Origin: a virus | Lineage: Duplodnaviria > Heunggongvirae > Uroviricota > Caudoviricetes | Virus record (IMG/VR): IMGVR_UViG_2740892443_000003 | Span: 1 to 16,874 of that record | Reading direction: 5' to 3' (one strand) | Length of the DNA stretch: 16,874 bases | Shown: in pieces, positions 1-16,874 of the stretch | How the letters are laid out: the number at the start of each line of letters is the position of its first letter | How positions within the stretch are numbered: the stretch's first letter is position 1 | Position numbers and translations under genes: made by a program | The notes under the pieces: model-generated | The model's input: the letters and a program-made list of their open reading frames with translations, nothing else | Told to the model about the DNA's origin: nothing | Databases searched by the model: none

Positions 1-714
1 ATGTGGGTCAATAAGTATATTGACGATTGCACTGATGAGGATTTAAACGATCGTGACTTTATTGCATCAGTTGTTGACCGGGCTATTTTTCATTTCGCGA
101 TTAATAGTATATGTAATCCTGGGGATAATAAAGATGCGACTCCCATTGAACGATGTACTTTTGATGTAGAAACTAAGAATGGCCTTCCCTCCACGGTTCA
201 GCTATTTTATGAGGAATCTAAGGATAATGAACCTTTAGCGAATATACATTTTCAAGCAATAGGTTCTGGTTTTTTAACGTTTGTTAATGCCTGCCAGGAA
301 CATGATGACAACAGCTTAAAATTATTTGCTTCGCTGTTAATTTCACTTTCATATTCTAGTGCCTACACAGATTTAGCCGGAGCAGAAAAAGTGAATATTA
401 ATGAATATAATGAGAACTATCTGACAGCTCAGTTTGAAGAATTATCTCAACGTGATATGAAGAAGTACCTGGGAGAGATGAAGCATCTGGCGGACCGGGG
501 GGGGATGAAATTTGATGACTATCTGGATAAAATGTCACTTCTGGTGAATGAAGGAAAGCTCGAACCTGATATTTTAAGCAAAATGCGAGATGCTGCACCG
601 AAATTAATTGACTTTGCTAAGTCGTTTGACCCAAACTCAAAGGAAAAGATTAAAATACTTACAGATACTTCTAATTTAATTTATGATTTATTCGGGGTTA
701 AATCGGCGAAATAA
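1..714 (+). CDS. Hypothetical protein, 237 aa, AT-rich; chromosomal flank upstream of dusA; 5' end may lie outside window
   Basis: ATG at window position 1 to TAA at 712-714. No family recognised. Followed by a hairpin terminator. Position and size fit the gene upstream of dusA in K-12 gene order (yjbM, from memory, unverified). Confidence 0.5.
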   Translation: MWVNKYIDDCTDEDLNDRDFIASVVDRAIFHFAINSICNPGDNKDATPIERCTFDVETKNGLPSTVQLFYEESKDNEPLANIHFQAIGSGFLTFVNACQEHDDNSLKLFASLLISLSYSSAYTDLAGAEKVNINEYNENYLTAQFEELSQRDMKKYLGEMKHLADRGGMKFDDYLDKMSLLVNEGKLEPDILSKMRDAAPKLIDFAKSFDPNSKEKIKILTDTSNLIYDLFGVKSAK

Positions 715-753
715 TATGTGAAGTTCTTCGATGGTATGGAAGGCATTACATAA

Positions 754-786
754 AAGAACCTAATACTTATTGGGTTCTTTTTTCTT
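754..786 (+). terminator. Rho-independent terminator after the flank gene
   Basis: Stem AAGAACC (754-760) pairs with GGTTCTT (773-779) around a 12-nt loop, followed by TTTTCTT. Confidence 0.55.
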
Positions 787-1077
787 CTATCAGTGCCATT
801 AGCAGGAAGAGATATCACCGGAGTTTAATGTGTGATTTTTTATTTATCGTCGAACCTGGATTGTTTATCATTGTCCTTAACAAGGCTAACGGCTAATAAG
901 ATTATTTCCATCACTTCGTGAGAGCTTCATGCCTTGATTTGATCTCAATTTTCTTTTGCAATGAGACAGGCGCTTCCTGTTGTTATGGTATAGTACCCCG
1001 CTATTGAGCCTCCTGAACAGTGATGCTGAATAACATAACCCAATGATATATCGATAAAATAATCTCTACATTTGAAA

Positions 1078-1182
1078 ATGCACGGTAATTCTGAAATGCA
1101 AAAAATCAACCAAACCAGCGCAATGCCTGAAAAAACTGACGTTCACTGGAGTGGTCGGTTTAGCGTTGCACCAATGCTCGAT
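1078..1182 (+). repeat. attL-side copy of the dusA 5' segment (chromosomal version)
   Basis: Direct repeat of 15461-15565; about 20 mismatches over 105 nt by manual codon-by-codon alignment. Confidence 0.8.
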
Positions 1183-1200
1183 AGGATGTACCGTTGTTGA
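1078..1200 (+). pseudogene. dusA: Displaced original 5' end of dusA (35 native codons, 5 island-derived codons, then TGA)
   Basis: Translates MHGNSEMQKINQTSAMPEKTDVHWSGRFSVAPMLD-RMYRC*. The first 35 codons are about 81% identical in DNA to the start of the intact dusA at 15461. Similarity ends right after the shared ATGCTCGA at 1174-1181. Confidence 0.85.
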
Positions 1201-1222
1201 AAAACAAGTAGTTATACACTCT

Positions 1223-1243
1223 GTGGGAGCCTATTGGGAACCC
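1223..1243 (+). promoter_or_regulatory. Two direct NTGGGARCC repeats just inside the left junction; candidate integrase or RDF arm-type sites
   Basis: GTGGGAGCC (1223-1231) and TTGGGAACC (1234-1242), 11 bp apart. The same 8-mer TGGGAACC recurs near the right junction at 15408-15415. Confidence 0.35.
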
Positions 1244-1325
1244 GGCGTTTTCATTTCAAGGTGTAATCCATACGCGGCTTAAGAATGAGATATAATGCGA
1301 CTTTTAGTGTTCCGCTTGAGAGGCC

Positions 1326-1862
1326 ATGATGCTTACCCTGGACGAGATAGGTCAATCAGTACGTAACAATATCCAGTTGATTATTGATCATGTCGGCTTA
1401 CCTCTTGCTGTTGGTCCGCTCAGTGATGATGATTACAAGATTCTGTGTGGTGGCTATGGTGAGCTTGAATGGGACTATGCGTTAAGCACCTATGGCAACT
1501 CCAGAGAAAAGTATGAGTTCTGCATAAAACTTGTTCAGCAAGGTCGGGTTCAGGGAATACCATCAGGAGCAGCAATTTGTGTTTATGGGGTTGAAGAAAA
1601 CATCTTTCGTATCCATATGATCGAAAGGTTTTCTAGAGAAGATGAATCTCACCCATTGAAAGGGCGCATGGTTTTACTCACTCTTATGAGTGCTTTTATA
1701 TTTTGTAAAGCTGTTGAATGTAAAGTTGTCCACATTGTAGAGCCAGTACCAGAACTGGTGCAGTATTACGAGTCTTTTGGTTTCCGCATGGAACAGTGCG
1801 GTTATGTGATGTCTGCAGTCATTGATGAGCTGCAGGATATCTTTCTTAAATTTGCTCAGTAG
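1326..1862 (+). CDS. Putative GNAT-fold N-acetyltransferase-like protein, 178 aa (island cargo)
   Basis: ORF with tandem ATGs at 1326 and 1329 and a GAGAGG Shine-Dalgarno. C-terminal region KGRMVLLTLMSAFIFCKAVECKVVHIVEPVPELVQYYESFGFRM resembles the GNAT acetyl-CoA-binding core. Functional call is tentative. Confidence 0.55.
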   Translation: MMLTLDEIGQSVRNNIQLIIDHVGLPLAVGPLSDDDYKILCGGYGELEWDYALSTYGNSREKYEFCIKLVQQGRVQGIPSGAAICVYGVEENIFRIHMIERFSREDESHPLKGRMVLLTLMSAFIFCKAVECKVVHIVEPVPELVQYYESFGFRMEQCGYVMSAVIDELQDIFLKFAQ

Positions 1863-1967
1863 GTATAGACGAGAAGGGTCTACAAATTGTAGGATACCCG
1901 TCCAGATTACCTTAAAGGTACATCTATGGCAGTCGTTTTGTGCTTAAACTACTAAGAAACGATGTCA

Positions 1968-1988
1968 CCAATCGACATGATCGATTGG
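1968..1988 (+). promoter_or_regulatory. Perfect 8-5-8 palindrome CCAATCGA-catga-TCGATTGG upstream of the small ORF; candidate operator
   Basis: Exact inverted repeat read directly from the sequence, 70 bp upstream of the 2059 start codon. Confidence 0.3.
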
Positions 1989-2058
1989 CATAAGTTAGCT
2001 AAACAAGCTAGCTTTAAAGAGAGGGTTAGAGACGCCTTTACTGTCTCGGGAGTTTTCT

Positions 2059-2232
2059 ATGAAAGATCAAAAAGCAACCAAGCCACAGGTTAAGTTCGAC
2101 ACAATGAAAGCATTCGCAGGTATGGGTGCTGCTGTTGAAGTTCTGATGAAGGCTGCTCCTAATGCGTTCACTCACGCTACTGTCTCTGGTAAAGAGCAGC
2201 AGGGTAAGCTTCGTCGTCGCAAAGCAGCATGA
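2059..2232 (+). CDS. Small basic hypothetical protein, 57 aa (below the ORF-track size cutoff)
   Basis: ATG at 2059 preceded by GGGAG, TGA at 2230-2232, strong terminator 20 bp downstream. Translation MKDQKATKPQVKFDTMKAFAGMGAAVEVLMKAAPNAFTHATVSGKEQQGKLRRRKAA. Confidence 0.45.
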   Translation: MKDQKATKPQVKFDTMKAFAGMGAAVEVLMKAAPNAFTHATVSGKEQQGKLRRRKAA

Positions 2233-2250
2233 TCATAGCTGGTGCTTTTT

Positions 2251-2278
2251 GAAAACCCGCCTTTAGGCGGGTTTTTTC
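2251..2278. terminator. Bidirectional rho-independent terminator shared by the small ORF (+) and the leftward operon (-)
   Basis: AAACCCGCC-ttta-GGCGGGTTT hairpin with an A-tract on one side and a T-tract on the other. Confidence 0.8.
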
Positions 2279-2279
2279 T

Positions 2280-2561
2280 TTAGTGATGTTCTTTGCCCTT
2301 CTGTTTGCCTGTTCTGACCTGTTCCCACTCGATACGTCCTTCTTCTCGTCTTTTGTCTATGTATTCCGCAAGATCCTGAATATTGATGCAACGTTTTGCT
2401 TTTTGTGATGTGCCGATGCGATATGTTGGAACGGGCAACTTACAAGCGTTTGCTTTTGCTTCTGCCGTGGCTGGACTCATGCCAAAGTACTTTTGGCTAA
2501 CTGCTGAGAGTTCAATGTTAGGGGTATTGAATTCAGCCATCAGTAAAAACAAGGTGTTCAT
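2280..2561 (-). CDS. PrtN-family (pyocin-activator / AlpA-like) DNA-binding protein, 93 aa
   Basis: MNTLFLLMAEF...KLPVPTYRIGTSQKAKRCINIQDLAEYID matches the PrtN family pattern as I recall it. Start chosen at the ATG at 2559-2561 with GGAG six nt upstream; the ORF-track start at 2588 is a GTG. Confidence 0.65.
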   Translation of the reverse strand: MNTLFLLMAEFNTPNIELSAVSQKYFGMSPATAEAKANACKLPVPTYRIGTSQKAKRCINIQDLAEYIDKRREEGRIEWEQVRTGKQKGKEHH

Positions 2562-2597
2562 AATTTTCTCCATCAAAACCGGCTGCACCCGGGAAAA

Positions 2598-3170
2598 TCA
2601 TAATTCTGTGCTGGTGGCAGGAATTAATTTCTGCCAGATAGCGGAAACATATTTTGCCTGATGACGAGCATCAGCCAGGGCGTTGTGCCGTTCGCCATCG
2701 AAAGGCATGTCCATTTTGGGGTCGAATCCGATGAAACGCCCAAGCGTAACGATCGTGCGTACATCGTGGTCATTCCAGCACGCCCATGGGCAGATTTGTC
2801 CTGCTCGCTCATAAGCCCCACGTAAAATTACGTTGTCGAAGGTGGCTCCGTTACCCCAGACTTTTAAATATTTCGTATTGTCTGCGTGCCGGTTAATGAA
2901 ATGGTTCAGTTCAGAGAGTGCATCGCTGATCGACAAAGTATCATCAATACAGATTGCAGCTCGTGCTTCAGGGCTTTGTTTCAACCACCACAGGATGGTA
3001 TCGCCGTCAGGTGTGGCCCCTTGCTCCATAGCACTTTCCAGGCTGACAACCGTATAGAATTCTTGTCCGATGTCTCCGGTTTCTGGGGTGAAGAACACCG
3101 CGCCAATGGAAACGATTGGTGCATCCTTATTTTTCCCCATCGTCTCAAGGTCGATCATTAAGTTGTTCAT
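2598..3170 (-). CDS. DnaQ-like DEDDh 3'-5' exonuclease, 190 aa
   Basis: N-terminal MIDLETMG (Exo I D-x-E motif) and C-terminal H...D motif. ATG at 3168-3170 with GGAGGT Shine-Dalgarno, overlapping the upstream stop (TGATG). Confidence 0.8.
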   Translation of the reverse strand: MNNLMIDLETMGKNKDAPIVSIGAVFFTPETGDIGQEFYTVVSLESAMEQGATPDGDTILWWLKQSPEARAAICIDDTLSISDALSELNHFINRHADNTKYLKVWGNGATFDNVILRGAYERAGQICPWACWNDHDVRTIVTLGRFIGFDPKMDMPFDGERHNALADARHQAKYVSAIWQKLIPATSTEL

Positions 3171-3919
3171 CACTTCACCTCCTGCGGCGGTTCCGGTAGC
3201 GGCATCCAGTGAGTTGCTTGCTCAATACCATTACCCGGCTTAATCGTTGCATCTCCGCGCCGAAAGGTGCTTCCGGTATAGCGTGCGGAGCATATTAGCG
3301 GTTCAACCAGAGAGCTATCGAAATTCACCGAAATAAGCACGTTCTGGCCCTTTTCAGGCATTCGATCACTACAGCTTATCCAACTATCCGGAGTTCCTGG
3401 AGAGTTGCCACCGGGAATATTTTCCGGAATATTTTGTTGTGCGTTTTGTGGTTGTTCGGATTTACCCTGAAGCATGGCGGCTCGGCAGGCATCACTGCGA
3501 ACTTCAATCCCCGCCTTATCCAACGCAAGCAACAAACCTCGTTCGCTGTCTCCGCAGTCGTCCAGTGTGTCATTGAGCACCGAAAGCGCTTTTTCGAAAT
3601 CTTCATCGTGAATAGCGAGCGGCACAGCCACCGCTGGCTGCGGTAACTGTGGTGCTGTGTAGAGTGGCGTAACACTGATTTCGTATTCGTTAATATCTTC
3701 ATCGCTGATAGATGCATCAAAGCTTAAAAAGCCAGGTCTACCGAGACCACGGGCCTGTGCGTCCTGGATGATGTACGCCACAGCCTCAGCTTCGAGCGAT
3801 GCCAGTGCGATACGCGCCAGCTCTTTGACAACATCACAGTTTTTATTTCCTTCGCAATCATCCATCAAAAGCCAATCGTCATTGATTATTTCTTTAATCT
3901 TATCCCGTGAAAGTTCCAT
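3170..3919 (-). CDS. Phage protein with C-terminal DUF551-like domain, 249 aa
   Basis: C-terminal WISCSDRMPEKGQNVLIS...HWMPLPEPP resembles DUF551. GGGGGTG Shine-Dalgarno before the ATG at 3917-3919. Confidence 0.65.
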   Translation of the reverse strand: MELSRDKIKEIINDDWLLMDDCEGNKNCDVVKELARIALASLEAEAVAYIIQDAQARGLGRPGFLSFDASISDEDINEYEISVTPLYTAPQLPQPAVAVPLAIHDEDFEKALSVLNDTLDDCGDSERGLLLALDKAGIEVRSDACRAAMLQGKSEQPQNAQQNIPENIPGGNSPGTPDSWISCSDRMPEKGQNVLISVNFDSSLVEPLICSARYTGSTFRRGDATIKPGNGIEQATHWMPLPEPPQEVK

Positions 3920-4119
3920 TATTTCACCCCCTTAGCTTTTCGTTCTGCTTCACTAAAATCCCAATCAACACGATGCGATATTTCAATGGCCGCCCTAACT
4001 GAATGTTCAATCATGATGTCGAGCCTTTGAAGTGTCATAGCCATATTTGGATTTCGAGCCAATATTTCTGCGCGAAGAATTTGCCAGTCATTGCATGTTT
4101 CAAGTAATGAATTAGCCAT
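3919..4119 (-). CDS. Small hypothetical protein, 66 aa
   Basis: Internal ATG (4117-4119) of the 85-aa track ORF, chosen to avoid a 65-nt overlap with the upstream gene. Weak Shine-Dalgarno. Confidence 0.35.
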   Translation of the reverse strand: MANSLLETCNDWQILRAEILARNPNMAMTLQRLDIMIEHSVRAAIEISHRVDWDFSEAERKAKGVK

Positions 4120-4621
4120 TATCTTTACCCCGCGTGCCATATGCTGATAAGCACTCTTCAAATCCAGCCTGATCATCCGTTTGACCTAAACTGAAGCCAT
4201 GCTGAAGACCATGACGAAATGCGCTATCCTGTAATTTGTCTGCAGATTCTAGTTTCAACTCCAGTTCAGCAATCCGCTCCTCATACCGAGCGCCAACGGA
4301 AACGGCTTTATGGAAGGCTTCGCACCATTTGGACGATTGCGCCTGCATCTTCTCCAGCTCATCCAGCAGCGCCAAGACGGTAGCCGGATTGGCTGCGGCG
4401 ATGAATTCAGCATTGGCCTGCTGTTCCATTTGGAAATCTTCATCGAAACCGCTTTCTGGATGCGCTCCTTCAATTCTGCAAATAGGAATATATCCAGCAA
4501 CTTCACGATGAATTAGTGCATCATCACCATCAAATCGGCCATCTCCATATTCGAGCGACCACTCGCCACTCGTTGCTTTTTCTGCCGCCTCACGCAGTGC
4601 CTGATAGTTAATTTTGGTCAT
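4112..4621 (-). CDS. Phage early protein, possibly Ead/Ea22-like, 169 aa
   Basis: Intact ORF in operon register. The motif ANAEFIAAANPATVLALLDELE and a coiled-coil-like C-terminus recall Ea22-like prophage proteins (memory only). Confidence 0.55.
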   Translation of the reverse strand: MTKINYQALREAAEKATSGEWSLEYGDGRFDGDDALIHREVAGYIPICRIEGAHPESGFDEDFQMEQQANAEFIAAANPATVLALLDELEKMQAQSSKWCEAFHKAVSVGARYEERIAELELKLESADKLQDSAFRHGLQHGFSLGQTDDQAGFEECLSAYGTRGKDNG

Positions 4622-4622
4622 A

Positions 4623-4922
4623 TCACATCACCCTGAAGCCGTTGCATTTACGTAAAAAATCGCAGATATAGCCCTTCATTTTTTCGTGCCAATCTCGATC
4701 ATTCCCATTGCACCAACCATCAGGTGGAGTCCAGTTTTCTATCAGAGCAGCCATTTTCTTTGCTTTCGCCGGAGTAGCTGTTGCGGTATCGCAGTAATGA
4801 CGAGTGTCAACCAACGTATCCATACCATCGATATCAAGTACGCAAAACCATGTGTGATTCGGCATTTCAACAGATGGTATTTGTTGCCCACGTCGACGTT
4901 TATCAATAAGACATACAGTCAC
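4623..4922 (-). CDS. Hypothetical protein, up to 99 aa; start uncertain (GTG overlapping the upstream stop)
   Basis: ORF in operon register. Size is close to YfdT of CPS-53 (101 aa) but no sequence recognised. Confidence 0.4.
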   Translation of the reverse strand: MTVCLIDKRRRGQQIPSVEMPNHTWFCVLDIDGMDTLVDTRHYCDTATATPAKAKKMAALIENWTPPDGWCNGNDRDWHEKMKGYICDFLRKCNGFRVM

Positions 4923-5497
4923 TGGTTGCCTCCTTTGCGAAGCTGGTCGGCGATATCTTCGAGAACGCCATCAGAGAATGAGCGGTCAAAATCGCCTTCC
5001 GGCGCATTAGCCATAAAATCAGTAGAGGTAAGAATCATCCTGGCAATATCCGCGGCGTTCTTCGCAGTATCATCAATAAAACCAGCTCCCCAGGCAGCCA
5101 TCATTCTGTTCGCCACAAAGTAAGCGCCCTCCTTGCGTGCTTCAGTCTTCACTTCAGCCAGAAAGGCGTCGGTGGCTGGGGTTTCGCTGTGGTGCAGGGC
5201 ATCGTTGATAATCATTGCAGCAACTCCGGCCTGCCCTGCATCCGTGACCGACACATGCTCAAGAGTTACAGCCATTGCATGTTTAAGCCCCGCATTCTCA
5301 GAAGCCAGCTCCGCGCACTTGTCCTCAATGTTATCAATCGTGATTCCAGCAGAACGACACTCCCGCAACGCCGTTTCTAGTTTTGATTCAAGTTCACCGA
5401 ACTTACGGACAAGATATTCAGCGTTTGTTTCATTCACTTTCAGATCTCGTGGTACACATTTCCCGCGAAGAAACCCTTCCATTTCGAAAACATTCAT
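4919..5497 (-). CDS. Hypothetical phage early protein, 192 aa
   Basis: ATG at 5495-5497 overlaps the upstream stop (ATGA coupling). No family recognised. Confidence 0.55.
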   Translation of the reverse strand: MNVFEMEGFLRGKCVPRDLKVNETNAEYLVRKFGELESKLETALRECRSAGITIDNIEDKCAELASENAGLKHAMAVTLEHVSVTDAGQAGVAAMIINDALHHSETPATDAFLAEVKTEARKEGAYFVANRMMAAWGAGFIDDTAKNAADIARMILTSTDFMANAPEGDFDRSFSDGVLEDIADQLRKGGNQ

Positions 5498-6030
5498 GCG
5501 CATTTGCGTAACTCCGATAACTCGTTAAAACGTTCCATAAACATCCCGTAGGCATGGCCCGGTGCCAGTGGAATCACGTTGAACATCTCTGTTGCCGGGA
5601 TGCCTTCCAGTACAGGCCAGAAAGAGCCATCATCAAGCCCGAGATCGCGGCGTTCGGTTGCCAGCATGATGAGATCGGCATATTTCACAGGCGTGCTCAT
5701 AACCGGGGGTAACCCGTATTTCTCACGGATTACGGCGTCTATTTTTTCTTCCATTCGTTTATAGTCAGGAAGAAGGCGTTTCAGTGGTGCGGGGATGTCC
5801 TGGCAATACGCTTCTGTTGCATCATGCATTAACGCTTCAAAAGCAAATTCCTGCGGTACCAGCTGGCTGCAAAGCACCGCATGTTGGGCGACGCTGTAGA
5901 AGTGTGAAAGATGGCCGGCAAAGCGACATATATTTGAAAGGGAAACCGCGATATCGTTAATATCGATGCTGTCTTTATTTATCCTGTCATAATAAAAATG
6001 CTTCCCGGAAAAAGTTTTAATAAATGACAT
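5494..6030 (-). CDS. yfdR: HD-domain phosphohydrolase, YfdR-like, 178 aa
   Basis: H...HD motifs (CRFAGH, SVAQHAV, EALMHDATEAY). ATG at 6028-6030 with GGAGAA Shine-Dalgarno gives 178 aa, the size of CPS-53 YfdR. Sits downstream of YfdP- and YfdQ-sized genes. Confidence 0.75.
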   Translation of the reverse strand: MSFIKTFSGKHFYYDRINKDSIDINDIAVSLSNICRFAGHLSHFYSVAQHAVLCSQLVPQEFAFEALMHDATEAYCQDIPAPLKRLLPDYKRMEEKIDAVIREKYGLPPVMSTPVKYADLIMLATERRDLGLDDGSFWPVLEGIPATEMFNVIPLAPGHAYGMFMERFNELSELRKCA

Positions 6031-6086
6031 TTTGTTCTCCACGTTATATGCGCTGCACCGCGCTGAATTTTGGTTAAAGAAAACCC

Positions 6087-6146
6087 TCGCCTTCAGGCGA
6101 TTATTGAGTCAATTACGTTTCCATAAATGCCCCCGCAGGGGCATTT
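6087..6146 (-). other. Two GC-rich hairpins in the yfdQ-yfdR spacer; possible attenuator or RNA-stability element
   Basis: TCGCC-ttca-GGCGA (6087-6100), followed on the minus strand by GGGTTTTCTTT; and the perfect AAATGCCCC-cgca-GGGGCATTT (6125-6146). Confidence 0.35.
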
Positions 6147-6158
6147 GCGGTAATGAAA

Positions 6159-6983
6159 TCAGGCGGTGAAAGTCCCAATAAAGGTTTCTACTTTGCTGTC
6201 CTTGAATTTCTCAACAAGCAGATCACGAAATTCGTTAGCCATATCTTCCTGCACCGCTTCCAGCTGAATAATGCGTAGAACCAGTACCGGACGATCGCCA
6301 GTGATAATGCTGAGGCGTAATTTAAACGGACGTTCTTTCAGACCTTCAAACGGAACGCATTTAAACTCAAATGCCACTGGCATAATGTCTTTGGTCTTCG
6401 CTTCGACAGACTCCATCAGGGAGCGTTTGCCGCTGAAGTCATTATCTTCAAAATCAGCAGTCTGGTTTGCTTCAATTGTGATTTTACGGACTGCCGCAGC
6501 CGCTTTGGTTGCCTGAATGGTGTCACCATTAGCATCAAAGCCCACAAGGTAGTCGGCCCAGTCTTCAATCCATTCTGCCAGTGACTTCTGGGAGTTACGC
6601 TCGCCGTTAACAGACAACAGGGCAGAGAACGGTGCTGTCTTTTTCAGTTTGAGAGTGGCGGTGTTATCTGCGTGACCTGGTTCATCAATAGTACCCAGGT
6701 TAAGCACACTGACTGCTCGCATATTATCGGCATCGATAAAGCAGCGGGTGCCTTCATCTGCAAGATCTTTAGAATAACGGGTAAAGTCATCGATGCTGGC
6801 AGTGGAAAGCGCACCACGGAAACGGAAGCGATTTAAATTAAATTTTTCCAGATCATGAATGCGGAAATTCTCAGGCAATGCCACAGCATCGGCACCAATC
6901 TTACTGATAATTTCATTAACACCCTGAGCAGAAATAAGGGCATGGATTTGATTAATTGCGGTTGCGTCTAAGTTCTGAGACAT
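6159..6983 (-). CDS. yfdQ: YfdQ-like (DUF2303-type) prophage protein, 274 aa
   Basis: Exact size of CPS-53 YfdQ and the same position in a yfdP-yfdQ-yfdR order. GTGAGGA Shine-Dalgarno. Sequence identity itself not checked. Confidence 0.7.
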
Positions 6984-7048
6984 AATAAGTCCTCACTATA
7001 TAAAGATATTCAGTGATGAGATAAATAATCGGTTAATTAAGAACGATA

Positions 7049-7411
7049 TTAATGACCTGCTGCGCGGAGTTTTCCGTCAGGTTCACCGGCAAGAGTCAGT
7101 AATTGTCCCTGGTCTTCCTGCAGAATAGTCAGGCGACCACCGCGATTGACATACATCGGCGTTTCGGTGGTGTCTTCTTCGGAAATTTTCCCGCGGTTAG
7201 TCGGGCGAACATATGAGAGTTTGTGTTTGATTTTCACACGGTTCTCATCAAATGGTTCGATTTCCAGGTTGAGTGAGACCTTACCTTTGGTTTTCGTGTT
7301 CATCACACCTGAAGCGACTTCACTGAGAACTGCGCCGATTTTGGTTTCAAATACGCCGCCGTCCAACTCCCCGATAAATGCCTGCACATCAGTACTGCGT
7401 TCGCTAGCCAT
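7049..7411 (-). CDS. yfdP: YfdP-like prophage protein, 120 aa
   Basis: Start placed at the internal ATG (7409-7411), which has a GAGGAG Shine-Dalgarno 7 nt upstream. The 182-aa track ORF extends upstream through a structured noncoding region. Confidence 0.6.
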   Translation of the reverse strand: MASERSTDVQAFIGELDGGVFETKIGAVLSEVASGVMNTKTKGKVSLNLEIEPFDENRVKIKHKLSYVRPTNRGKISEEDTTETPMYVNRGGRLTILQEDQGQLLTLAGEPDGKLRAAGH

Positions 7412-7460
7412 TTTGCTGCTCCTCATCATATCGACCCTGCAAGGTCGGTTGGTTTCTCCA

Positions 7461-7547
7461 CAAAACAGAGAAGAACACCTGCGGTGGCAGCCGCCCGGAT
7501 GGATTGGGTTATGAGCCCGTCGTCCGGTGATGCTCTTCTCTGTTTTG
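7461..7547 (-). repeat. Long inverted repeat in the early-operon leader: 14-bp perfect arms, 59-bp spacer
   Basis: CAAAACAGAGAAGA (7461-7474) is the exact reverse complement of TCTTCTCTGTTTTG (7534-7547). Lies 50-135 bp upstream of the yfdP start. Confidence 0.5.
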
Positions 7548-7594
7548 TAAAAAGAGCGGTACCAGCCGGAAGCAAGTGTACAAACTGGTACCGC
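7548..7594 (-). terminator. Candidate intrinsic terminator or OL-like operator in the leftward leader
   Basis: GCGGTACCAG (7556-7565) and CTGGTACCGC (7585-7594) are exact inverted repeats; on the minus strand they are followed by TCTTTTTA. The arms contain the GGTACC core seen in the cI/cro operators. Confidence 0.4.
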
Positions 7595-8026
7595 CAAAGC
7601 AGTGGCTGTTGTGGTGACCGGTGCTGATCTCCGGCTTGCGGTTATTTCAGACTCTCACTGGCGTTTAATTGCCCCGCCGAACAGCTCTTTTCCGCAATAG
7701 CTGCAATGTCTTTCGCGCATCAGCCTGCGCATTCACCACAACGCTGAGAGCACTTAGCCAGTTACGGCACCACACTTTGTCGCGGTTCCATAAATGCCCT
7801 CATCGTTGCACCCTGGTCTCTTCCCAGGTGTCAAACCGAACCGCCACGCTGGTTAGGCGTCTTATCAGCATCATCATTGACTTGCACATTCCGGCTACCT
7901 GGTTTGTTTGCCCGAGCAAGGAGTGGATTGTCCCCTTTAACGTCCCCAGACCGCTAACGACGCATGTGCCATACGCCGTGTTACAACCAAATTTTGTTTA
8001 ATCTTGCCTGTGACATGTTTCTTTTA

Positions 8027-8059
8027 GATACATTATGTATCTCAAGGGTACATTGTCAA
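8027..8059 (-). promoter_or_regulatory. PL-like leftward promoter with overlapping operator palindrome
   Basis: Minus-strand -35 TTGACA (plus 8054-8059), 16-bp spacer, -10 CATAAT (plus 8032-8037). The perfect palindrome GATACA-tta-TGTATC (8027-8041) overlaps the -10, and GGTACATT lies at the -35. Confidence 0.5.
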
Positions 8060-8061
8060 GT

Positions 8062-8086
8062 ATAAAAAAACCTGCCGAAGCAGGTT
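8062..8086 (-). terminator. Rho-independent terminator of the cI-like gene
   Basis: AACCTGC-cgaa-GCAGGTT hairpin followed on the minus strand by seven T residues, 12 bp after the cI stop. Confidence 0.75.
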
Positions 8087-8097
8087 ATAAATATTGA

Positions 8098-8772
8098 TTA
8101 GGCCTTTATTTTGTATCTTCTTGGTTTTCCTGAGAAAATTACTGTACCAATTATAGAGCAATTACCGTTGATCTTAATGTAAGGTTCAGGCCAGTTTGGG
8201 TTTAATGCTTTGAGGTAACGCTGTGTTCCATCTTCTATCAACCGCTTAAAGGTGGTTTCGCCTGTATCGTGCATCAATGCAATAACGTCGTCACCGTGGC
8301 AGGCAGGGACTTCAGGATCTACAAAAATCATGTCTCCCGGGCGGTACTCATCAATCATTGAATCACCAATCACCCGCAAGATATAAGTCATTTCGCCACA
8401 GGGTACAGGGCAGGGATAAGTTTCTGCTGTGCTCAAATCAACCTCAGAATAGCCAACTTCTTTCCATGCTCCGGCCTGTACCCATGATATGACAGGGACT
8501 AACGTTATTTGTTTGTTAGTGATTGAAACGTCAGGTTTTTTTGTGATGTTCGTTGTCTGGTGTTCTTGATCAAGCCATCCGACAGGCAGGTCGAAACATT
8601 TTTCGATGTGCCGTGCCATGCTGTCACCGATATTTTTAGTTGCACCATCTCCCATAAACCTGCTGGTCTGGGTTGGCTCGCGATCAATCATGGTGGCAAA
8701 GGAAGAATTCCCGCCAACACCATCTCTCAGTTTTCTGGCGTTAGACCGCCGGATGTCATGGACTGTTTTCAT
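8098..8772 (-). CDS. Lambda-cI/LexA-type autocleavable repressor (S24 peptidase C-terminal domain), 224 aa
   Basis: VQAG cleavage-site motif, GDSM serine nucleophile, TFKRL lysine. C-terminus aligns by eye to lambda cI ([22 protein letters not shown] versus TFKRLIEDGTQRYLKALNPNWP). N-terminal HTH region. Confidence 0.9.
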   Translation of the reverse strand: MKTVHDIRRSNARKLRDGVGGNSSFATMIDREPTQTSRFMGDGATKNIGDSMARHIEKCFDLPVGWLDQEHQTTNITKKPDVSITNKQITLVPVISWVQAGAWKEVGYSEVDLSTAETYPCPVPCGEMTYILRVIGDSMIDEYRPGDMIFVDPEVPACHGDDVIALMHDTGETTFKRLIEDGTQRYLKALNPNWPEPYIKINGNCSIIGTVIFSGKPRRYKIKA

Positions 8773-8788
8773 AAAGAAATTAAAACCT

Positions 8789-8807
8789 TTGTACCGATAA
8801 GGTACAA
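8789..8807. promoter_or_regulatory. Operator palindrome TTGTACC-gataa-GGTACAA in the cI/cro intergenic region
   Basis: Perfect 7-5-7 inverted repeat lying over the predicted -35 regions of the divergent promoters. Confidence 0.6.
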
Positions 8808-8812
8808 GTATC

Positions 8813-8840
8813 TTGAAGGTTCATCTCAATCATGTAATAT
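8813..8840 (+). promoter_or_regulatory. PR-like promoter for the cro/baseplate operon
   Basis: -35 TTGAAG (8813-8818), 16-bp spacer, -10 TAATAT (8835-8840). Confidence 0.45.
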
Positions 8841-8859
8841 GTATACCGGAGGTACATAT
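8837..8859. promoter_or_regulatory. Second operator-like palindrome ATATGTA-N9-TACATAT overlapping the PR -10 and transcription start
   Basis: Exact inverted half-sites at 8837-8843 and 8853-8859. Shares the TGTA / GGTACA core with the 8789 and 8027 sites. Confidence 0.45.
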
Positions 8860-8862
8860 TGT

Positions 8863-9231
8863 ATGAAAGCGTATTGGGACTCTTTAACCAAAGAACAGCA
8901 GGGTGAGTTGGCCGGAAAAGTTGGCTCAACACCAGGCTACTTACGGCTGGTTTTCAATGGTTATAAAAAAGCCAGTTTTGTGCTGGCTAAAAAACTTGAG
9001 CAATGCACGTCAGGTGCAATTACGAAATCTGACTTAAGACCGGATATCAACACGCGCCTTGAACAGTCTGCACGGATCATTCAGCGCACGCCGGATGAGG
9101 TTTTACCCGCGCTGGTGCTGGCGGCGACCTGGTTTGATAACGCGGCGCGTGACGCGGACATTATCCGGCGTAATGCCATTACGCATCCCGGCTTTGTGCC
9201 GGTGATCCCTCTGAAGGTGCCAGTGCAATGA
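8863..9231 (+). CDS. Cro/YdaS-like HTH regulator with a C-terminal extension, 122 aa
   Basis: GGAGG Shine-Dalgarno then ATG at 8863. GSTPGYLRLVFNG...SGAITKSDLRPDI fits the YdaS/Cro HTH pattern. The last ~45 codons are GC-rich like the structural genes. The stop overlaps the next start (ATGA at 9228-9231). Confidence 0.6.
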   Translation: MKAYWDSLTKEQQGELAGKVGSTPGYLRLVFNGYKKASFVLAKKLEQCTSGAITKSDLRPDINTRLEQSARIIQRTPDEVLPALVLAATWFDNAARDADIIRRNAITHPGFVPVIPLKVPVQ

Positions 9232-10307
9232 ACGACAATGTCACGCTACGGGTAAATGGCCGGGAGTGGAATGGCTGGACATCGGTGCGCATCGGTGCCG
9301 GTATTGAACGGCTGGCGCGGGATTTCAGTGTGGAGATCACTCGCCAATGGCCGGGAGATGAGGGTATCACCACGCTTCAGCCGCGCATTAAAAACGGTTC
9401 AAAAGTGGAAGTGCTAATTGGTGATGAGCTGGTGATCACCGGCTGGGTGGAGGCGACTCCCGTTCGTTACGATGCCCGTTCGGTCAGCACCGGTATTGCC
9501 GGACGTAGTCTGACGGCTGACCTGATTGACTGTGCAGCCGAACCGACACAGTTTAACGGACGCTCGCTGGTGCAGATTGCGCAGGCGCTTGCTGCACCTT
9601 TCGGCATTGAGGTGGTGAACAGCGGTGCGCCGTCGGGTGTTATTCCTGATGTTCAGCCTGATCACGGTGAAACGGTGATTGAGGTAATCAACAAAATACT
9701 CGGTCAGCAGCAGGCGCTGGCTTACGACGACCCGCACGGCAGGCTGGTGATTGGCGGTATTGGCTCAACGCGGGCACATACCGCGCTGGTACTTGGGGAA
9801 AACATCCTTTCCTGCGATACGGAGAAGAGTATCCGGGAGCGGTTTTCTGTTTACCAGGTGGCGGGGCAGCGTGCCGGAAACGACGATGATTTCGGTGAGG
9901 CCACCACAACTGCGCTGCGGGCCCGCACAGAGGACGCATTTATTGCCCGTTACCGTCCGATGTATATCAGGCAGACAGGGCAGGCCACGGGGGCAGGCTG
10001 TATTGCGCGTGCTGACTTTGAAGCCCGACAACGGGCGGCGCGGACGGATGAAACCACTTATGTGGTGCAGGGCTGGCGACAGGGTAACGGTACGCTGTGG
10101 CAGCCCAACCAGCGGGTGATTGTCTTCGATCCGGTCTGTGGTTTCGACAATACCGAACTGCTTGTTTCGGAAGTCACGTTTACTCAGGACCAGAACGGCA
10201 CCCTGACGGAAATCCGTGTCGGCCCGCCTGATGCTTATCTGCCTGAACCCGAAGATCCCGGCGCGCGGAAAAAGAAAAAAGCCAGAGTACAGGAGGACCC
10301 GTTCTGA
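9228..10307 (+). CDS. Baseplate hub protein (Mu gp44 / P2 gpD-like), 359 aa
   Basis: Size and position immediately upstream of a gpV-like gene in conserved Mu/P2 baseplate order; family membership not confirmed by motif. High GC. Translationally coupled on both sides. Confidence 0.6.
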   Translation: MNDNVTLRVNGREWNGWTSVRIGAGIERLARDFSVEITRQWPGDEGITTLQPRIKNGSKVEVLIGDELVITGWVEATPVRYDARSVSTGIAGRSLTADLIDCAAEPTQFNGRSLVQIAQALAAPFGIEVVNSGAPSGVIPDVQPDHGETVIEVINKILGQQQALAYDDPHGRLVIGGIGSTRAHTALVLGENILSCDTEKSIRERFSVYQVAGQRAGNDDDFGEATTTALRARTEDAFIARYRPMYIRQTGQATGAGCIARADFEARQRAARTDETTYVVQGWRQGNGTLWQPNQRVIVFDPVCGFDNTELLVSEVTFTQDQNGTLTEIRVGPPDAYLPEPEDPGARKKKKARVQEDPF

Positions 10308-10855
10308 TGAGGGCGATTGAAGCCATGCAGCGACAACTCCTCGGCCTGATTGGGCGGGCCGTGGTGAAAAGCATCAGTGCCGCCACGAAATGTCAGACCG
10401 TGGATGTGTCCCTGATTGCCGGTGAACCCAAAGCCGGGGTTGAACATCTTGAACCCTACGGTTTTACCGCAAGGGCAAACAGCGGTGCGGAAGCGGTGGT
10501 GTTGTTTCCGGATGGCGACCGTTCTCATGCGGTGGTTGTTACGGTGTCGGACCGGCGCTACCGCCTGAAAGGGCTGCAGACGGGTGAGGTGGCTGTCTAT
10601 GACGATCAGGGGCAGTCCGTGACGCTGACCCGGGAGGGGATCGTGGTGGACGGTGCAGGTAAAACGATCACGTTTCGCAATTCACCTAAAGCACGTTTTG
10701 AAATGGACCTGGAAGTGACAGGACAGGTGAAAGACCTGTGCGACTCCAGCGGCACTACCATGTCAGCGATGCGGCTTGCCTATAACGGGCATCGTCACAG
10801 AGAGAACGGTCAGGGCAGTAACACCGACAAACCGGATAAAGCGATGGAGGCATGA
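10307..10855 (+). CDS. Baseplate spike / assembly protein V-like (Mu gp45), 182 aa
   Basis: gpV-like features including a C-terminal YNGHRH motif comparable to LHTHKH in P2 gpV. AGGAGG Shine-Dalgarno. TGATG overlap with the upstream stop. Confidence 0.7.
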   Translation: MRAIEAMQRQLLGLIGRAVVKSISAATKCQTVDVSLIAGEPKAGVEHLEPYGFTARANSGAEAVVLFPDGDRSHAVVVTVSDRRYRLKGLQTGEVAVYDDQGQSVTLTREGIVVDGAGKTITFRNSPKARFEMDLEVTGQVKDLCDSSGTTMSAMRLAYNGHRHRENGQGSNTDKPDKAMEA

Positions 10856-11280
10856 TGGAACTGTGGCTGACGGTGAACGGTAAACGCACCTGCGCCAGCG
10901 CACCGCTGGATCCGCTGACCCGCGCCGTGGTGATTTCCCTGTTTACCTGGCGGCGGGCGGAGCCTGATGACAACGCCGACGTCCCGATGGGATGGTGGGG
11001 GGATACCTGGCCTGCGGTACAGAATGACCGTTACGGCTCCCGACTGTGGCTGCTTCAGCGCAGCAAACTGACCAATCAGCTGGTGCAGACAGTAAGGGGG
11101 TATATCCGCGAATGCCTGCAATGGATGATTGATGACGGTGTGGTGTCCCGTATTGATCTGGATATCCGCCGCACCGGGATTAATGAGCTGGGTAACAGTA
11201 TCACCCTCTGGCGTCGTGACGGACCGGTAATGATTTCTTTTGATGATCTGTGGAGTGCGATAACGCATGGCGGACAGTGA
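10852..11280 (+). CDS. GP46/gpW-type baseplate wedge protein (T4 gp25-like), 142 aa
   Basis: Size and position in conserved order. GGAGG Shine-Dalgarno. Overlaps neighbours on both sides. Confidence 0.65.
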   Translation: MMELWLTVNGKRTCASAPLDPLTRAVVISLFTWRRAEPDDNADVPMGWWGDTWPAVQNDRYGSRLWLLQRSKLTNQLVQTVRGYIRECLQWMIDDGVVSRIDLDIRRTGINELGNSITLWRRDGPVMISFDDLWSAITHGGQ

Positions 11281-12325
11281 ATTTCAGCGCCCGACGCTGG
11301 CAGAAAATATCAGTATGCTCCGTAACGATTTATTCGCCAGGCTGGACGTCAGCGACACGCTCCGGCGCATGGATGAAGACGTGCGGGCAAAGGTGTATGC
11401 GGCGGCGCTGCATACGGTTTACGGTTACATCGATTATCTGGCAATGAACATGCTGCCTGATCTGTGCGATGAGTCCTGGCTGGCGCGACATGCTGCGATG
11501 AAACGGTGTCCGCGCAAGGGGGCCACGGCTGCCAGCGGGTATATGCGCTGGGAAGGTGTCAGCGATGGCCTGAAGGTGACCGCCGGGAGTGTTATTCAGC
11601 GCGATGACCTGGTTCAGTACACGGCAACTGCCGATGCAACCAGCACTGGTGGTGTCCTGCGTGTGCCGATCACTTGCTCAACTACAGGCGCGGTCGGTAA
11701 CGCTGACGACGGTACGGCATTAATCCTGGTCACACCGGTGAATGGTCTGCCGTCTTCCGGTGTGGCTGACACCCTGACAGGCGGATTTGATACTGAAGAG
11801 CTGGAAACGTGGCGCGCCCGCGTCATTGAGCGGTATTACTGGACGCCTCAGGGCGGGGCTGACGGGGACTATGTCGTCTGGGCTAAAGAAGTGCCCGGCA
11901 TTACCCGCGCATGGACATACCGACACTGGATGGGAACGGGGACTGTCGGTGTGATGATTGCCAGCAGTGACCTGATTAATCCCATTCCGGAAGAGTCAAC
12001 GGAAACGGCGGCAAGACAACATATCGAGCCACTGGCCCCGGTGGCAGGCTCTGATTTGTATGTATTCAGGCCGGTGGCGCATAAAGTGGATTTTCATATC
12101 CGCGTGACGCCGGACACACCGGAAATACGGGCTGCCATCACCGCCGAGTTGCGTTCGTTCCTGCTGCGTGATGGTTATCCGCAGGGAGAACTGAAGGTGT
12201 CACGTATCAGTGAAGCGATTTCCGGTGCGAACGGGGAATACAGCCATCAGTTGCTTGCCCCGGCGGACAATATCTCCATTGCAAAAAATGAGCTGGCGGT
12301 TCTGGGGACGATTTCATGGACGTGA
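11267..12325 (+). CDS. Baseplate J-like protein (Mu gp47 / P2 gpJ), 352 aa
   Basis: Typical size and position. Overlaps neighbours by 14 and 10 nt. Confidence 0.75.
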
Positions 12326-12900
12326 CAAACGATGATTATATCCGTCTGTTGTCGGCACTGTTGCCGCCCGGTCCGGCGTGGTCAGTCAGCGATCCGGCGA
12401 TTGCCGGTGCGGCACCGTCATTAACCCGCGTTCATCAGCGTGCGGATGCCCTGATGCGGGAGCTGGATCCGCGCACCACCACTGAACTGATAAACCGCTG
12501 GGAGCGTCTGTGCGGTCTGCCGGATGAATGTATTCCCGCAGGGACACAGACCCTTCGCCAGCGTCAGCAACGGCTGGATGCGAAGGTTAATCTGGCGGGC
12601 GGCATCAATGAGGATTTTTATCTTGCACAGCTTGCTGCCCTGGGCAGACCAGACGCCACTATCACGCGATACGATAAAAGCACGTTCACCTGCTCATCGG
12701 CCTGTACTGACGCGGTGAATGCGCCGGAATGGCGGTATTACTGGCAGGTCAACATGCCAGCCGCCACCAACACCACCTGGATGACATGTGGCGATCCCTG
12801 TGATTCCGCACTGCGTATCTGGGGCGACACCGTTGTCGAGTGTGTGCTTAACAAACTCTGCCCGTCGCATACCTACGTAATTTTTAAATATCCGGAGTAA
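12316..12900 (+). CDS. Mu gp48 / P2 gpI-like tail protein (YmfQ-like, DUF2313-type), 194 aa
   Basis: Same length as e14 YmfQ (from memory). Sits between the J-like gene and the tail fibre. Confidence 0.7.
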
Positions 12901-12903
12901 TCC

Positions 12904-13551
12904 ATGCATCGTATAGACACGAAAACCGCGCAGAAGGATAAGTTCGGCGCGGGTAAGAACGGTTTTACCCGTGGTAATCCCCAGACTGGTACGCCTGCCA
13001 CCGATCTGGATGATGACTACTTTGACATGTTGCAGGAGGAGCTTTGCAGCGTTGTGGAGGCATCCGGTGCCAGCCTGGAGAAGGGGCGGTATGACCAGTT
13101 GCTTACCGCACTTCGCGCACTGCTGTTAAGCCGCAATAATCCGTTTGGTGATATCAAATCGGACGGCACGGTACCAACGGCTCTCAAAAACCTTGGTTTA
13201 GGAGAAGCGGCGAAAAGGGATGTGGGCACAGGAGATAATCAGATACCGGATATGGGAGCATTCGCTTCTGGTTCGGGATGGTTCAGGCTACCAGGTGGAT
13301 ATATTGTTCAGTTTGGCACTTTTTCAGGAAACACGACCCGCTTTATCAGTGGACACTTCCCTATACCATTCCCTAATCAGCCGATGGTTTCAGTCAGTGT
13401 TATGTCTGATGCCGTTCAGTCAGACCCGTCGAATCCTGCCCCGCAGGTTTTGTCTGTAAATTTTGAACATATCAGTAATTCAGCGTGGCGTGTGGCAACC
13501 AGTGATATCTCACAGCAATACAGATTCAGTTATATTTCGATAGGACGGTAG
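12904..13551 (+). CDS. Short tail fibre protein, 215 aa (conserved N-terminal domain plus variable C-terminal part)
   Basis: [47 protein letters not shown] is the conserved phage tail-fibre N-terminus. GGAG Shine-Dalgarno. Confidence 0.75.
13181..13206. other. Gin/Pin/Hin-type (Din family) 26-bp crossover-site-like sequence inside the tail-fibre gene
   Basis: CTCTCAAAAACC-TT-GGTTTAGGAGAA is an imperfect palindrome with the AAACC-NN-GGTTT core. It matches hixL (TTCTTGAAAACCAAGGTTTTTGATAA, from memory) at 9 of 12 positions in each half. Confidence 0.5.
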
Positions 13552-13553
13552 AA

Positions 13554-13994
13554 ATGCAGAAATATATTTTCAGTGCCGATAAAAATGCGTTTTTCCCTGT
13601 GGAGCTTAAAATCGCTTATCAGGAATCCGGCGAATGGCCCGATGATGGAATCGAAATTGACGACACTGTTGCCGCCGAATTTATGAAGGAAGCACCAGAA
13701 GGAAAATACAGAGGTGTCATCGACGGAATGCCAGCATGGATTGATATTCCACCGCCAACTCATGAGGAACAAATTGCCGCAGCCGAACTGGAAAAGCAGC
13801 AATTGATTAATCAGGTCAACGAATACATAAACAGTAAGCAATGGCCTGGTAAAGCGGCGATTGGTCGCCTGAAAGGTGAGAAACTGGCGCAATATAATTT
13901 GTGGCTGGATTATCTGGACGCACTGGAGCTGGTCGATACTTCCGGTGCGCCAGATATTGAATGGCCTACGCCTCCGGCAGTTCAGGCCAGATGA
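13554..13994 (+). CDS. Tail fibre assembly chaperone (Tfa, Mu U / lambda Tfa-like), 146 aa
   Basis: MQKYIFSADKNAFFP... with a C-terminal ...PDIEWPTPP motif typical of Tfa proteins. Confidence 0.8.
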   Translation: MQKYIFSADKNAFFPVELKIAYQESGEWPDDGIEIDDTVAAEFMKEAPEGKYRGVIDGMPAWIDIPPPTHEEQIAAAELEKQQLINQVNEYINSKQWPGKAAIGRLKGEKLAQYNLWLDYLDALELVDTSGAPDIEWPTPPAVQAR

Positions 13995-15372
13995 CATCCG
14001 GCGCGGTGCTGGTATCTGTTGCCGCCACCGCGTCAATGTAATCCAGCACAGCGTTAAGCCGGGTTGTTTCTGCCTGCGTCAGTTTACGTCCGGCCTGCAA
14101 TTTCAGTTGAATCAGACTGATGGAAGCCATAGCAGCATCAATCAGCGACTGGCGCTGTGCTTCTGCCGCGTCTACTGCGGCGCTATGTTGTGCCTCGGTA
14201 TCCGTCACCCATTTCTCACCATCCCATTTATCGTATGGCGTTAACGGGGCGATAGTGGTTGTATTATCAGGGTAATCACCCGGAGCTGTGATTTCTTTTG
14301 ATTCCCCTGTTTCGGTGCTAAAAACGATTTCACCGCGATGGTCTGGCATATATTCCCATGATTTTAAATCTGCTGAACGGCAGATAACCTGGGCTACTTC
14401 CTCAATACTAAAACCAGCCTCAAATAAGCGACTTGCCCCTTCTCTACGCAAATCATGGTATCGCAGATCCTTAATACCTAATTTGCTTCTTACCCTCTGA
14501 AATCCCGCAGTAACAGAAGTGCTGTTATATGGAAAAATGAATTCCGATTTTTGGGGCTGTCGTTGGACGATATCCCAGGCTTCCCCAAGCAAGGCTACTT
14601 TCATGTGGTTGCCTTCCTTTTTGCGTGGATCTTTCCTGTCTCTTACGAGTATAGATTTTTGTTCCTGGTCGAGATCTTCCCATCGTAACCGGCATACTTC
14701 TCCGATTCGCATACAGGACCACACAGAAAATTTGAGGATATCAACGAACGGAATTTTTGAGCATTTATGAGTAGATCGTTGTTGAAGGCCTTCAATGAGC
14801 ATGTCCAGTTCATCAGATGCTGGTCTACGATTACGACGGTTTGATTTACCAATTAAACCAAGTTTAAGTAGATATGGACGAGCGGCTTTTGCTGGGTTTG
14901 ATGTGTAATTAATTCCATATACAGGTTTGGCAGCATCCAGAACACTGCCAAGATAACTAACATCGTGGCTAACTGTAGCTGGACCTGCACCAGCGTTGTT
15001 TCTTAGCCTGCAATGTTCAATTACGTCATTTTCTGTCAGTTCAGATAGTTTGATCGCGGAGATGTCACTATCCATAAGCAGTTCCAGCACATATCTTTTA
15101 GTACGGCCTGCTTTACCTCCGGCATTTGGGTCATTTAAATATTTGTGTAGTAAGTCACGGACTGTAAGTCCGTCAACTGCATTTGATGATGGAATGCCAT
15201 ATAGATCTAATTCCATCACTTTCTGTGTGCCCCATGTTTTGGCATGAGCATGTTTAGGGAATGTTTTGCTTTCCCTGTAAGTGATAACACCTTTTTCTTT
15301 GATAATCACATTACAGCGATAGCGTGGTGTGCCATCGGATTTTAGTCGTTTCTCTATGTTATAGTACGCCAT
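13966..15372 (-). CDS. int: dusA-associated tyrosine integrase with an in-frame C-terminal Tfa-like extension, 468-aa ORF
   Basis: Catalytic motifs by eye: R in IGEVCRLRWEDLD, H-x-x-R in YHDLRREG, Tyr in SWEY. After ...YMPDHRGE the frame continues about 110 codons into Tfa-like sequence (...KWDGEKWVTDTEAQ...APDVIWPELPEA). Its 3' end overlaps tfa convergently by 29 bp. Confidence 0.8.
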   Translation of the reverse strand: MAYYNIEKRLKSDGTPRYRCNVIIKEKGVITYRESKTFPKHAHAKTWGTQKVMELDLYGIPSSNAVDGLTVRDLLHKYLNDPNAGGKAGRTKRYVLELLMDSDISAIKLSELTENDVIEHCRLRNNAGAGPATVSHDVSYLGSVLDAAKPVYGINYTSNPAKAARPYLLKLGLIGKSNRRNRRPASDELDMLIEGLQQRSTHKCSKIPFVDILKFSVWSCMRIGEVCRLRWEDLDQEQKSILVRDRKDPRKKEGNHMKVALLGEAWDIVQRQPQKSEFIFPYNSTSVTAGFQRVRSKLGIKDLRYHDLRREGASRLFEAGFSIEEVAQVICRSADLKSWEYMPDHRGEIVFSTETGESKEITAPGDYPDNTTTIAPLTPYDKWDGEKWVTDTEAQHSAAVDAAEAQRQSLIDAAMASISLIQLKLQAGRKLTQAETTRLNAVLDYIDAVAATDTSTAPDVIWPELPEA

Positions 15373-15392
15373 TACACGACCTCGTTATTTCG

Positions 15393-15427
15393 GGTTCCCA
15401 TAAAACGTGGGAACCTGTGCGGGAACC
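15393..15427. promoter_or_regulatory. Palindrome GGTTCCCA-N7-TGGGAACC plus a third GGGAACC copy between int and dusA; candidate operator or arm-type site
   Basis: Exact 8-bp inverted arms at 15393-15400 and 15408-15415, with GGGAACC again at 15421-15427. Lies 20-55 bp upstream of the int start and 35-70 bp upstream of dusA. Confidence 0.4.
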
Positions 15428-15460
15428 TAACGCGAGAAAAATAGCCTGAAATGTTCAAAA

Positions 15461-15565
15461 ATGCACGATAATCATGAAACACAAAAAATTAATCAAACCA
15501 GCGTGATGCCTGAAAAAACTGGTGTTTACTGGAATTCTCGGTTTAGCATTGCTCCTATGCTCGAC
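15461..15565 (+). repeat. attR-side copy of the dusA 5' segment (island-supplied replacement)
   Basis: About 81% identical to 1078-1182; continuous with the rest of dusA. Confidence 0.8.
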
Positions 15566-16498
15566 TGGACGGACAGACATTGCCGCTATTTCTTGCGTCT
15601 GCTTTCCCGCAATACGTTGCTGTATACCGAAATGGTGACCACAGGGGCGATTATTCACGGTAAAGGTGATTACCTGGCGTACAGTGAAGAAGAACATCCG
15701 GTAGCGTTGCAACTCGGCGGTAGCGATCCGGCGGCGCTGGCACAGTGTGCGAAGCTGGCAGAAGCGCGTGGATATGATGAGATCAACCTGAATGTCGGCT
15801 GCCCGTCTGACCGGGTGCAGAACGGCATGTTTGGTGCGTGTCTGATGGGTAATGCGCAGCTGGTTGCCGACTGTGTGAAAGCGATGCGCGATGTGGTGTC
15901 GATTCCAGTGACGGTGAAAACGCGTATTGGCATCGATGACCAGGACAGCTATGAATTTCTCTGCGATTTCATCAACACTGTTTCCGGCAAAGGCGAGTGT
16001 GAGATGTTTATCATCCACGCACGTAAAGCCTGGCTTTCGGGGTTAAGCCCGAAAGAAAACCGTGAAATCCCGCCGCTCGATTATCCGCGTGTGTATCAAC
16101 TGAAGCGTGACTTTCCGCATCTGACAATGTCGATTAACGGTGGTATCAAGTCGCTGGAAGAGGCCAAAGCACACCTGCAACATATGGATGGCGTGATGGT
16201 CGGGCGCGAGGCGTATCAGAATCCGGGTATTCTGGCGGCGGTAGACCGGGAGATCTTTGGTTCCTCGGATACCGATGCCGATCCGGTGGCGGTAGTGCGC
16301 GCCATGTATCCGTACATTGAGCGTGAACTCAGCCAGGGGACGTATCTCGGCCATATTACCCGGCATATGCTGGGTTTGTTCCAGGGTATTCCTGGCGCGC
16401 GGCAGTGGCGGCGTTATTTAAGTGAAAATGCCCATAAAGCGGGTGCTGACATTAACGTGCTGGAACACGCGCTCAAACTGGTGGCGGATAAGCGTTAA
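15461..16498 (+). CDS. dusA: tRNA-dihydrouridine synthase A, 345-aa ORF (alternative start at Met16, 15506)
   Basis: Full-length Dus-family protein. The first 35 codons differ from the K-12-like stub at 1078, consistent with 5' replacement by the island. Confidence 0.95.
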
Positions 16499-16527
16499 CT
16501 TTTCACCAAAAAGTAGTCAAATTCACC

Positions 16528-16557
16528 ACGCCCTGCGCACCGTCGCGGGGCGTTTTG
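16528..16557 (+). terminator. Hairpin terminator after dusA
   Basis: ACGCCCTGCG-caccgt-CGCGGGGCGT followed by TTTGCTGTT. Confidence 0.5.
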
Positions 16558-16580
16558 CTGTTAAATCAATAGATTATTTT

Positions 16581-16596
16581 TGGCATGATTCTTGTA
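16581..16596 (+). promoter_or_regulatory. sigma54-type promoter of pspG
   Basis: TGGCAT-N5-TTGT fits the -24 GG / -12 spacing. pspG is a known sigma54/PspF-dependent gene. Confidence 0.5.
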
Positions 16597-16631
16597 ATGC
16601 CAGCAAGAGATTTCATATTTGGGAGAGCATC

Positions 16632-16874
16632 ATGCTGGAACTACTTTTTGTGATTGGCTTTTTTGTCATGCTGATGGTCACCGGCGTTTCGTTGCTGGGC
16701 ATTATCGCCGCGCTGGTTGTGGCGACGGCCATTATGTTCCTCGGCGGTATGCTGGCATTGATGATTAAGTTGCTGCCGTGGTTACTACTGGCGATTGCGG
16801 TGGTGTGGGTTATTAAGGCGATTAAAGCACCAAAAATGCCGAAATATCAGCGTTATGACCGCTGGCGTTACTAA
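16632..16874 (+). CDS. pspG: Phage shock protein G, 80 aa, inner-membrane protein
   Basis: MLELLFVIGFFVMLMVTGVSLLGIIAALVVATAIMFLGG... matches PspG. GGGAGAG Shine-Dalgarno. The 150-aa track ORF is an upstream over-extension. Confidence 0.9.
   Translation: MLELLFVIGFFVMLMVTGVSLLGIIAALVVATAIMFLGGMLALMIKLLPWLLLAIAVVWVIKAIKAPKMPKYQRYDRWRY

Follow-up and report, generated by a model that had tools for sequence, protein, structure and literature searches.

Organization of the locus

The window, the whole stretch of 16,874 nucleotides analysed here, is the E. coli yjbM–dusA–pspG locus. Inserted into dusA, about 100 bp from its start, is an island whose int/attP and early-left module is of the mEp460 type, whose repressor is LexA-like, and whose baseplate and tail-fibre module is Mu-like. 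The principal features of the island are listed below.

1182–15556, no strand assigned: the island, a defective prophage remnant of 14,375 bp
2280–2588, minus strand: PrtN-family gene for an RdfN-type recombination directionality factor (excisionase; PF11112, 4e-23; phrog_1300 'excisionase', 8e-40)
8098–8772, minus strand: LexA/S24-type phage repressor, apparently intact (PF00717, 1.5e-26; LexA family protein in relatives)
9228–13994, plus strand: surviving Mu-like baseplate, tail-fibre and tail-fibre-assembly genes (Pfam matches)
13966–15372, minus strand: chimeric Int-Tfa ORF, 468 aa, with its breakpoint at 14385/14386

The Pfam families matched within 9228–13994 are GpP-like, Gp45, GP46, Baseplate_J, Gp48, Gp53-like_C and Caudo_TAP. 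No xis is present next to int. PHROGs matches for 1326–1862 and 2059–2232 are of 'unknown function' only, the small cargo ORFs matched none of the defence systems in PADLOC, and an Rfam scan of the entire window gave no match.

Two copies of the dusA start

The 5′ end of dusA is found at both edges of the island, where the following elements are located.

1078–1181, plus strand: bacterial side of attL, the orphaned native dusA 5′ end (codons 1–35), with the native upstream region kept
1078–1200, plus strand: 40-codon dead-end ORF comprising native dusA codons 1–35, RMYRC and TGA (translation)
1174–1181, plus strand: attL copy of the core ATGCTCGA, the sole exact block common to both junctions
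15461–15556, plus strand: dusA′, the island-borne replacement dusA 5′ end, codons 1–32
15461–16498, plus strand: reconstituted chimeric dusA ORF, 345 aa (PF01207, 7.8e-105)
15557–15564, plus strand: attR copy of the core ATGCTCGA, the same exact block

An earlier note on this DNA had reported that the first 35 codons of dusA occur twice, with about 81% identity and about 20 differences. Gapless comparison of 1078–1182 with 15461–15565 gives 86/105 identical positions (81.9%) and 19 differences, confirming by formal alignment that the two copies are related; the next best 105-nt stretch in the entire window, on both strands, matches the repeat at 46/105 positions (mean 26.3, s.d. 4.6). The similarity extends from 4–5 nt 5′ of the ATG to the end of ATGCTCGA. 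This block is the 8-bp shared core that the note had placed in dusA, being the sole exact block at both junctions, with the crossover inside it. The surrounding repeats of about 21 bp, TGCACCAATGCTCGATAGGAT in attL and TGCTCCTATGCTCGACTGGAC in attR, are identical at 16/21 positions by our own count, including the 8-bp exact core.

Comparison with the dusA of K-12 MG1655 bears out the assignment of the left copy as the K-12-type start and of the right copy as island-derived. The left copy is identical to MG1655 at 104/104 positions through position 1181 and at 68/70 positions of the upstream flank, whereas the right copy matches K-12 at 87/105 positions and its upstream flank at merely 18/70; the native start is therefore the left-copy sequence and not that of 15461–15556. 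Downstream of 15565, K-12 MG1655 and the window are identical (76/76). In related genomes, RefSeq labels the 1078–1181 piece as a partial tRNA-dihydrouridine synthase.

The left copy continues through MHGNSEMQKINQTSAMPEKTDVHWSGRFSVAPMLD into RMYRC and ends in a TGA (1198–1200) five codons past the core, as the note had read it. The right copy is joined to the functional gene, also as proposed: it supplies an in-frame start of phage DNA, from which the ORF runs on as a 345-aa DusA. This chimeric protein carries 9 substitutions among its first 35 residues and scores 560 bits against the NCBIfam DusA equivalog (cut-off 269), a model that starts at residue 19–27. DusA is intact, and the chimeric protein is probably functional.

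A predicted attP was assembled from the island side of attR, the core and the island side of attL. It is colinear with a circular 37.7-kb record, without gaps (544/560 identical), and the 603-bp sequence has 97.8% identity over 100% coverage with phage mEp460 (JQ182728). The replacement start dusA′ is part of attP both in mEp460 and in circular record L004. Elements of the dusA-associated integrase type excise as a circle, with attB and attP regenerated, and the attP of relatives occurs in circular records or phage genomes. In the mechanism that we propose, the phage attP carries its own diverged dusA codons 1–32, ending in the core, so that integration yields two products: an attL with an orphaned native start, whose reading frame stops after 40 codons, and an attR at which the rest of dusA continues, in frame, from a start and upstream region of the phage. 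Strand exchange would take place inside the 8-bp identity block. The overlap is probably the 7-bp TGCTCGA, on either side of which attP would have inverted core-type sites, TCCTAT and ATAGGA. The insertion site in the window is the same as the C. rodentium attB given in PMC6328086.

Truncation of the integrase and decay of the element

In the Int-Tfa chimera, a dusA-associated tyrosine integrase (residues 1–329) is followed by the C-terminal part of a tail-fibre assembly protein (residues 330–468). The integrase part agrees with the Int of strain CT02, a protein of 365 aa, at 327/329 positions, after which the match stops, and the match to Tfa has 134/155 identical positions; the Pfam integrase match ends at profile position 152 of 172 and is followed by Caudo_TAP. 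The missing Int tail, TGHRSLNVLWQVYTEL..., aligns to GH...Y of XerA. The window Int keeps the first Arg region and H306-x-x-R309 and ends at residue 329, without G-H332 and Y342, so that the RHRH tetrad and nucleophilic Tyr of a tyrosine recombinase are incomplete; all of these catalytic residues are present in full-length relatives of 99% identity. On its sequence, the window Int is a truncated derivative of a member of the dusA-associated integrase (DAI) family rather than a functional member. The same chimeric protein is encoded on 8 independent contigs (exact-protein look-up), and neither the Int-Tfa junction nor the overall arrangement of the window is found in any of the complete E. coli genomes searched. 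A model dedicated to this integrase is absent from NCBIfam, which returns only weak Xer-type matches below cut-off; the depositor's note on the mEp460 Int, 'INT_Rci cd00796', would fit the position of the DAI family beside the Rci shufflon recombinases in phylogenies.

A further deletion is recorded in the middle of the island.

9041–9048, no strand assigned: deletion junction A, with 8-bp microhomology CGGATATC

Junction A joins the 3′ end of cro-like ymfT to the 3′ end of a DNA-circularisation gene, with GC content rising from 0.43 to 0.58. Genes for replication, lysis, head and tail have been lost at this point, approximately 25 kb as estimated against non-identical relatives, and 1,808 bp are missing at int relative to strain E19025, itself a non-identical relative whose 41-kb full-length prophage serves as the reference for the 14.4-kb island. 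The 1.8-kb deletion removed the invertase gene pin, dinI and the last 36 integrase codons, including His332 and the nucleophile Tyr342, and fused the remaining int in frame to a gene for tail-fibre assembly; the replication, lysis, head and tail genes were lost through the second deletion, of about 25 kb. Owing to these two deletions, the element is now considered fixed. Its status as a 14.4-kb remnant with two deletions was overlooked in the earlier note.

Two other readings of the island can be set against this one. The direct repeats flanking the island would fit a target-site or tandem duplication, and the right copy might alternatively be native and the left one foreign. However, 19 of 105 positions differ between the copies, K-12 agrees with the left copy and its upstream flank and not with the right copy, and the right copy is carried inside the attP of a phage and of a circular molecule; the comparison with K-12 and these attP sequences refute both versions, whose probability we regard as negligible. 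That the element might instead be a functional, excisable lysogen or mobile island is suggested by its intact att sites, arm repeats and RdfN-type gene, and by the occurrence of full-length relatives as circular molecules and phages. Yet Int is without His332 and Tyr342, the element has lost its genes for replication, lysis and head and most of those for the tail, and the island measures 14.4 kb against 41 kb in strain E19025, making this very unlikely; the treatment of the element in the earlier note as a curable, circularising lysogen is not supported, given a truncated, Tfa-fused int ORF lacking both catalytic residues and the loss of about 25 kb. We therefore consider it highly probable that the island is a 14.4-kb temperate-phage remnant that entered about 100 bp inside dusA by conservative site-specific recombination, through a dusA-associated tyrosine integrase, and is now fixed.

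As the chimera is without the last catalytic His and the Tyr nucleophile, self-excision is not expected, and the remnant probably cannot excise by its own means. Both att sites, the five repeats and the RdfN-type excisionase gene are still intact, and the remnant should therefore remain excisable by a full-length integrase provided in trans, while excision without Int in trans is predicted to fail. A second intact integrase of the same family elsewhere in the genome could still mobilise the remnant. The locus also illustrates how such elements decay: microhomology deletions strip the lytic genes and the integrase active site, whereas the repressor, the excisionase gene, the two att sites and the dusA′ that restores the gene are spared. 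The annotation that suits the locus best is that of a defective prophage, fixed in dusA, together with a chimeric DusA that is probably functional; neither an inducible lysogen nor a disrupted dusA should be recorded.

Repeats in the attachment-site arms

Short repeats are located on both sides of the core, together with a conserved block upstream of dusA′.

1225–1242, plus strand: int-distal arm, two direct 7-mers, candidate arm-type sites (GGGAGCC 1225–1231, GGGAACC 1236–1242)
15393–15427, no strand assigned: int-proximal arm 7-mers, candidate arm-type sites and possibly also an operator
15438–15443, plus strand: AAAATA block, candidate −10 element (of either strand), invariant in 16/16 aligned relatives

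The palindrome noted earlier at 15393–15427 exists: the inverted repeat at 15393–15415 is real (GGTTCCC 15393–15399, inverted; GGGAACC 15409–15415, direct), and a third, direct copy of GGGAACC lies at 15421–15427. The int-distal 7-mers are 43 and 54 bp from the core, within the segment 43–61 bp beyond it, and the window contains the exact 8-mer TGGGAACC only three times, always in the att arms.

An exact set of one inverted and two direct copies, arranged in this way, is present in 13/33 intergenic regions compared with 0.2% of shuffles, in a test that accepts exact copies in the fixed arrangement. A first statistic, based on at least three copies of a 7-mer with one mismatch, was too permissive, being matched by about half of the shuffles, and was rejected. 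Across the intergenic regions the fixed arrangement is built from four different motifs at near-constant positions. Sites in the window and mEp460 and those in phage YeP1 fall at attP positions 24/26, 40/41, 52/53, 239 and 250 with differing motifs, the YeP1 far-arm copies at 239 and 250 having the motif GGGGTGC. In the window and its relatives there is thus a repeated motif, apart from the core and on both arms, that co-varies with the integrase lineage. Most likely, the five repeats (three int-proximal, two in the far arm) are arm-type sites bound by Int and laid out 3+2, as in lambda, and a five-copy, lineage-specific 7-mer fits such sites better than a dusA control element. Owing to their location between the divergent int and dusA′, the int-proximal repeats may also be autoregulatory.

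The earlier note was right that dusA expression relies on island sequence, as any dusA promoter must now be in island DNA. Its assignment of the palindrome to dusA expression is not supported by the comparative data, which point to 3+2 lineage-specific repeats on both attP arms, or by the promoter scan: no sigma-70 consensus was found in 15250–15600. Around native dusA (700–1400) the sigma-70 scan gave nothing convincing. Our impression is that the upstream spacer of the island may be homologous to the native dusA promoter. The AAAATA block is 17 nt upstream of the dusA′ ATG. K-12, the one native sequence compared, has GATAAAATA at a distance from the ATG similar to that in the island spacer.

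The repeats at 15393–15427 might instead be mainly an operator or promoter element of dusA′, or be bound by RdfN rather than Int. They lie within the 88 bp that separate int from the divergent dusA′, the third copy would overlap the −35 position expected for a −10 near 15437–15447, and RdfN, like Int, is reported to be common to dusA-specific elements. A dusA′ element, however, would not explain why the same lineage-specific motif is present twice on the other attP arm, with no link to dusA′ transcription, or why far-arm recurrence is seen in at least four lineages, and directionality-factor sites are usually confined to one arm, as in lambda attP. We consider these alternatives rather unlikely and favour Int arm-type sites; the Int-site and operator roles are compatible with each other. 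In a more speculative reading, the int-proximal trio would lie in a control region common to int and dusA′, and in the lineage with this remnant the catalytically dead Int-Tfa protein, which would retain its arm-binding and core-binding domains, could persist as a DNA-binding protein that permanently occupies the arm sites and sets dusA′ expression. Although we hold this to be quite improbable, it would, if true, make a domesticated integrase fragment the regulator of a host tRNA-modification gene.

We found no description of arm sites for dusA-associated integrases in the searchable literature, and PMC4482086 contains no occurrence of 'arm-type' and does not mention arm-type repeats. The arm-site layout is a small descriptive addition to the known picture, in which the conserved 3+2 lineage-specific repeats offer a testable attP map for a widespread integrase family.

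Comparison with known systems

The likeness to the dusA-specific integrase elements of Farrugia (2015), which the earlier note had pointed out, is confirmed (PMC4482086). DAI elements have a tyrosine integrase divergent from dusA, insert at the 5′ end of the gene at a semi-conserved 21-bp repeat, and give the gene a replacement 5′ end in which the beta-1 strand (RFS[VI]APMLD) is included; Table S1 of that study lists lysogens of E. coli (PMC4482086). In the window, int adjoins the dusA 5′ end and is divergent from it (int start 15372, minus strand; dusA′ start 15461, plus strand), semi-conserved direct repeats of about 21 bp flank the island at the conserved dusA position, the in-frame replacement start with its beta-1 strand comes from the island, and a PrtN-family RdfN (ORF 2280–2588, minus strand) takes the place of an int-adjacent xis. 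The window copy differs in being a deletion remnant whose integrase is without two of five catalytic residues. Among Int relatives from other genera, int is divergent to a dusA with an island-type start in 34/49. The int–dusA′ junction is present in 742/5,426 complete E. coli genomes (~14%), with Stx phages among the carriers, and most complete E. coli genomes match solely from the dusA start, at ~91% identity. The integration pattern and the replaced dusA start are thus already known behaviour of dusA-associated integrases.

The int–spacer–dusA′ module is 100% identical over 304 bp to that of Stx2 phage 1720a-02 (Phi-stx2dact), which integrates 100 bp into dusA with a seven-base core and an in-frame PhidusA′ (Balasubramanian et al. 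2019, PMC6328086). Unlike the window remnant, which is without pin, dinI and the int 3′ end, 1720a-02 and mEp460 are complete, inducible phages, and mEp460 has lambda-like side tail fibres in contrast to the Mu-like baseplate module of the window. For a related element, a new promoter and a new 35-residue dusA N-terminus were shown experimentally in E. coli K-12 (Rivard 2021, PMC8409611). The recombination module of Int plus a PrtN-family RdfN is shared with IMEVchUSA3 and other dusA-specific integrative elements, for which RdfN function was demonstrated (PMC8409611). IMEVchUSA3-type elements are plasmid-mobilised and AcaCD-controlled, whereas the window holds what is left of a phage, with a LexA-like repressor.

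Lambda attP has arm-type Int sites P1 and P2 on one side of the core and P′1–P′3 on the other. The predicted attP resembles it: two repeats in one arm face three in the other, the core has inverted core-type half-sites, and the overlap is probably 7 bp long. It differs in that one of the three int-proximal copies is inverted, and in that a coding segment separates the int-proximal sites from the core, which is 130 bp away. Restoration of a target gene is also known elsewhere: e14 and phage 21 insert at the 3′ end of icd. SXT inserts at the prfC 5′ end (cited in PMC8409611). As in the window, these elements bring a diverged copy of the displaced gene end, which restores the target ORF; they differ in their integrase families and target genes, and icd is replaced at its 3′ end.

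Two dusA starts bound the island

At the two ends of the island are diverged copies of the dusA start, which agree at 86 of 105 positions (19 differences, no gaps). The next best match among all other 105-nt stretches of the window, on both strands, reaches only 46/105 (mean 26.3, s.d. 4.6), bearing out the earlier proposal that two related starts are present. Similarity sets in 4-5 nt 5′ of the ATG and ends after the 8-bp core ATGCTCGA.

Boundaries of the island.
1078-1182: left copy of the dusA start (attL side)
1174-1181: core ATGCTCGA at attL, end of copy similarity
1182-15556: island, 14,375 bp
15461-15565: right copy of the dusA start (attR side)
15557-15564: core ATGCTCGA at attR, end of copy similarity

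The left frame (MHGNSEMQ…APMLD) continues through RMYRC into a TGA stop at 1198-1200, and the right frame (MHDNHETQ…APMLD) opens a DusA of 345 residues; the two differ at nine of their first 35 residues. The K-12 MG1655 sequence agrees with the left copy at every position up to 1181 (104/104) and with almost all of its upstream flank (68/70), whereas agreement with the right copy is limited to 87/105 positions and with the upstream flank of that copy to 18/70; 3′ of 15565, K-12 and the window are again identical (76/76). When the right junction was used as query, most complete E. coli genomes aligned only from the dusA start on, at ~91% identity, which is the native type. The left copy is thus native and the right island-derived, as the earlier note had it, and the references checked for an island-free dusA starting with the sequence of 15461-15556, K-12 and most complete E. 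coli genomes, carry the native start instead. The junction of int with the island-borne dusA 5′ end (dusA′) occurs in 742 of 5,426 complete E. coli genomes.

Integrases associated with dusA, and their semi-conserved 21-bp repeats, were defined by Farrugia et al. 2015 (PMC4482086), who also described the replacement by island DNA of the dusA 5′ end, including strand β1, and included E. coli lysogens in their Table S1. Phage 1720a-02 integrates 100 bp into dusA at a seven-base core, giving an in-frame PhidusA′ (Balasubramanian et al. 2019, PMC6328086), and in E. coli K-12 a dusA-specific element gives the gene another promoter and 35 different N-terminal residues, and expression is lower (Rivard et al. 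2021, PMC8409611); the latter study showed the excision factor to be RdfN, of the PrtN family. The central point of the earlier note, a dusA-integrase island with a replaced gene start, is therefore correct but already known, and its account of mobility and of the int-proximal palindrome was incomplete.

The predicted attachment site is found in related phages

When the core is placed between the island-side flank of attR and that of attL, the result is a predicted attP with the junction …CTCCTATGCTCGATAGGATG…; the attB junction reads …CACCAATGCTCGACTGGACG…. This attP is present in a circular 37.7-kb record of strain CX04 (colinear, gapless, 544/560, with no mismatch across the crossover) and in phage mEp460 (100% coverage, 97.8% identity), and Stx phage 1720a-02 shares a 304-bp stretch, running from int across dusA′ as far as the core, at 100% identity. 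From the dyad enclosing the attP core, TCCTAT-GCTCG-ATAGGA, and the attB half-sites ACCAAT and ACTGGA, we infer a 7-bp overlap, TGCTCGA, with flanking core-type sites. Between close relatives the most variable part of attP is dusA′ itself (15461-15556), with 7 differences in 96 nt relative to mEp460, as against 0/88 in the spacer, 4/300 in the far arm and 17/988 in int.

The integrase is truncated and the prophage decayed

Genes and junctions within the island.
1326-1862 and 2059-2232, +: conserved phage ORFs, function unassigned (phrog_4350 and phrog_2741)
2280-2588, −: PrtN/RdfN-type gene (PF11112; phrog_1300 'excisionase')
9041-9048: second deletion junction, 8-bp microhomology CGGATATC, ~25 kb missing
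13966-15372, −: 468-residue integrase chimera

Residues 1-329 of the 468-residue ORF are identical at 327 of 329 positions to the 365-residue integrase of strain CT02, and what follows, fused in frame at breakpoint 14385/14386, consists of the 139 C-terminal residues of Tfa, a tail-fibre assembly protein; in Pfam, the Phage_integrase match stops at profile position 152/172 and gives way to Caudo_TAP. As the missing integrase tail, TGHRSLNVLWQVYTEL…, aligns to the GH…Y of XerA structures, the chimera lacks His332, the fourth tetrad residue, and the nucleophile Tyr342. Relative to the 41-kb full-length prophage of strain APEC E19025, the fusion is a single 1,808-bp deletion that took the 5′ part of tfa, an alternative tail-fibre segment, pinE, dinI and 110 nt of int. 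At the second junction the end of cro-like ymfT is fused to the end of a DNA-circularisation gene, and GC content rises abruptly, from 0.43 to 0.58. The overall arrangement of the window and the Int-Tfa junction are each found in 0 of 5,426 complete E. coli genomes; an identical chimera is present in the same context on eight contigs from independent assemblies, and is therefore real and part of a circulating lineage.

This copy is a dead-end remnant: with two catalytic residues and ~25 kb of genes gone, the curable, excisable lysogen of the earlier note is not upheld. Judged from sequence, self-excision is not expected, and PCR should yield attP and attB products only with Int provided in trans.

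A deletion of like kind but independent origin, in strain CT02, links cro to a truncated baseplate gene and suggests that decay has taken this route repeatedly. The segment 12904-14385 is an orphan tail-fibre invertible segment, in which a gp53-like fibre tip and tfa (+) face the truncated tfa (−); the pin invertase that would flip it is deleted. A locus in Salmonella enterica subsp. diarizonae, with ~30 Int codons left beside dusA and an island-type spacer with degenerate repeats, is a more advanced state of decay; some dusA starts regarded as 'native' might likewise be relics of islands since lost.

Just inside attL, and in the same orientation as the orphaned native dusA promoter, are the ORFs at 1326-1862 and 2059-2232, which have no Pfam or PADLOC match. 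No terminator was detected in between, and the host promoter may drive their transcription, but only while the element is integrated; a perfect TATAAT lies at 1291-1296. A LexA/S24-type repressor (8098-8772, −) is apparently intact; immunity to superinfection and SOS-responsiveness may persist in the remnant.

Expression and function of the chimeric dusA

Owing to the lack of any co-directional gene in the 1.4 kb upstream of dusA′, its promoter must, by position, be island DNA; a simple scan for sigma-70 promoters gave no consensus match near dusA′. Invariant in an alignment of 16 spacers are ATGCAC at the dusA′ start and, 17 nt before the ATG, AAAATA (15438-15443), a candidate −10 element on either strand. 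Upstream of K-12 dusA (L002, the K-12 locus, 2640-2669), GATAAAATA is spaced from the ATG almost exactly as the island AAAATA is (window 15430-15460), and an ancestral promoter of dusA may be the source of the phage spacer.

An altered level of dusA expression is plausible by analogy with the element studied by Rivard et al. Loss of enzyme function is unlikely: the chimeric protein matches the DusA equivalog model, which starts only at residue 19-27, and the part of the replaced segment within the conserved fold is only RFS[VI]APMLD, with one conservative change. According to a recent paper, dusA inactivation can even be beneficial, so the selective value of restoring dusA is uncertain.

Repeats on both attP arms resemble arm-type sites

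The window contains three exact copies of the 8-mer TGGGAACC, at 1235, 15393 (−) and 15408, and one-mismatch copies at 1224 and 15420; all five lie within 170 bp of a core copy. Among 49 loci with Int relatives from other genera (44-99% identity), int is divergent from dusA in 34. The int-dusA′ spacer, of ~88 nt, keeps a single architecture, in which a 7-8-mer is present once inverted and twice in direct orientation, with 12 nt from the start of one direct copy to that of the next, and its motif depends on lineage (GGGAACC, GGGGTGCT, TGGTGTAC or GGTGTCCT). Exact copies in this arrangement are found in 13 of 33 spacers, as against 0.2% of shuffles. Several Int relatives lie beside genes other than dusA (loci L025-L034, L047, L048 and L054; Xenorhabdus, Serratia, Pseudomonas lundensis), including, on our reading of N-terminal sequences, DEAD-box helicase-like, pgl-like and upp-like genes, in keeping with the minority of non-dus targets that has been reported.

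Decisive evidence came from the opposite attP arm, as read in phage genomes. In attP coordinates, the sites of the window and mEp460 (motif GGGAACC) are at 24 (−), 40 and 52, then, beyond the core at 188, at 239 and 250; those of Yersinia phage YeP1 (motif GGGGTGC), whose Int is 68.6% identical, are at 26 (−), 41 and 53, with the core at 189, and again at 239 and 250. Phages of Morganella, Klebsiella and Shewanella likewise carry their own motif on both arms. The int-proximal repeats at 15393-15427, the palindrome on which the earlier note made dusA expression depend, are not a control element of dusA in particular, although the repeats may yet prove to be an operator for int or dusA′, or RdfN binding sites. 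Our literature search found no paper linking dusA integrases with arm-type sites, and the map of candidate sites, drawn by sequence comparison, is a modest new description. The five repeats look like arm-type recombinase sites, and their number on the two arms matches the 2+3 arm-site count of lambda attP.

Follow-up and report, generated by a model that had tools for sequence, protein, structure and literature searches.

A GNAT-fold gene and a small-protein gene at the dusA edge of a decayed prophage form a candidate toxin-antitoxin-like or defence cassette of temperate phages

In a prophage integrated at dusA, attL and the minus-strand early-left operon enclose two plus-strand genes, which raises the question of what cargo is carried at this edge and whether the two genes belong together. 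The window, that is to say the whole stretch of 16,874 nucleotides that was analyzed, had been described in a sequence-only reading, and the coordinates and strands of the open reading frames (ORFs) bear out the opposite orientation of genes and operon proposed there. The ORFs at 1326/1329-1862 and 2059-2232 correspond to gp23 and gp24 of phage mEp460, which existing annotation lists as hypothetical proteins, and both are convergent with minus-strand genes for a PrtN-type excisionase (2280-2588) and an exonuclease (2598-3173). The locus comprises the following features:

1078-1200, plus strand: orphaned 5' stub of host dusA, 40 codons (from aligning attL, attR and phage attP, and translating the dusA 5' end that the phage restores)
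1231-1245, no strand assigned: CCTATTGGGAACCCG beside attL, candidate integrase arm-type site (from conservation)
1291-1296, plus strand: TATAAT, a perfect -10 hexamer upstream of the GNAT gene, candidate promoter with a weak -35
1329-1862, plus strand: GNAT-fold protein, 177 aa, acidic, pI 4.8 (mEp460 gp23; WP_000956557.1; PHROG 4350)
1866-1895, plus strand: promoter-like pair ahead of the small gene (-35 TAGACG 1866-1871, 18-nt spacer, -10 TAGGAT 1890-1895)
1907-2047, plus strand: putative structured leader RNA with four hairpins (from covariation)
1907-1921, 1968-1988, 1992-2014 and 2029-2047, plus strand: leader hairpins B, C, D and E, the last abutting the Shine-Dalgarno sequence
2059-2232, plus strand: small basic protein, 57 aa, pI 10.5 (mEp460 gp24; WP_000654815.1; PHROG 2741)
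2251-2276, no strand assigned: intrinsic terminator common to the cassette (plus strand) and the converging early-left operon (minus strand)
2280-2588, minus strand: PrtN-family excisionase, last gene of the early-left operon (PF11112, E=4e-23; annotated as excisionase in mEp460)

A dusA-specific integrase family is described in PMC4482086. As the earlier reading proposed, a 40-codon dusA stub ends at 1200 (ATG 1078, stop codon 1198-1200); RefSeq annotates it as a partial tRNA-dihydrouridine synthase. The attL crossover, where host-derived sequence ends, falls at ~1189 (...CCAATGCTCGA), and the last stub codons and the stop are phage-derived. At attR the phage supplies a new 5' end, leaving dusA intact at 15461-16498. 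Beside attL, CCTATTGGGAACCCG is unchanged across elements of the E. coli and Salmonella types, with variable flanks, and its GGGAAC motif recurs near int in phage attP; this element is possibly an arm-type site of the integrase. The excisionase at the other side is flanking phage backbone and lies outside the cassette. The prophage is a locked, decayed remnant with a truncated integrase, and the cassette within it is still intact.

The two genes had been regarded as separate items of cargo, a view that changes upon inspection of their homologues. [quoted passage not shown] The distance between the genes ranges from 77 to 196 nt across loci and is 196 nt here. Across 153 pairwise comparisons the identities of the two proteins are correlated (r=0.93), and this extends to pairs as divergent as 40% and 32%. 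The two genes are one co-inherited cassette. Among 5426 complete E. coli genomes, 358 carry the GNAT gene, O157:H7 included, and 356 carry the pair. The small gene is found in 562 genomes versus these 358, and in ~200 E. coli genomes it is intact behind a complete Panacea pair with no GNAT gene, which suggests that the small gene may have a function of its own. In one locus (L023) the GNAT gene is broken and the small gene intact. Additional copies, from Salmonella, Enterobacter, Hafnia and metagenomic contigs, have a 177-179-aa gene without a Pfam match at the GNAT position, or in one contig a 204-aa gene.

The mobile unit extends over ~1327-2277. Its right-hand end is formed by the terminator, and cassettes from different phage contexts cease to be homologous at 2277. 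Copies occur at the attL edge of dusA, in the Q-lysis gene interval, in tail and baseplate clusters, near smpB, and in the gpA-portal interval of a P2-like prophage of Edwardsiella, which is the gpA-gpQ hotspot; in P2 this defence hotspot holds old and tin (PMC9122126). In Hafnia phages the cassette adjoins a toxSAS-like RelA_SpoT gene, and in sister E. coli phages a Panacea (PF13274) TA pair replaces the GNAT gene and the small gene stays. Gene order and adjacency are kept over at least six insertion contexts. With its variable positions, promoter-like elements and terminator, the unit has the properties of a phage accessory cassette ('moron'), and the earlier view that these genes are unrelated to phage core functions holds for what is the cargo of a dusA-integrating prophage. 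Judged from these sequence contexts, the GNAT and small genes are a self-contained cassette that moves between unrelated temperate phages. A housekeeping role was considered and rejected, every copy examined being in a prophage or phage contig.

To what family does the larger protein belong? Its conserved start is the second ATG, at 1329: homologous proteins start with MLTL, and this codon lies at the more suitable distance from GAGAGG (1318-1323). A 178-aa protein with a GNAT-like C-terminal core had been proposed; the GNAT assignment stands, with 177 residues rather than 178 and with the fold extending beyond the C-terminal part. Structure prediction and Foldseek indicate a mixed alpha/beta GNAT fold, with a central beta-sheet and helices alpha1-alpha4, that spans the whole protein, placing it in the GNAT superfamily at the level of fold. 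At the level of sequence, no acetyltransferase model matches and the canonical loop is absent. The loop after beta4, aligned to the motif by eye, reads H-P-L-K-G-R-M (H109, P110, L111, G113 and M115 invariant) and differs from the canonical acetyl-CoA pyrophosphate loop Q/R-x-x-G-x-G/A. Also invariant among homologues are E100 in beta4 and Y148 in alpha4, at positions which we take to be those where GNAT catalytic residues often sit. The best overall fold matches are NatD/Naa40, RimI and GCN5 at ~10-13% identity; Foldseek also ranks SpeG (spermidine acetyltransferase) and further GNATs that act on small molecules among its top matches, and the tRNA-acetylating toxins TacT3 and AtaT are structural neighbours among many equally good ones. 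Likeness to solved GNAT toxins is at fold level only (8-15% identity). These neighbours are spread over the whole superfamily, and the fold is therefore uninformative on the target. Searches returned no Pfam, NCBIfam or PADLOC-DB family for this protein at E<=1, only spurious armadillo-repeat matches in the PDB for the family profile, and only generic viral GNATs (TM ~0.5) in BFVD; PHROGs places both proteins of the pair in families of unknown function only (4350 and 2741). The pI is 4.4-5.5 in every lineage checked. A strongly acidic enzyme is unexpected for a tRNA-binding toxin.

Transcription of the cassette from the orphaned dusA promoter had been suggested. Read-through is possible, because the search for terminators gave none in the interval 1200-1329, and it appears dispensable because TATAAT precedes the GNAT gene and a promoter-like pair precedes the small gene. 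TATAAT is invariant in diverged Salmonella-type copies, and a stricter consensus scan did not call it. The promoter-like pair coincides with the GNAT stop codon or follows it closely, both of its hexamers invariant and its spacer variable in alignment A5. An equivalent pair occurs at the same place in most of 17 lineage representatives scanned, falling outside the top pairs in four (L103, L016, L004, L013). The terminator, a perfect 11-bp stem followed by a T-run, confirms the strong terminator that had been noticed after the 57-aa gene, and is usable from both directions because an A-run lies on its other side.

Between this promoter-like pair and the small gene lies the putative leader RNA. 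Its stems are paired in 89.3% of cells versus 19-42% with slid partners, double changes occupy 41 cells versus 16.3+/-2.9 in shuffles (0/500), and the fold z-score is -3.64. Many of the pairs are G-U, compatible with the plus strand only. What had been taken for a perfect 21-bp palindrome at 1968-1988 consists instead of 8-bp arms, CCAATCGA and TCGATTGG, separated by a non-palindromic 5-nt spacer. A DNA operator is rejected as the main explanation of this element because three stem positions hold U-G/G-U pairs, which on the opposite strand, or in a palindrome bound by a protein, would read as A-C mismatches; the covariation identifies it as one plus-strand RNA hairpin of the leader. Covariance model R1 did not detect the spacers of Photorhabdus, Edwardsiella, Shewanella and Hafnia, and the four-hairpin leader is therefore lineage-specific and no universal part of the cassette. 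No Rfam family matched the leader or spacer; the search turned up no more than sub-threshold terminator look-alikes at 2181-2284 and, within the GNAT gene, a snoRNA match due to chance. An overlapping 43-aa ORF (1962-2093) has no Pfam, NCBIfam or PADLOC match and was rejected as coding, its gap lengths in alignment A5 being, by reading, not multiples of three. The published sRNA-17 of the mEp460 prophage was likewise rejected for the 196-nt spacer, as it maps to ~7548-7740 and is unrelated.

The 57-aa ORF is judged a genuine selected gene from its substitution pattern and is under purifying selection (dN/dS 0.05-0.31). It had been thought to lack annotation, which is not the case (RefSeq WP_000654815.1, GenBank mEp460 gp24); the Shine-Dalgarno sequence ascribed to it is present (GGGAG 2048-2052, 6 nt upstream of ATG 2059, as read from the sequence), as is the lysine/arginine-rich, basic composition. 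By eye, its codon usage is like that of a highly expressed gene. The AlphaFold model (pLDDT 61) contains short helices across residues 15-37 and tails without secondary structure, and the protein is thus predicted to be mostly disordered. The pI is 9.7-10.8 in every lineage checked. M1, K5 and Q48-G49-K50 are invariant in close homologues; M1, K2 and G49 are invariant in divergent lineages, where position 50 is K or R. The C-terminus follows the pattern G-K-x-R/K...A-A, here ...QGKLRRRKAA, and the final ...LRRRKAA resembles in sequence the ClpX degrons of MuA (...RRKKAI) and ssrA (...LAA) (PMC12723719). For the small protein and four divergent homologues, Pfam offered no family at the cutoffs applied (E<=0.1 or E<=1); NCBIfam and PADLOC gave no family for the small protein at E<=1, its profile recovered only designed repeat proteins from the PDB, and no DNA-binding fold is evident.

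What might such a pair do? A toxin, immunity or defence function had been suggested, and context supports the idea because a Panacea pair fills the same slot in sister phages and because the cassette sits in the P2 defence hotspot in Edwardsiella and beside a toxSAS-like gene in Hafnia. Our preferred reading, held tentatively and at somewhat less than an even chance, is that the cassette may be a TA-like module, or one for abortive infection, whose small partner is of a new kind. The acidic GNAT-fold protein would be an acyl-CoA-dependent acyltransferase that harms the cell or the infecting phage. The small basic protein would be made in excess via its own promoter and structured leader, would bind and neutralize the enzyme, probably with its Lys/Arg-rich tail (Q-G-K) in the acceptor site, and would be short-lived through its ClpX-degron-like C-terminus. 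The enzyme would be freed once the small protein was no longer made, whether because a phage shuts off the host or because the element is lost. Consistent with this are the linkage, co-divergence, mobility and slot sharing of the pair, the GNAT fold, the intact cassette in a decayed prophage, the occurrence of the small gene without the GNAT gene and never the reverse (an asymmetry typical of TA pairs), the opposite charges, the separate promoter-like pair, and the low-confidence structure and degron-like C-terminus of the small protein. Against it count the failure of PADLOC, Pfam and NCBIfam to match either protein, a partner without DUF1778 or DUF4065, a gene order that puts the enzyme first and leaves a 77-196-nt gap, which type II pairs seldom show, an acidic enzyme whose fold does not reveal its target, and the intact small gene behind a complete Panacea pair.

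The persistence of the small gene without the GNAT gene also speaks for the main rival, an enzyme-substrate pair. Here the small protein would itself act as effector, perhaps as a peptide that binds nucleic acid, the ribosome or a host factor, and that identity is rather unlikely; that the GNAT protein acetylates its N-terminus or G-K lysines, thereby switching activity or stability, we hold to be equally doubtful. If the small protein also worked unmodified, its survival without the GNAT gene, which itself never occurs alone, would be explained. The invariant M1, lysine and Q-G-K residues, the conserved opposite charges, and a small gene with its own promoter-like pair and codon usage suggestive of high expression agree with such a pair. 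It leaves unexplained why the cassette occupies slots otherwise filled by TA or defence genes, and no fold or family match points to a role for the small protein. To our knowledge there is no precedent for a phage enzyme-substrate pair of this kind.

Prophage-expressed morons often alter host phenotype, and SpeG and its small-molecule relatives among the top Foldseek matches would suit a lysogenic-conversion enzyme that detoxifies an external small molecule, with the small protein as an accessory or regulatory factor. Such a role is improbable: strict linkage with a small basic protein over 105 loci goes unexplained, and at E<=1 no resistance GNAT family matches in Pfam or NCBIfam. The substrates proposed for it, whether external (aminoacyl-nucleotide antibiotics, aminoglycosides or polyamines) or signalling molecules of phage or defence origin, are likewise improbable. 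That the two are functionally independent accessory genes, co-travelling as mere neighbours, would fit the 77-196-nt gap with its separate promoter-like element and the small gene that also follows a Panacea pair, and is improbable too given an order and adjacency kept in at least six contexts, divergence to 32-41% identity and r=0.93, which hitch-hiking is unlikely to have outlasted amid so much reshuffling.

A more far-reaching and less probable version, on balance unlikely, is that the cassette represents an unrecognised phage-borne TA/defence family in which a divergent acidic GNAT is restrained by, or acts through, a 57-residue degron-tagged protein. This version takes in a small protein without a DNA-binding domain, its own promoter and a new covarying four-hairpin leader RNA, and its carriers would be 6-7% of complete E. 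coli genomes (O157:H7 and O111 included), many Salmonella, and phages of Photorhabdus, Edwardsiella, Hafnia and Shewanella. If the TA or defence reading is true, prophages of E. coli (O157:H7, O111), Salmonella and other Enterobacterales share a common, unannotated gene pair that represents a new TA or defence type, its GNAT effector with an unusual small partner would enlarge the known range of immunity carried by phages, and the pair's persistence in decayed, immobilised prophages could be accounted for. The att-proximal slot of dusA-integrating lambdoid phages would then be a cargo-swap hotspot comparable to those of P2/P4, and the leader RNA, being conserved, joins the candidates for new cis-regulatory elements. 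Were the enzyme an ordinary acetyltransferase moron, the gain would be better annotation of PHROG 4350 and PHROG 2741 only.

How does the cassette compare with known systems? Temperate-phage accessory and defence hotspots (P2 old/tin, lambdoid Q-lysis, att-proximal dusA cargo) are the positions in which it occurs, as a conserved unit with an internal promoter-like pair and terminator; this likeness speaks to location and not to mechanism, and the cassette is absent from PADLOC 2.0, neither protein matching a PADLOC-DB model of known anti-phage defence. The antitoxins that accompany known GNAT toxins carry DUF1778 (RHH) or DUF4065 and define the family (PMC9177977). Like the GNAT/DUF1778 systems (TacAT, AtaRT, ItaRT, KacAT) and DUF4065-GNAT, the cassette is a two-gene mobile module of a ~175-aa GNAT fold and a small partner, one with disordered regions and a basic tail that might occupy the active site. 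Unlike them, its enzyme has no sequence similarity to the toxins or to Pfam acetyltransferase models, placing it outside the toxin clade of TacAT/AtaRT type, and its partner carries neither antitoxin domain. The order is also atypical, as had been remarked, with the acidic enzyme (pI 4.4-5.5) encoded first and followed by a long structured spacer. Panacea (PanA/PanT) pairs are likewise swappable two-gene cargo and fill the same slot (1242-2046 of the window) in sister dusA-integrating phages, with unrelated proteins, the antitoxin first and the 57-aa gene third, the latter keeping only its ribosome-binding site. NatD/Naa40, RimI and GCN5, despite their low identity, remain the best overall fold matches, and beside the enzyme that resembles them the cassette encodes a small protein, basic and disordered, that could serve as acceptor.

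The left end of the prophage in E. coli dusA carries a widespread, uncharacterized two-gene phage unit, in which a divergent GNAT is joined by a small partner of a new kind and by a leader with conserved structure. The observation holds up, and it is more coherent than the sequence-only reading had proposed. Inspection of the ORFs reveals that both plus-strand genes of that reading are present and converge on a minus-strand operon, with the following features:

1-714, yjbM (DUF2713) of E. coli, at the window start
1078-1200, 40-codon dusA stub (ATG 1078, stop 1198-1200), native N-terminus MHGNSEMQKINQTSAMPEKTDVHWSGRFSVAPMLD, then divergent
1291-1296, perfect TATAAT upstream of the GNAT gene
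1329-1862, plus strand, large protein (GNAT)
1866-1871 and 1890-1895, TAGACG and TAGGAT, 18 nt apart, promoter-like pair for the small gene
1907-1921, hairpin B
1968-1988, hairpin C
1992-2014, hairpin D
2029-2047, hairpin E, abutting the Shine-Dalgarno (SD) GGGAG at 2048-2052
2059-2232, plus strand, small protein, 57 aa
2251-2276, terminator, 11-bp perfect stem and T-run
2280-2588, minus strand, PrtN-type excisionase, end of the converging operon
2598-3173, minus strand, 3'-5' exonuclease, same operon

The strong terminator that had been claimed is confirmed. Conservation places the start of the large gene at ATG 1329 (177 rather than 178 aa), and the "perfect 21-bp palindrome" (hairpin C) is imperfect: its 8-bp arms, 1968-1975 and 1981-1988, are separated by 5 nt. 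The 57-aa gene had been thought absent from the ORF track, but RefSeq already lists both ORFs as hypothetical proteins (large, WP_000956557.1; small, WP_000654815.1). Their equivalents in phage mEp460 are gp23 and gp24, between int/attP and xis, and their PHROGs families (4350 and 2741, respectively) are both of unknown function.

Linkage and covariation indicate that the two genes behave as one unit. At 105 of 105 loci with a GNAT homologue, the small gene lies next downstream on the same strand, and the pairwise identities of one protein track those of the other (r=0.93, 153 pairs). Starting instead from the small protein, we reached Salmonella, Enterobacter, Hafnia and metagenomic copies in which the upstream gene encodes 177-179 aa (204 aa in one contig) and has no Pfam match. 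Cassettes from different phage backgrounds are homologous from about 1327, where the GNAT starts, as far as the terminator at 2277. In E. coli and Salmonella the cassette lies at the attL edge of dusA prophages. In Enterobacter, Franconibacter, Hafnia and others it sits between antiterminator Q and the genes for lysis, and in Photorhabdus it is embedded in tail and baseplate clusters. Further copies are near smpB, at a prophage edge in Shewanella, and in the gpA-portal interval of a P2-like prophage in Edwardsiella, the P2 defence hotspot that holds old and tin (PMC9122126). In Photorhabdus temperata (L023 6100-6400) the GNAT gene is fragmented and the downstream small gene intact. Hafnia-type phages carry a RelA_SpoT-domain (toxSAS/CapRel-like) gene immediately upstream of the cassette, between Q and holin (L199 1650-2609, L200 1551-2609).

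Both genes are under purifying selection (dN/dS 0.04-0.27 for the GNAT, 0.05-0.31 for the small gene). The large protein matched no Pfam, NCBIfam or PADLOC model at E<=1, and its family profile found no solved structure by sequence. The family is small (97 cluster representatives at E<=0.001 among 1.84 billion), with source-named homologues all from Enterobacterales except one Shewanella; invariant residues include H97, E100, H109-P110-L111, G113, Y148 and G152-F153, and the protein is acidic in each lineage checked (pI 4.4-5.5). The small protein is basic (pI 9.7-10.8) and conserved in E. coli, Salmonella, Hafnia, Photorhabdus, Edwardsiella and Shewanella. Across these lineages the homologues have in common an FDT motif (replaced by LS in Edwardsiella and Shewanella), a helix whose end reads ...KAAP..F (in Edwardsiella, QATP) and a tail of the form E-x-x-G-K/R-...-A-A. 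AlphaFold predicts only short helices, spanning residues 15-37, at low overall confidence (pLDDT 61). As a lead, the C-terminus ...LRRRKAA resembles the MuA (...RRKKAI) and ssrA (...LAA) degrons, both recognised by ClpX (PMC12723719). Within the same cassette pairs, the small gene shows far less synonymous divergence (dS 0.08-0.7) than the GNAT gene, where dS is at least 1.4 or is saturated; biased codon use, a recent recombination at the end nearest xis or an RNA-level constraint could each account for this.

The 196-nt spacer between the genes is not junk. Both hexamers of the promoter-like pair are invariant while the sequence between them varies, and most of 17 lineage representatives scanned have a comparable pair located at the GNAT stop codon or overlapping it (for example Photorhabdus TAGACA-16-TAGCAT, Edwardsiella TAGATA-16-TGnTAGAAT, Shewanella TTGATA-16-TATAAT), from which we infer that the small gene has an internal promoter; in that scan, the pair is not among the top-scoring ones in L103, L016, L004 and L013. 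Across 29 distinct sequences, 89.3% of hairpin cells are paired, versus 19-42% with partners slid, and 41 are double changes, versus 16.3+/-2.9 in shuffles (0/500). Compensatory changes occur at seven pairs, a count that the shuffle control does not separate from chance. Many U-G and G-U pairs are compatible only with plus-strand RNA, for which the fold z-score is -3.64. Rfam holds no family for the spacer. A covariance model finds the leader only in Enterobacteriaceae-type cassettes; by eye, other lineages retain a single hairpin just before the SD. Transcription from the dusA promoter, as had been suggested, is possible by read-through, since no terminator separates the stub from the GNAT gene, but is not needed given the TATAAT conserved in diverged Salmonella-type copies.

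The attL-xis slot of dusA-integrating lambdoid phages is a cargo-swap hotspot, as in these loci:

L024, 2986-4187
L026, 2483-3684
L027, 2480-4854
L193, 4381-4848

Among complete E. coli genomes, 562 carry the small gene with xis, 358 the GNAT and 356 the whole pair. In the remaining small-gene genomes, as in phages Lys8385Vzw and SKA5, positions 1243-2045 of the window give way to a Panacea-domain protein (PF13274, E=2e-19) and a 139-aa partner, a described toxin-antitoxin architecture (PMC8832971), with the right-hand junction 13 nt upstream of the ATG of the small gene. Other variants add a CoiA-like nuclease or HTH-2TM gene after the small gene, and the 57-aa gene is kept in all variants examined (L024-L027, L193).

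The inserted element is a remnant whose nearest match is lambdoid phage mEp460 (99% identity over 1201-2300). After yjbM and the 5' end of dusA, alignment of both junctions with attP of a related free phage places the crossover end at ...CCAATGCTCGA, about 1189; a phage-supplied copy of the dusA 5' end restores intact dusA at 15461-16498, which is how the dusA-specific integrase family described in PMC4482086 behaves. Beside attL, CCTATTGGGAACCCG (1231-1245) does not vary between elements of the E. coli and Salmonella types and may be an arm-type site bound by the integrase; GGGAAC recurs close to int in phage attP. In this chimeric remnant of about 14 kb, a lambdoid early-left operon with its cI-type repressor is joined directly to Mu-like baseplate, tail-fibre and assembly genes (window 8098-13994):

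8098-8772, cI-type repressor
9228-12900, Mu-like baseplate genes (gp44-48 homologues)
13966-15372, minus strand, integrase ORF, equal to mEp460 Int residues 1-329 of 365 (98% identity)

Replication, lysis, head and terminase genes are absent from the remnant. Past residue 329 the integrase runs in frame into inverted tail-fibre-assembly (Caudo_TAP) sequence; the lost C-terminal 36 residues presumably held the catalytic tyrosine, so the remnant is probably locked in dusA. Separately, sRNA-17, an ArcA-modulated small RNA of E. coli K1 RS218 (PMC7719688), maps to about 7548-7740 (plus strand), outside the cassette, its 5' sequence AAAAGAGCGGTACCAGCCGGAAGCAAG matching exactly at 7556-7576, between a yfdP-like ORF and the repressor.

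A toxin-antitoxin-like or abortive-infection module fits these features best, a reading we hold tentatively. It draws on a linkage that is both strict and asymmetric, movement of the whole unit into accessory and defence slots, replacement cargo that is itself a bona fide toxin-antitoxin family, charge complementarity, retention in a locked remnant, and a small partner that is predicted to be disordered, has a degron-like end, and would be expressed separately and probably at a high level. The main rival, an enzyme-substrate pair with the small basic protein as the target of acetylation by the GNAT, would account for the small gene surviving alone and for best fold matches to N-terminal acetyltransferases of basic tails; we consider it rather unlikely. 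A detoxifying enzyme, or simple hitch-hiking of two genes, is less likely. With a function that we infer, the cassette makes a good candidate for a toxin-antitoxin or defence module of a new variety. It falls outside the known GNAT/DUF1778 and GNAT/DUF4065 families: it shows no sequence membership, the small protein carries neither the DUF1778 nor the DUF4065 domain of their antitoxins (PMC9177977), the gene order is reversed and the enzyme is acidic.

Follow-up and report, generated by a model that had tools for sequence, protein, structure and literature searches.

A PrtN-family gene in a dusA-integrated lambdoid prophage remnant of Escherichia coli as a putative recombination directionality factor

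Hundreds of Escherichia coli genomes label a small prophage gene as a "pyocin activator PrtN family protein." Pseudomonas aeruginosa PrtN, the founding member of this Pfam family, is a transcriptional activator, and the label raises the question of what the E. coli gene does in its own element. The evidence gathered here points to the excisionase of a prophage integrated in dusA rather than to an activator. Some dusA-integrating prophages carry Stx. We examined one copy of the gene in a stretch of 16,874 nucleotides (here called the window), which corresponds to the E. coli yjbM/dusA/pspG locus with a 14.4-kb prophage remnant in the 5′ end of dusA. The coordinates of its features are collected in Table 1.

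Table 1. Features of the window, and the arm repeats of two phages used for comparison
Feature	Coordinates	Strand	Remarks
Displaced host dusA 5′ end	1078..1181	+	..RFSVAPMLD, then stop, shortly past the core
attL core ATGCTCGA, crossover region	1174..1181	+	attL, attR and mEp460 attP compared
Two direct arm repeats, GGGAGCC and GGGAACC	1225..1242	+	rdfN-side arm of attP
G+C-rich hairpin	2252..2275		dG -19.8 kcal/mol, z -4.3; between the convergent rdfN-like gene and the 57-aa ORF
rdfN-like CDS	2280..2561	-	93 aa, PrtN family (PF11112); putative recombination directionality factor
Shine-Dalgarno GGAG	2568..2571	-	6 nt 5′ of the rdfN-like ATG; read from sequence
Early-left genes upstream of rdfN	2598..7597	-	Profile matches; arm 99.1% identical to ETEC1703
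PL-like sigma-70 promoter, TTGACA-16-CATAAT	8032..8059	-	Just past the cI terminator; 11/12 consensus matches
CI/LexA-like repressor, S24 autopeptidase domain	8098..8772	-	Domain match
cro'::gpN' fusion ORF	8866..9231	+	In frame; BLAST break at about 9041
int'::tfa' fusion	13966..15372	-	In frame; Int residues 1-329 (about 14386-15372), then tail-fiber assembly C-terminus
Three arm repeats GGGAACC (one inverted, two direct)	15393..15427		Just upstream of int
dusA with phage-supplied 5′ end	15461..16498	+	Intact, hybrid reading frame
attR core ATGCTCGA	15557..15564	+	attL, attR and mEp460 attP compared
YeP3 arm repeats (L003)	3784-3802 and 3980-4020		2+3 array
GP4 arm repeats (L005)	about 4393-4412 and 4633-4690		2+3 array

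The gene, its family and its predicted fold

The open reading frame has 93 codons on the minus strand, from an ATG at 2561 (2561-2559) to a stop codon at 2280-2282. This ATG was preferred over an in-frame upstream GTG at 2588 because all homologues begin with the same N-terminus, MNT.FLLMA. An identical gene with the same ends is present in E. coli ETEC1703, where its RefSeq name is "pyocin activator PrtN family protein," and DNA similar to the gene was found in 882 of 5426 complete E. coli genomes. The match of the protein to PF11112 (PrtN/PyocinActivator; E 3.1e-23, 82.1 bits against a gathering cutoff of 24.2) covers profile positions 1-73 of 74 and, together with the RefSeq label, confirms the sequence-only reading that a PrtN-family regulator lies at 2280-2561. 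PF11112 was the only Pfam family reported at E ≤ 0.01, with no lambda Xis, HTH_17/MerR-like Xis or AlpA model among the matches, and no NCBIfam model matched the protein.

Two further comparisons concern function. In PHROGs, the protein belongs to family 1300, "excisionase" (E 1e-39). Furthermore, it is identical at 45 of 76 positions (59%) to RdfN of the Vibrio cholerae SGI1-like dusA island IMEVchUSA3, over the whole 76-aa RdfN (E 2e-32), as taken from the supplement of Durand et al. 2021 (PMC8409611). P0027, a V. cholerae protein that differs from RdfN by one substitution and is encoded in an SGI1-like island adjoining zur, was independently recovered among the homologues of the window protein. 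Deletion of rdfN abolished excision of IMEVchUSA3; additionally, int and rdfN sufficed for excision of a mini-element from E. coli dusA, and an int-only mini-element needed rdfN expression (Durand et al., PLoS Genet 2021, PMC8409611). The directionality function of this 59%-identical homologue was already established in 2021, and our reading of the window is known biology. When a Pseudomonas phage homologue was used as the query, there were only phage-type proteins of 93-94 aa among the matches listed.

An AlphaFold2 model built with 51 homologues as input (pLDDT 89.4) shows, in order, a helix, a strand, a helix-turn-helix, a two-stranded wing and a long C-terminal helix, that is, the small winged-helix DNA-binding fold of PF11112. 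The closest folds were those of P2 Cox (the best match), RdfS and the AlpA-family and Tn916 excisionases. A PrtN/AlpA-type fold had been anticipated from the letters, and the modeled winged helix does resemble AlpA-family and other excisionases. Foldseek against BFVD gave weak matches only (E > 1e-3), consistently to helix-turn-helix and excisionase proteins, and a sequence-profile search of PDB chains with the window protein gave no match at E ≤ 10. Family-invariant residues, including P45, S52, Q53 and K54, are located in the N-terminal helix and the wing. In comparison with P2 Cox, RdfS, AlpA-family, Tn916 and Pukovnik Xis proteins, with which it shares only 11-17% sequence identity and no Pfam match, the window protein is predicted to have an extra N-terminal helix and a long C-terminal helix. 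Its modeled kinship to the classical excisionase families is structural only.

The dusA prophage and its deletion scars

Relative to the attP of mEp460, attL of the window combines host sequence on the left with phage sequence on the right, and attR combines phage sequence on the left with host sequence on the right. Given this junction pattern and the common core, the inserted element is therefore 14.4 kb long and swaps in its own dusA 5′ end. The first ~100 bases of the hybrid dusA differ from the truncated host dusA 5′ end left on the other side of the element, and insertion of the carrier at the dusA 5′ end leaves dusA with a restored reading frame. Replacement of the dusA 5′ end by the copy of the element has been described for DusA-associated integrases (PMC4482086; PMC8409611), and mEp460 is among the phages with such integrases (Farrugia et al., PMC4482086).

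The rdfN-like gene lies 1.1 kb from the attL core at 1174-1181, which agrees with the earlier estimate of about 1 kb from the left junction. The same reading had stated that no excisionase is encoded next to int; by Pfam and PHROGs, the PrtN-family protein is the only excisionase-like protein in the whole element. Two cargo ORFs occupy the space between rdfN and attL, antisense to the early operon: 1326-1862 (+), which encodes 178 aa (PHROG 4350), and 2059-2232 (+), which encodes 57 aa (PHROG 2741). Neither has a Pfam match. Read by eye, the 178-aa protein ends in a GNAT-like ..YYESFGF.. motif. Conserved counterparts of both ORFs exist in mEp460 and ETEC1703, and of the 57-aa ORF in SKA5 too.

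The intact 37.6-kb phage SKA5 and the full-length ETEC1703 prophage served as references for the deletions. Window positions 1-7745 are 99.1% identical to the left arm of the ETEC1703 prophage. Positions 9041-14247 correspond to SKA5 26436-21230, from baseplate to tail-fiber assembly, and positions 14385-15564 correspond to SKA5 19253-18074, which holds int and attP. The junctions at ~9041 and ~14385 were not found in any of the 5426 complete E. coli genomes. At the first junction, the cro'::gpN' fusion matches a regulator over aa 2-62 and a DNA circularization/baseplate hub protein over aa 53-121 in PHROGs. Roughly 25 kb was deleted at this scar, with the loss of the replication, Q, lysis, terminase, head and tail-sheath genes, and the junction sets the Mu-like baseplate and tail-fiber genes directly behind PR. 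The int'::tfa' scar removed the integrase C-terminus, dinI, the invertase and part of the invertible fiber segment.

A DusA-associated tyrosine integrase is thus present in the same element as the rdfN-like gene, though truncated. Its residues 1-329 are 98% identical to the DusA-type Int of mEp460, and the Pfam integrase profile reached to position 152 of 172 here versus 169 of 172 in mEp460. H332 and Y342 (motif GH....NVL...YT.L), which are invariant in the integrases of mEp460, YeP3 and GP4, are missing. Since the catalytic His and Tyr were lost by the fusion, we infer that the integrase of the window is catalytically dead and cannot excise its own element. The remnant would therefore be locked in place by the truncation, and an excision assay in the strain of the window would be negative whatever the RdfN-like protein does, as the catalytic Tyr is gone. 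The RdfN-like protein would excise its own element only if an intact integrase were supplied in trans, and precise loss of the 14.4-kb remnant would restore ..CCAATGCTCGACTGG.. in dusA.

Arm repeats and linkage to DusA-type integrases

GGGA(A/G)CC occurs at six sites in the 16.9-kb window, five of them in the att arms. The motifs noted at 1223-1243 and 15393-15427 in the sequence-only reading are real and hold these five sites. The layout of the three repeats 5′ of int is conserved in mEp460, YeP3 and GP4. The 2+3 arm-repeat layout around attP is found in three divergent dusA phages, with a 7-8 bp word that is lineage specific: GGTTCCC in the window, AGCACCCC in YeP3 and TTGCTAC in GP4. A 2+3 layout with differing words is the signature of arm-type recombination sites. 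Because the repeats stand on both arms and their 2+3 count is λ-like, we favor, by analogy, the N-terminal domain of Int over RdfN as the probable reader of the repeats. A covariation test across the window, YeP3 and GP4 does not discriminate between the two proteins because both vary between lineages in their putative DNA-contacting parts.

The position of the gene with respect to the integrase is also conserved. The order rdfN, attP, int holds in the circular or linear free-phage genomes of mEp460, SKA5, Yersinia YeP3 and Ralstonia GP4, and the GP4 copy of the gene is annotated as an excisionase. In the prophage-derived records and in the window, rdfN and int lie at opposite ends of the element. 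The two genes face each other across attP and come to stand at opposite ends when the element is integrated. In a Pseudomonas relative, D14H, integrase genes lie directly 3′ of the PrtN-family gene.

The same arrangement is seen in IMEVchUSA3, where rdfN lies opposite int in the integrated element and faces it across attP; the two systems also share PF11112, a DusA-specific tyrosine integrase and E. coli dusA as a target. They differ in that the window protein has a basic C-terminal tail that is 17 aa longer, in the orientation of the gene relative to attL, and in control, as the window gene belongs to the apparently CI-controlled PL operon of a lambdoid prophage, whereas rdfN of IMEVchUSA3 has an AcaCD-activated promoter. 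Lambda Xis resembles the window system in its last-but-one position logic in the PL operon, in being a small DNA-bending directionality factor and in its att with 2+3 arm-type repeats. In lambda, however, xis and int overlap and share one side of attP, whereas rdfN and int of the window are split by attP and lie at opposite prophage ends, and lambda Xis has no detectable sequence relation to the window protein.

Linkage was also quantified in larger collections. Among 50,697 phage records, homologues of the window protein occur in 101 and homologues of the integrase in 144, and the two sets are spread over genera almost identically; of the 40 listed records with a PrtN homologue, at least 26 are also in the list of integrase homologues. 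In representative bacterial genomes, 41 of 80 PrtN-family loci have dusA (as a remnant or intact) or a DusA-type int no more than 10 kb away, as against 0 of 80 shuffled controls. Of these 41 loci, 22 share the geometry of the window: a truncated dusA 5′ end lies 64 to 7543 bp downstream of the gene, in antiparallel orientation. Ten of the remaining loci were inspected, and nine of them represent the edge of an element at another insertion site, since the gene abuts host housekeeping genes. In the survey of Farrugia and coworkers, prtN homologues were present in 60 of 94 dusA islands (PMC4482086).

Some individual records deserve mention. In Burkholderia phage DC1 (L004), an unannotated PrtN-family ORF at 3501-3752 overlaps the 3′ end of the annotated integrase on the opposite strand, which may reflect an annotation problem in that record. 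In Pectobacterium fontis (L014, 10001-12446), as in L013, the module is minimal: a convergent DusA-type int comes directly after the PrtN-family gene, with dusA behind it; int is broken in L013, and the dusA modules of both loci are remnants smaller than that of the window.

Alternative roles and control of the early-left operon

The sequence-only reading had left two roles side by side, a directionality factor and an activator of the baseplate operon, of which the first is well supported and the second is not. The directionality-factor reading is supported by the 59% identity to RdfN, the PHROG excisionase family, the predicted excisionase-type fold, the location in a dusA prophage and the placement across attP from the integrase gene. 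Consequently, we put at about 80% the probability that the product is an excisionase of RdfN type, the recombination directionality factor of a lambdoid SKA5/mEp460-like prophage in the dusA 5′ end.

A Cox-like dual role would add to this function the regulation of transcription, for example by repression of int or dusA-side promoters overlapping the arm repeats or by modulation of the switch between lysis and lysogeny. Control of excision and of transcription is combined in P2 Cox, P4 Vis and several other Xis proteins, P2 Cox is the best structural match of the window protein, and P2-like Pseudoalteromonas phages that integrate in dusA keep a PrtN-family member at the Cox position. We nevertheless consider a dual role unlikely here, as the lambdoid element has its own cro and cI, and rdfN is distal in its operon, 5.5 kb from the switch. 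Moreover, a promoter scan of the int-dusA intergenic region detected no consensus promoter, and the arm repeats may be Int arm sites instead of RdfN sites.

A broader proposal, which at present we regard as quite improbable, is that PrtN-family proteins are primarily directionality factors, that pyocin PrtN is a domesticated one, and that SOS-inducible rdfN genes are kept in decayed prophages for action in trans, on the excision or non-integration of incoming or co-resident mEp460-type phages at dusA or on the phage-supplied dusA promoter beside the arm repeats. If so, the 2+3 arm-repeat array would be a shared reading frame for Int and RdfN.

An activator of late, tail or baseplate genes with no part in excision is a very improbable reading. 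PrtN (PA0610) belongs to the same Pfam family and is made under the control of a LexA-like, RecA-cleavable repressor, PrtR, just as the window protein is made under a LexA-like repressor, and the baseplate genes follow directly after the immunity region in the window. However, this adjacency is a deletion scar: the cro'::gpN' deletion alone put the baseplate genes behind cro, the fusion was seen in 0 of 5426 complete E. coli genomes, and the baseplate genes would be readable from PR without an activator because the deletion placed them behind cro'. In the intact relatives, SKA5 and the ETEC1703 prophage, a Q antiterminator lies ahead of the lysis and morphogenesis genes, and the baseplate genes form the distal part of the late operon. 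The gene is also found in tail-less Vibrio elements of 13-15 kb and in SGI1-like islands, in one of which gene calling up to 7 kb from the PrtN-family gene gave no tail gene, and its closest characterized relative is a directionality factor.

The regulatory context differs as well. PrtN is reported to activate promoters via P boxes, and its gene adjoins prtR in an element without int or att. Compared by family and gene context, the window gene is, in contrast, linked to an integrase and att module. It is not the neighbor of a LexA-like repressor in a tailocin or late cluster free of int and att, as PrtN sensu stricto is; it lies 5.5 kb from cI, distal in its operon, in an element with a truncated integrase. 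The P-box unit has the consensus ATTGnn(n)GTnn(n), and arrays of two or more tandem units are absent across the window, with the reservation that a divergent protein would read another motif.

It is equally improbable that the gene is a decaying passenger, intact by chance and neither expressed nor functional in the remnant: replication, lysis, head, tail-sheath and Q genes are lost, int is apparently dead, and several early genes next to rdfN carry a pseudogene flag in the ETEC1703 arm, which is nearly identical, but the reading frame is complete and shares 97-100% identity with its counterparts in phages that are intact and inducible, its Shine-Dalgarno sequence is kept, the upstream promoter and repressor are intact, and the argument bears on present utility rather than on the identity of the protein.

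For the directionality-factor reading, the operon provides a plausible mode of control. From 7597 to 2598, the early-left genes are, in order, YfdP-like, YfdQ/DUF2303, HD phosphohydrolase, DUF7739, Ead/Ea22, DUF551 and a 3′-5′ exonuclease. The rdfN-like gene had been described as the last of the early operon, and it does end a minus-strand series of ORFs (7597-2280) that overlap or follow one another closely, below the PL-like promoter. From the gene order, this promoter is presumed to be the source of rdfN transcription. The G+C-rich hairpin downstream of the gene, a candidate terminator by consensus match, marks the end of the early-left transcription unit; its T-run is good on the plus strand and weak on the minus strand.

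Durand et al. left the question of what drives rdfN in prophage-type dusA elements (PMC8409611). A candidate answer is that, in the mEp460/SKA5-like lineage, rdfN ends a CI-controlled early-left operon, and the SOS response would therefore trigger excision. In the proposed mechanism, cleavage of the CI repressor would allow the PL-like promoter to transcribe the leftward early operon, with rdfN as its last gene. The small winged-helix product would then bind and bend DNA in the att arms and, together with the DusA-specific tyrosine integrase, would turn the reaction from integration to attL × attR excision.

Some features of the immunity region and its surroundings can be added. On the minus strand, no convincing ORF was seen in the roughly 620 nt (7411-8032) that separate the PL-like promoter from the yfdP-like gene, the first early gene to be annotated; a leader, a nut-like element or an unannotated small gene may be located there. 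On either side of cI lie operator-like palindromes, at 8788-8808 on the PR side and at about 8028-8046 on the PL side, with the sequences TGTACC-N5-GGTACA and GATACA-N4-GTATC. The immunity region as a whole (7746-9040) is unlike that of the otherwise 99% identical ETEC1703 prophage.

Follow-up and report, generated by a model that had tools for sequence, protein, structure and literature searches.

The early-left (PL) operon in the 16,874-nt stretch of DNA analysed here (IMG/VR record IMGVR_UViG_2740892443_000003; hereafter, the window) starts with three genes that are almost certainly orthologues of yfdP, yfdQ and yfdR from prophage CPS-53 (KpLE1) of Escherichia coli K-12, followed by two that are almost certainly non-orthologous replacements of yfdS and yfdT. 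This promoter-proximal block is, with near certainty, part of a lambdoid prophage that is defective and inserted at dusA. The cluster is in itself known and ordinary, and finding it matters little, because its genes are already annotated and common (62% of complete E. coli genomes) and their link to DnaA is published. The comparison does correct the unit to be considered: the conserved phage cassette consists of yfdP, yfdQ and yfdR alone, and yfdS and yfdT are exchangeable, even though the published phenotype needs one of them. Since these two genes are exchangeable, the inhibition of replication observed in K-12 should not be carried over automatically to other prophages. Of greater promise is a strongly covarying, unannotated RNA in the operon leader, which occurs in many unrelated phages.

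Gene content and identity of the cluster

The five ORFs between positions 4623 and 7411 are intact, lie on the minus strand and are each preceded by a Shine-Dalgarno sequence; the first three follow a gene for a CI-type repressor in the order P-Q-R. The rest of the operon (2280-4621) continues on the same strand, in the gene order of gp29-gp25 from phage mEp460. The features are, in order of transcription:

7049-7411 (-): yfdP, 120 aa, Pfam PF27127 YfdP family
6159-6983 (-): yfdQ, 274 aa, DUF2303
6087-6100 (-): terminator-like hairpin between yfdQ and yfdR
5494-6030 (-): yfdR, 178 aa, HD-domain, predicted 5'-deoxynucleotidase
4919-5503 (-): mosaic ORF in the yfdS position, 194 aa (192 aa counted from Met3)
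4623-4922 (-): ORF in the yfdT position, 99 aa, DUF7739, GTG start
2280-4621 (-): remaining early-left operon, five ORFs, as follows
4112-4621 (-): Ead/Ea22-like gene
3919-4176 (-): 85-aa ORF
3170-3919 (-): gene for a DUF551 protein
2598-3173 (-): gene for an Rv2179c-like 3'-5' exonuclease
2280-2588 (-): gene for a PrtN-like excisionase

A previous sequence-only reading had likened the first three genes to yfdP, yfdQ and yfdR by size and order, and had proposed alignment to K-12 YfdP/Q/R/S/T as a check. BLASTP against MG1655 proteins translated from NC_000913.3 yielded full-length, near-identical matches for YfdP (99.2%, 120/120 aa), YfdQ (99.3%, 274/274 aa) and YfdR (97.8%, 178/178 aa); judging from these alignments, the genes are orthologues and the agreement in size is no coincidence. 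For yfdR we used the ATG matching the K-12 start, which gives 178 aa, although the mechanical ORF reaches position 6042 from a GTG. On 100%-identical DNA from strain ETEC1703, RefSeq names the genes yfdP, YfdQ family and yfdR.

The yfdP, yfdQ and yfdR genes are 98-99% identical to those of CPS-53, with the same order and spacing and the same 10-nt overlap between yfdR and the next gene; in the window, the 194-aa and 99-aa ORFs overlap by a further 4 nt. The K-12 transcription unit at this place is listed as yfdPQ (PMC9181523). Upstream homology to CPS-53 stops, however, 19 nt before the yfdP ATG, and K-12 has lost the repressor, having in its place a yfdO-derived spacer bound by SrsR. Downstream, K-12 YfdS is matched over 41 aa only and YfdT is absent from the window. 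The similarity of the 194-aa protein to YfdS is limited to residues 1-41 (93%), the remainder being unrelated, and a Pfam search of this protein did not identify DUF551, which spans residues 50-117 of K-12 YfdS. Homology of this ORF to SfV, mEp460 and Stx2c phages breaks at window position 5381, and the ETEC1703 version of the ORF is labelled by PGAP as a partial pseudogene. The 99-aa protein contains Pfam DUF7739 (E = 1.5e-21) and showed no BLASTP similarity to K-12 YfdT. Genes of 192 and about 99 aa thus do occupy the yfdS and yfdT positions, as had been proposed, but they are not orthologues.

Distribution of the cassette

A match to the cassette is carried by 3370 of 5426 complete E. coli genomes, including in other remnants such as CPS-53. 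The P-Q-R order recurs downstream of an S24 repressor gene, with ca. 97% nucleotide identity, in SfV (orf32-30), mEp460 (gp35-33), cdtI and Stx2c phages, and it is also found in Klebsiella and Yersinia prophages with 58-64% amino-acid identity and different downstream genes; lambdoid phages commonly have the trio in their early-left operons (PMC12315714). In many temperate phages of enterobacteria, P-Q-R is therefore, almost certainly, a conserved cassette adjoining the repressor gene, with genes that vary after it.

Two phages are particularly close to the window. Positions 7000-7998 are 99.3% identical to mEp460, which shares, together with cdtI and Stx2c-converting phages, the early-left order down to the exonuclease and the PrtN-like excisionase; mEp460 differs in the immunity region, in the genes after yfdR and in the annotation of plus-strand ORFs gp36 and gp37 over the leader, where we found a minus-strand RNA element. 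With SfV the window shares an identical cI, a Cro identical over 62 of 66 aa, orf32-30 (yfdPQR) and the final 185 nt of the leader. Conversely, SfV is a complete phage that retains the yfdS/T-like orf29 and orf28, and its cI-yfdP interval includes orf33 (98 aa) together with a diverged version of the RNA element, whereas the window has an mEp460-type leader and no homologue of orf33.

Repressor, predicted promoter and operon leader

Between the repressor gene and yfdP we identified the following features:

8098-8772 (-): CI-type repressor gene, 224 aa, LexA-like S24 peptidase
8069-8086 (-): intrinsic-terminator-like hairpin and T-run directly 3' of cI
8032-8059 (-): predicted PL-like sigma-70 promoter, TTGACA-16-CATAAT, 11/12 consensus
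7610-7740 (-): tRNA-like structured RNA of ca. 130 nt in the operon leader, unannotated
7549-7595 (-): terminator-like hairpin in the leader, 13-bp stem GGCGGUACCAGUU/GGCUGGUACCGCU, then CUUUUU
7460-7548 (-): long hairpin immediately 5' of the yfdP ribosome-binding site, 25-nt arms, 84% complementary

The cI gene is intact and its product matches Pfam Peptidase_S24 (1.5e-26), is classified by PHROG as a transcriptional repressor and shares all 224 aa with the cI product of phage SfV (100% identity), whose annotation has a terminator at the position homologous to 8069-8086. The putative PL-like promoter is overlapped by an imperfect palindrome (8015-8033/8035-8053) and by a repeat of 20 nt (8034-8053) with a second copy, 75% identical, at 8838-8857, within the region annotated in SfV as the OR operator. 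These repeats may be operators, and it is plausible that CI controls the operon. Repressor control, as suggested in the sequence-only reading, is confirmed as to the presence of a CI-type repressor upstream, and plausible, from the promoter and operator-like repeat, as to the control itself.

The predicted promoter is followed by a structured, non-coding leader of ca. 620 nt, so that the cluster heads the early operon in the sense that yfdP is its first protein-coding gene, but not its first transcribed element. The leader sequence 7405-7600 folds with -86 kcal/mol (z = -6.0) and is conserved in SfV; the 7549-7595 hairpin is a putative terminator, and the 7460-7548 hairpin is kept in SfV and is also found, at 82%, in a Klebsiella prophage. 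We found no N-type antiterminator as first gene of the operon, there being no minus-strand ORF longer than 49 aa between 7412 and 8030. With these hairpins, a conserved RNA and no N-like gene, expression after derepression is not assured, and PL transcripts may fail to reach the genes because of the terminator-like hairpins in the leader and in the yfdQ-yfdR gap.

The prophage is almost certainly a defective remnant, mosaic of mEp460-like and SfV-like sequence. Its cro gene is fused to foreign sequence at 9048/9049, the integrase is truncated and lacks the catalytic-Tyr region, no replication, lysis or head genes were found in the prophage, and in ETEC1703 several genes nearby are called pseudogenes by PGAP.

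Protein products of the cassette

YfdR contains the residues H50, H69-D70, D78 and D119, bearing out the HD-domain motifs noticed previously in the third gene, and matches the HD-domain protein 2gz4 (E = 1.2e-13) with H50, H69-D70 and D119 aligned. It belongs to PHROG 318, deoxyribonucleoside 5'-monophosphate phosphatase. Its score against Pfam YfbR-like (24.4) is under the cut-off of 25.9, and its NCBIfam score is far under the respective cut-off; by these profile scores, YfdR is a member of a related HD subfamily and not YfbR itself. Homologues occur in 330 phage records, with hosts including Bacillus, Caulobacter, Rhizobium, Vibrio and Pseudomonas, and with large lytic phages among them.

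The function of YfdP and YfdQ is not known (PMC12315714), and profile or structure searches did not reveal an enzymatic signature in either of them. YfdP belongs to PHROG 204, where function is unassigned, and every homologue bears PF27127; its predicted fold, a long helix and a three-stranded sheet, gave no informative neighbour in a structural comparison. YfdQ matches Pfam DUF2303 with 309.9 bits (cut-off 26.6), and a homologue in PDB 9o7m forms a very large assembly of 36 chains. Literature searches did not find a paper for 9o7m, nor anything useful on DUF2303, PF10065 or DUF7739, and PADLOC models and NCBIfam profiles gave no informative match. A role of YfdQ as a recombinase is not favoured, as the trio is found alongside complete Rec modules (PMC12315714). 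Database proteins that look like YfdP-YfdQ fusions each form a one-member cluster and probably arose as deletion artefacts; they were left out.

Possible role of the cassette

The 2016 report by Noguchi and Katayama on yfdQRST, cited in the sequence-only reading, agrees with what was stated there (PMC4776307). The minimal set inhibiting initiation, from a multicopy plasmid, is yfdQ and yfdR plus either yfdS or yfdT; yfdQR alone did not suppress hda-185, yfdP was dispensable, and deletion of yfdQRST had no phenotype, and the authors allow for a possible overexpression artefact (PMC4776307). K-12 YfdR binds domain I of DnaA (Phe46), competing with DiaA and DnaB, and the authors draw an analogy with lambda P as a phage early protein that binds the host initiator and lowers initiation at oriC (PMC4776307). 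The likeness goes as far as DnaA binding and reduced oriC initiation by an early protein; P, however, binds DnaA domain III and is itself the helicase loader, whereas for YfdR, an HD hydrolase, the contact is with domain I and an effect has been demonstrated in multicopy only. In the window, yfdQ and yfdR are both present and neither yfdS nor yfdT, one of which is needed for the published suppression, is conserved. It cannot thus be concluded that the island retains a module interfering with host replication, as had been deemed probable.

The explanation that we favour, although with a little less than even confidence, is that of a P-Q-R cassette of a defective prophage with the mechanism below, which taken as a whole is possible but somewhat short of probable. 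In the resting lysogen, the SfV-type CI would hold the PL-like promoter off; upon SOS induction, self-cleavage of CI would let transcription enter the ca. 620-nt leader and then yfdP, yfdQ and yfdR. YfdR, a putative HD-domain 5'-deoxynucleotidase with intact metal-binding residues, would bind DnaA as its K-12 orthologue does; this binding, and lower initiation at oriC in multicopy, are predicted from the 97.8% identity of the two YfdR proteins. At an early stage of phage development, YfdR and the large homo-oligomer presumably formed by YfdQ would jointly reduce initiation at oriC to a mild degree and also affect the dNMP pool. As the published effect requires YfdS or YfdT, and neither is conserved, inhibition would probably be weaker here than in K-12, or reliant on a candidate substitute such as the DUF551 protein (3170-3919). 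Because the prophage is a remnant, the cassette may never take part in phage development.

A complete functional module, equivalent to K-12 yfdQRST and silenced by the repressor, is unlikely. The proteins tested by Noguchi and Katayama are 98-99% identical to YfdQ and YfdR from the window, the repressor is intact, the S and T positions are both occupied by genes, and data on DnaA binding and inhibition are published; against this, hda-185 is not suppressed by yfdQR without yfdS or yfdT, the phenotype appears only in multicopy (PMC4776307), and the two genes provide just 41 residues of YfdS, with no DUF551, and an unrelated DUF7739 protein. The wide phage-host range of YfdR homologues argues for a core enzymatic role over a DnaA-specific one and, with the trio being conserved without S and T, a general role fits better than a dedicated anti-DnaA device. 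The cassette could accordingly serve nucleotide-pool or DNA metabolism, with YfdR dephosphorylating dNMPs early in infection, YfdP and YfdQ as accessories and DnaA binding as incidental, an alternative that agrees with the conserved HD catalytic residues and the PHROG 318 assignment and that we consider somewhat unlikely. The phage T5 deoxynucleotidase provides an analogy for such early dephosphorylation of dNMPs. Nevertheless, YfdP and YfdQ lack an enzymatic signature, and the direct binding of YfdR to DnaA hinges on a specific residue, Phe46 (PMC4776307).

The position of the cassette in the early-left accessory region, amid mosaic Ea22-like, DUF551 and DUF7739 genes, could also suggest an anti-defence or superinfection-exclusion block, with the YfdQ oligomer as decoy or sponge; genes of this kind are usual in the variable early-left part of lambdoid phage genomes. 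A YfdQ homologue does build a very large assembly, and overproduction of K-12 YfdQ was reported to alter the release of another phage (preprint 10.1101/413146). This is improbable, because no PADLOC model was matched, there is no structural likeness to known sponges or inhibitors, and the cassette is strongly conserved rather than fast-evolving. Lastly, the defects of the prophage (cro fusion, truncated integrase, missing replication, lysis and head genes) and the pseudogenes flagged around it in ETEC1703 might indicate that the genes have survived for no other reason than the young age of the remnant and are functionless in this strain; with five intact ORFs with ribosome-binding sites, an intact cI and a cassette kept in 62% of complete E. 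coli genomes, other remnants included, we consider this very improbable.

A tRNA-like RNA element in the leader

It is quite possible, as we tentatively propose, that the early-left operon is headed by a tRNA-shaped RNA of ca. 130 nt from a widespread, undescribed family of phage RNAs, either excised as a stable RNA or acting in cis. The element is closed by a 7-bp stem, P1 (7740-7734 pairing with 7616-7610), and contains hairpins P2 (7730-7715, loop GGCUGA) and P3 (7635-7617, loop AGAUCAGCA), with a variable middle arm between them that ranges from 6 to 166 nt across copies. Among 91 distinct phage copies, 98.4% of cells were paired, vs 90.6% in shuffles, and compensatory changes occurred in 13 of 22 pairs; none of 500 shuffles reached the observed value. 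The MFE fold reproduces the cloverleaf deduced from covariation, and the ratio of G-U to A-C cells (51 vs 12) fixes the strand of the element.

Like a tRNA, the element forms a four-helix cloverleaf with a 7-bp closing stem, a 3' hairpin abutting this stem and loop-loop complementarity. It differs in that ARAGORN did not call a tRNA or tmRNA at the element, there was no match to Rfam tRNA, the CCA end is not consistent and the anticodon arm lacks regularity because of the span of the middle arm. Rfam 15 gave no match to the element, even at E <= 10 on a 641-nt stretch, or in six other phages bearing it, and a literature search for its sequence retrieved nothing useful. Homology with the stable RNAs rnaC and rnaD of phage T4 was considered, but no sequence similarity to either was visible.

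Other readings were discarded. The conserved leader block does not appear to encode a protein (ending in KCSQRCGECAG and a stop, or a frameshifted zinc ribbon or HNH remnant), since upstream variation is non-synonymous and the flanking stems covary; a hammerhead reading of CUGAUG...GAAA is contradicted by the lack of GAAA conservation and of any Rfam match; and an ARAGORN 'tmRNA' in phage swi2 is an artefact spanning the element and a tRNA-Met.

The family, as proposed, would combine the covarying closing stem and hypervariable middle arm with two 5-bp hairpins whose near-invariant loops are mutually complementary (GCUGA/UCAGC), and would occupy leaders of PL and late operons and sites beside phage tRNA genes. 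The element could be released by excision or, alternatively, could influence in cis the transcription across the terminator-like hairpins preceding yfdP in phages without an N gene. It is present in many unrelated phages and in ca. 16% of complete E. coli genomes, often beside phage tRNA genes, on the same strand, where such genes exist.

Identity and conservation of the yfdPQR cluster

Five consecutive minus-strand ORFs lie exactly where a sequence-only reading had placed them.

Features of the cluster, its leader and the prophage (window coordinates)
ca. 1079–1183: 5′ fragment of dusA (coordinates transferred)
4623–4922, minus: 99-aa ORF, GTG start, DUF7739 (yfdT position)
4919–5503, minus: 194-aa ORF (yfdS position)
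5494–6030, minus: yfdR, 178 aa
6100–6087, minus: terminator-like hairpin between yfdQ and yfdR (128-nt gap)
6159–6983, minus: yfdQ, 274 aa
7049–7411, minus: yfdP, 120 aa
7548–7460, minus: very stable hairpin with 25-nt arms
7595–7549, minus: terminator-like hairpin with a U-run
7610–7740, minus: leader RNA element, unannotated, in the PL leader
8059–8032, minus: putative sigma-70 promoter, 11/12 consensus match
8086–8069, minus: putative terminator after cI
8098–8772, minus: cI repressor, protein 100 % identical to SfV cI
13966–15372, minus: 468-aa integrase ORF, a tyrosine integrase joined to an inverted tail-fibre-assembly (Caudo_TAP) segment
15461–16498: intact dusA

That reading took the first three genes, by size and order, for yfdP, yfdQ and yfdR of CPS-53. 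The pairwise alignment (BLASTP, with the CPS-53 region of Escherichia coli K-12 MG1655 as reference for the window ORFs) gave full-length identities of 99.2 % for YfdP, 99.3 % for YfdQ and 97.8 % for YfdR, so the match in size is no coincidence and the identity of the cluster is hardly in doubt. E. coli ETEC1703 has a stretch with 100 % identity to this DNA, and RefSeq names the genes there yfdP, YfdQ family protein and yfdR 5′-deoxynucleotidase. The HD-domain motifs reported for the third gene were also borne out, with YfdR residues H50, H69-D70 and D119 aligning with the HD protein 2gz4 (E = 1.2e-13). A Shine-Dalgarno sequence precedes all five genes of the cluster, and the last three are linked by overlaps of 10 and then 4 nt.

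The genes yfdP, yfdQ and yfdR are a unit. They occur in the same order 3′ of an S24 repressor, with ca. 97 % nucleotide identity, in phages SfV, SfIV, mEp460 and cdtI and in Stx2c-converting phages, and likewise in prophages of Klebsiella and Yersinia ruckeri (YfdQ ca. 58–60 % and YfdR 61–64 % identical), in which the genes 3′ of yfdR differ. A 2025 survey of lambdoid phages independently reports the trio as a common component of early-left operons, with YfdP and YfdQ being of unknown function and unlikely to be recombinases (PMC12315714). The yfdPQR cluster is already known and ordinary.

A 274-aa homolog of the yfdQ product is deposited as 'YfdQ Protein' in PDB entry 9o7m (phmmer E = 3.5e-44, residues 16–273 aligned). 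This single entry holds 36 chains of the homolog, which thus makes up, or is part of, a large assembly; chain C is the example YfdQ chain, and a different molecule may account for chains A and B. No paper describing 9o7m was found in a literature search, the AlphaFold models of YfdQ and YfdP had no meaningful structural neighbors, and PADLOC gave no matches.

A defective prophage at dusA

The window contains an entire prophage remnant of ca. 14 kb at dusA, with the dusA fragment on the left and the intact gene on the right marking its attachment-site borders. Down the minus strand from 8772, cI is followed by a putative terminator, a putative early-left promoter (PL), a leader of ca. 620 nt, yfdP, yfdQ, yfdR and two variable genes, and then by Ead/Ea22, a DUF551 protein, a 3′-5′ exonuclease and a PrtN-like excisionase; mEp460 has the same early-left gene order. 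A palindrome overlaps the putative promoter, as does a 20-nt repeat found again within the OR operators annotated in SfV.

The prophage is defective. The cro ORF (8863–9231) matches SfV Cro exactly over 62 of 66 residues and, past a junction at 9048/9049, reads on in frame through ca. 60 foreign codons. Directly after it come baseplate and tail-fibre genes of the Mu type. Replication, lysis and head genes are absent from the prophage, and the cro fusion, together with the baseplate genes starting at 9228, indicates that a deletion took them out. The Pfam match of the integrase reaches only position 152 of the 172-position model, and no catalytic-Tyr motif follows HDLRR; the enzyme probably has no activity, and the island is probably fixed at its site. 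Separately, weak, sub-threshold Rfam matches at 2212–2284 (rnk leader, P9 and sroH) share a single GC-rich hairpin flanked by runs of U and A, most simply a bidirectional terminator between a 57-aa ORF and the PrtN-like gene.

The genes in the yfdS and yfdT positions

Two further genes do occupy the positions of yfdS and yfdT, as had been proposed, but are not orthologs of these. The 194-aa protein aligns with YfdS over residues 1–41 alone (93 %), and a domain search found in it no DUF551, which spans residues 50–117 of K-12 YfdS; a DUF551 domain is encoded further down the operon, in a 249-aa ORF (3170–3919). The first 41 codons are common to YfdS, SfV orf29 and mEp460 gp32, the remainder being a different module (PHROG 14548/614), and nucleotide homology to SfV, mEp460 and Stx2c phages ends at position 5381, which is codon 41. 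The site at ca. 5381, inside the yfdS-like gene, is a mosaic recombination joint typical of Ea22-like genes. PGAP calls the 194-aa gene a partial pseudogene in ETEC1703. The 99-aa DUF7739 protein showed no relation to YfdT by BLASTP or domain search. Among 5426 complete E. coli genomes, coverage of the five-gene stretch reaches 80 % or more in only 19, as against 3370 with some part of it.

Leader hairpins and replication interference

The 196 nt just 5′ of yfdP (7405–7600) fold at -86 kcal/mol (z = -6.0). The hairpins at 7595–7549 and 7548–7460 are both kept in SfV and partly in the Klebsiella prophage. No N-like gene was found, which, given the leader hairpins, raises the question of how PL transcripts reach yfdP. 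The hairpin at 6087–6100 is consistent with the separate yfdPQ transcription unit listed for K-12.

These hairpins bear on the earlier proposal that the island probably keeps the yfdQRST host-replication-interference module under repressor control. The work that it drew on is a published study (Noguchi and Katayama, 2016; PMC4776307): on a multicopy plasmid, the minimal suppressing set was yfdQ and yfdR plus either yfdS or yfdT, yfdQR alone being insufficient and yfdP dispensable. Binding of purified YfdR to DnaA depended on Phe46, YfdR competed moderately with DiaA and DnaB, and its nucleotidase affinities were given as low; deletion of yfdQRST had no effect, and the authors state that what they saw on overexpression may be artefactual (PMC4776307). 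The gene identity holds, but retention of the module has only partial support, because the required S or T is not conserved here, the phenotype is known solely from multicopy, and PL transcription must cross terminator-like hairpins without an N-like gene. YfdR-type HD hydrolases occur in 330 phage records, with hosts including Bacillus, Caulobacter, Rhizobium, Vibrio and Pseudomonas, and PHROGs labels them dNMP phosphatases, which argues for a conserved enzymatic role. Our tentative mechanism is that the CI repressor would keep the early cassette off, its best-documented activity being DnaA binding by YfdR plus dNMP hydrolysis.

A conserved structured RNA in the PL leader

The part of the cluster analysis that deserves follow-up is the leader RNA. 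Positions 7608–7752 are 89 % identical to the leader of the Y. ruckeri prophage, against only ca. 60 % for the proteins encoded on either side. Both ends of the element are conserved across the 187 copies gathered (164 distinct end pairs), whereas the middle, of 6–166 nt, is unrelated in sequence between copies. The layout comprises a 7-bp closing stem, a 5-bp hairpin with a near-invariant GGCUGA loop, a variable arm, and a second 5-bp hairpin that abuts the closing stem and has the near-invariant loop AGAUCAGCA. The loops are complementary (GCUGA/UCAGC) and change only via G-U pairs. RNAfold returned the same cloverleaf for the window copy, with an energy that is not unusual (z = -0.5).

Covariation is strong. 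When 91 distinct 5′ and 3′ ends were aligned without gaps and the variable middle was swapped for a fixed AAAA linker, 98.4 % of cells were paired versus 90.6 % in shuffles, and compensatory double changes occurred in 13 of 22 pairs (133 cells). None of 500 shuffles reached the observed value on any of five measures, and only 26–49 % of cells paired in slid controls. The excess of G-U over A-C cells (51 versus 12) indicates that the RNA lies on the strand of the operon.

Carriers of the element include lambdoid, P1-like, T1-like and Ackermannviridae phages. Pieces with at least 90 % identity are found in the unrelated phages HK620 (in the late leader, between qut and tQ), T1-like swi2, an Ackermannviridae phage, SopranoGao, an Erwinia phage and P1-like JL22 (adjoining the tRNA genes of the phage), and two exact 22-mers each match at least 120 IMG/VR contigs. 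The element is no more than 500 nt from a tRNA gene, on the same strand, in 24 of the 27 copies at loci with tRNA genes (24/177 overall; 2.9 % for random positions). The remaining copies are found 199 nt 5′ of yfdP, 3′ of S24 repressors or in the interval separating Q-like from holin genes, and they invariably share the orientation of the operon around them. Of 5426 complete E. coli genomes, 854 carry the window-type copy, in P1-like plasmids too, and none has it annotated. The leader RNA had no match in Rfam 15, no ARAGORN call and no similarity to T4 rnaC and rnaD, and a full-text literature search with its sequence found nothing. Operon leaders most likely give rise to the element as a tRNA-like RNA, which might be processed into a stable species. 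SfV has a diverged element at the same place, ca. 250–120 nt 5′ of orf32 (yfdP), with the same closing stem as the window (TGTGGTG...CACCACA) but different hairpin loops, indicating that the RNA family is broader than exact-word scans show.

Follow-up and report, generated by a model that had tools for sequence, protein, structure and literature searches.

The window (the whole 16,874-nt stretch of viral DNA that was analyzed) carries a leader between the cI-like repressor gene ymfK (8098-8772) and yfdP. The repressor gene ends at an intrinsic terminator (8062-8086, minus strand), in which the stem AACCUGC-UUCG-GCAGGUU (8086-8069) is followed by a run of seven uridines. A preliminary description of this DNA had placed a near-consensus leftward promoter immediately beyond, and it was confirmed at 8032-8059 on the minus strand, with a -35 hexamer TTGACA at 8059-8054, a 16-nt spacer, and a -10 hexamer CATAAT at 8037-8032. 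The hexamers match 11 of 12 consensus positions, and a promoter scan of the minus strand from 8059 to 7300 found no second site of such quality; transcription is predicted from the sequence to start near 8025. The palindrome GATACAttaTGTATC reported over this promoter is present at 8027-8041 but is more readily explained as the meeting point of a pair of abutting 17-bp operators (8016-8052), TGTTTC-N5-GATACA at 8016-8032 and TGTATC-N5-GGTACA at 8036-8052. Three related copies lie in the PRM/PR region (8790-8806, 8807-8823, and 8840-8856), for a family of five copies, recovered in a repeat search as repeat family D1 and inverted repeats I1, I3, and I6. With its hexamers overlapped by operators common to the PR/PRM region, the site reads as a PL-type sigma-70 promoter under candidate repressor operators. 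Re-inspection of the sequence found all the elements named in the preliminary description, at coordinates that were exact or off by 1-2 nt.

The leader also contains the expected 10-bp inverted repeat, with arms at 7594-7585 and 7565-7556, a loop of 19 nt, and UCUUUUU ending at 7550. This intrinsic terminator and putative attenuator (7550-7594, minus strand), at which a noncoding RNA ends, has a GC-rich stem with seven G-C pairs; a simple terminator scan missed it because its loop limit was 8 nt. In ST64B, phiNP, and Kp4866-6, the stem differs in sequence yet remains complementary, and it is always followed by CUUUUUACA.

An RNA from this position has been published as sRNA-17 of Escherichia coli K1 RS218, a 193-nt species with ends mapped by 5'/3' RACE and seen by Northern blotting (Sun et al. 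2020, PMC7719688). All 13 primers and probes tested from that study, including those for deletion, RACE, and qPCR, map to the window with 0-1 mismatch. The full-length primers lie at 7550-7581 on the plus strand and 7743-7711 on the minus strand (0 mismatches), and the Northern probe at 7632-7681 (1 mismatch). The published sRNA-17 resides in an mEp460-like prophage adjoining yfdP, and the window is 99-100% identical to mEp460 in the leader region (99.3-100%). Judged by sequence identity and context, the minus strand from 7743 to 7550 is sRNA-17, comprising the core described below and the terminator. Its 3' RACE end coincides with the U-tract at 7550, which supports the terminated noncoding RNA that the preliminary description had offered as one option (PMC7719688). 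The leftward transcript of approximately 470 nt proposed there was right as to its end at 7550, but the stable product is the 3' 193 nt, with a 5' end at 7743. A longer transcript covering the upstream module A and the core is implied by the qRT-PCR amplicon for sRNA-17, which maps here to 7992-7597 (primers of PMC7719688). The sRNA-17 sequence, over at least 80% of its length, is present in 586 of 5,426 complete E. coli genomes (~11%), and none of the sampled RefSeq records annotates it.

Upstream of the published 5' end lies a 5' RNA module, module A (7812-7981, minus strand). A 22-mer within it (7902-7881) is invariant and turns up unchanged in over 120 viral contigs; the module also contains two hairpins, one at 7860-7846 and the other at 7828-7812. 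Module A is ~80% identical both to the spacer between tRNA-Ile and ban of phages P1 and P7 and to epsilon15-like phage sequence upstream of tRNA-Arg, and compensatory substitutions, such as CG/GC at 6:6 and UA/CG at 6:6, are seen in both hairpins. It is followed by helix H (7739-7808, minus strand), in which 7808-7795 pairs with 7752-7739 (13 of 14 positions paired) to close a variable hairpin; its 3' strand directly abuts the core. At this position, unrelated sequence pairs at no fewer than 13 of 14 positions in 27 of 114 distinct loci, against a mean best score of 10.5 for shuffled sequence, and compensatory changes are seen relative to IME207, HK620, and swi2. The leader is no mere spacer: its ~475 nt, free of any conserved open reading frame, consist of three conserved RNA modules in series (module A, helix H, and then a tRNA-like core), which are separately mobile and tRNA-related.

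The tRNA-like core (7608-7742, minus strand) is supported by covariation and minimum free energy (MFE) folding. Its closing stem, stem P1, pairs 7742-7734 with 7616-7608. A linker AAU (7733-7731) separates stem P1 from a D-arm-like hairpin, GCGC[AGGCUGAU]GCGC (7730-7715), with a 4-bp stem and an 8-nt loop. An insert of 79 nt (7714-7636) then stands where an anticodon arm would be, followed by a T-arm-like hairpin, GCCGG[AGAUCAGCA]CCGGU (7635-7617), with a 5-bp stem and a 9-nt loop. Across the family, the insert ranges from 26 to 384 nt and stem P1 from 6 to 14 bp. Among 70 distinct cores, stem P1 is 93% paired with compensatory changes in seven of eight pairs, figures that carry a mild selection bias from the collection procedure, which was anchored on the second hairpin and required at least five of seven P1 pairs (123 of 126 sites were retained); in the loci inspected, only one canonical second hairpin was apparent. 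None of 500 shuffles reached the observed P1 covariation score, and slid controls were 28-44% paired. The hairpin stems P2 and P3 (GCGC/GCGC and GCCGG/CCGGC) are almost invariant in sequence, with compensatory changes in P3, and this near-invariance is unexplained by shape mimicry alone. The two hairpin loops are complementary, and their pairing GCUGA/UCAGC is replaced by ACUGA/UCAGU in two independent lineages and by GUCGA/UCGAC in a third. Matches to the loop-variant pattern at four further loci (L370, L371, L373, and L374) were due to chance, no core being present.

MFE folding of the core gives a cloverleaf-like shape. Folded as single sequences and compared with shuffles, neither the core (z = -1.4) nor the whole leader (z = -0.9) had a significant energy, so the case for the core rests on covariation. 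The core has many G-U pairs, which exist on the minus strand only and thus speak for a role as RNA, not as DNA. The covariation-backed connectivity and MFE fold together point to a four-way junction with the connectivity of tRNA, a fold defined here at the level of connectivity rather than of three-dimensional shape, in which the hairpin loops pair and so mimic the tRNA elbow. The covariance-model search proposed in the preliminary description gave no known sRNA family: with Rfam 15 (4,227 models), the window and 28 related loci yielded only true tRNAs above threshold. Weak matches at E ≤ 10, such as STnc370 on the cI terminator, were set aside as chance. The conserved core sequences were not found as text in the literature, nor was a description of the motif found in literature on GOLLD/ROOL, structured-RNA catalogs, Pas sRNAs, or tmRNA. 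The sRNA-17 core is a new structural family.

Over 120 viral contigs and over 120 bacterial species, from several phyla but mainly Proteobacteria, contain the exact core 19-mer, and its carriers include P1-like, HK620, T1-like, N4-like, Vi1-like, and Stx phages. The core often lies inside tRNA clusters, with nearby tRNA genes on the same strand in 37 of 38 cases; relative to upstream cI genes, its orientation divides 25 against 2. In P1-like phages, tRNA-Asn and tRNA-Thr are followed by four core units in tandem. In phiV10, a true tRNA-Arg directly follows the same helix H 3' strand, starting at the equivalent of 7739, and the sRNA-17 RACE 5' end at 7743 is 3-4 nt upstream of that point. Recurrent contexts are downstream of cI/PL or of Q/pR'; apart from these, neighbor-gene clustering found no protein constantly accompanying the core. 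The genes downstream are heterogeneous (yfdP, lysis genes, tRNAs, or nothing), often with a terminator (about 20-25% of loci) or a Shine-Dalgarno sequence and ATG within tens of nucleotides. Terminator-like hairpins were found downstream of 23 of 98 and 15 of 80 cores, compared with 6 and 5 in controls.

Beyond the terminator lies a long hairpin (7456-7552, minus strand). The preliminary description had given it perfect arms of 14 bp and counted it in the leader; the hairpin is present, but its perfect arms are 15 nt (7548-7534 and 7474-7460), and it lies past the terminator, as part of the yfdP module. In silico folding gave a stem of about 24 bp (7552-7456; RNAfold z = -5.1 against shuffles) that closes a three-way junction. 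The inverted repeats, on the conservation of which the preliminary description had made its account depend, are kept with compensatory changes in relatives, and ST64B, phiNP, and Kp4866-6 likewise keep the long stem with compensatory changes. One arm, carrying GGGCUCAUAACCC (7518-7506), is identical at 17 of 19 nt to the anticodon arm of the E. coli initiator tRNA metZ, and by sequence the hairpin encloses an anticodon-arm mimic of initiator tRNA. Taking approximately 20 bp or more of uninterrupted duplex as the mark of an RNase III substrate, the predicted and conserved ~24-bp duplex makes 7552-7456 a candidate for cleavage by this enzyme. The yfdP 5' untranslated region follows (7412-7455, minus strand), with a small hairpin at 7447-7432, the Shine-Dalgarno sequence GAGGAG at 7424-7419, and the ATG at 7411. 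The yfdP of K-12 CPS-53 has in common with the window only the last ~30 nt before the gene, and K-12 data are thus of no help here.

Among known systems, phage tRNA genes have the helix connectivity of the core and near-identical dimensions, which in the window are 7 bp for the acceptor-like stem, 2-3 nt for the linker, 4 bp and 8 nt for the D-stem and D-loop, and 5 bp for a T-stem that runs on into the 3' acceptor strand. A loop-loop elbow is common to both, as is a same-strand location within or adjoining tRNA clusters, and in phiV10 the slot of the core is filled by tRNA-Arg. Unlike tRNA, the core has no anticodon arm (the 26-384-nt insert replaces it) and no CCA. Its closing stem can have anything from 6 to 14 bp, its 9-nt T-like loop lacks T-psi-C, and its elbow is a 5-6-bp Watson-Crick kiss. 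ARAGORN called no tRNA in the window and the Rfam tRNA model gave no match to the core even at E ≤ 10, so we do not consider the core a tRNA. As in tmRNA, the core contains a tRNA-like domain, and in HK620, T1-like phages, and other relatives it is preceded, at a distance of 164-682 nt, by a tmRNA-like resume context, AUAAAU|GCA AAC GA., with tag open reading frames (ORFs) ANEEMYLAVA, ANDEQFLAVA, ANDDVVLMAA, and ANDDLMLMAA. Two further tag-ORF matches were discarded, one (ANDEPQQEDLAAA, locus L037) being the C-terminus of a real protein and the other (ANDSSQASA, locus L077) lacking the conserved resume context. Unlike these relatives, the window holds module A in the tag slot and has no tag ORF. 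Differences from tmRNA itself include a closing stem without the G3-U70 pair (window and HK620, by eye) and a domain order that matches neither one-piece nor permuted tmRNA; inspection by eye showed a CCA encoded after the closing stem in HK620, whereas the window, swi2, and L060 lack one. Infernal tmRNA models gave sub-threshold scores of 20-26 bits on the relatives, against a gathering score of 47, and ARAGORN called none; its "tmRNA" in swi2 was an artifact built on the neighboring tRNA-Met. For the window, with no ARAGORN tmRNA call, no Rfam match, and no tag-like ORF upstream of the core, the tmRNA assignment was rejected.

The CI RNA of phage P4 and the C4 RNAs of phages P1 and P7 are small stable RNAs cut by RNase P from the leader of an early phage operon; they are cloverleaf-like and lie upstream of a terminator controlling downstream genes, and their loops base-pair with targets in their own transcript and vary among heteroimmune phages. 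In the core, by contrast, the loops pair with one another and hardly vary from phylum to phylum, and Rfam C4 gave no match at the gathering score or at E ≤ 10. The locus occupies the same map position as the lambda PL leader, as the preliminary description had noted in pointing to rexAB/N and nutL/tL1. It resembles that leader in having a terminator and, shortly before the ribosome-binding site of the first gene, a long duplex, which in lambda is the RNase III hairpin before N. It has no N gene, however, and its order is noncoding RNA, terminator, hairpin, gene; a search matched no boxA or boxB. Like HK022 put, it is a cis RNA in the PL/PR leader of a lambdoid phage without N. Unlike put (two stem-loops of ~70 nt just downstream of PL and PR), it has a different fold and a discrete terminated RNA accumulates, and a search of the HK022 genome allowing up to three mismatches found no match. 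Finally, GOLLD, ROOL, and phi29 pRNA resemble the core in being ornate, phage-borne, often beside tRNAs, and variable in their 5' domains. By analogy with pRNA rings and ROOL/GOLLD cages (PMC12286853), its complementary hairpin loops could also pair between molecules. The core differs from all three in having no Rfam match and mainly proteobacterial hosts.

Several other readings of the folded leader were weighed. That it holds a small protein gene or a decayed pseudogene, such as the plus-strand 110-codon ORF at 7669-8001 or the 39-codon ORF at 7919-7800, we regard as extremely improbable. Mechanical ORFs do exist there, some phage records annotate short hypothetical proteins, and P1-like records label the core "Plp lipoprotein," but the annotated ORFs differ between records and are mutually incompatible, and PGAP places nothing in the leader. 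The view in the preliminary description that no convincing ORF is present was borne out, though the longest ORFs on the transcribed strand in 8020-7600 reach 25-39 codons, the longest with TTG/GTG starts. Their translations have no Pfam matches, and comparison with relatives showed no conserved ORF: the leaders of relatives differ by indels of 1, 3, 4, and 7 nt, and those of 1, 4, and 7 nt break the reading frame, which counts against one. Base pairing, not codons, governs conservation. It is also very unlikely that the palindromes act as DNA (as protein-binding sites, mosaic recombination junctions, or single-stranded hairpins) with the RNA incidental. The near-invariance of the P2 and P3 stems where covariation might be looked for, a GATC within loop 2, the coincidence of mosaic junctions with module boundaries, and the binding of phosphorylated ArcA reported for 7743-7992 would fit such a role. 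Against it, the strand biases relative to tRNAs and cI genes follow transcription, P1, P3, and the loop-loop contact contain many G-U pairs, each of which would become an A-C mismatch on the opposite strand, a stable RNA with defined ends exists, and the ArcA shift required 20-80 µM protein (PMC7719688).

Two further readings accept a folded RNA but give it another function. The leader might be a cis-acting processive antiterminator like put that replaces N and allows reading through 7550 into yfdPQRS. Its place between PL and a position-conserved terminator in an early-left operon with no N-like gene, the presence of the same core in the HK620 pR' late leader before tQ, and near-invariant loops suited to binding a conserved host enzyme all speak for this. 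We nonetheless hold it to be improbable: neither conserved hairpin has a match in HK022, put is a V-shaped pair of stem-loops with no closing stem, the HK620 late terminator is already served by Q/qut, and virulent T1-like, N4-like, and Vi1-like phages hold the core in tRNA clusters or directly before a terminator with no operon behind it. Moreover, a discrete RNA ending at the terminator accumulates (PMC7719688). The antitermination control raised in the preliminary description, with no N-like gene and no put-like sequence at hand, was thus not supported. Somewhat less probable still is a riboswitch-type ligand sensor, in which P1 would control the downstream terminator or ribosome-binding site. 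A covarying P1 around highly conserved hairpins with a loop-loop tertiary contact is what such a sensor might look like, and expression signals often lie close behind. No alternative pairing between the P1 3' strand and the terminator was apparent by eye in the window or in four other loci (L011, L033, L051, and L060), however, and the varied downstream genes, the tandem core arrays behind tRNAs, and the true tRNA in the phiV10 slot all tell against a sensor.

We consider that the locus is probably the early-left (PL-type) control region of a lambdoid prophage together with a noncoding RNA gene built like a tRNA-operon cassette. After loss of the repressor, RNA polymerase would start near 8025 and most transcripts would stop at 7550. 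The host tRNA 5'-processing machinery, most likely RNase P, would cut the primary RNA at the boundary between helix H and the core, releasing stable sRNA-17; the published 5' end at 7743 is 1 nt before the extended P1. The RNA processing that the preliminary description had listed among its options is, judging from the sequence, plausible. As sRNA-17 retains the terminator at its 3' end, its 3' maturation is not tRNA-like. Read-through RNA would enter the ~24-bp hairpin, a candidate RNase III site, and then yfdPQRS. With most transcripts stopping at 7550 and read-through reaching yfdPQRS, the terminator would attenuate the early-left operon. As a trans-acting molecule, the RNA would probably owe its stability, and its access to host factors that bind tRNA, to its tRNA-shaped body, and the variable insert would bear any lineage-specific activity.

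Some published observations bear on this proposal. Sun et al. describe sRNA-17 as an ArcA-regulated trans-acting sRNA with its own promoter, which they place in 7743-7992, and their account covers neither the PL context nor the tRNA-like fold and makes no mention of the upstream modules or of a distribution past enterobacteria (PMC7719688). They detected the RNA in an uninduced lysogen (PMC7719688), in which PL should be repressed, an argument against a PL origin, and the RACE 5' end could be a primary end. Deletion of sRNA-17 raised yfdP 95-fold (PMC7719688), but this result is confounded by the resistance cassette and neither supports nor refutes the attenuator role.

More tentatively, and with a good deal less confidence than in the control region itself, phage-borne tRNA mimics that act on the host tRNA and trans-translation machinery may form a pan-bacterial class, of which sRNA-17 would be the first member to be seen experimentally. 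The defining parts of such a class would be helix H and the four-way-junction core with its Watson-Crick elbow; in relatives, this cassette contains true tRNAs or tmRNA-type tag domains. A mimic of this kind could serve as a decoy for antiphage nucleases directed at tRNA or inhibit them, or could hijack RNase P, SmpB, or EF-Tu. Another possibility is self-assembly by way of the complementary loops, in the manner of pRNA and ROOL.

The sole published study treats sRNA-17 as an ordinary base-pairing sRNA, and a probable origin as the 3' domain of a PL-driven transcript, a tRNA-like architecture, and family membership change the reading of the published phenotypes. The core, with its 19-nt invariant block, spans phages of many phyla, including well-used model phages, and is a new candidate family for Rfam; likely mis-annotations are flagged as well, among them the P1 "Plp" ORF and assorted "hypothetical proteins." Collectively, the tRNA clusters, the tmRNA-like tags, and the initiator-tRNA mimic suggest a broader phage strategy directed against host translation or tRNA-targeting immunity.

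The leader between the repressor gene ymfK and yfdP is best explained as a non-coding RNA gene that is driven from the early-left promoter PL, ended by a terminator and built like a tRNA cassette. The window represents a lambdoid E. coli prophage in which a PRM/PR region sits between the cI-like ymfK (8098-8772, minus strand) and the cro-like ymfT (from 8864, plus strand). To the left of the leader, yfdP (7411-7049), yfdQ, yfdR, more small genes, an exonuclease gene and an excisionase gene are all on the minus strand, and the yfdP-ymfK interval has no annotated features in RefSeq. PL itself, a near-consensus leftward promoter recognized in the preliminary description, was confirmed as TTGACA-16-CATAAT (8059-8032, minus strand), with 11 of 12 consensus positions matched, and a promoter scan found no other site as good on the transcribed strand between it and 7300. 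The palindrome reported over it (8027-8041) is present, though we now read it as the place where two neighbouring 17-bp operators (8016-8032 and 8036-8052) meet, and three related operator copies lie in the PR/PRM region.

The claim that no convincing ORF follows PL also held. Transcribed-strand ORFs in the leader are at most 39 codons long, start mostly with TTG or GTG, gave no Pfam matches and are broken by indels in relatives; a small protein gene is a less likely reading of this interval. In the locus tags of a near-identical prophage from E. coli C7 (L001), one number is missing between yfdP and ymfK, a gap that suggests a withdrawn ORF call over the leader. A 62-codon N-terminal yfdP extension from TTG 7597 appeared in a mechanical ORF list (7049-7597, minus strand) and was rejected as an artefact: it would run through the terminator and long hairpin, and the annotated start is ATG 7411, with a GAGGAG Shine-Dalgarno ahead of it. 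Beside the integrase end of the C7 prophage, just outside integrase, we also observed a DarT ADP-ribosyltransferase/NADAR antitoxin pair (L001:3186-4502).

From 5' to 3' on the minus strand, the leader comprises module A, helix H, a tRNA-like core (7742-7608), a terminator and a long hairpin. Part of this RNA has been published. Using 5'/3' RACE and Northern blots on E. coli K1 RS218, Sun et al. 2020 (PMC7719688) characterized the 193-nt sRNA-17, which is encoded in an mEp460-like prophage and was described as having "no homolog in Rfam". We tested its identity by mapping the primers from that paper onto the window. The full-length primers matched without mismatches (plus strand 7550-7581, minus strand 7743-7711), the Northern probe matched 7632-7681 with one mismatch, and the deletion arms fell at 7561-7599 and 7756-7718. 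sRNA-17 is therefore the tRNA-like core plus terminator, and the existence of the RNA is not new. Placed through these primers, the RACE 3' end is the very U-tract at which the transcript had been predicted to stop, and the 5' end falls where helix H meets the core's closing stem, P1. The "promoter" EMSA fragment (7743-7992) corresponds to module A plus helix H. The qRT-PCR amplicon spans 7992-7597, so there must also be a longer RNA that includes module A. At 80% or more of its length, sRNA-17 occurs in 586 of 5,426 E. coli genomes, and no sampled E. coli genome record annotates it.

Deletion of sRNA-17 reportedly raised yfdP 95-fold (PMC7719688). Most simply, this rise is a cis effect of the inserted cassette. 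Presumably, the pKD3-based primer design points the cat gene toward yfdP in that mutant. The ArcA gel shift used 20-80 µM protein (PMC7719688). GTTA direct repeats lie at 7935-7959 (minus strand) within CGUUAGCGGUCUGGGGACGUUAAAG, a segment of module A that is near-invariant in P1/P7 and largely kept in phiV10, where one of the two repeats is lost. The paper gives no coordinates; we take these repeats to be the ArcA box searched for by Sun et al. P1 and phiV10 conserve the RNA segment that contains the predicted box (7959-7935), and the motif could alternatively be explained by conservation of the RNA itself.

The core belongs to a widespread family. Its exact 19-mer AATGCGCAGGCTGATGCGC (7733-7715, minus strand) was found in at least 120 IMG/VR contigs and at least 120 species-representative genomes (more than 120 among the matches listed in each case); the genomes include Gamma-, Beta- and Alphaproteobacteria, Desulfobacterota and Bdellovibrionota, and a few contigs are assigned to Bacteroidota, Saccharibacteria and Coriobacteriia. 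Nearly all 19-mer loci among the matches listed share one architecture: P1 (in the window, 7742-7734/7616-7608), whose sequence varies between contigs with complementarity kept; a linker, AAU; the hairpin GCGC[AGGCUGAU]GCGC; an insert of 26-384 nt (median 78); and the hairpin GCCGG[AGAUCAGCA]CCGGC, continuous with the P1 3' strand. Across 70 distinct cores with the insert excised, P1 was 93% paired, with compensatory changes in 7 of 8 pairs and 4-5 pair types each; slid controls were 28-44% paired, and 0 of 500 shuffles reached the observed score. The structure is assigned to RNA on the minus strand because G-U pairs are frequent, and a DNA-level element is a less likely explanation. The two hairpin loops are mutually complementary (GCUGA/UCAGC), and a degenerate-pattern scan recovered ACUGA/UCAGU in two independent lineages and GUCGA/UCGAC in a third. 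Rfam gave no family matches for the window or for 28 related loci, true tRNAs aside. A riboswitch and a put-like antiterminator are also less likely than the RNA gene proposed here.

Variant cores occupy the same slot in the PL leaders of ST64B (L365:1230-1420) and phiNP (L367:1190-1450). That of ST64B reads GAAU-GCGGCUCAGCGC ... CCGGGAGGCACCCGG-P1', and the loops of both variants are not complementary; the family is thus broader than the 19-mer search shows. In one related locus (L012), the insert (~+90 to +150 from the 19-mer) contains CUGAUGAGGCC...GGCCGAAAC...GUC, a putative hammerhead-like catalytic core that scored below the Rfam gathering score.

Cores lie downstream of cI-type repressors on the same strand in 25 loci, between Q/pR' and lysis genes in HK620 and others, and in virulent T1-like, N4-like and Vi1-like phages. 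Within 130 nt downstream, 23 of 98 viral loci and 15 of 80 genomic loci have a terminator-like hairpin (control windows, 6 and 5); in other copies, an SD-ATG comes next.

The core shares the helix connectivity of tRNA, and in the window the dimensions also agree: the acceptor-like stem has 7 bp (7739-7733/7617-7611), the linker 2 nt, the D-stem 4 bp and the D-loop 8 nt, and the T-like stem runs on into the 3' acceptor strand. Unlike tRNA, it lacks an anticodon arm and CCA, and its T-like loop has 9 nt; as tRNA detectors also made no calls on it, a true tRNA was rejected. Of 126 loci, 21 have tRNA genes within 1.5 kb of the core, 38 in total, of which 37 share its strand. Helix H (7808-7795/7752-7739), whose 3' strand abuts P1, is a general feature of the loci; it is built by unrelated sequences, with at least 13 of 14 pairs in 27 of 114 loci, and the hairpins it encloses often contain the T-arm-like GGUUCGAAUCC. 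What comes after module A and helix H in phiV10 is a true tRNA-Arg, which starts at the base equivalent to 7739.

P1-like phages (viral contig L103, -250 to +830 from the core; also RCS47 and JL22) carry tRNA-Asn, tRNA-Thr and then four tandem helix H-core units. Two of the four have diverged loops, and a diverged core copy in a P1-like array shows compensatory changes in both hairpin stems. GenBank labels the stretch "putative lipoprotein Plp", an ORF that was probably called in error across structured RNA. Some relatives (HK620, L005:2306-2338; also loci L007, L043, L060, L066, L079, L116, L119 and L120) have a lookalike of the tmRNA mRNA-like domain 164-682 nt upstream of a canonical core on the same strand. 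It comprises an invariant ...GAAACUGAYCACAAAGAUAAAU, then GCA AAC GA., and ends in a stop; the tags (ANEEMYLAVA, ANDEQFLAVA, ANDDVVLMAA and ANDDLMLMAA) show synonymous third-position changes between copies. Infernal tmRNA scores for these relatives were sub-threshold, ARAGORN made no tmRNA calls on them, and no such tag ORF was found in the window.

Sensitive BLAST of 8060-7413 against phage genomes divided the leader into separately distributed pieces, none consistently annotated in phage records. Module A (~7981-7812) has ~80% identity with epsilon15-like phages (phiV10 and TL-2011b) and with the spacer that separates tRNA-Ile from ban in P1/P7. A central piece matches T1-like IME207 and P1-like plasmid phages at 96% identity, a ~40-nt block is ~90% identical across many unrelated phages, and the 3' piece co-travels with yfdP. 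The invariant module A 22-mer CCAGGTAGCCGGAATGTGCAAG (7902-7881) occurs in more than 120 viral contigs, a lower bound, comprising lambdoid, P1-like, epsilon15-like and a few divergent classes. RNAalifold on 12 representatives gave clear compensatory changes in hairpins at 7860-7846 and 7828-7812 and an invariant core, with sequence diversity too low to fix the remaining structure.

At the 3' end, the 10-bp inverted repeat with U-tract was present as described (7594-7550), as was the long hairpin (7552-7456), with perfect arms of 15 rather than 14 nt and a folded stem of ~24 bp (z = -5.1). Together, they form a separate module co-travelling with yfdP in SfV, SfII, SfIV, ST64B, phiNP and Kp4866-6. 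ST64B and phiNP also share the window layout of repressor, PL, ornate leader, terminator, long hairpin and yfdP/yfdQ homologues, with a leader of 0.8-1.0 kb containing helix H and the variant core. Terminator stems differ in sequence between relatives with complementarity kept, and CUUUUUACA is always next; the long-hairpin stem shows compensatory changes and closes a three-way junction. One arm of this junction, immediately ahead of the yfdP ribosome-binding site, carries GGGCUCAUAACCC (7518-7506, minus strand), which with its flanks is identical at 17 of 19 nt to the E. coli initiator tRNA-fMet anticodon arm, including the three G-C pairs. It is kept in phiNP and has one loop change in ST64B and Kp4866-6. 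It may be left over from a tRNA, serve as a MetRS/IF3-type operator or act as a decoy for initiator-tRNA-cleaving nucleases.

The promoter with its operators, the lack of coding content, the RNA ends, the folded modules and the conserved terminator are direct observations. In the mechanism we propose, transcription would start near 8025, tRNA-processing enzymes would cleave at the helix H/P1 boundary, RNase III may act on the long hairpin, yfdPQRS may be attenuated, and the RNA might have a function in trans. Large collections of candidate structured RNAs, for example PMC10690425, may already contain the core motif without naming it. To our knowledge, three aspects are apparently undescribed in the literature searched: the PL context, the modular tRNA-like architecture, and membership in a phage RNA family that is very widespread and near-invariant and has no entry in Rfam 15.

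Follow-up and report, generated by a model that had tools for sequence, protein, structure and literature searches.

The DNA analysed here (the window, a 16,874-bp stretch of viral sequence) carries a cI-like repressor gene and a divergent cro-like gene, with candidate promoters, operators and terminators between and beside them. The features are listed below; operators are given without strand.

7549–7594, minus strand: leader palindrome, a predicted intrinsic-terminator hairpin with arms at 7556–7565 and 7585–7594, followed by a UCUUUUU run (7555–7549) in the leftward transcript
8016–8032: OL2, putative weaker operator, TGTTTC-tttta-GATACA, 20 bp centre-to-centre from OL1
8032–8059, minus strand: predicted PL-like leftward promoter, −35 TTGACA (8059–8054), 16-bp spacer, −10 CATAAT (8037–8032)
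8036–8052: OL1, putative strong operator, TGTATC-tcaag-GGTACA, an exact TGTA-N9-TACA within the 16-bp spacer of the leftward promoter
8069–8086, minus strand: predicted intrinsic terminator after the repressor gene, from a terminator scan
8098–8772, minus strand: cI-like repressor gene (ymfK/cohE type), encoding 224 aa with a DNA-binding domain at the N-terminus and a predicted self-cleaving S24 protease at the C-terminus
8779–8807, minus strand: inferred PRM-like repressor promoter, −35 TTGTAC (8807–8802), 17-bp spacer, −10 TTTAAT (8784–8779)
8790–8806: putative cI-proximal strong operator (OR3-like), TGTACC-gataa-GGTACA, an exact site within the full palindrome TTGTACC-gataa-GGTACAA (8789–8807)
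8807–8823: possible weak middle operator (OR2-like), AGTATC-ttgaa-GGTTCA, which abuts the cI-proximal site and overlaps the PR −35
8813–8840, plus strand: inferred PR-like promoter for cro, −35 TTGAAG (8813–8818), 16-bp spacer, −10 TAATAT (8835–8840)
8840–8856: putative cro-proximal strong operator (OR1-like), TGTATA-ccgga-GGTACA, an exact site within ATATGTA-N9-TACATAT (8837–8859)
8863–9231, plus strand: cro-like gene (ymfT/croE, YdaS-type helix-turn-helix), with weak YdaS_toxin and HTH_3 matches

The repressor, annotated in E. coli as 'ymfK: LexA family protein', matches Peptidase_S24 over residues 93–212 (E 1.5e-26), and its translation shows Ala100-Gly101, GDS138M and FK176RL motifs, corresponding to a predicted cleavage site and Ser138/Lys176 dyad. 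Its N-terminal domain (residues 1–75) resembles that of a phage repressor (PDB 5d50, E 7e-4). Residues 1–88 matched no Pfam family even at E ≤ 10, including every helix-turn-helix model, and a single-sequence structure model of the domain was poor (pLDDT 62.7). Downstream of the intergenic region, the cro-like gene breaks off near codon 62 and is joined, in frame, to the last part of a Mu-N-like tail gene: the homology with E. coli ymfT stops at about 9048, and from about 9041 the match is to a 'DNA circularization protein / baseplate assembly protein'. Since the cro homology ends there and the frame runs into a tail gene, the window holds, as judged from this junction, a deletion derivative of the e14/SfV immunity type that lacks an intact cro and the early-right genes (ymfL, replication). 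The DNA of 7400–9048 is 99.2–99.4% identical to its counterpart in the E. coli chromosomes that match it best, in which the genes carry the annotations ymfK, ymfT and yfdP.

The sequence TGTA-N9-TACA is found exactly three times in the window, at 8036–8052, 8790–8806 and 8840–8856. The expected count is 0.12 per window, and none of 200 shuffles contained three or more. All three exact sites are at promoter positions, with none elsewhere in the 16.9 kb, and they fall into one common 17-bp frame. The two-fold symmetric 17-bp consensus is TGTAYC-N5-GRTACA, in which the half-site centres are 11 bp apart, or about one helical turn. The initial annotation had listed palindromes at 8789–8807, 8837–8859, 8027–8041 (with GGTACATT beside it) and 7556–7594, and all of these elements are present. 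It had further described the spacing as differing between sites, and had taken this as a possible sign of graded affinity or of two binding proteins. That premise does not hold, because the three strong sites share a single spacing; graded affinity may instead come from the weak accessory sites at 8016–8032 and 8807–8823.

For comparison we used 19 related loci, 17 of them distinct, from about 16 genera (including Escherichia, Klebsiella, Pantoea, Rahnella, Edwardsiella and Limnobaculum), whose repressors are 73–100% identical to that of the window. Sites in these relatives also supplied the weight matrix with which the window was scored. A scan of IMG/VR with an alignment of the N-terminal domain returned 80 loci that were 99–100% identical to the query and hence uninformative for footprinting. 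Across the 17 distinct relatives, the motif lies at −84/−85 and −34/−35 from the repressor start and just past the repressor terminator, and is essentially absent elsewhere in 5.6 kb. The initial annotation had made its reading depend on conservation of the palindromes in related immunity regions, and they are indeed conserved in these 17, with strong-site half-sites retained at 94–99% and the flanking leader at 64%. This conservation partly coincides with promoter elements and a ribosome-binding site, which could contribute to it.

Within the cI–cro intergenic region, the cI-proximal site (matrix score 23.7) lies upstream of the PR −35 and overlaps two parts of the inferred PRM, its −35 element and its spacer. 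It is found at −34 in 16 of the 17 distinct relatives (one mismatch in L021), and its half-sites are 99% conserved, compared with 49% for the inner 5 bp. The cro-proximal site (22.3) has its first base on the final base of the PR −10 and extends over both the inferred start site and the cro Shine-Dalgarno sequence GGAGG (8848–8852). It is present in all relatives, where the repressor strand always reads TGTACCTCC, and its spacer is 91% conserved because the cro ribosome-binding site lies in it. Between the two, 8807–8823 scores only 6.5 in the window, with 0.36 such matches expected by chance; in 12 of 17 relatives its counterpart, with scores of 9.6–13.6, ranks first among the sites that remain. 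As its score in the window lacks significance and, across 18 sequences, GGTTCA alone never varies, we rejected this sequence as a firm third OR operator, and we consider it tentatively, from its position and conservation, a weak middle operator.

Both intergenic promoters are modest matches to consensus. The PR-like promoter has 8 of 12 consensus positions and is below the scan threshold; its hexamers are 81% and 87% conserved, with the TTG and −10 positions 2 and 6 retained in all relatives. The PRM-like promoter, also 8 of 12, was missed by the consensus scan, and its −10 is 89% conserved. In the alignment of relatives a conserved AAT stands at a fixed 6 nt from the repressor ATG, and there is no conserved Shine-Dalgarno sequence; for these reasons we infer that the repressor mRNA is leaderless, predicted to begin with the A of that ATG (8772).

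The PL-like promoter is a closer match, with 11 of 12 consensus positions and both hexamers unchanged in 18 sequences. As a match to consensus, the leftward promoter of the initial annotation is real. OL1 has the top matrix score of the window (25.8), and every one of the 17 distinct relatives has a counterpart at the homologous position, with half-sites conserved at 97% as against 51% for the inner 5 bp. OL2 spans the final −10 base and inferred start site of the leftward transcript. Its score of 15.4 is the fourth in the window, with 0.01 such matches expected per shuffled window. It is an exact site in two relatives (L016 and L020), scores 11–18 in 8 of 17 and is missing in at least five; its promoter-proximal half is 98% conserved and its distal half 69%, and taken alone it is not compelling. 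The element GATACA-tta-TGTATC (8027–8041), with GGTACATT at 8047–8054, contains the −10 hexamer CATAAT, and the block GGTACATTATGTA is invariant in relatives. We rejected this element as a separate site, since it consists of the abutting half-sites of OL2 and OL1.

The leader element is of a different nature. It reads GCGGTACCAG-N19-CTGGTACCGC at 7556–7594, a perfect 10-bp inverted repeat that folds as a hairpin (within a leader of z = −6.1). It contains no TGTA-N9-TACA and is absent from the top 15 weight-matrix matches in the window. The Klebsiella and Atlantibacter relatives (L008 and L010) have another stem sequence, with the pairing and the T-run kept. An operator based on its GGTACC was rejected, because GGTACC is not conserved where the relatives' stems still pair, and from its fold and T-run the leader palindrome is a predicted intrinsic terminator rather than an operator. 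The family of shared operators proposed in the initial annotation therefore stands for the OR-like region and the PL-like promoter, where the same 17-mer occupies the same three positions in relatives, and loses its leader member. The terminator at 8069–8086 also differs in sequence among relatives with pairing kept, in contrast to the invariant operators. Against Rfam, positions 7300–9000 (E ≤ 1) gave nothing on the operators or the leader; the one match, to STnc50 over the cI terminator, stayed below threshold (22 bits vs a gathering score of 55).

The motif extends beyond the enterobacterial relatives. In the Pseudomonas aeruginosa temperate phages vB_Pae_CF60a and zjk6, a tblastn match to the repressor is confined to residues 1–71 (58% identical), yet the C-terminal part of their repressor shows an S24-like motif. 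Their REPTQxSR stretch is identical to that of the window and the TGTACC-N5-GGTACA motif is present in the same layout, with one site over the ribosome-binding site of the divergent gene and a degenerate and a strong site by the repressor start. The degenerate TGTACC-gtcaa-GGTTCT abuts the repressor-proximal site, analogous to 8807–8823, with adjacent sites 16 bp apart rather than 17 as here. Their YdaS-like Cro homologue is 32% identical to the cro-like protein of the window, and the 1.2–1.5 kb examined downstream of the repressor contained no motif. Repressors with 28–45% identical N-terminal domains and other recognition sequences had no such motif. These distributions suggest that operator specificity tracks the DNA-binding domain of the repressor across gamma-proteobacterial phages. 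Because the motif is always accompanied by homologues of both the repressor and Cro, sequence alone cannot assign binding to either or both.

Taken together, we consider it very likely that the palindromes are repressor operators of an e14/SfV-type lambdoid prophage immunity switch, built on one 17-bp motif. The direct evidence consists of the sites, their statistical excess, their conservation in position and sequence, and their appearance alongside a single type of repressor N-terminal domain; from these we infer that the sites are bound, where the promoters start transcription, that the cI mRNA has no leader, what the weak sites do and that the repressor is cleaved. The arrangement is of the lambdoid type, with three exact and two weaker 17-mers distributed over the divergent PR/PRM pair and PL, which lies apart. 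At OR, two strong sites are separated by 50 bp and a tentative weak site abuts one of them; OL has one strong site and one weak, lineage-variable site 20 bp away.

The possibility raised in the initial annotation that the cI-like and Cro-like regulators each recognise their own class of palindrome, with different spacings (e.g., GATACA-N3-TGTATC and TGTA-N9-TACA), is improbable. The N3 palindrome does exist, the block GGTACATTATGTA is invariant in relatives, and the conserved GGTTCAT (8818–8824) is not fully explained by the strong sites; but the palindrome occurs only at PL, with no OR counterpart, and two 17-mers 20 bp apart together with the −10 CATAAT account for it fully. All strong sites have a single spacing, and Cro and CI share operators in the characterised lambdoid switches. 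It is also very unlikely that the palindromes act as RNA hairpins, in the manner of terminators or attenuators. The terminator scan does report a 7-bp minus-strand stem with a T-rich tail at 8807–8789; against this, the operator arms are invariant, without covariation in 18 sequences, while the real hairpins at 8069–8086 and 7556–7594 change sequence and still pair, which argues for protein recognition rather than RNA structure. Moreover, the stems are short and AT-rich, and the same sequence stands at three unrelated positions in both transcription units.

A host factor could conceivably bind the sites, for example LexA at SOS boxes, which would place the prophage promoters under direct SOS control. 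The K-12 element is responsive to SOS and oxidative stress (the 'YmfT iModulon', PMC10602906), and the motif is superficially TGT-rich. We nevertheless regard this as highly improbable: the LexA box is a 16-bp CTGT-N8-ACAG, whereas the sites here are TGTAC-N7-GTACA, 17 bp long and without CTG/CAG ends; the motif goes with the N-terminal domain of a phage repressor into Pseudomonas; and the e14 division inhibitor is reported to be outside LexA control (bioRxiv 10.1101/2020.11.19.390815). Finally, short palindromes are common in AT-rich promoters, and the region is intergenic and AT-rich, but a chance origin is extremely unlikely given the excess of exact sites over shuffled sequence and their conservation over about 16 genera and the Pseudomonas phages.

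If the 17-mers are operators of the prophage switch, a working scheme can be proposed. A dimer of the cI-like YmfK/CohE would bind them through its N-terminal helix-turn-helix domain, and by analogy with lambda the Cro-like YmfT/CroE very probably binds the same motif. The cro-proximal site covers the end of the −10 of PR together with its inferred start site and the ribosome-binding site of cro, and its occupation would turn rightward transcription off. The cI-proximal site, 50 bp away and overlapping the inferred PRM, would limit cI expression, either through autoregulation by the repressor or through Cro, and the degenerate sequence at 8807–8823 may be an accessory operator that is filled cooperatively. 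At the leftward early promoter, a strong site would fill the −35/−10 spacer and a weaker one, 20 bp away, would cover the start site. DNA damage would then lead to RecA-stimulated self-cleavage of the repressor at Ala100-Gly101 by its S24 domain (Ser138/Lys176), which would free both early promoters.

A more speculative proposal is that the e14/SfV switch follows a logic unlike that of lambda, with two high-affinity OR operators fixed 50 bp apart, a degenerate site abutting the cI-proximal operator (centre about −43 from the leaderless cI start), a PRM −35 embedded in an operator, and a layout kept from Enterobacteriaceae to Pseudomonas phages. We consider this possible but doubtful. If it were true, with the weak site activating and the abutting strong site repressing, it would describe a compact, differently wired bistable switch, and a REPTQxSR stretch recognising TGTACC would define a new repressor specificity class.

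The operator set is real but ordinary for a lambdoid phage, and it is essentially already known. It has little discovery value: an immunity region of this kind belongs to a common prophage type that was sequenced long ago (E. coli e14, Shigella SfV, cdt-I and Stx2c phages). The present analysis adds the precise consensus, the unannotated PL operators and the tracking of the motif with one repressor domain. The site list can be used for studying YmfK/YmfT regulation in E. coli K-12, e.g., the 'YmfT iModulon' and the SOS-inducible division inhibitor YmfM, and the motif could predict immunity groups of SfV-like and Stx2c prophages.

The closest known systems are the Shigella phage SfV and the cryptic E. 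coli K-12 prophage e14, to which the region is 96–99% identical. In SfV (GenBank U82619.2) the cI is 100% identical to the repressor of the window and the intergenic DNA differs at about three positions. The OR stretch was annotated as a putative operator already in 2002: the SfV record marks 26377–26445 as 'putative operator region', which corresponds exactly to window 8789–8857, opening on the first base of one palindrome and ending a single base after the other. The record has no PL operator annotation, although the PL sites are present, and across the complete 37-kb genome exact sites occur only at the three homologous places, with a one-mismatch OL2 beside OL1. SfV is an intact phage, in contrast to the window with its cro–tail gene fusion, and has an additional gene, orf33, in its leftward leader that the window lacks. 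In e14 (ymfK/cohE–ymfT/croE) the same operators, promoter and terminator are found, and the OR and PL stretches are almost identical; there, ymfT is intact and followed by ymfL and ymfM, while the leftward operon has ymfJ/ymfI where the window has yfdP/yfdQ. The ymfK product has been described as an SOS-sensitive CI-like repressor (PMC8249747; bioRxiv 10.1101/2020.11.19.390815). In the literature covered by searches on e14, ymfK, cohE, croE, ymfT and SfV, no binding, footprint or reporter data for this repressor were found.

More distant comparisons can also be drawn. The sites here, as putative operators, and the LexA SOS box are both palindromic targets of an S24-family repressor in an SOS-linked response, but they differ in length, spacing and core bases. 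The Rep protein of Salmonella phage SPC32H is not known to have an S24 protease domain, and an antirepressor inactivates it. Its N-terminal DNA-binding domain (PDB 5d50) is the nearest solved relative of repressor residues 1–75, at low similarity, and with only those residues as query no similarity was found outside them. With lambda, the window shares divergent cI and cro genes, 17-bp two-fold symmetric operators over PR, PRM and PL, a repressor with an S24 self-cleavage domain and possibly a leaderless cI mRNA. It differs from lambda in that the N-terminal domain of the repressor has no Pfam helix-turn-helix match, and N, cII and cIII genes, present in lambda, are not reported for this phage group (PMC3851460). 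The operator sequence is also another one, and lambda has three OR sites 23–24 bp apart, compared with two strong sites 50 bp apart and an abutting weak site here; unlike lambda, OL has one strong and one weak site.

The putative operators beside and between the cI-like (ymfK/cohE) and cro-like (ymfT/croE) genes share a single motif. The strings reported in the initial annotation are borne out by reading the sequence of 7000-9600: TTGTACC-gataa-GGTACAA at 8789-8807, ATATGTA-N9-TACATAT at 8837-8859, and GATACA-tta-TGTATC at 8027-8041, with GGTACATT at 8047-8054. The pattern TGTA-N9-TACA describes these three strings better than separate palindromes do. Exactly three copies of it are present in the 16,874 bp of the window (0.12 expected), a number reached in 0 of 200 dinucleotide-preserving shuffles. 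Written out, all three sites fit one 17-bp frame, and the earlier statement that spacing differs between sites is therefore incorrect.

8036-8052: OL1, TGTATC-tcaag-GGTACA, exact TGTA-N9-TACA
8790-8806: cI-proximal site, TGTACC-gataa-GGTACA, exact TGTA-N9-TACA
8840-8856: cro-proximal site, TGTATA-ccgga-GGTACA, exact TGTA-N9-TACA
8016-8032: OL2, a weaker candidate, TGTTTC-tttta-GATACA, fourth-best matrix match, 15.4 bits
8807-8823: tentative middle site, AGTATC-ttgaa-GGTTCA, abutting the cI-proximal site
8098-8772, minus strand: cI-like repressor ORF, 224 aa, Peptidase_S24 (E 1.5e-26)
8863-9231, plus strand: cro-like ORF, N-terminal YdaS/HTH_3-like helix-turn-helix
8069-8086: cI terminator, with the PL-like leftward promoter just beyond
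8059-8054 and 8037-8032, minus strand: PL-like leftward promoter, TTGACA and CATAAT with a 16-bp spacer, 11/12 consensus positions; the spacer is filled by the site at 8036-8052

The DNA of 7400-9048 is 99.2-99.4% identical to the best-matching E. coli chromosomes, in which the matching genes are annotated as ymfK (LexA family protein), ymfT (YdaS family helix-turn-helix protein) and yfdP. Identity is ~95% to phage cdtI, 96% to Shigella phage SfV over the aligned part, and ~94.5% to a set of Stx2c phages and phage Ayreon. The repressor is 100% identical to SfV cI, and the ymfK-ymfT and cI-cro intergenic stretches of the K-12 cryptic prophage e14 and SfV are near-identical when aligned. The window holds a decayed SfV/e14-like prophage, with early-left genes on the minus strand (exonuclease, DUF551, Ead/Ea22, yfdR, yfdQ, yfdP), followed by the immunity region, a cro deletion fusion, and Mu-like baseplate and tail-fibre genes. 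The deletion fuses cro codon ~62 in frame with a Mu-N-like 'DNA circularization' tail gene of which the final ~60 codons remain (~9041-9231), with ~23 kb lost relative to SfV (replication, Q, lysis, head and sheath); this junction is absent from 5,426 complete E. coli genomes. Further along, a 468-aa ORF (13966-15372, minus strand) combines Phage_integrase and tail-fibre-assembly (Caudo_TAP) domains and adjoins a second, oppositely oriented tail-fibre-assembly gene (13554-13994); this tail-fibre region looks rearranged or invertible. At the left edge, outside the early-left operon, positions 1-714 encode a complete DUF2713 protein, possibly from a host gene flanking the prophage or from a cargo gene.

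Conservation in related immunity regions, on which the initial annotation had made its operator proposal depend, is found at three positions in every locus. A repressor scan with one genome per species gave 19 loci (17 distinct; repressors 73-100% identical) in Escherichia, Pseudocitrobacter, Klebsiella, Leclercia, Atlantibacter, Phytobacter, Enterobacter, Pantoea, Trabulsiella, Kluyvera, Limnobaculum, Rahnella, Edwardsiella, Entomohabitans and others. Each has TGTA-N9-TACA 84-85 bp and 34-35 bp before the repressor start (the latter with one mismatch in one locus, L021), and a third copy just past the repressor's terminator. No further copy occurs in ~5.6 kb per locus, save in two loci with a second downstream copy 20 bp further on; in the complete 37-kb SfV genome, exact sites are confined to the three homologous places. 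In alignments of the relatives, conservation is 94-99% in the operator half-sites, ~50% in the inner five bases of OL1 and of the cI-proximal site, and 64% in the leader left of PL. It reaches 91% in the cro-proximal spacer, which is explained by the complement of the cro Shine-Dalgarno sequence GGAGG lying there. The cI terminator hairpin changes in sequence while keeping its pairing, whereas the operators never do so, which argues that the pattern is a signature of protein recognition rather than of RNA structure.

The leader palindrome, GCGGTACCAG-N19-CTGGTACCGC at 7556-7594, was found by reading and by repeat search, and had been proposed as a member of the same operator family. In the leftward transcript it folds into a GC-rich hairpin of 10 bp, with UCUUUUU immediately after it. 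Its stem varies among relatives with the yfdP module: E. coli and Pseudocitrobacter retain GCGGTACCAG, in Klebsiella spallanzanii GGCGGTTATCCA pairs with TGGATAACCGCC, and in Atlantibacter GGCGGCGTC pairs with GACGCCGC, each with a T-run after it. Since pairing is kept while sequence varies, and a T-run is present, the element is predicted to be an intrinsic terminator, its GGTACC being incidental; nor is it among the top matrix matches in the window. The family thus loses this member.

The surrounding leader has features of its own. Strong structure (z = -6.1) marks the minus-strand segment 7412-7600, which lies directly upstream of yfdP and matches nothing in Rfam. Beyond the terminator hairpin it holds a ~26-bp stem (7459-7549) that shows compensatory changes between genera and has a loop insertion that varies. 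The element accompanies yfdP in phages with other immunity types (mEp460, SfII, ST64B and Stx2a phages), and might serve these N-less lambdoid phages as an RNase III site or as a regulated leader. Most relatives, K-12 e14 and SfV share a conserved segment of the 5' leader, ACAGGCAGGACGCCCACGAAGTAGCCGCC, with a covarying hairpin right after PL (among relatives' loci, L004, L007, L009-L012, L014 and L017, just downstream of PL). The segment is missing from the window (no match with up to 3 mismatches), whose sequence departs from the relatives ~35 nt past the leftward promoter (region 7600-8015), a mosaic boundary inside the leader.

The motif also follows one repressor specificity class. Repressor residues 1-88 match no Pfam model; their similarity is to the N-terminal domain of 5d50, a phage repressor of solved structure (E 7e-4). 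By tblastn against phage genomes, Pseudomonas phage vB_Pae_CF60a has a repressor that matches only over residues 1-71 (58% identical), including an identical REPTQxSR stretch. In the divergent intergenic region of this phage, one site, TGTACC-tcctg-GGTACA, covers the ribosome-binding site of a YdaS-like gene (product 32% identical to Cro); a second, TGTACC-gtcaa-GGTTCT, is degenerate; and a third, TGTACA-tttct-GGTACA, adjoins the repressor start. Phage zjk6 has the same three sites. No such site is found in relatives whose N-terminal domains are 28-45% identical and carry other recognition sequences (Klebsiella phage KO-TP1, mEp506, Stx1-type phages, Ralstonia phage Hennie, Pseudoalteromonas phage PY3, and prophages of Comamonas, Variovorax and Giesbergeria).

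Weaker sites were sought with a weight matrix trained on the relatives' sites alone, with the window excluded and shuffled windows as background. The top three matches in the window are the three strong sites, at 22-26 bits. A score at the level of OL2 is expected 0.01 times per shuffled window; OL2 overlies the inferred leftward start site, and scores 11-18 in 8/17 relatives and is absent in several. Its centre lies 20 bp from that of OL1, which explains GATACA-tta-TGTATC as their junction: the OL2 right half, then three bases belonging to the -10 hexamer, then the OL1 left half. The middle site is a tentative further operator: it is the best remaining match in 12/17 relatives (9.6-13.6), its half GGTTCA is invariant in aligned relatives, and a degenerate counterpart exists in the Pseudomonas phages; its score in the window, however, is just 6.5, a level at which 0.36 matches are expected by chance. 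All 18 sequences, from ~16 genera, keep GGTTCAT (8818-8824) unchanged in the PR spacer just past the -35; its reading as the outer half of a weak operator accounts for it only in part.

The alignment suggests how these sites might act. PR would consist of TTGAAG (8813-8818) and TAATAT (8835-8840) separated by 16 bp; the cro-proximal operator would begin at the last -10 base, so that start site and ribosome-binding site would be covered. An AAT is conserved at six bases from the cI ATG on its upstream side, and the alignment has no conserved Shine-Dalgarno sequence before cI, which together suggest a PRM with -10 TTTAAT (8784-8779), -35 TTGTAC (8807-8802) and a start at the A of the ATG (8772). 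Both promoters fall below the threshold of the promoter consensus scan. The cI mRNA would then be leaderless, as is that of lambda; the cI-proximal operator, overlapping the PRM -35 and spacer, would occupy a repressing position, and the middle site would be centred near -43. As judged from its sequence and established S24-repressor behaviour, the repressor would be cleaved at Ala100-Gly101, with Ser138 and Lys176. This fits the reported SOS and oxidative-stress response of e14 genes (PMC10602906; bioRxiv 10.1101/2020.11.19.390815).

The operator set is a real, ordinary feature that is already known. In GenBank record U82619.2, SfV positions 26377-26445 are labelled 'putative operator region', and they align to 8789-8857, exactly spanning the two OR palindromes; the PL operators are present in the SfV genome and unannotated in that record. 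We found no experimental definition of e14/SfV-type operators in the searchable literature. What the present analysis adds is the consensus together with the OL sites and the link across genera and to Pseudomonas. The e14/SfV-type phage group is reported to be without N, cII and cIII (PMC3851460). In architecture the region is a lambdoid switch whose operator sequence is its own and whose sites differ somewhat in number and spacing.

Follow-up and report, generated by a model that had tools for sequence, protein, structure and literature searches.

The window analysed here, a stretch of 16,874 nt, holds, as judged by gene content and DNA identity, a defective e14/SfV-type prophage remnant integrated at dusA in E. 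coli. Phages of this type combine lambdoid early genes and an HK97-type head with a Mu-type contractile tail. A deletion of about 22.7 kb has joined the immunity switch to the baseplate genes, so that the Cro-like gene became a chimera. This deletion is ordinary prophage decay. Its left endpoint falls on a recurrent breakpoint centred on GATATC, and the switch is expected to read through into the distal tail genes. For this explanation as a whole, we estimate a probability of about 85%.

The immunity switch and the chimeric ymfT'-'N gene

The gene ymfK (8098..8772, minus strand) encodes a 224-aa S24 autocleavable repressor of the lambda-cI/LexA type. It matches Pfam Peptidase_S24 (E 1.5e-26), its nearest solved structures are lambda cI C-terminal domains (E 2e-9), and in 1,324 E. 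coli genomes it is annotated as 'ymfK: LexA family protein'. In the alignment, TFKRL of YmfK lies over TFKKL of cI, the site of the catalytic lysine (Lys192), and a GDSM serine motif as well as a putative QAG/A cleavage site can be read in YmfK. These motifs argue for the S24 self-cleavage domain expected of a lambda-type cI/Cro switch. The N-terminal DNA-binding domain of YmfK was not detected by Pfam. As the original prediction had it, the repressor faces a Cro/YdaS-like gene across 90 bp. This divergent ORF (8863..9231, plus strand, 122 aa) has a weak YdaS_toxin match over residues 14-63 (E 2.8e-4; 21 bits, below the 30-bit Pfam cut-off), and solved Cro proteins match its residues 6-61 weakly (E 0.05). 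RefSeq labels native ymfT as a YdaS-family HTH.

The control region between the two genes (8773..8862) contains two operator-like palindromes, both of which had been predicted and were recovered by an inverted-repeat search. O1 (8789-8807) is the perfect palindrome TTGTACC-N5-GGTACAA. O2 (8837-8859), extended by the search tool to 8830-8866 with 14-nt arms (86%), has the core TACC-N3-GGTA at 8844-8854 and overlaps the ymfT Shine-Dalgarno sequence GGAGGT. TACC-N3-5-GGTA is found five times in the window vs. 0.26 times expected (~20-fold), and two of the five copies are inside the spacer. As the 90 bp gave no sigma-70 promoter in a consensus scan, promoter positions were read by hand: TTGAAG-16-TAATAT might serve as rightward and TTGTAC-17-TTTAAT as leftward promoter. 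On the minus strand, a sequence scan revealed a terminator-like hairpin at 8086-8069, presumed to end ymfK transcription, and a strong leftward promoter-like site (TTGACA-16-CATAAT, 8059-8032). The latter overlaps a 19-nt imperfect palindrome at 8015-8053 and is a candidate PL/OL for the left-arm early genes. This arrangement resembles lambda cI/Cro in its S24 repressor with a cI-like catalytic domain, the divergent small gene for a putative HTH protein and the palindromes in the spacer. In addition, the repressor mRNA is possibly leaderless, as in the lambda switch. However, lambda has three palindromes instead of two, and half-sites and spacing differ.

The Cro-like gene is a chimera (ymfT'-'N) generated by one large deletion, as had been proposed. 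In a BLAST search of 5,426 complete E. coli genomes, positions 8000-9048 match ymfK and ymfT in 1,324 genomes, while 9041-10400 match the 3' end of a DNA circularization gene and the following hub gene with up to 100% identity. Both parent halves are present in one intact prophage of strain CUVET16-321, 22,731 bp apart. The left parent matches up to 9048 and the right parent from 9041 on, and a three-way alignment places an 8-bp microhomology common to both, CGGATATC, at 9041..9048 (plus strand). In the Mu-N-like DNA circularization gene, the second copy of this octamer precedes the stop by 60 codons. Within the junction, the breakpoint is …CCGGATA/TC, i.e. A9046/T9047, four codons before the stop of ymfT, whose native product has 66 aa. 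As the joint is in frame, the product consists of YmfT residues 1-62 and the last 60 residues of the Mu-N-like protein, N(383-442). The N-derived part (9049-9228) is read in the native N frame and ends at the native N stop, which agrees with the expectation that the tail stems from the 3' end of the gene upstream of the hub. The foreign, GC-rich character of this tail was correctly recognized, with the GC content rising at about 9050 from 0.40-0.48 to 0.57-0.60, but its length had been underestimated: it comprises 60 instead of ~45 codons. Neither the DNA_circ_N domain of Mu N/gp43 nor the full ~442-aa protein is left beyond these 60 C-terminal residues. A native long Cro variant is out: YmfT natively ends after 66 aa, and between the tail and the N gene there is 100% identity. 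Full-length native homologues of the 122-aa protein, named beforehand as counter-evidence, did not appear: its sole full-length match is an identical sequence.

Compared with CUVET16-321, everything between ymfT and the last 60 N codons is gone. This includes ymfL/ymfM, replication, the Q antiterminator, lysis, terminase, head, sheath, tube and tape measure, in agreement with the predicted absence of replication, head and lysis functions. Along with the antiterminator, the late promoter region has been deleted. The exact 122-aa protein is present in five contigs only, and the exact junction was found in none of the 5,426 complete E. coli genomes. The same junction was detected in independent samples, namely one Logan run, two ENA metagenome assemblies and NCBI.

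The distal tail operon and its proposed control

The stop codon of the chimera overlaps the start of the baseplate hub gene (ATGA), as noted in the original prediction. The hub gene (9228..10307, plus strand) encodes an intact Mu gp44-like protein of 359 aa (Pfam GpP-like_1st, Gp44-like_2nd, GpP_4th) and is 100% identical to its counterpart in intact prophages. It is followed on the same strand by gp45/V (10307-10855), gp46 (10852-11280), baseplate J/gp47 (11267-12325), gp48/YmfQ (12316-12900), a tail fibre gene (12904-13551) and tfa (13554-13994), all assigned by Pfam and synteny. All genes through tfa overlap or are at most 3 bp apart, again as predicted. The distal tail genes share 97-98% DNA identity with phages SKA5, SfIV, SfI, SfII and SfV; when prophages EC7 and CUVET16-321 are included, identity over N'-gp44…fibre amounts to 97-100%. 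Gene order and overlaps are identical in the SfV-type phages and the intact prophages EC7 and CUVET16-321, whose complete genomes of 37-41 kb have replication, lysis, head, sheath, tube and tape-measure genes. By this comparison, the tight packing is nothing more than the late-operon arrangement that intact relatives have natively, and no consequence of the fusion. Most of the SfV-type phages listed carry other immunity modules; the ymfK/ymfT pair of the window matches phage cdtI and Stx2c phages.

A scan from 8863 to 13994, that is from the switch through tfa, found no strong plus-strand terminator. We infer that the YmfK repressor would still keep the rightward promoter closed, and that its RecA-stimulated self-cleavage in the SOS response would lift repression. 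Transcription would then pass the chimera unimpeded and reach gp44-gp48 as well as the fibre and tfa genes. Such an SOS-driven baseplate and fibre output is plausible, as it would fit both the anatomy of the locus and the precedent of e14 in K-12. There, e14 genes form one SOS/oxidative-stress-responsive regulon (PMC10602906), the 'YmfT iModulon' groups ymfT with jayE, ymfQ, stfE and the SOS genes sulA and recN (PMC10602906, PMC12133099), and the SOS-inducible sfiC maps to the ymfN-ymfK region (PMC6206680). Since the whole predicted helix-turn-helix domain is kept, the chimera may still work as Cro, and the dimerisation or stability of Cro could suffer from the 60-residue tail.

A LexA-like repressor over tail genes without a head is also found in the SOS-induced R-type pyocins and tailocins (PrtR/PrtN), and a PrtN-family gene is present in the left arm of the remnant. 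In contrast to tailocins, the window has baseplate, fibre and tfa genes only. As sheath, tube, tape measure, tail terminator and lysis cassette are missing, no particle can be made from it, and a tailocin was rejected for want of sheath, tube and tape measure. The products of the remnant cannot assemble a tail and are probably neutral cargo of a recent deletion.

Could the fusion nevertheless have been kept because SOS-induced baseplate, fibre and tfa proteins or the chimeric Cro benefit the host, possibly by blocking receptors, keeping out related phages or helping other prophages by complementation? In favour of this, none of the seven tail genes is truncated, and they are tightly coupled. 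Independent deletions elsewhere likewise placed the switch beside distal tail genes: at least 24 contigs carry a YmfT-gp46 fusion, at two chromosomal sites, and further cases are a YmfT-'YmfQ fusion followed by fibre genes, as well as CT02. In addition, e14 of K-12 retains jayE, ymfQ and stf in the same regulon. However, the ymfT breakpoint has been fused as readily to non-tail genes and shows no tail-gene preference, and the retention of both ends is the expected pattern of prophage decay. The tail genes have had no time to decay, and their near-100% identity to intact phages makes their intactness silent on selection either way. Domestication is therefore improbable. The purposeful functional module implied by the original prediction finds no support: the junction is rare (5 contigs, 0/5,426 complete genomes) and the same switch is fused to dozens of unrelated phage genes. 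An adaptive function or purposeful design is not supported by any sign at this locus.

A recurrent breakpoint at GATATC

The left breakpoint …CCGGATA/TC recurs in more than 70 other fusions of YmfT to unrelated phage genes, whose left endpoints agree to within 3 nt, as counted in a protein search whose hits did not greatly exceed the query in length. The partners include Q, RusA, DUF968, methylase, holin, capsid, portal and Lom. In 65 fusions, the break always follows …LRPD and the codon for residue 62 always begins with A; a single cluster of NCBI genomes contributes about ten more. Seven distinct events were read at the DNA level, and at least 35 fusions are embedded in sequences that range from contigs of at least 10 kb to whole chromosomes. 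None breaks in ymfT codons 63-66 and only three in codons 55-58. At 30 mapped partner sites the microhomology extends leftward from A9046, with most partners sharing 1-4 nt only, and A9046 is retained even in fusions P0075 and P0059, whose partners natively have G there. Right endpoints recur, too: the CGGATATC octamer in gene N was used with seven different left partners, and a third site that had been predicted, CCGGATATC within the capsid gene, with three. In all three right-endpoint joints known as DNA, TA precedes TC. A search with N residues 302-381 yielded one case (P0120) of the N site acting as left endpoint, and P0061 represents an inversion-type joint. Only two loci were found when viral_contigs were scanned for non-native continuations of the site. 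A C two bases after the join, present in 18 of 31 cases, is possibly a codon-usage effect and was not relied on.

From these sequence comparisons we conclude that the deletion was no random one-off and that its left breakpoint marks a hot spot which is determined by sequence and centred on GATATC. An 8-bp direct repeat at a junction is the classic mark of spontaneous large deletions in E. coli, and slippage or recombination between two chance repeats would make the CGGATATC site nothing special. But slippage predicts scattered endpoints, and neither the shared left endpoint of more than 70 independent fusions, nor the scant homology of most partners, nor the recurrent use of the N and capsid sites fits this; we regard chance microhomology as unlikely. 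An artefact that joined the two halves of an intact prophage at the 8-bp repeat during library preparation or assembly is very improbable: the microhomology at the join and Nextera adapter assembled at the junction site in 335 Logan runs, indicating a Tn5 cutting hot spot, would speak for it, but the junction and the second deletion (see below) lie mid-contig between zur and dusA-dnaB in an independent 27-kb contig, the junction is also found in two metagenome assemblies and a 123-kb NCBI contig, eight bases are too few to bridge a k=31 graph, the assembler would have to drop 22.7 kb of fully covered sequence, and at least 35 sister fusions are located within contigs of 10 kb or more.

What makes the sequence-determined hot spot is a more speculative matter. 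Tentatively, GATATC (join GATA/TC) might be a sequence-specific breakage or recombination site in E. coli prophages that creates a fixed end in e14-type cro. Candidates for making such an end repeatedly, four codons before the cro stop, would be a nuclease of the restriction or GIY-YIG type that leaves a TA overhang of 2 nt, but also a nickase, a recombinase or a topoisomerase cutting in a structure-dependent manner. It could then join nearly any downstream site via 1-9 nt of terminal homology. This would disarm the prophage family repeatedly in one step, always keeping the repressor and the Cro DNA-binding domain, and the window would be a case of two GATATC sites joined to one another. An EcoRV-type blunt cut (GAT^ATC) is disfavoured, as A9046 is kept in every fusion. 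The Pin invertase was rejected because its crossover sites are of the AAACCTTGGTTTGGGAGAAG type and unrelated to GATATC. An IS or transposon end was rejected, as no junction read contained IS sequence; the extended microhomology also argues against plain transposition.

Fixed-end illegitimate recombination is known from the replication-origin nick sites of M13 and pC194 and from topoisomerase cleavage sites. The GATATC hot spot is similar in that the position of one endpoint is constant to the nucleotide, while a terminal homology of a few bases selects the other, variable one, and inversion-type joints occur occasionally. In contrast, both sides of the GATATC site are used. In these phages, GATATC is not known as an origin, as the target of a nicking enzyme or as a topoisomerase site. 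Nothing relevant on a deletion hot spot close to cro came up in a literature search. If GATATC is truly a preferred, nucleotide-precise endpoint, this would point to a specific, so far unnamed source of DNA breaks, which would shape which prophage remnants persist. For annotators, the fusions are a warning that many database 'YdaS family' proteins of 67-214 aa are deletion fusions, and that at least one large cluster (P0025, 335 members) is no fusion but Nextera adapter read-through.

Integration at dusA, the second deletion and e14

A partial dusA copy of 107 bp on the attL side (1075..1181, plus strand, 83% self-match to dusA) has its counterpart at 15458-15564, where dusA begins, so that the remnant spans about 1075-15564. 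The annotation of CT02 shows a dusA fragment in the corresponding position, and neighbouring strains carry other deletions at the same dusA site. A second chimera (13966..15372, minus strand) fuses integrase residues 1-329 in frame to the C-terminal 139 residues of an alternative tfa, with Pfam detecting Phage_integrase and Caudo_TAP within this single ORF. Its junction is at ~14384/14385 (…CAGGTTA/TCTGCC on the coding strand). The native integrase has 365 aa, and a comparison shows that its C-terminal GH…Y region is missing from the chimera. Pin, dinI and the stf C-terminal segment, which are found in CT02, are absent. This second deletion of roughly 2 kb truncated the integrase and removed the Pin invertase. 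Since it took the catalytic tyrosine of the integrase, the remnant is locked in place, and its gene content shows that it can neither excise nor make particles. Identity of 97-100% and synteny demonstrate descent from an e14/SfV-type temperate myovirus, whose full functional gene set is no longer present, as genes are missing and the integrase has no catalytic Tyr region.

The closest parallel is e14 of K-12 (ymfK/cohE, ymfT/croE … jayE, ymfQ, stfP, tfaP, tfaE, stfE, pinE). It has the same immunity module (~95% DNA identity to K-12-type records), Mu-type baseplate and fibre genes of the same family and is likewise a deletion remnant in which the switch and the distal tail genes occupy opposite ends. 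However, e14 resides at icd, and the internal deletion of the window is a different and larger one. While e14 keeps ymfL, ymfM and terminase/portal fragments, the portal fragment being joined to a J fragment, in the window ymfT itself is fused, the gp44-gp48 baseplate set is intact and pin is lost. On its own, the locus adds a further case of prophage decay, with the middle gone and the immunity region and the distal tail genes still in place. It also provides a clean, datable example where an SOS-type switch should read directly into structural genes.

The chimeric ORF and the 22.7-kb deletion

The 122-aa ORF (8863-9231), which is located on the strand opposite to ymfK and 90 bp away from it, is composed of parts of two phage genes. 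In a BLAST search against 5,426 complete E. coli genomes, nucleotides 8000-9048 matched ymfK and ymfT with 99.5% identity. Nucleotides 9041-10400 matched the 3' end of a 'DNA circularization protein' gene (gene N) and the baseplate hub gene with up to 100% identity. In none of the 5,426 genomes did the ymfT part adjoin the N/hub part. Strain CUVET16-321 carries both in a single intact 37-kb prophage, and a three-way alignment revealed that the left parent corresponds to the window up to 9048 and the right parent to the window from 9041. The octamer CGGATATC is common to both parents, and the two parts are separated by 22,731 bp. Native YmfT comprises 66 aa with the C-terminus …LRPDIYPKD. The chimera consists of YmfT residues 1-62 followed by the 60 terminal codons of gene N, which are read in the native frame of N up to its native stop; in intact N, too, this stop overlaps the hub start (ATGA). 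The proposal that 9060-9231 originates from the gene preceding the hub gene is borne out by the match to the 3' end of N. Likewise, split BLAST and three-way alignment corroborate the original prediction that the Cro-like ORF is a chimera generated by one deletion, and the search with the 122-aa protein did not reveal a native full-length family.

In comparison with CUVET16-321, the deleted segment held ymfL, replication/recombination genes, antiterminator, holins and endolysin as well as terminase, portal, protease, capsid, connectors, sheath, tube, tape measure and most of N. Past the junction, the distal tail operon (gp44, gp45, gp46, J/gp47, gp48/YmfQ, fibre gene and tfa) is unaltered and 97-98% identical to that of phages SKA5, SfIV, SfI, SfII and SfV. 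Tight gene packing is a native property of this operon.

A recurrent breakpoint in ymfT

The same protein search yielded 65 other proteins in which YmfT residues 1-61 are exactly retained and followed by unrelated sequence. As proteins much longer than its query are not listed by this search, such counts favour short fusions. The tails derive, in frame or out of frame, from parts of Q, RusA, DUF968, methylase, holin, Rz-like and capsid genes as well as of N, gp46, gp48, fibre, tfa and Lom. Together with about 10 more from one cluster of NCBI genomes, some of them complete chromosomes, over 70 distinct fusions of YmfT(1-61) with unrelated phage genes were found, at least 35 of them in contigs of at least 10 kb. 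At position 62, only I, T, N, K, M, S or R occurs, and the codons of all of these start with A. Breaks in ymfT codons 63-66 were not found among the fusions, and only three were found in codons 55-58. Among the loci examined, such fusions span L010, L011, L012, L017/18, L020/21 and L022/23.

Seven distinct events could be read as DNA, and all run on from …CCGGATA. Thirty partner sites were mapped on intact prophages, 0.3-28 kb downstream and one of them on the opposite strand. Bases shared with the partner always extend leftward from A9046, the last base left of the break, whereas matches to its right are at chance level. Counting A9046, the microhomology comprises 1 nt (n=6), 2 nt (n=11), 3 nt (n=2), 4 nt (n=5), 5 nt (n=1), 6 nt (n=2) or 7 nt (n=3). 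The native ymfT site is a palindrome, CGGATA-TC-TATCCG, which includes GATATC (window 9041-9048). The octamer in gene N, the right parent of the window (12000-12010 in locus L001), is a recurrent right endpoint with seven different left partners and at least once a left endpoint (protein cluster P0120). For another, third CCGGATATC, located in the capsid gene (L001 4318-4330), use as an endpoint was predicted and then found: three different left partners end exactly there. These N and capsid sites, two further (C)CGGATATC recurrent right endpoints, were seen in loci L013, L014 and L015. Three joints at right endpoints were read as DNA, and each has TA in front of TC. This pattern corresponds to a fixed DNA end at GATA/TC (slash, break) joined elsewhere via terminal microhomology, and the window is a case of two such sites joined to each other. 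This recurrent, nucleotide-precise breakpoint is a feature worth following up.

As to its cause, EcoRV-type blunt cutting fits poorly, Pin acts at sites unrelated to GATATC, and no IS is present at the junction. Other recurrent right endpoints in gene N (24770, 24986 and ~25106 in locus L007) are not GATATC. They read x/TRLPAPTT (four left partners), x/TTSDALF and x/(V)PALVLAAT (three left partners), and all joins lie just after an A. Cluster P0025 (335 members), whose proteins end with ILSLIHI before the stop, does not represent a true fusion: Nextera adapter read-through (CTGTCTCTTATACACATCTGACG) follows straight after GGATAT(C), as in locus L019 (2920-2960; Logan ERR11264780), an adapter contamination in public contigs and proteins. 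It shows that Tn5 tagmentation also prefers the in-vivo breakpoint position and is an artefact warning for hot-spot counts. In an e14 variant at icd (L017, GCA_022976375.1), J, gp48, fibre, tfa, pin and an HNH gene come after a YmfT-gp46 fusion. At least 24 contigs encode this fusion protein, and it was also seen in a second prophage setting whose left arm differs (L018).

The immunity switch and its predicted output

The gene at 8098-8772 (minus strand), in RefSeq ymfK, LexA family protein, is found in 1,324 of the 5,426 complete E. coli genomes. It encodes a 224 aa protein with a Peptidase_S24 domain (E 1.5e-26). Among solved structures, the C-terminal domains of lambda cI are closest to this protein (E 2e-9), and the catalytic lysine motif is aligned. 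Residues 6-63 of the 122-aa ORF weakly resemble Cro/YdaS helix-turn-helix proteins. Both palindromes noted earlier for the spacer between the two genes are indeed located there. Their common core TACC-N3-5-GGTA is present at five window positions versus 0.26 expected by chance, and two of the five are in the spacer. By its sequence, YmfK has all features expected of a RecA-sensitive repressor; while this anatomy was read directly, we infer the regulation.

A third palindrome, TACC-N5-GGTA (TACCTTAAAGGTA) at 1908-1920, is found close to the remnant's left end, with ORFs 1326-1862 and 2059-2232 on either side, and may serve as a further repressor site. In the region 8015-8059, immediately past the ymfK terminator, TTGACA-16-CATAAT forms a strong promoter-like site in leftward orientation. 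It overlaps an imperfect palindrome of 19 nt (…AGATACAT T ATGTATCT…) with half-sites unlike TACC…GGTA and is a candidate PL/OL. A terminator-like hairpin with T-run (AGCCAGCACAAAACTGGCT TTTTTAT) at 8970-8988 on the minus strand, antisense to ymfT, is also present in native ymfT. A natural mosaic boundary between immunity modules is located just upstream of ymfL, 16 nt past the ymfT stop (L007 2348); in about 1,260 genomes ymfL follows a different cI/Cro pair, and homology begins at the same point.

The antiterminator and late-promoter region is deleted, and no convincing plus-strand terminator was found in 8863-13994. Therefore, the rightward promoter of the switch is the only obvious expression route for the baseplate genes. 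A consensus scan did not call this promoter, and hexamers read by hand are of low confidence. Upon repressor release, transcription from it would read through into the baseplate and fibre genes. In e14, the region downstream of the ymfK/ymfT switch includes the SOS-inducible division inhibitor sfiC (PMC6206680). The 'YmfT iModulon' of K-12 comprises ymfT, ymfL, ymfM, ymfN, beeE, jayE, ymfQ and stfE together with sulA and recN and peaks in activity in fur mutants and under peroxide (PMC10602906, PMC12133099). This means that baseplate and fibre remnants already behave as outputs of the ymfT switch in another deletion derivative. By analogy, SOS-driven baseplate output is plausible in the window. 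It is probably without function. Since tube, sheath and tape measure are gone, the products cannot assemble a tail, which rules out a tailocin.

Decay at the dusA site

The window DNA is of E. coli type, with a stepwise increase in GC content near 9050, and the remnant is bounded by a partial dusA copy (1075-1181) and dusA (15461-16498). The locus is an e14-like defective prophage, a kind already known. The evidence points to decay, not design. The exact chimeric protein was found in five contigs in a collection of billions, and other strains carry different deletions at dusA. The tail genes are near-100% identical to those of intact phages; hence the deletion is recent, and their intactness is no evidence of selection.

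A second deletion generated an in-frame integrase'-'tfa fusion (13966-15372, minus strand; junction ~14384/14385), in which integrase residues 1-329 are joined to the C-terminal part of an alternative tail-fibre assembly gene. Compared to the native integrase (365 aa), the last 36 residues are missing. In tyrosine recombinases, a GH…Y segment carries the catalytic tyrosine, and this segment falls into the missing C-terminus. Strain CT02 has Pin, dinI and the alternative fibre segment, all of which are missing here. Because of these losses and an integrase without its catalytic tyrosine region, the remnant is locked in the chromosome. The second junction likewise reads TA/TC.

The dusA attachment site is home to a range of independently deleted relatives. 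In CT02 (L003), a hub gene lacking its 5' part directly follows a different cI/Cro pair and precedes the same baseplate genes. The remnant in strain 81 (L008) extends from the yfdP region to pin, MSB1_9I (L009) has a Rha fragment joined to a tube fragment, and in 01G17CRGN001 (L010) ymfT is joined to a replication gene.

Follow-up and report, generated by a model that had tools for sequence, protein, structure and literature searches.

An orphan Pin-type crossover site in a decayed dusA prophage, and the 1,902-bp deletion that very probably froze its tail-fibre switch

The G segment of phage Mu with its invertase Gin, the C segment of P1 with Cin, and the Hin system of Salmonella are built from the same parts, namely 26-bp crossover sites of one architecture and consensus, a serine invertase and a Fis-dependent enhancer, and in Mu and P1 the switch controls tail-fibre host range. 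In Hin, Gin and Cin the enhancer lies inside the 5' end of the invertase gene. For recombination, Hin requires a pair of hix sites and, close by, an enhancer bound by Fis, which is located ~100 bp from one hix site (PMC3798978). A system of the same kind is found in Escherichia coli K-12, the P segment of e14 with its invertase Pin (pixL, pixR, pinE; stfP/stfE, tfaP/tfaE). It has been reported that Pin enzymes act in trans, as PinQ of prophage Qin inverts the e14 P segment, and that this effect is abolished by deleting either repeat (PMC12529663).

The locus described here is the decayed form of an already known type of system. The window that we analysed is a 16,874-nucleotide stretch of a tailed-phage record (IMG/VR record IMGVR_UViG_2740892443_000003, positions 1 to 16,874), and it holds an orphan crossover site of the pix type at 13181–13206 (minus strand), inside a tail-fibre gene. 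We consider it highly probable that this is the surviving left site of a Pin-type switch belonging to an SfV/SKA5-like myovirus prophage in dusA, and that a single illegitimate deletion of 1,902 bp froze the fibre. The likeness to e14 is close. The window site and pixL share 24 of 26 bases, and pixL itself recurs, base for base, in relatives of the window. In both elements the site sits where the constant part of the fibre gives way to the variable part, the layout of the convergent chaperone genes is the same, and the alternate arm in the window's relatives has a StfE/Mu-S-like C-terminus (...PVPWPSATPPTGWLKCNGA...). The window differs from e14 in having a single site and in lacking both a pin gene and an alternate arm, and whereas e14 is lambdoid and sits at icd, the window is the remnant of a Mu-tail/SfV-like myovirus in dusA. 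Mu, P1 and Hin differ from it in their half-site sequences (19–21 of 26 matches), and their systems are intact.

The 26-mer, CTCTCAAAAACCTTGGTTTAGGAGAA, is an imperfect palindrome in which two 12-bp half-sites with the family consensus flank a 2-bp core. Its minus-strand reading is TTCTCCTAAACCAAGGTTTTTGAGAG, i.e., TTCTCCTAAACC-AA-GGTTTTTGAGAG, and the perfect AAACCNNGGTTT occurs once in the window, at this site. We scored the window with a position weight matrix built from 13 distinct published hix, gix, cix, pix, mix and bix sites (PMC3241671, Table 3). The site reaches 36.2 bits, which exceeds every training site (19–35.5 bits on their own matrix), and 34.4 bits once the pix sites are dropped from the matrix. 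The second-ranked position in the window scores 9.3 bits, below the mean maximum of 200 shuffles (9.9 bits; highest, 18.7), and no second crossover site above shuffle levels was found in the window by the matrix scan or by core searches allowing two mismatches. The window also has no homologue of pin or of the alternate arm Sv'; the Pin-like protein of a close relative (strain GZ2408P, below), used as a tblastn query, returned noise (E ≥ 2). A sequence-only reading of this DNA had proposed a Gin/Cin/Pin/Hin-type site inside the tail-fibre gene, with neither an invertase gene nor a convincing second inverted site in the window, and had suggested scoring it against a matrix of hix, gix, cix and pix sites. 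That scoring places the site far above background, and each part of the proposal is borne out. Positions 13181–13206 form a genuine Din-family (Pin/Gin/Cin/Hin) crossover site, which once bounded an invertible tail-fibre segment on its left.

The gene in which the site lies (12904–13551, plus strand) is an ORF of 215 aa, and an identical protein carries the Pfam domain Gp53-like_C. Codons 93–101 (ALKNLGLGE) are encoded across the 26-mer. The constant N-terminal part of the fibre (~12904–13193) reaches the crossover site, and the variable Gp53-like C-terminal arm occupies 13194–13551. Many relatives match fibre residues 94/96–215 alone, or residues 1 to about 117 alone; in ~40 IMG/VR loci the match covers residues 94/96–215 only and therefore starts exactly at the site. 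Homology to an invertase-less prophage of strain K-15KW01 (L002) stops at 13205. These breaks in homology agree with the earlier placement of the site, at codons ~93–101, on the constant/variable boundary. Downstream lies the convergent tfa/tfa' pair that had also been described. The gene tfa (13554–13994, plus strand, 146 aa; Pfam Caudo_TAP), for the tail-fibre assembly protein (chaperone) of the expressed arm, is intact and equal in length in the window, in strain GZ2408P and in phage SKA5. Its partner tfa' (13966–14385, minus strand) is a remnant consisting of the last 139 codons and the stop, aligned to residues 62–200 of the GZ2408P Tfa', the chaperone of the lost alternate arm.

What has been lost can be read from intact relatives. 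Among complete E. coli genomes the best match to the window is in strain GZ2408P (locus L001), which is collinear with it at 97%–98% identity and has an extra 1,902 bp. The extra DNA comprises the 5' part of tfa', the Sv' alternate arm (minus strand), a second crossover site, a gene for a 187-aa serine recombinase, a dinI-like gene and the 3' end of the integrase gene, whose full-length product has 365 aa. The right site in GZ2408P, TTCTCCTAAACC-AA-CCTTTCAAATAT, scores 23 bits and is inverted with respect to the left site; in GZ2408P and SKA5 the right site reads TTCTCCTAAACCAACCTTTCAAATAT or TTCTCCCAAACCAACCTTTCAAATAT, at 23 bits. An inverted-repeat finder missed the right site of the relative, in which only one of the half-sites is conserved, and direct reading together with the matrix located it. 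Escherichia phage SKA5 (OR670062.1, 37.6 kb) has the same complete layout, with an annotated DNA invertase and a dusA fragment, and the pin-like gene is present in GZ2408P, in SKA5 and in one further locus (L003). SKA5 and the E. coli dusA prophages of GZ2408P and strain 104 are 97%–98% identical to the window over the baseplate genes, fibre, tfa, the 3' part of tfa', integrase and the dusA junction, and their left site has the same position. Unlike the window, they retain the 1.9 kb with Sv', the right site, the DNA invertase, DinI and the full integrase, and they are 37–42 kb long with head and tail genes, whereas the window island is ~14 kb and has lost its head/tail genes.

The switch of these relatives has been thrown in nature. 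Two IMG/VR loci (L041 and L054) carry the GZ2408P element with the segment between the sites inverted; strand switches fall at L001 2394–2408 and 4275–4289, within both 26-bp sites, and a simulated inversion of the GZ2408P element yields an intact alternative fibre of 264 aa. The site orthologous to that of the window (L001 2382–2407) is used for inversion in nature, as seen in these near-identical relatives, and all contigs read from the window's own lineage show one arrangement. Two or more sites and a full pin-like gene are present in 41 of 80 IMG/VR loci with a relative of the fibre, and two sites with a truncated pin in 13; most of the remaining loci end prematurely at contig ends. Where the flanking sequence is long enough to tell, most relatives have a pin gene beside a site. 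A left site with exactly the 26 bases seen in the window occurs in complete modules in two loci (L091 and L092), the second of which has a full pin.

These results bear on the proposal that the palindrome arose only as a by-product of coding for the conserved peptide LGLGE, with no past role in recombination. The sequence is coding, and the invertase-less SfV, SfIV and K-15KW01 have nearly the same nucleotides. The site is no more conserved than its flanks, a comparison among divergent fibres that is without power since the entire constant region is 86%–100% identical at the nucleotide level. The sequence-only reading had taken the same sequence in elements that lack an inversion system, if kept simply for the conserved residues it encodes, as grounds for giving up the site. 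Such elements exist, and SfV, SfIV and K-15KW01 do carry almost the same 26-mer, but they do so by descent from invertible ancestors and not through coding coincidence, with 97%–99% identity over the constant part. A by-product would also hardly score 36 bits on a matrix of experimentally defined sites, nor would pin genes be found beside it, and the proposal is refuted by the orthologous sites being the exact breakpoints of natural inversions (L041 and L054 against L001). In addition, non-coding DNA upstream of pin still shows the half-site consensus in partner sites, an example being the pixR-identical TTCTCCCAAACCAACGTTTATGAAAA. The consensus kept in these non-coding outer halves shows a constraint at the DNA level in the family. 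We regard a by-product as highly improbable.

The 1,902 bp missing from the window relative to its relatives have left a scar at 14385/14386, located by blastn of the window against the GZ2408P locus. Lost with them were the 5' part of tfa', the Sv' arm, the right crossover site, the pin-like invertase gene, dinI and the 3' end of the integrase gene. Window position 14385 aligns to both L001 3586 and L001 5488, leaving 1 bp of microhomology, and the junction reads ...GGCAGAT|AACCTGGGC.... One might suppose that the invertase itself made the deletion through secondary (quasi) sites in direct orientation, given that the deletion begins inside the invertible segment and that Cin-type enzymes use quasi-sites at low frequency. 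Din-like endpoints were looked for as a sign of such action and none was seen: matrix scores rise no higher than -1.0 bits within 30 bp of one breakpoint and -14.2 bits within 30 bp of the other, and the breakpoints share no central dinucleotide geometry. Because one base is shared and the breakpoints carry no Din-like sequence, we take the deletion to be illegitimate and not the work of the invertase, for which the chances are very slim.

The deletion is in frame (1,902 = 3 × 634), with residue 329 of the integrase (...EEVAQV) now followed directly by residue 62 of Tfa' (ICRSAD...). The resulting chimeric ORF (13966–15372, minus strand) has 468 aa, made up of residues 1–329 of a dusA-type tyrosine integrase (14386–15372, minus strand, truncated by comparison with the intact 365-aa protein) and residues 62–200 of Tfa', and the Pfam domains Phage_integrase and Caudo_TAP are both found on this single product. 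The intact integrase continues ...AQV|TGHRSLNVLWQVYTEL..., and the window copy loses TGHRSLNVLWQVYTEL... with the GH motif and the catalytic Tyr. A complete catalytic set (R-K-H-R-H/W-Y) is accordingly not found in the window protein, the last 36 residues, with GH and the Tyr of ...WQVYTE..., having been replaced by Tfa'. The integrase, fused to a Tfa' fragment, is predicted to be catalytically dead.

Assembly can go astray at inverted repeats and at convergent paralogous tfa genes, and the missing invertase and partner site might on that account be put down to a collapsed or misjoined contig. The junction, however, lies outside repeated sequence, and an exact-protein look-up finds the 468-aa chimera on at least eight public contigs, always in the same orientation (sources include NCBI GCA_015671505.1 and GCA_015730935.1, Logan SRR13665550 and ENA ERZ28575857). 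Two of these contigs are structural variants of the island. Since at least eight contigs from independent NCBI, Logan and ENA assemblies encode the chimera, the deletion is real, and an assembly artefact is next to impossible. The window is 99.99% identical to the contig from GCA_015730935.1. No record among the complete E. coli genomes searched has the deleted junction, which is found in draft, Logan and ENA assemblies only.

In the intact relatives, the Pin-like serine invertase, encoded just outside the segment, would recombine the left site with its inverted partner ~1.9 kb downstream, and each inversion would exchange which of two variable arms, each with its own chaperone, is joined to the constant N-terminal 97 codons. 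In the lineage of the window, one illegitimate deletion of 1,902 bp took away the partner site together with the invertase gene, the alternate arm and the 5' portion of tfa', and by the same event dinI and the last 36 integrase codons. By analogy with Hin, Gin and Cin, a Fis-dependent enhancer was presumably lost too, the region that would contain it being deleted from the window. The fibre gene would thereby have been locked in one orientation, and the 26-mer would persist as it is also coding sequence (ALKNLGLGE) and the deletion is recent. The window accordingly lacks what makes a complete Din-type inversion system (a second inverted site, an adjacent invertase, an alternate arm with a full chaperone), and the variable Gp53-like arm is locked in the expressed position. 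With partner site, invertase and alternate arm all missing, the earlier impression of a frozen fibre switch stands. Added to it here are the deletion as its cause, the int::tfa' fusion, and the evidence of inversion in near-identical elements.

The same reading had allowed one exception, that the switch is frozen unless a Pin or Gin from another prophage acts on it in trans. Rescue of this kind is implausible because inversion needs two sites and no partner remains, and in e14 both repeats are needed. A wider version holds that the orphan site is still active, with a PinE/PinQ/PinR-type invertase of another prophage pairing it with a site in a different prophage or an infecting phage, which would give rise to large inversions or deletions or to the capture of new fibre arms. 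Pin enzymes do cross prophages in trans, as PinQ of Qin does on the e14 P segment (PMC12529663); the orphan site is undamaged and perfect-scoring and, its identical 26-mer serving complete modules, could still bind an invertase; and homology in the family often breaks exactly at the site, as expected of an exchange point. However, the island offers no partner site and no enhancer-bearing pin gene in cis, every contig read from the window's lineage has the same arrangement, the Pin effect on e14 is gone once one repeat is removed (PMC12529663), and Din invertases work only when both sites and the enhancer share one supercoiled domain (PMC3798978). An active site is in our estimation very unlikely, and we infer that the 26-mer has no residual role in recombination. 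We are just as doubtful of the suggestion that the orphan site is a live substrate for Pin in trans or that the locked fibre and its chaperone are kept to block the adsorption of other phages. Were the site a live substrate, recombination with a compatible site elsewhere could bring chromosome rearrangement or a new fibre arm. Use of the site in trans, for which there is no support here, would let prophages rearrange with one another. A parallel to adsorption block by a retained fibre has been reported for the e14 StfE2 chimera.

The frozen switch is not confined to this island. In the Shigella serotype-converting phages SfV, SfIV, SfI and SfII the baseplate genes and the constant part of the fibre are 97% identical to the window up to 13254; these phages differ in being viable and in having other integration modules (int-gtr). 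SfV and SfIV have a site identical to pixL (35.5 bits) and no pin gene in the 12-kb loci that were read. In SfIV (L094 8410–10088) the left site is followed by a convergent tfa' remnant that breaks off at an ISEhe3-type insertion, and the locus has no invertase. The switch was thus lost by other routes, through an IS insertion in SfIV and through a single fibre arm in SfV; SfIV shows that a viable phage can arrive at a frozen switch independently, and orphan sites and frozen switches are recurrent in the SfV/SKA5-like family (SfV, SfIV). The window also shows that even a close fit to the consensus of recombination sites is no guide to whether a site is active now. The same orphan site is found in the viable SfV and SfIV. 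For the window itself the import may be little beyond correct annotation of an ordinary dead relic, although it does add one more route, a single 1.9-kb deletion, by which a phage host-range switch and prophage mobility are lost together.

Several relatives show other states of the switch. In seven IMG/VR loci (L035, L037, L050, L051, L070, L084 and L085) both sites are intact and just the first 31–95 codons of the pin-like gene are detectable despite flanking sequence; switches frozen through truncation of the invertase appear common. In four others (L057, L058, L060 and L065) the left site at fibre codons 93–101 is the degenerate GCCCTCTCAAATCTTGGTTTGGGCGAA (17.9 bits), and one of these (L058) has a strong right site and a full pin nevertheless. 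Either a weak outer half-site is tolerated or switches of this type are failing. Another locus (L074, IMGVR_UViG_2747843111_000001) has four sites (at 50, 1881, 3459 and 5200; 31–33 bits) and one pin gene within 5.8 kb, and may be a multi-segment (Min/shufflon-like) fibre inversion region. In L043, two pin-like genes (7051–6512 and 9050–9610; 52% and 100% identical to the GZ2408P invertase) flank a single invertible segment.

The island as a whole is bounded by a 117-nt direct repeat of the dusA 5' end (81% identity), with the attL-side copy at 1075–1191 (plus strand) marking the left boundary and the attR-side copy at 15458–15574 (plus strand) lying at the dusA ORF (15461–16498), which gives an island of ~14.3 kb. 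The native start of dusA, now displaced, is the left copy. With its start at 15372, the integrase ORF abuts the dusA 5' end, and with the duplicated dusA 5' segment at the far end this is the layout of islands made by the dusA-specific tyrosine integrase family (described in PMC4482086). A host DUF2713 gene is found at 1–714. Homology to intact SfV/SKA5-like phages begins abruptly at 9041, in the 3' end of a Mu-N-like (DNA circulation) gene; to the left of this point are genes of the early region (S24 repressor at 8098–8772, DUF2303, Ead/Ea22). Head, terminase, sheath, tube and tape-measure genes are absent from the island, and the join at ~9041 is a second large deletion or join that removed them. 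A 223-codon ORF across it (8560–9231, plus strand) is probably another chimera. The element is a grounded, heavily decayed prophage. Its sister form (L004 and L006; GCA_015671505.1 and SRR13665550), which has the same int::tfa' junction, carries a further 6.7-kb deletion over window positions 2912–9598, and this loss truncates the baseplate hub gene, a stepwise decay of the same remnant.

Follow-up and report, generated by a model that had tools for sequence, protein, structure and literature searches.

A probable deletion-made chimera of integrase and tail fibre assembly genes in an Escherichia coli prophage remnant at dusA

Defective (cryptic) prophages are trapped by loss of the integrase and shrink through successive deletions. 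The invertible tail fibre segments of Mu (G/gin), P1 (C/cin) and e14 (P/pin) have a crossover site at the boundary between the constant and variable parts of the fibre gene, and the intact segments next to dusA in HH107 and in E. coli O68:H12 strain 97.3 have convergent tfa genes that overlap by 29 bp. The dusA-associated integrases (DAI) were defined with an RHRH tetrad and a nucleophilic Tyr (Farrugia et al., 2015, PMC4482086), and in Rci, the closest characterised relative, the tetrad and Tyr residues are essential for recombination but dispensable for DNA binding (PMC4482086). In Tfa proteins, the C-terminal helical domain mediates trimerisation (PMC9608196, the source used here for the roles of the Tfa domains, itself citing North et al., 2019).

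The window (the whole 16,874-nt stretch of DNA analysed) shares with these fibre segments the crossover site at the constant/variable boundary and the convergent tfa genes; however, it keeps one site only, and the invertase, the alternative tip and codons 1-61 of the second tfa are gone. As in the DAI family, the integrase gene is divergent from and adjoins the 5′ end of dusA, that 5′ end is phage-supplied, and attL and attR flank the element, but the final 36 residues of the integrase, including His332 and Tyr342, are swapped for foreign sequence. Consistent with the cryptic-prophage model, the integrase appears to be inactivated and nested deletions took most of the tail genes as well as those for replication, lysis and the head; what differs is that the inactivating deletion is in frame and yields a long ORF in which two Pfam domains give the look of a new architecture. 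Shigella phage SfIV shares the tail module (97% DNA identity) and an inverted tfaE relic (gp22) overlapping tfa by 29 bp; its alternative arm has decayed too, but there an IS insertion has cut the relic, which is joined to no other gene, and SfIV, a viable phage, differs in carrying a different, intact integrase. Judged from sequence, the 468-codon ORF of the window is very probably (about 0.9) a deletion-made chimeric pseudogene in a prophage remnant, with the integrase inactive and the fibre switch frozen. Rather than a novel type of integrase, the fusion is a product of ordinary prophage decay within a single recent E. coli lineage.

The chimeric reading frame and its joint

The reading frame, its two parts and the joint between them are as follows:
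13966..15372, minus strand: int::tfaE′ ORF, 468 codons (from the ORF list)
14385..15372, minus strand: int′, codons 1-329 of a dusA-associated tyrosine integrase (homology to 365-aa E. coli integrases; PF00589)
13966..14386, minus strand: tfaE′, codons 62-200 and the stop of a 200-aa TfaE-type protein (DNA and protein alignment; PF02413)
14385..14386, minus strand: deletion joint with a 2-bp TA microhomology (three-way DNA alignment; overlapping BLAST ends against HH107, L008, at 8071 and 10878)
30-mer spanning the int/tfaE′ joint: GCCCAGGTTATCTGCCGTTCAGCAGATTTA

The minus-strand ORF was confirmed at these coordinates, and its 3′ end overlaps that of the convergent plus-strand tfa by 29 bp (13966-13994), both as an earlier note on this DNA had described them. 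In the 468-aa protein, PF00589 (Phage_integrase) matched residues 191-328 (E=2.3e-15; Pfam), corresponding to profile positions 10-152 of 172; PF02413 (Caudo_TAP) matched residues 346-467 (E=4.9e-32; 111.3 bits against a cut-off of 22.1), and PHROG 105 (tail fibre assembly) matched from residue 327 onward (E=2.1e-66). Thus, the Tfa similarity that the earlier note had proposed for the C-terminal part was recovered by profile searches, and the C-terminal 139 residues are assigned on these matches to the Tfa/Caudo_TAP family. The same note had seen a complete tyrosine-recombinase catalytic domain ending near SWEYMPDHRGE, followed by about 110 Tfa-like codons from a boundary near 14330, and here it has to be corrected: the integrase match ends at profile position 152, which was the first sign that the catalytic domain is cut short rather than extended, the boundary lies at 14385/14386 (residue 329/330), the Tfa-derived part comprises 139 codons, and SWEYMPDHRGE is conserved TfaE sequence (TfaE residues 70-80 in the protein alignment).

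Val329 is the final integrase-derived residue and Ile330 corresponds to TfaE residue 62, so that fusion residues 330-468 equal TfaE residues 62-200. A megablast comparison of positions 13400-15500 with 5,426 complete E. coli genomes placed the start of the integrase homology (99-100% identity) at window position 14385 in every case. The homology to tfaE spans 13966-14386. In the three-way DNA alignment, the int parent reads ...GCCCAGGTTA up to the joint and CAGGGCAT beyond it, the tfaE parent reads ...TATACTA and then TCTGCCGT, and the window reads ...GCCCAGGTTATCTGCCGT; a TA dinucleotide is all that the parent sequences share at the joint. Positions 9041-14386 aligned to HH107 (L008) 2726-8071 at 97.6% identity and positions 14385-16874 aligned to HH107 10878-13367 at 98.7% identity, and between the two aligned blocks 2,808 bp of HH107 are missing from the window, a deletion size that presumes an HH107-like ancestor. 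Relative to HH107, the lost interval contains tfaE codons 1-61, the alternative tip, the invertase, a DUF4145 gene, a dinI-like gene and int codons 330-365. HH107 has int and tfaE on one strand and in one phase, and the 2,808 bp are divisible by three (3 x 936); therefore, the int frame passes into the frame in which tfaE is normally read and terminates at the stop codon of that gene. With an in-frame joint, the sequence downstream is stop-free by construction, since it is tfaE's own frame, and the sole element of chance is the 1-in-3 phase of the deletion.

Site-specific recombination was considered as the cause of the deletion and rejected, because neither parental junction resembles a Din crossover site, the joint lies off-site and the microhomology is only 2 bp. 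A hexamer shared by the two parents, TGAACG (encoding 'RS' in both proteins), was likewise rejected as the crossover point, as it sits 6 and 9 nt from the joint. The event is best described as a putative illegitimate deletion of ∼2.8 kb with 2-bp microhomology, which would have run from inverted tfaE codon 61/62 to int codon 329/330 in an SfV/SfIV-like prophage integrated at dusA; a single deletion would thus have taken integrase function and fibre switching together.

Residues missing from the integrase

The integrase-derived part, residues 1-329, was 99-100% identical to 365-aa E. coli integrases and 56-85% identical to members from other genera. In the intact 365-aa relatives, ...FSIEEVAQV is followed by TGHRSLNVLWQVYTELYPKSLHNRFEELQRSRNKIS, the 36 residues that are gone from the window protein, and these proteins read on past the break as TGHRSLNVLWQVY.... 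The lost stretch aligns to the end of box II (GH......Y), including the catalytic tyrosine, of the XerA structures 5hxy and 4a8e. Of the catalytic residues, R222, H306 and R309 are kept in the 468-aa protein; however, the RHRH tetrad is incomplete, with ICR standing in place of the TGH that contains His332, and the nucleophile Tyr342 is deleted together with its LW..Y segment (residues 330-365 are missing). The motif VTGH[RK]xLxxLWxxY was invariant in 12 homologues of 56-91% identity, from Escherichia, Phytobacter, Izhakiella, Xenorhabdus, Salmonella, Erwinia, Gilliamella, Orbus, Aeromonas, Plesiomonas, Serratia and Dickeya, and T330, G331, H332 and Y342 were missing from the window protein alone.

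The chimera should therefore be catalytically dead, with strand cleavage impossible, and the prophage would as a result be unable to excise by means of its own integrase; at most, the protein may still bind DNA. By descent, the N-terminal 329 residues are those of a DAI, but the ORF is best filed as a truncated derivative and not as a functional member, because it lacks two features that define the family, the complete tetrad and the tyrosine.

The integrase gene sits at the right end of the element, with its start at 15372 adjoining the dusA start at 15461. The surrounding attachment features are the following:
15461..16498, plus strand: dusA, 345 aa, with a phage-supplied 5′ end (ORF list; dusA annotation in relatives)
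∼15457-15563: attR side of the prophage (alignment with attL and with L008)
1075..1181, plus strand: attL, the displaced native dusA 5′ fragment at the left prophage end (82-83% identity to the dusA start region)

The remnant measures ∼14.4 kb, compared with 37-41 kb in complete phages of the group (SKA5, SfIV and SfV), and is without replication, lysis, head, sheath, tube and tape-measure genes. In a scan of positions 13500-15500, promoter-like sites were as frequent as in the background, and terminator-like sites were only modestly enriched (five against 1.6 expected).

The fibre segment and stepwise decay of the prophage

Three plus-strand features mark what is left of the fibre segment beside tfaE′:
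12904..13551, plus strand: short tail fibre gene, 215 aa, with constant and variable parts and a gp53-like C-terminal tip (PF21882; PHROG 1396, tail fibre)
13181..13206, plus strand: orphan Din-family crossover site CTCTCAAAAACCTTGGTTTAGGAGAA where the constant part of the fibre gene meets the variable part
13554..13994, plus strand: intact tfa, 146 aa, the chaperone of the fibre tip frozen in place (PF02413, E=2.7e-33)

The layout from which the window could be derived is preserved in HH107, where the order toward dusA is fibre (215 aa), tfa (146 aa), inverted tfaE (200 aa), alternative tip (182 aa), invertase (frameshifted), DUF4145, dinI-like gene, int (365 aa) and dusA; its tail module is of the SfV/SfIV type, as in the window, and its fibre gene is equal in length to that of the window. 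In E. coli O68:H12 strain 97.3 (L002), the order is fibre, tfa (197 aa), inverted tfa (147 aa), alternative tip, invertase, dinI-like gene, int (365 aa) and dusA. The convergent tfa overlap of 29 bp was also found in L003 and phage SfIV in addition to L002 and L008, and the convergent pair persists in the window (13554-13994 on the plus strand and 13966-14386 on the minus strand). These two layouts are those that the earlier note had postulated when it took the Tfa piece for the remnant of an inverted fibre arm, and that proposal proved sound, as did the losses that it had listed: the window retains no invertase, no alternative tip and no second crossover site, and its inverted tfa is without the N-terminus.

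A single Din-type crossover site was matched within the window, and homology to L001, a prophage with a different tip, stops at 13205, at that site. HH107 has two such sites, 6873-6892 and 8750-8769, inverted relative to each other (20 nt, 95% complementary), and the second falls inside the interval deleted from the window. Invertase genes were present in the relatives (L002 4874-5437, L003 2572-3120 and L008 8831-9387); in the window, the ORF list and the alignment to L008 placed no invertase gene between tfaE′ and int, and tfaE′ joins int directly. With invertase, second site and alternative tip lost, the fibre segment is, on these alignments, frozen in one orientation.

The Tfa fragment itself (13966-14386) was 97.9% identical in DNA to tfaE of E. 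coli PSJ-22 and 97-98% identical to full-length tfaE-type genes, and these alignments identify it as a relic of the inverted arm of the invertible fibre segment. It is without its own start and without the 61 N-terminal residues of the fibre-binding domain, the leftover half of the Tfa N-domain is modelled as disordered (AlphaFold2, 13 sequences), and its cognate fibre tip is absent, since the alternative tip gene (L008 8253-8801; also in L003) is deleted in the window. A sequence search for a solved TfaE structure found none.

Contigs carrying the fusion differ in how much of the rest of the prophage remains. In L007, the DNA-circularisation gene is still almost full-length, and the contig ends inside the prophage. 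In the window and in L005, a large internal deletion joins a cro-like gene to the final 63 codons of the circularisation gene, at 9041, and L004 and L006 match the window except for the loss of another 6,687 bp (2912-9598), at a junction that likewise overlaps by 2 bp. From these shared and nested states, the simplest reading is that the fusion preceded the other deletions: the int::tfaE′ deletion would have come first, or at least early, the prophage would have been left unable to excise, and the trapped element would then have been eroded by further deletions.

Distribution and meaning of the fusion

The fused int/tfa arrangement was found in 0 of the 5,426 complete E. coli genomes (megablast, 13400-15500). 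A search of a 5.8-billion-protein collection returned 1,218 integrase homologues; the best 120 homologue clusters covered ∼70% of the query (residues 1-329), nearly all at 320-395 aa, and none of these 120 best-scoring cluster representatives contained PF02413. A Tfa-like tail is thus not shared among them, and a native Int-Tfa architecture was rejected on these grounds. With the Tfa profile matches given above, neither of the two outcomes that the earlier note had named as refuting came about for its account of where the Tfa piece originated. One longer, higher-scoring match (P0016, 392 aa) was examined as a possible extended homologue and rejected, as it has a 27-aa internal tandem duplication and a normal C-terminus. 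Separately, P0087 was recognised as a frameshifted integrase allele.

The exact 468-aa protein falls in a 90% cluster of 1,437 members, in which one 365-aa allele alone occurs on 950 contigs (WP_000332265.1 is an example of an intact 365-aa allele); the fusion was present on eight contigs in the contig index and on four in the protein-cluster look-up. Four fusion contigs were compared as DNA (L004-L007): two come from NCBI draft genomes, one from a Logan assembly (of an SRA run), and the fourth is a scaffold of an ENA metagenome. Carriers of the fusion include the assemblies GCA_015671505.1, GCA_015730935.1 and SRR13665550. Three of the four were 100% identical to the window over 2,945 bp, from dusA to tfa, with zero SNPs, and the shorter metagenome scaffold (L007) was 100% identical over 2,058 bp. 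The copies examined represent one recent lineage, and with zero SNPs among them no signal supporting selection for the fusion was found.

A rival reading is that the ORF is a functional new protein, in which a chimera lacking the Tyr is expressed and retained through DNA binding at att/dusA; it could then stabilise the remnant or act as a dominant-negative block of incoming dusA-targeting phages, possibly aided by the Tfa trimerisation helices. The DNA-binding N-terminal and core parts and the native int 5′ region are indeed intact (14385-16874, 98.7% identical to L008), Rci catalytic mutants still bind DNA (PMC4482086), the Tfa C-terminal helical domain trimerises (PMC9608196) and is predicted to fold here, and the ORF has remained intact while other parts of the remnant were lost in two later deletion rounds. 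However, zero SNPs in 2,945 bp point to recent origin rather than selection as the reason for its persistence, chance alone would put the joint in frame in one case out of three, disorder is predicted for residues 330-385, and the fusion is absent from all of the complete genomes searched and has not recurred independently among the homologue clusters. We consider this reading improbable. Its most specific form, in which the dead Int-TfaE′ chimera is made and kept, binds the dusA att region, perhaps as a Tfa-forced oligomer, and acts in a dominant-negative manner to lock the remnant in place or exclude other phages, would be slightly less probable again.

Even less likely is an active integrase with a C-terminal extension, in which the catalytic domain would be complete, Tyr341 of SWEY would act as nucleophile, leaving the Tfa tail as a mere appendage. 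What speaks for it is a match in position, Trp339 and Tyr341 of the fusion (SWEY) against Trp339 and Tyr342 of the native protein (WQVY), so that the Trp coincides and the Tyr is one residue off; but SWEY is native to TfaE and conserved in full-length TfaE proteins, and for that reason the match is probably a coincidence. Moreover, His332 is replaced, the otherwise invariant TGH...L..LW..Y and the next helix are missing, and the Pfam match stops at profile position 152 of 172. AlphaFold2 modelled residues 330-385 as coil (pLDDT ∼31, no helix), and only the two Tfa C-terminal helices (391-451) folded confidently, although the model is weak evidence, being built on a 13-sequence alignment with pLDDT of 50-60 even in the catalytic domain. 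A chimeric contig or draft mis-join, to which the absence of the arrangement from the complete E. coli genomes might point, has a negligible chance of being correct, as the same joint occurs on eight contigs and the four compared come from independent sources, differ in context beyond the baseplate genes and are all 100% identical across the joint.

Read as a deletion-made chimeric pseudogene, the locus carries a caveat for annotation: a 468-codon ORF with confident PF00589 and PF02413 matches mimics a new integrase architecture, and gene callers report the chimera as an intact protein despite the missing nucleophile. It opens no new biological question, and it might be of use in teaching, as a small example, or for marking the lineage. 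For the biology of prophages, it provides a clean, datable example of an element that would have been trapped and then eroded, with nested deletions in the same clone, at least one of which bears the same 2-bp junction signature as the fusion.

Nested decay states of the remnant

The identical int::tfaE′ fusion, in which a truncated integrase is joined in frame to an inverted tail-fibre-chaperone relic, is common to the metagenome scaffold L007, the window, and contigs L005, L004, and L006. Because L004 and L006 correspond to the window without 6,687 bp (2912-9598), with both flanks 100% identical, sequence comparison places the decay in a nested order, from L007 to the window and L005, and then to L004 and L006. 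The joint of this deletion (L004 15773-15774 region) has a 2-bp overlap. The window also contains a second deletion chimera, and features at its left side were annotated as follows:

8863-9231, plus strand: second deletion chimera, in frame, 122 aa, breakpoint 9041
2598-3173, minus strand: truncated exonuclease gene, matching PHROG 255 at profile positions 179-369 of 436 only
1326-1862, plus strand: 178-aa ORF, full-length match to PHROG 4350 (unknown function)

The N-terminal 59 residues of the chimera are those of a cro-like regulator (PHROG 35) and the C-terminal 63 residues are the end of a DNA-circularisation (tail) protein; this deletion took out the genes for replication, lysis, the head, the sheath, the tube, and the tape measure, and L007 does not have the deletion. 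Since the exonuclease gene is truncated and its 5′ end overlaps the neighbouring gene on the same strand (3170-3919), an additional rearrangement at the left side of the remnant is possible. The 178-aa ORF sits immediately inward of attL and was kept in every decay state, including the smallest remnant, L004.

Exchange of the dusA 5′ end

The N-terminus of the expressed dusA (15461-15565) is phage-supplied, and the displaced native 5′ fragment is still at attL (1075-1181): MHGNSEMQKINQTSAMPEKTDVHWSGRFSVAPMLD. The two copies share ∼83% identity. The same system in other strains also shows further decay alleles, specifically a 27-aa internal tandem duplication in one E. coli integrase (P0016), a frameshift in another (P0087, 281 aa), and, in E. 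coli HH107, an invertase gene that carries a frameshift (L008 8831-9387).

Loss of the alternative fibre arm

The fibre gene retains one element of an invertible segment:

13181-13206: orphan Din-family invertase crossover site, at the constant/variable boundary within the fibre gene

Its inverted partner, present in HH107 (L008 8750-8769), is deleted in the window. Shigella phage SfIV, a viable phage, contains the same inverted tfaE relic (L009 10910-11434; 174 aa), with a 29-bp overlap with tfa, here interrupted by an IS element. The presence of this IS-cut relic in SfIV as well indicates that the alternative fibre arm has been lost repeatedly within this phage group.

Follow-up and report, generated by a model that had tools for sequence, protein, structure and literature searches.

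The five copies of the motif TGGGARCC located at the two ends of a 14.4-kb Escherichia coli prophage remnant are, with high probability, arm-type binding sites of the dusA-specific tyrosine integrase (Int) encoded beside them. This reading draws on sequence comparison, in which the layout of the copies in the phage attachment site, the boundary of the inherited module, the selective conservation of the sites, the recurrence of the arrangement across the integrase family and the covariation of the motif with the N-terminal domain of Int were observed. The window, by which we mean the whole 16,874-nucleotide stretch of DNA that was analysed (16.9 kb), runs from yjbM through the prophage remnant to dusA, and the features that define the island junctions are as follows:

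1-714: yjbM (DUF2713), E. coli chromosomal flank to the left of the island
1078-1173 (to 1181 with the core), plus strand: native dusA 5' end, displaced to attL
1174-1181, plus strand: attL crossover core ATGCTCGA
15461-15556 (to 15564 with the core), plus strand: dusA', the dusA 5' end that the island supplies in place of the native one, flanked by the P-arm sites and the core
15557-15564, plus strand: attR crossover core ATGCTCGA, within dusA
15461-16498: dusA, to the right of the 14.4-kb prophage remnant

The two copies of the dusA 5' end align as far as the common ATGCTCGA and then diverge, and the RefSeq annotation places a short 'tRNA-dihydrouridine synthase' fragment at the displaced copy. 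ATGCTCGA is the core of the dusA att repeats (PMC4482086, PMC6328086), which both cores in the window match, and a replaced dusA 5' end is the same arrangement as that described in PMC4482086 and PMC8409611. Look-alike dusA 5' ends that share a core constitute the published signature of dusA-specific integrase elements (PMC4482086, PMC6328086) and, since this signature was found at 1174-1181 and 15557-15564, the junctions lie inside dusA and beside the dusA fragment and not at the motif clusters. The initial annotation, which had placed the motifs near the att sites, was right that copies sit beside both ends, while the junctions themselves are the ATGCTCGA cores, away from the motifs. The island is a member of the dusA-associated integrase (DAI) elements: int adjoins dusA divergently, insertion occurred in the 5' end of dusA with a new 5' end supplied, semiconserved att repeats around ATGCTCGA are present at both island ends, and a PrtN-domain recombination directionality factor (RDF) is encoded across attP from int. 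When the attP core was rebuilt from the left side of attR and the right side of attL (window 1174-1189 joined to 15545-15564), a perfect inverted repeat, TCCTAT-GCTCG-ATAGGA, was found centred on the crossover, its attB counterpart being imperfect (CCAAT-GCTCG-ACTGG). The TCCTAT/ATAGGA pair around the core is a candidate for the core-type integrase sites.

The motif copies are distinct from this core-type sequence and are arranged as three on one side of the island and two on the other:

15393-15400, minus strand: site P-a (GGTTCCCA; minus-strand reading TGGGAACC), the palindrome's inverted half, 20 bp upstream of the int ATG
15408-15415, plus strand: site P-b (TGGGAACC), after a 7-nt spacer following P-a
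15420-15427, plus strand: site P-c (CGGGAACC), 12 bp after P-b, with GGGAACC at 15421-27
1224-1231, plus strand: site P'-a (TGGGAGCC), beginning 43 bp past the attL core
1235-1242, plus strand: site P'-b (TGGGAACC), outer edge of the int-attP module

The sequence reads exactly as had been described, with copies at both island ends and a palindrome whose arms are 8 bp long and extend no further. TGTGC separates P-b from the GGGAACC of P-c. Measured inwards from the island junctions, the right-hand cluster is at 130-164 bp and the left-hand pair at 43-61 bp. Exact TGGGAACC occurred three times in the 16.9-kb window against 0.47 expected, and TGGGARCC four times against 0.94 expected with none outside the two terminal clusters, the fifth copy being the CGGGAACC at 15420-15427 beside exact TGGGARCC copies. 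With one mismatch allowed, 10 copies were found window-wide against 12.8 expected and there was no enrichment, so the signal consists of the local clustering of exact copies and not of overall abundance. This missing window-wide enrichment would favour a chance clustering of a short G+C-rich word. However, the count outside the window that had been proposed as a check on enrichment gave a single TGGGAACC and three GGGARCC in a 50-kb E. coli chromosome sample, and at the rate from this sample the Poisson probability of five GGGARCC within 95 bp is approximately 5e-14. Chance clustering is further opposed by the same architecture in dozens of independent lineages; its probability is negligible and the comparative data presented below refute it.

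Arm-type sites are a textbook feature of this recombinase class, and the excised form of the element shows their expected arrangement, with several copies of a short motif on both attP arms at tens to ~150 bp from the core. The same integrase is found in ten sequenced E. coli phages at 97-99% DNA identity and, in phage mEp460, both island ends are contiguous, giving an intact attP in which the core has three sites on its int side and two on its far side. From the int ATG, the mEp460 attP consists of 20 bp, the inverted P-a and the direct P-b and P-c (12-bp period), then ~130 bp including dusA', the core ATGCTCGA flanked by TCCTAT/ATAGGA and, after a further 42 bp, the direct P'-a and P'-b (11-bp period). 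This five-site array spans ~233 bp, and the copies are found at both island ends because integration splits it at the core. Alignment of six phages that carry this integrase in four different neighbour-gene contexts showed that homology stops at window 1242/1243, right after the last copy, and the outermost site is therefore the edge of the unit inherited with int. The five sites of the window are identical to those in functional phages; P'-a is conserved in six phages, and SKA5 carries TGGGATCC. If Int acts like its lambda counterpart, its N-terminal domain (60 residues) would engage the arm sites and its C-terminal domains the core. This bridging would fold attP to give the recombination complex, and the PrtN-like factor RdfN would set the direction of recombination. 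Int would accordingly be predicted both to bind the five sites and to require them for recombination.

An IMG/VR scan using the integrase alignment found nothing but near-identical elements of E. coli, and these served for a polymorphism footprint based on 72 E. coli-type loci representing 29 haplotypes of the int-dusA' interval. Across these haplotypes, 2 of 23 columns were variable in the sites in comparison to 8 of 12 in the spacers (Fisher p=7e-4), with zero variable columns in P-c and an invariant P-a in all haplotypes except one, that of locus L016. A haplotype with an 89%-identical integrase had changes at five of the seven spacer bases, while the spacer length and all three sites were kept. 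Only this contrast between sites and spacers was significant; the comparison of sites to all other intergenic columns was not (p=0.11), owing to one further segment that was also conserved:

15428-15460, no strand assigned: A-rich segment between P-c and the dusA' start, 1 of 33 columns variable across the 29 haplotypes

As this segment is conserved like the sites, conservation alone is not specific to them and other elements are probably present there; it could hold bending, accessory-protein (RdfN/IHF) or promoter elements. In enteric lineages, the equivalent segment has AAAAT-like tracts ~10-11 bp apart, and the A-rich segment of Xenorhabdus contains AAATAGCC twice at a 10-bp period. In L016 (Escherichia sp. 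MOD1-EC7003), both palindrome halves carry the same A-to-G change (GGTCCCCA ... TGGGGACC) and the third copy is GGGAACC. A symmetric double change of this kind may stem from gene conversion acting between the two sites or from constraints on their pairing.

Copies on both arms were also found in the joined attP of seven lineages. In six further lineages, for which attP was contiguous or could be joined, two direct copies occurred near the int ATG at an 11-12 bp period, and at least two more were located ~40 bp past the core. Four of these lineages also had an inverted copy, complete or partial, preceding the direct pair. Each of the six was associated with its own form of the motif:

Yersinia YeP1: GGGGTGCTG
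Morganella IME1369_02: TGGTGTCC
Klebsiella Kp4882-1: GGGGTGCTG
Pseudoalteromonas C5a: GGGTGACT
Vibrio element: CGTACT
Shewanella M16-3: GGGGCAC

A genomic survey of 78 dusA-integrase loci, with one genome per species, identified a GC-rich 8-mer repeated at an 11-12 bp period no more than 70 bp from the int ATG in 63 loci, in comparison to 1.8% of control windows and 0.85% of shuffles. A direct repeat of the P-b/P-c type holds the same position in 63/78 dusA-integrase loci. At the ends of related dusA islands, whose conservation the initial annotation had raised, the layout recurs with a motif specific to each lineage.

Two groups of loci showed additional variation. In the marine loci L062-L093 and L015, a second repeat class composed of GCAATTCA / CGAAATTC-like units was observed 60-110 bp upstream of int, in three to four copies at a 10-11 bp period between the arm-type pair and dusA', and these units are candidate directionality-factor sites. 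Paired arm-type repeats were kept in L013/L014 (Klebsiella phage Kp4882-1), L050, L068 and L070, in which no AAAATGCAC dusA' start was found in the 115 nt upstream of int (nor, for Kp4882-1, in the joined record ends); this start is conserved in other enteric lineages. The joined Kp4882-1 sequence was also without the ATGCTCGA core. These loci may have another target or may represent trimmed records.

The proteins that could recognise the sites are encoded on either side of the reconstructed attP:

2280-2588, minus strand: PrtN-family protein (RdfN type; PF11112, E=4e-23)
13966-14385, minus strand: tail-fibre-assembly sequence (Caudo_TAP), fused in frame to the truncated int by deletion
14386-15372, minus strand: truncated dusA-specific tyrosine integrase, residues 1-329 of 365
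15193-15372, minus strand: predicted arm-binding N-domain, Int residues 1-60

The N-domain is predicted to form a three-stranded sheet and a helix. No arm-binding family was found when Int residues 1-156 were searched against Pfam at E<=10, the sole match being a sub-threshold one to Int_N over residues 72-147; a profile search of PDB sequences with the N-domain gave no match, and an NCBIfam scan gave only weak Xer-type catalytic-domain matches. Motif distance was correlated with the distance between Int residues 1-40 when residues 66-330 were controlled for (partial Mantel 0.43, p<=0.001; the highest of 999 permutations was 0.24), while the reverse test, the rest of Int given the N-domain, gave -0.04. 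This outcome suggests that motif specificity follows the N-terminal domain of Int, with the caveat that the int 5' end is physically linked to the P-arm sites that it adjoins, and mosaic recombination could produce some covariation without function. Residues in predicted strands 2 and 3 of Int corresponded to the motif as follows:

C[NT]V[IL][IV]KEKG[VI]IT: motif GGGARCC
CTVGVK..GKY: motif GGGGTGC
CTVGIK..G.H.HRE[ST]: motif GGTGT[AC]C
CSVS.K..GKR: motif GGTGTCC

Xenorhabdus hominickii DSM 17903 possesses two elements (L036 and L045) with different motifs, each matching its own Int type. The presence of two such motifs within a single strain speaks against the sites belonging to a host factor.

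Directionality factors commonly bind short direct repeats, and the repeats could alternatively be the binding sites of RdfN instead of the integrase. RDF function has been proven for the RdfN homologue of a Vibrio dusA element (PMC8409611), and by analogy the PrtN-family protein at 2280-2588 is taken to be the cognate RDF of the element studied here. RdfN homologues co-occur with dusA integrases in 101 phage records and match them in taxonomic spread. Against their being the ligand, the sites are present on each arm and make up the outermost part of attP. In lambda, the RDF sites lie on one arm. The RDF sites of KplE1 are likewise confined to one arm (PMC2951348). Moreover, the motif varies together with the Int N-domain even when the remaining Int is accounted for, and the sites of PhiR40_1 and PhiR55_1 are identical though their RdfN proteins are only 85% identical. 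We consider RdfN quite unlikely to be the protein that reads these repeats. The proposal that they are arm-type integrase or directionality-factor sites can thus be narrowed to the integrase, as favoured by the occupancy of both arms, the module boundary, the conservation and the covariation, with the directionality factor being less likely.

The palindrome between int and dusA had been proposed as a shared control element. It can be envisaged that the main role of GGTTCCCA-N7-TGGGAACC is that of a transcriptional operator at which a dimeric regulator controls the divergently oriented int and dusA', and that its likeness to the other copies is secondary. The palindrome does lie within the 88-bp int-dusA' interval, its halves share the A-to-G change in L016, and LexA-box-like sequences were found in the int-dusA' interval of 4/78 loci against ~1.4 expected. 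In the related Vibrio dusA element, the cloned int upstream region is an active Pint and the element supplies a new dusA promoter (PMC8409611). However, the inverted copy was present in only 22 of the 78 related loci and hence is absent from most lineages, its spacer varies from 5 to 8 bp between lineages, and in Kosakonia, Phytobacter and Pluralibacter it differs from the facing direct copy, with all half-sites remaining within TGGGRRCC. Such an operator would also leave the third copy and the two copies past the core unexplained. A scan of 15250-15650 for sigma-70 promoters and terminators found none, and a looser scan yielded nothing beyond two weak, overlapping candidates, minus-strand TTGATT-17-GATTAT and plus-strand CTGAAA-15-GATAAT, which lie within dusA'. 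With an inverted copy found in a minority of loci, half-sites that drift independently and no sigma-70 consensus promoter, a perfect palindrome serving as the operator of int and dusA is not upheld, and a primary operator function is very unlikely. From these comparisons, the palindrome is best seen as one inverted arm site beside a direct one and not as a unit in itself.

An alternative is that the inverted repeat folds as an RNA hairpin within the int 5' leader and so controls its translation or stability. Although the hairpin is present in the minimum-free-energy fold, 20 nt upstream of the int start codon, this fold is no stabler than that of shuffled sequence (z = -0.30), the window has no Rfam match, the integrase family as a whole does not conserve the inverted copy, and both the direct copies and those of the other arm would be left unexplained. 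We rejected this idea as highly improbable on the basis of the z-score and the Rfam result.

With the palindrome regarded as part of an arm-type array, an effect on transcription can still be envisaged as a secondary consequence. Since int faces attP, its upstream region is the P arm, and the P-arm cluster occupies most of the 88-bp int-dusA' interval; bound Int would dampen int transcription and possibly that of dusA' too. In KplE1, arm sites overlapping Pint lead to negative autoregulation of int (PMC2951348). The coupling of integrase autoregulation to dusA expression put forward in the initial annotation is plausible from the geometry and the published precedent of KplE1 and the Vibrio element. 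A stronger version, in which the P-arm cluster is a bidirectional operator through which Int sets both int and dusA' levels and the Int-Tfa fusion could persist as a domesticated dusA regulator, appears unlikely; if true, it would tie a host tRNA-modification enzyme to the recombination state of a prophage. In other lineages, LexA-box-like sequences, including a perfect CTGTATATATATACAG, were observed no more than 200 bp upstream of int in L085, L086, L040, L090 and L177, which comprise some Vibrio, Colwellia, Serratia and Enterobacter elements. Their sequence suggests SOS control of int in those lineages; no LexA-box-like sequence was found in the int-dusA' interval of the window.

The element in the window is incapable of excision by its own integrase. 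Its int lacks the segment containing the catalytic His and Tyr (GHRS...WQVY) and in this respect departs from DAI elements with a competent integrase. The sites found here are therefore intact relics of a locked-in remnant. The chimeric int open reading frame (13966-15372) has its junction at approximately 14385/14386 and contains a complete Caudo_TAP domain, and the resulting Int-Tfa fusion retains the N-domain, as the element retains all five sites. In intact relatives, dinI and a DNA invertase gene are located between int and the tail-fibre genes, and both were deleted here together with half of the invertible tail-fibre segment. The int-tfa junction was shared by none of 5,426 complete E. 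coli genomes, in which no single location covered at least 80% of window 13900-15600. Elsewhere in the island (window 8098-10307), an S24-peptidase (CI/LexA-like) repressor gene has baseplate (gp46, J/gp47, YmfQ) and tail-fibre genes almost immediately after it; head, terminase and lysis genes are absent. The 14.4-kb island is a heavily deleted prophage remnant.

The arrangement resembles that of lambda (P1, P2 and P'1-P'3 in an attP of ~240 bp), in which a short motif unlike the core is likewise present in five copies distributed over both arms. In both systems adjacent copies are about one helical turn apart, attP is of similar size (~233 bp here), and an extra N-terminal beta-sheet-plus-helix domain, predicted in the present case, precedes the core-binding and catalytic domains. 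Lambda differs in that its motif is unrelated, whereas here the sites are split 3+2 with one inverted copy beside the int start, the N-domain has no detectable sequence similarity to that of lambda Int, and the arm between the sites and the core encodes a replacement 5' end for a host gene. In addition, lambda int points towards attP from the xis-int operon, whereas here int faces attP. In the satellite phage P4, repeated sites for Int are found on both sides of the core and extend over the region upstream of int, as the predicted arm sites do here, and P4 int is negatively regulated by Int and by the RDF Vis. P4 differs in its integrase lineage, its DUF4102-type N-domain and its tRNA-gene target. 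In the KplE1/HK620 IntS-TorI system, int is transcribed away from att with arm-type sites in its upstream region, and the int and RDF genes are separated by attP and, in the prophage, do not share a transcript (Panis et al. 2010, PMC2951348), as in the present element. KplE1 differs in integrase family, RDF (TorI in comparison to a PrtN-like protein) and target (tRNA in comparison to dusA), and the overlap of the int promoter with Int sites was demonstrated there, whereas only weak promoter candidates were found here.

In gene content the island corresponds to the described DAI elements (PMC4482086, PMC8409611), with which it shares an int beside dusA, a replaced dusA 5' end, the ATGCTCGA att repeat and a PrtN-like RDF. 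Those studies (Farrugia et al. 2015 and Durand et al. 2021, respectively) defined only the 21-bp core repeats and the RDF, and neither mentions arm sites; a full-text literature search for dusA with arm-type returned only general mobile-element papers. Beyond these two accounts, the present analysis adds the map of the arm sites and the correspondence between motif and N-domain.

For the window itself, a remnant with a dead integrase, the result is mostly a tidy annotation. Its wider use lies with the family, as dusA-specific integrases are found in prophages and genomic islands of >200 bacterial species. The mapped arm sites give the full extent of attP (~233 bp), from which island borders and the minimal functional attP become predictable, and the map accounts for the inheritance of the int-attP module as a single block. 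The correspondence between the motif and strands 2 and 3 of the N-domain also provides a set of natural specificity variants (GGGAACC, GGGGTGC, GGTGTAC, GGTGTCC, GGGGTAC and GGGGCAC) with which the reading of DNA by this domain may be tested.
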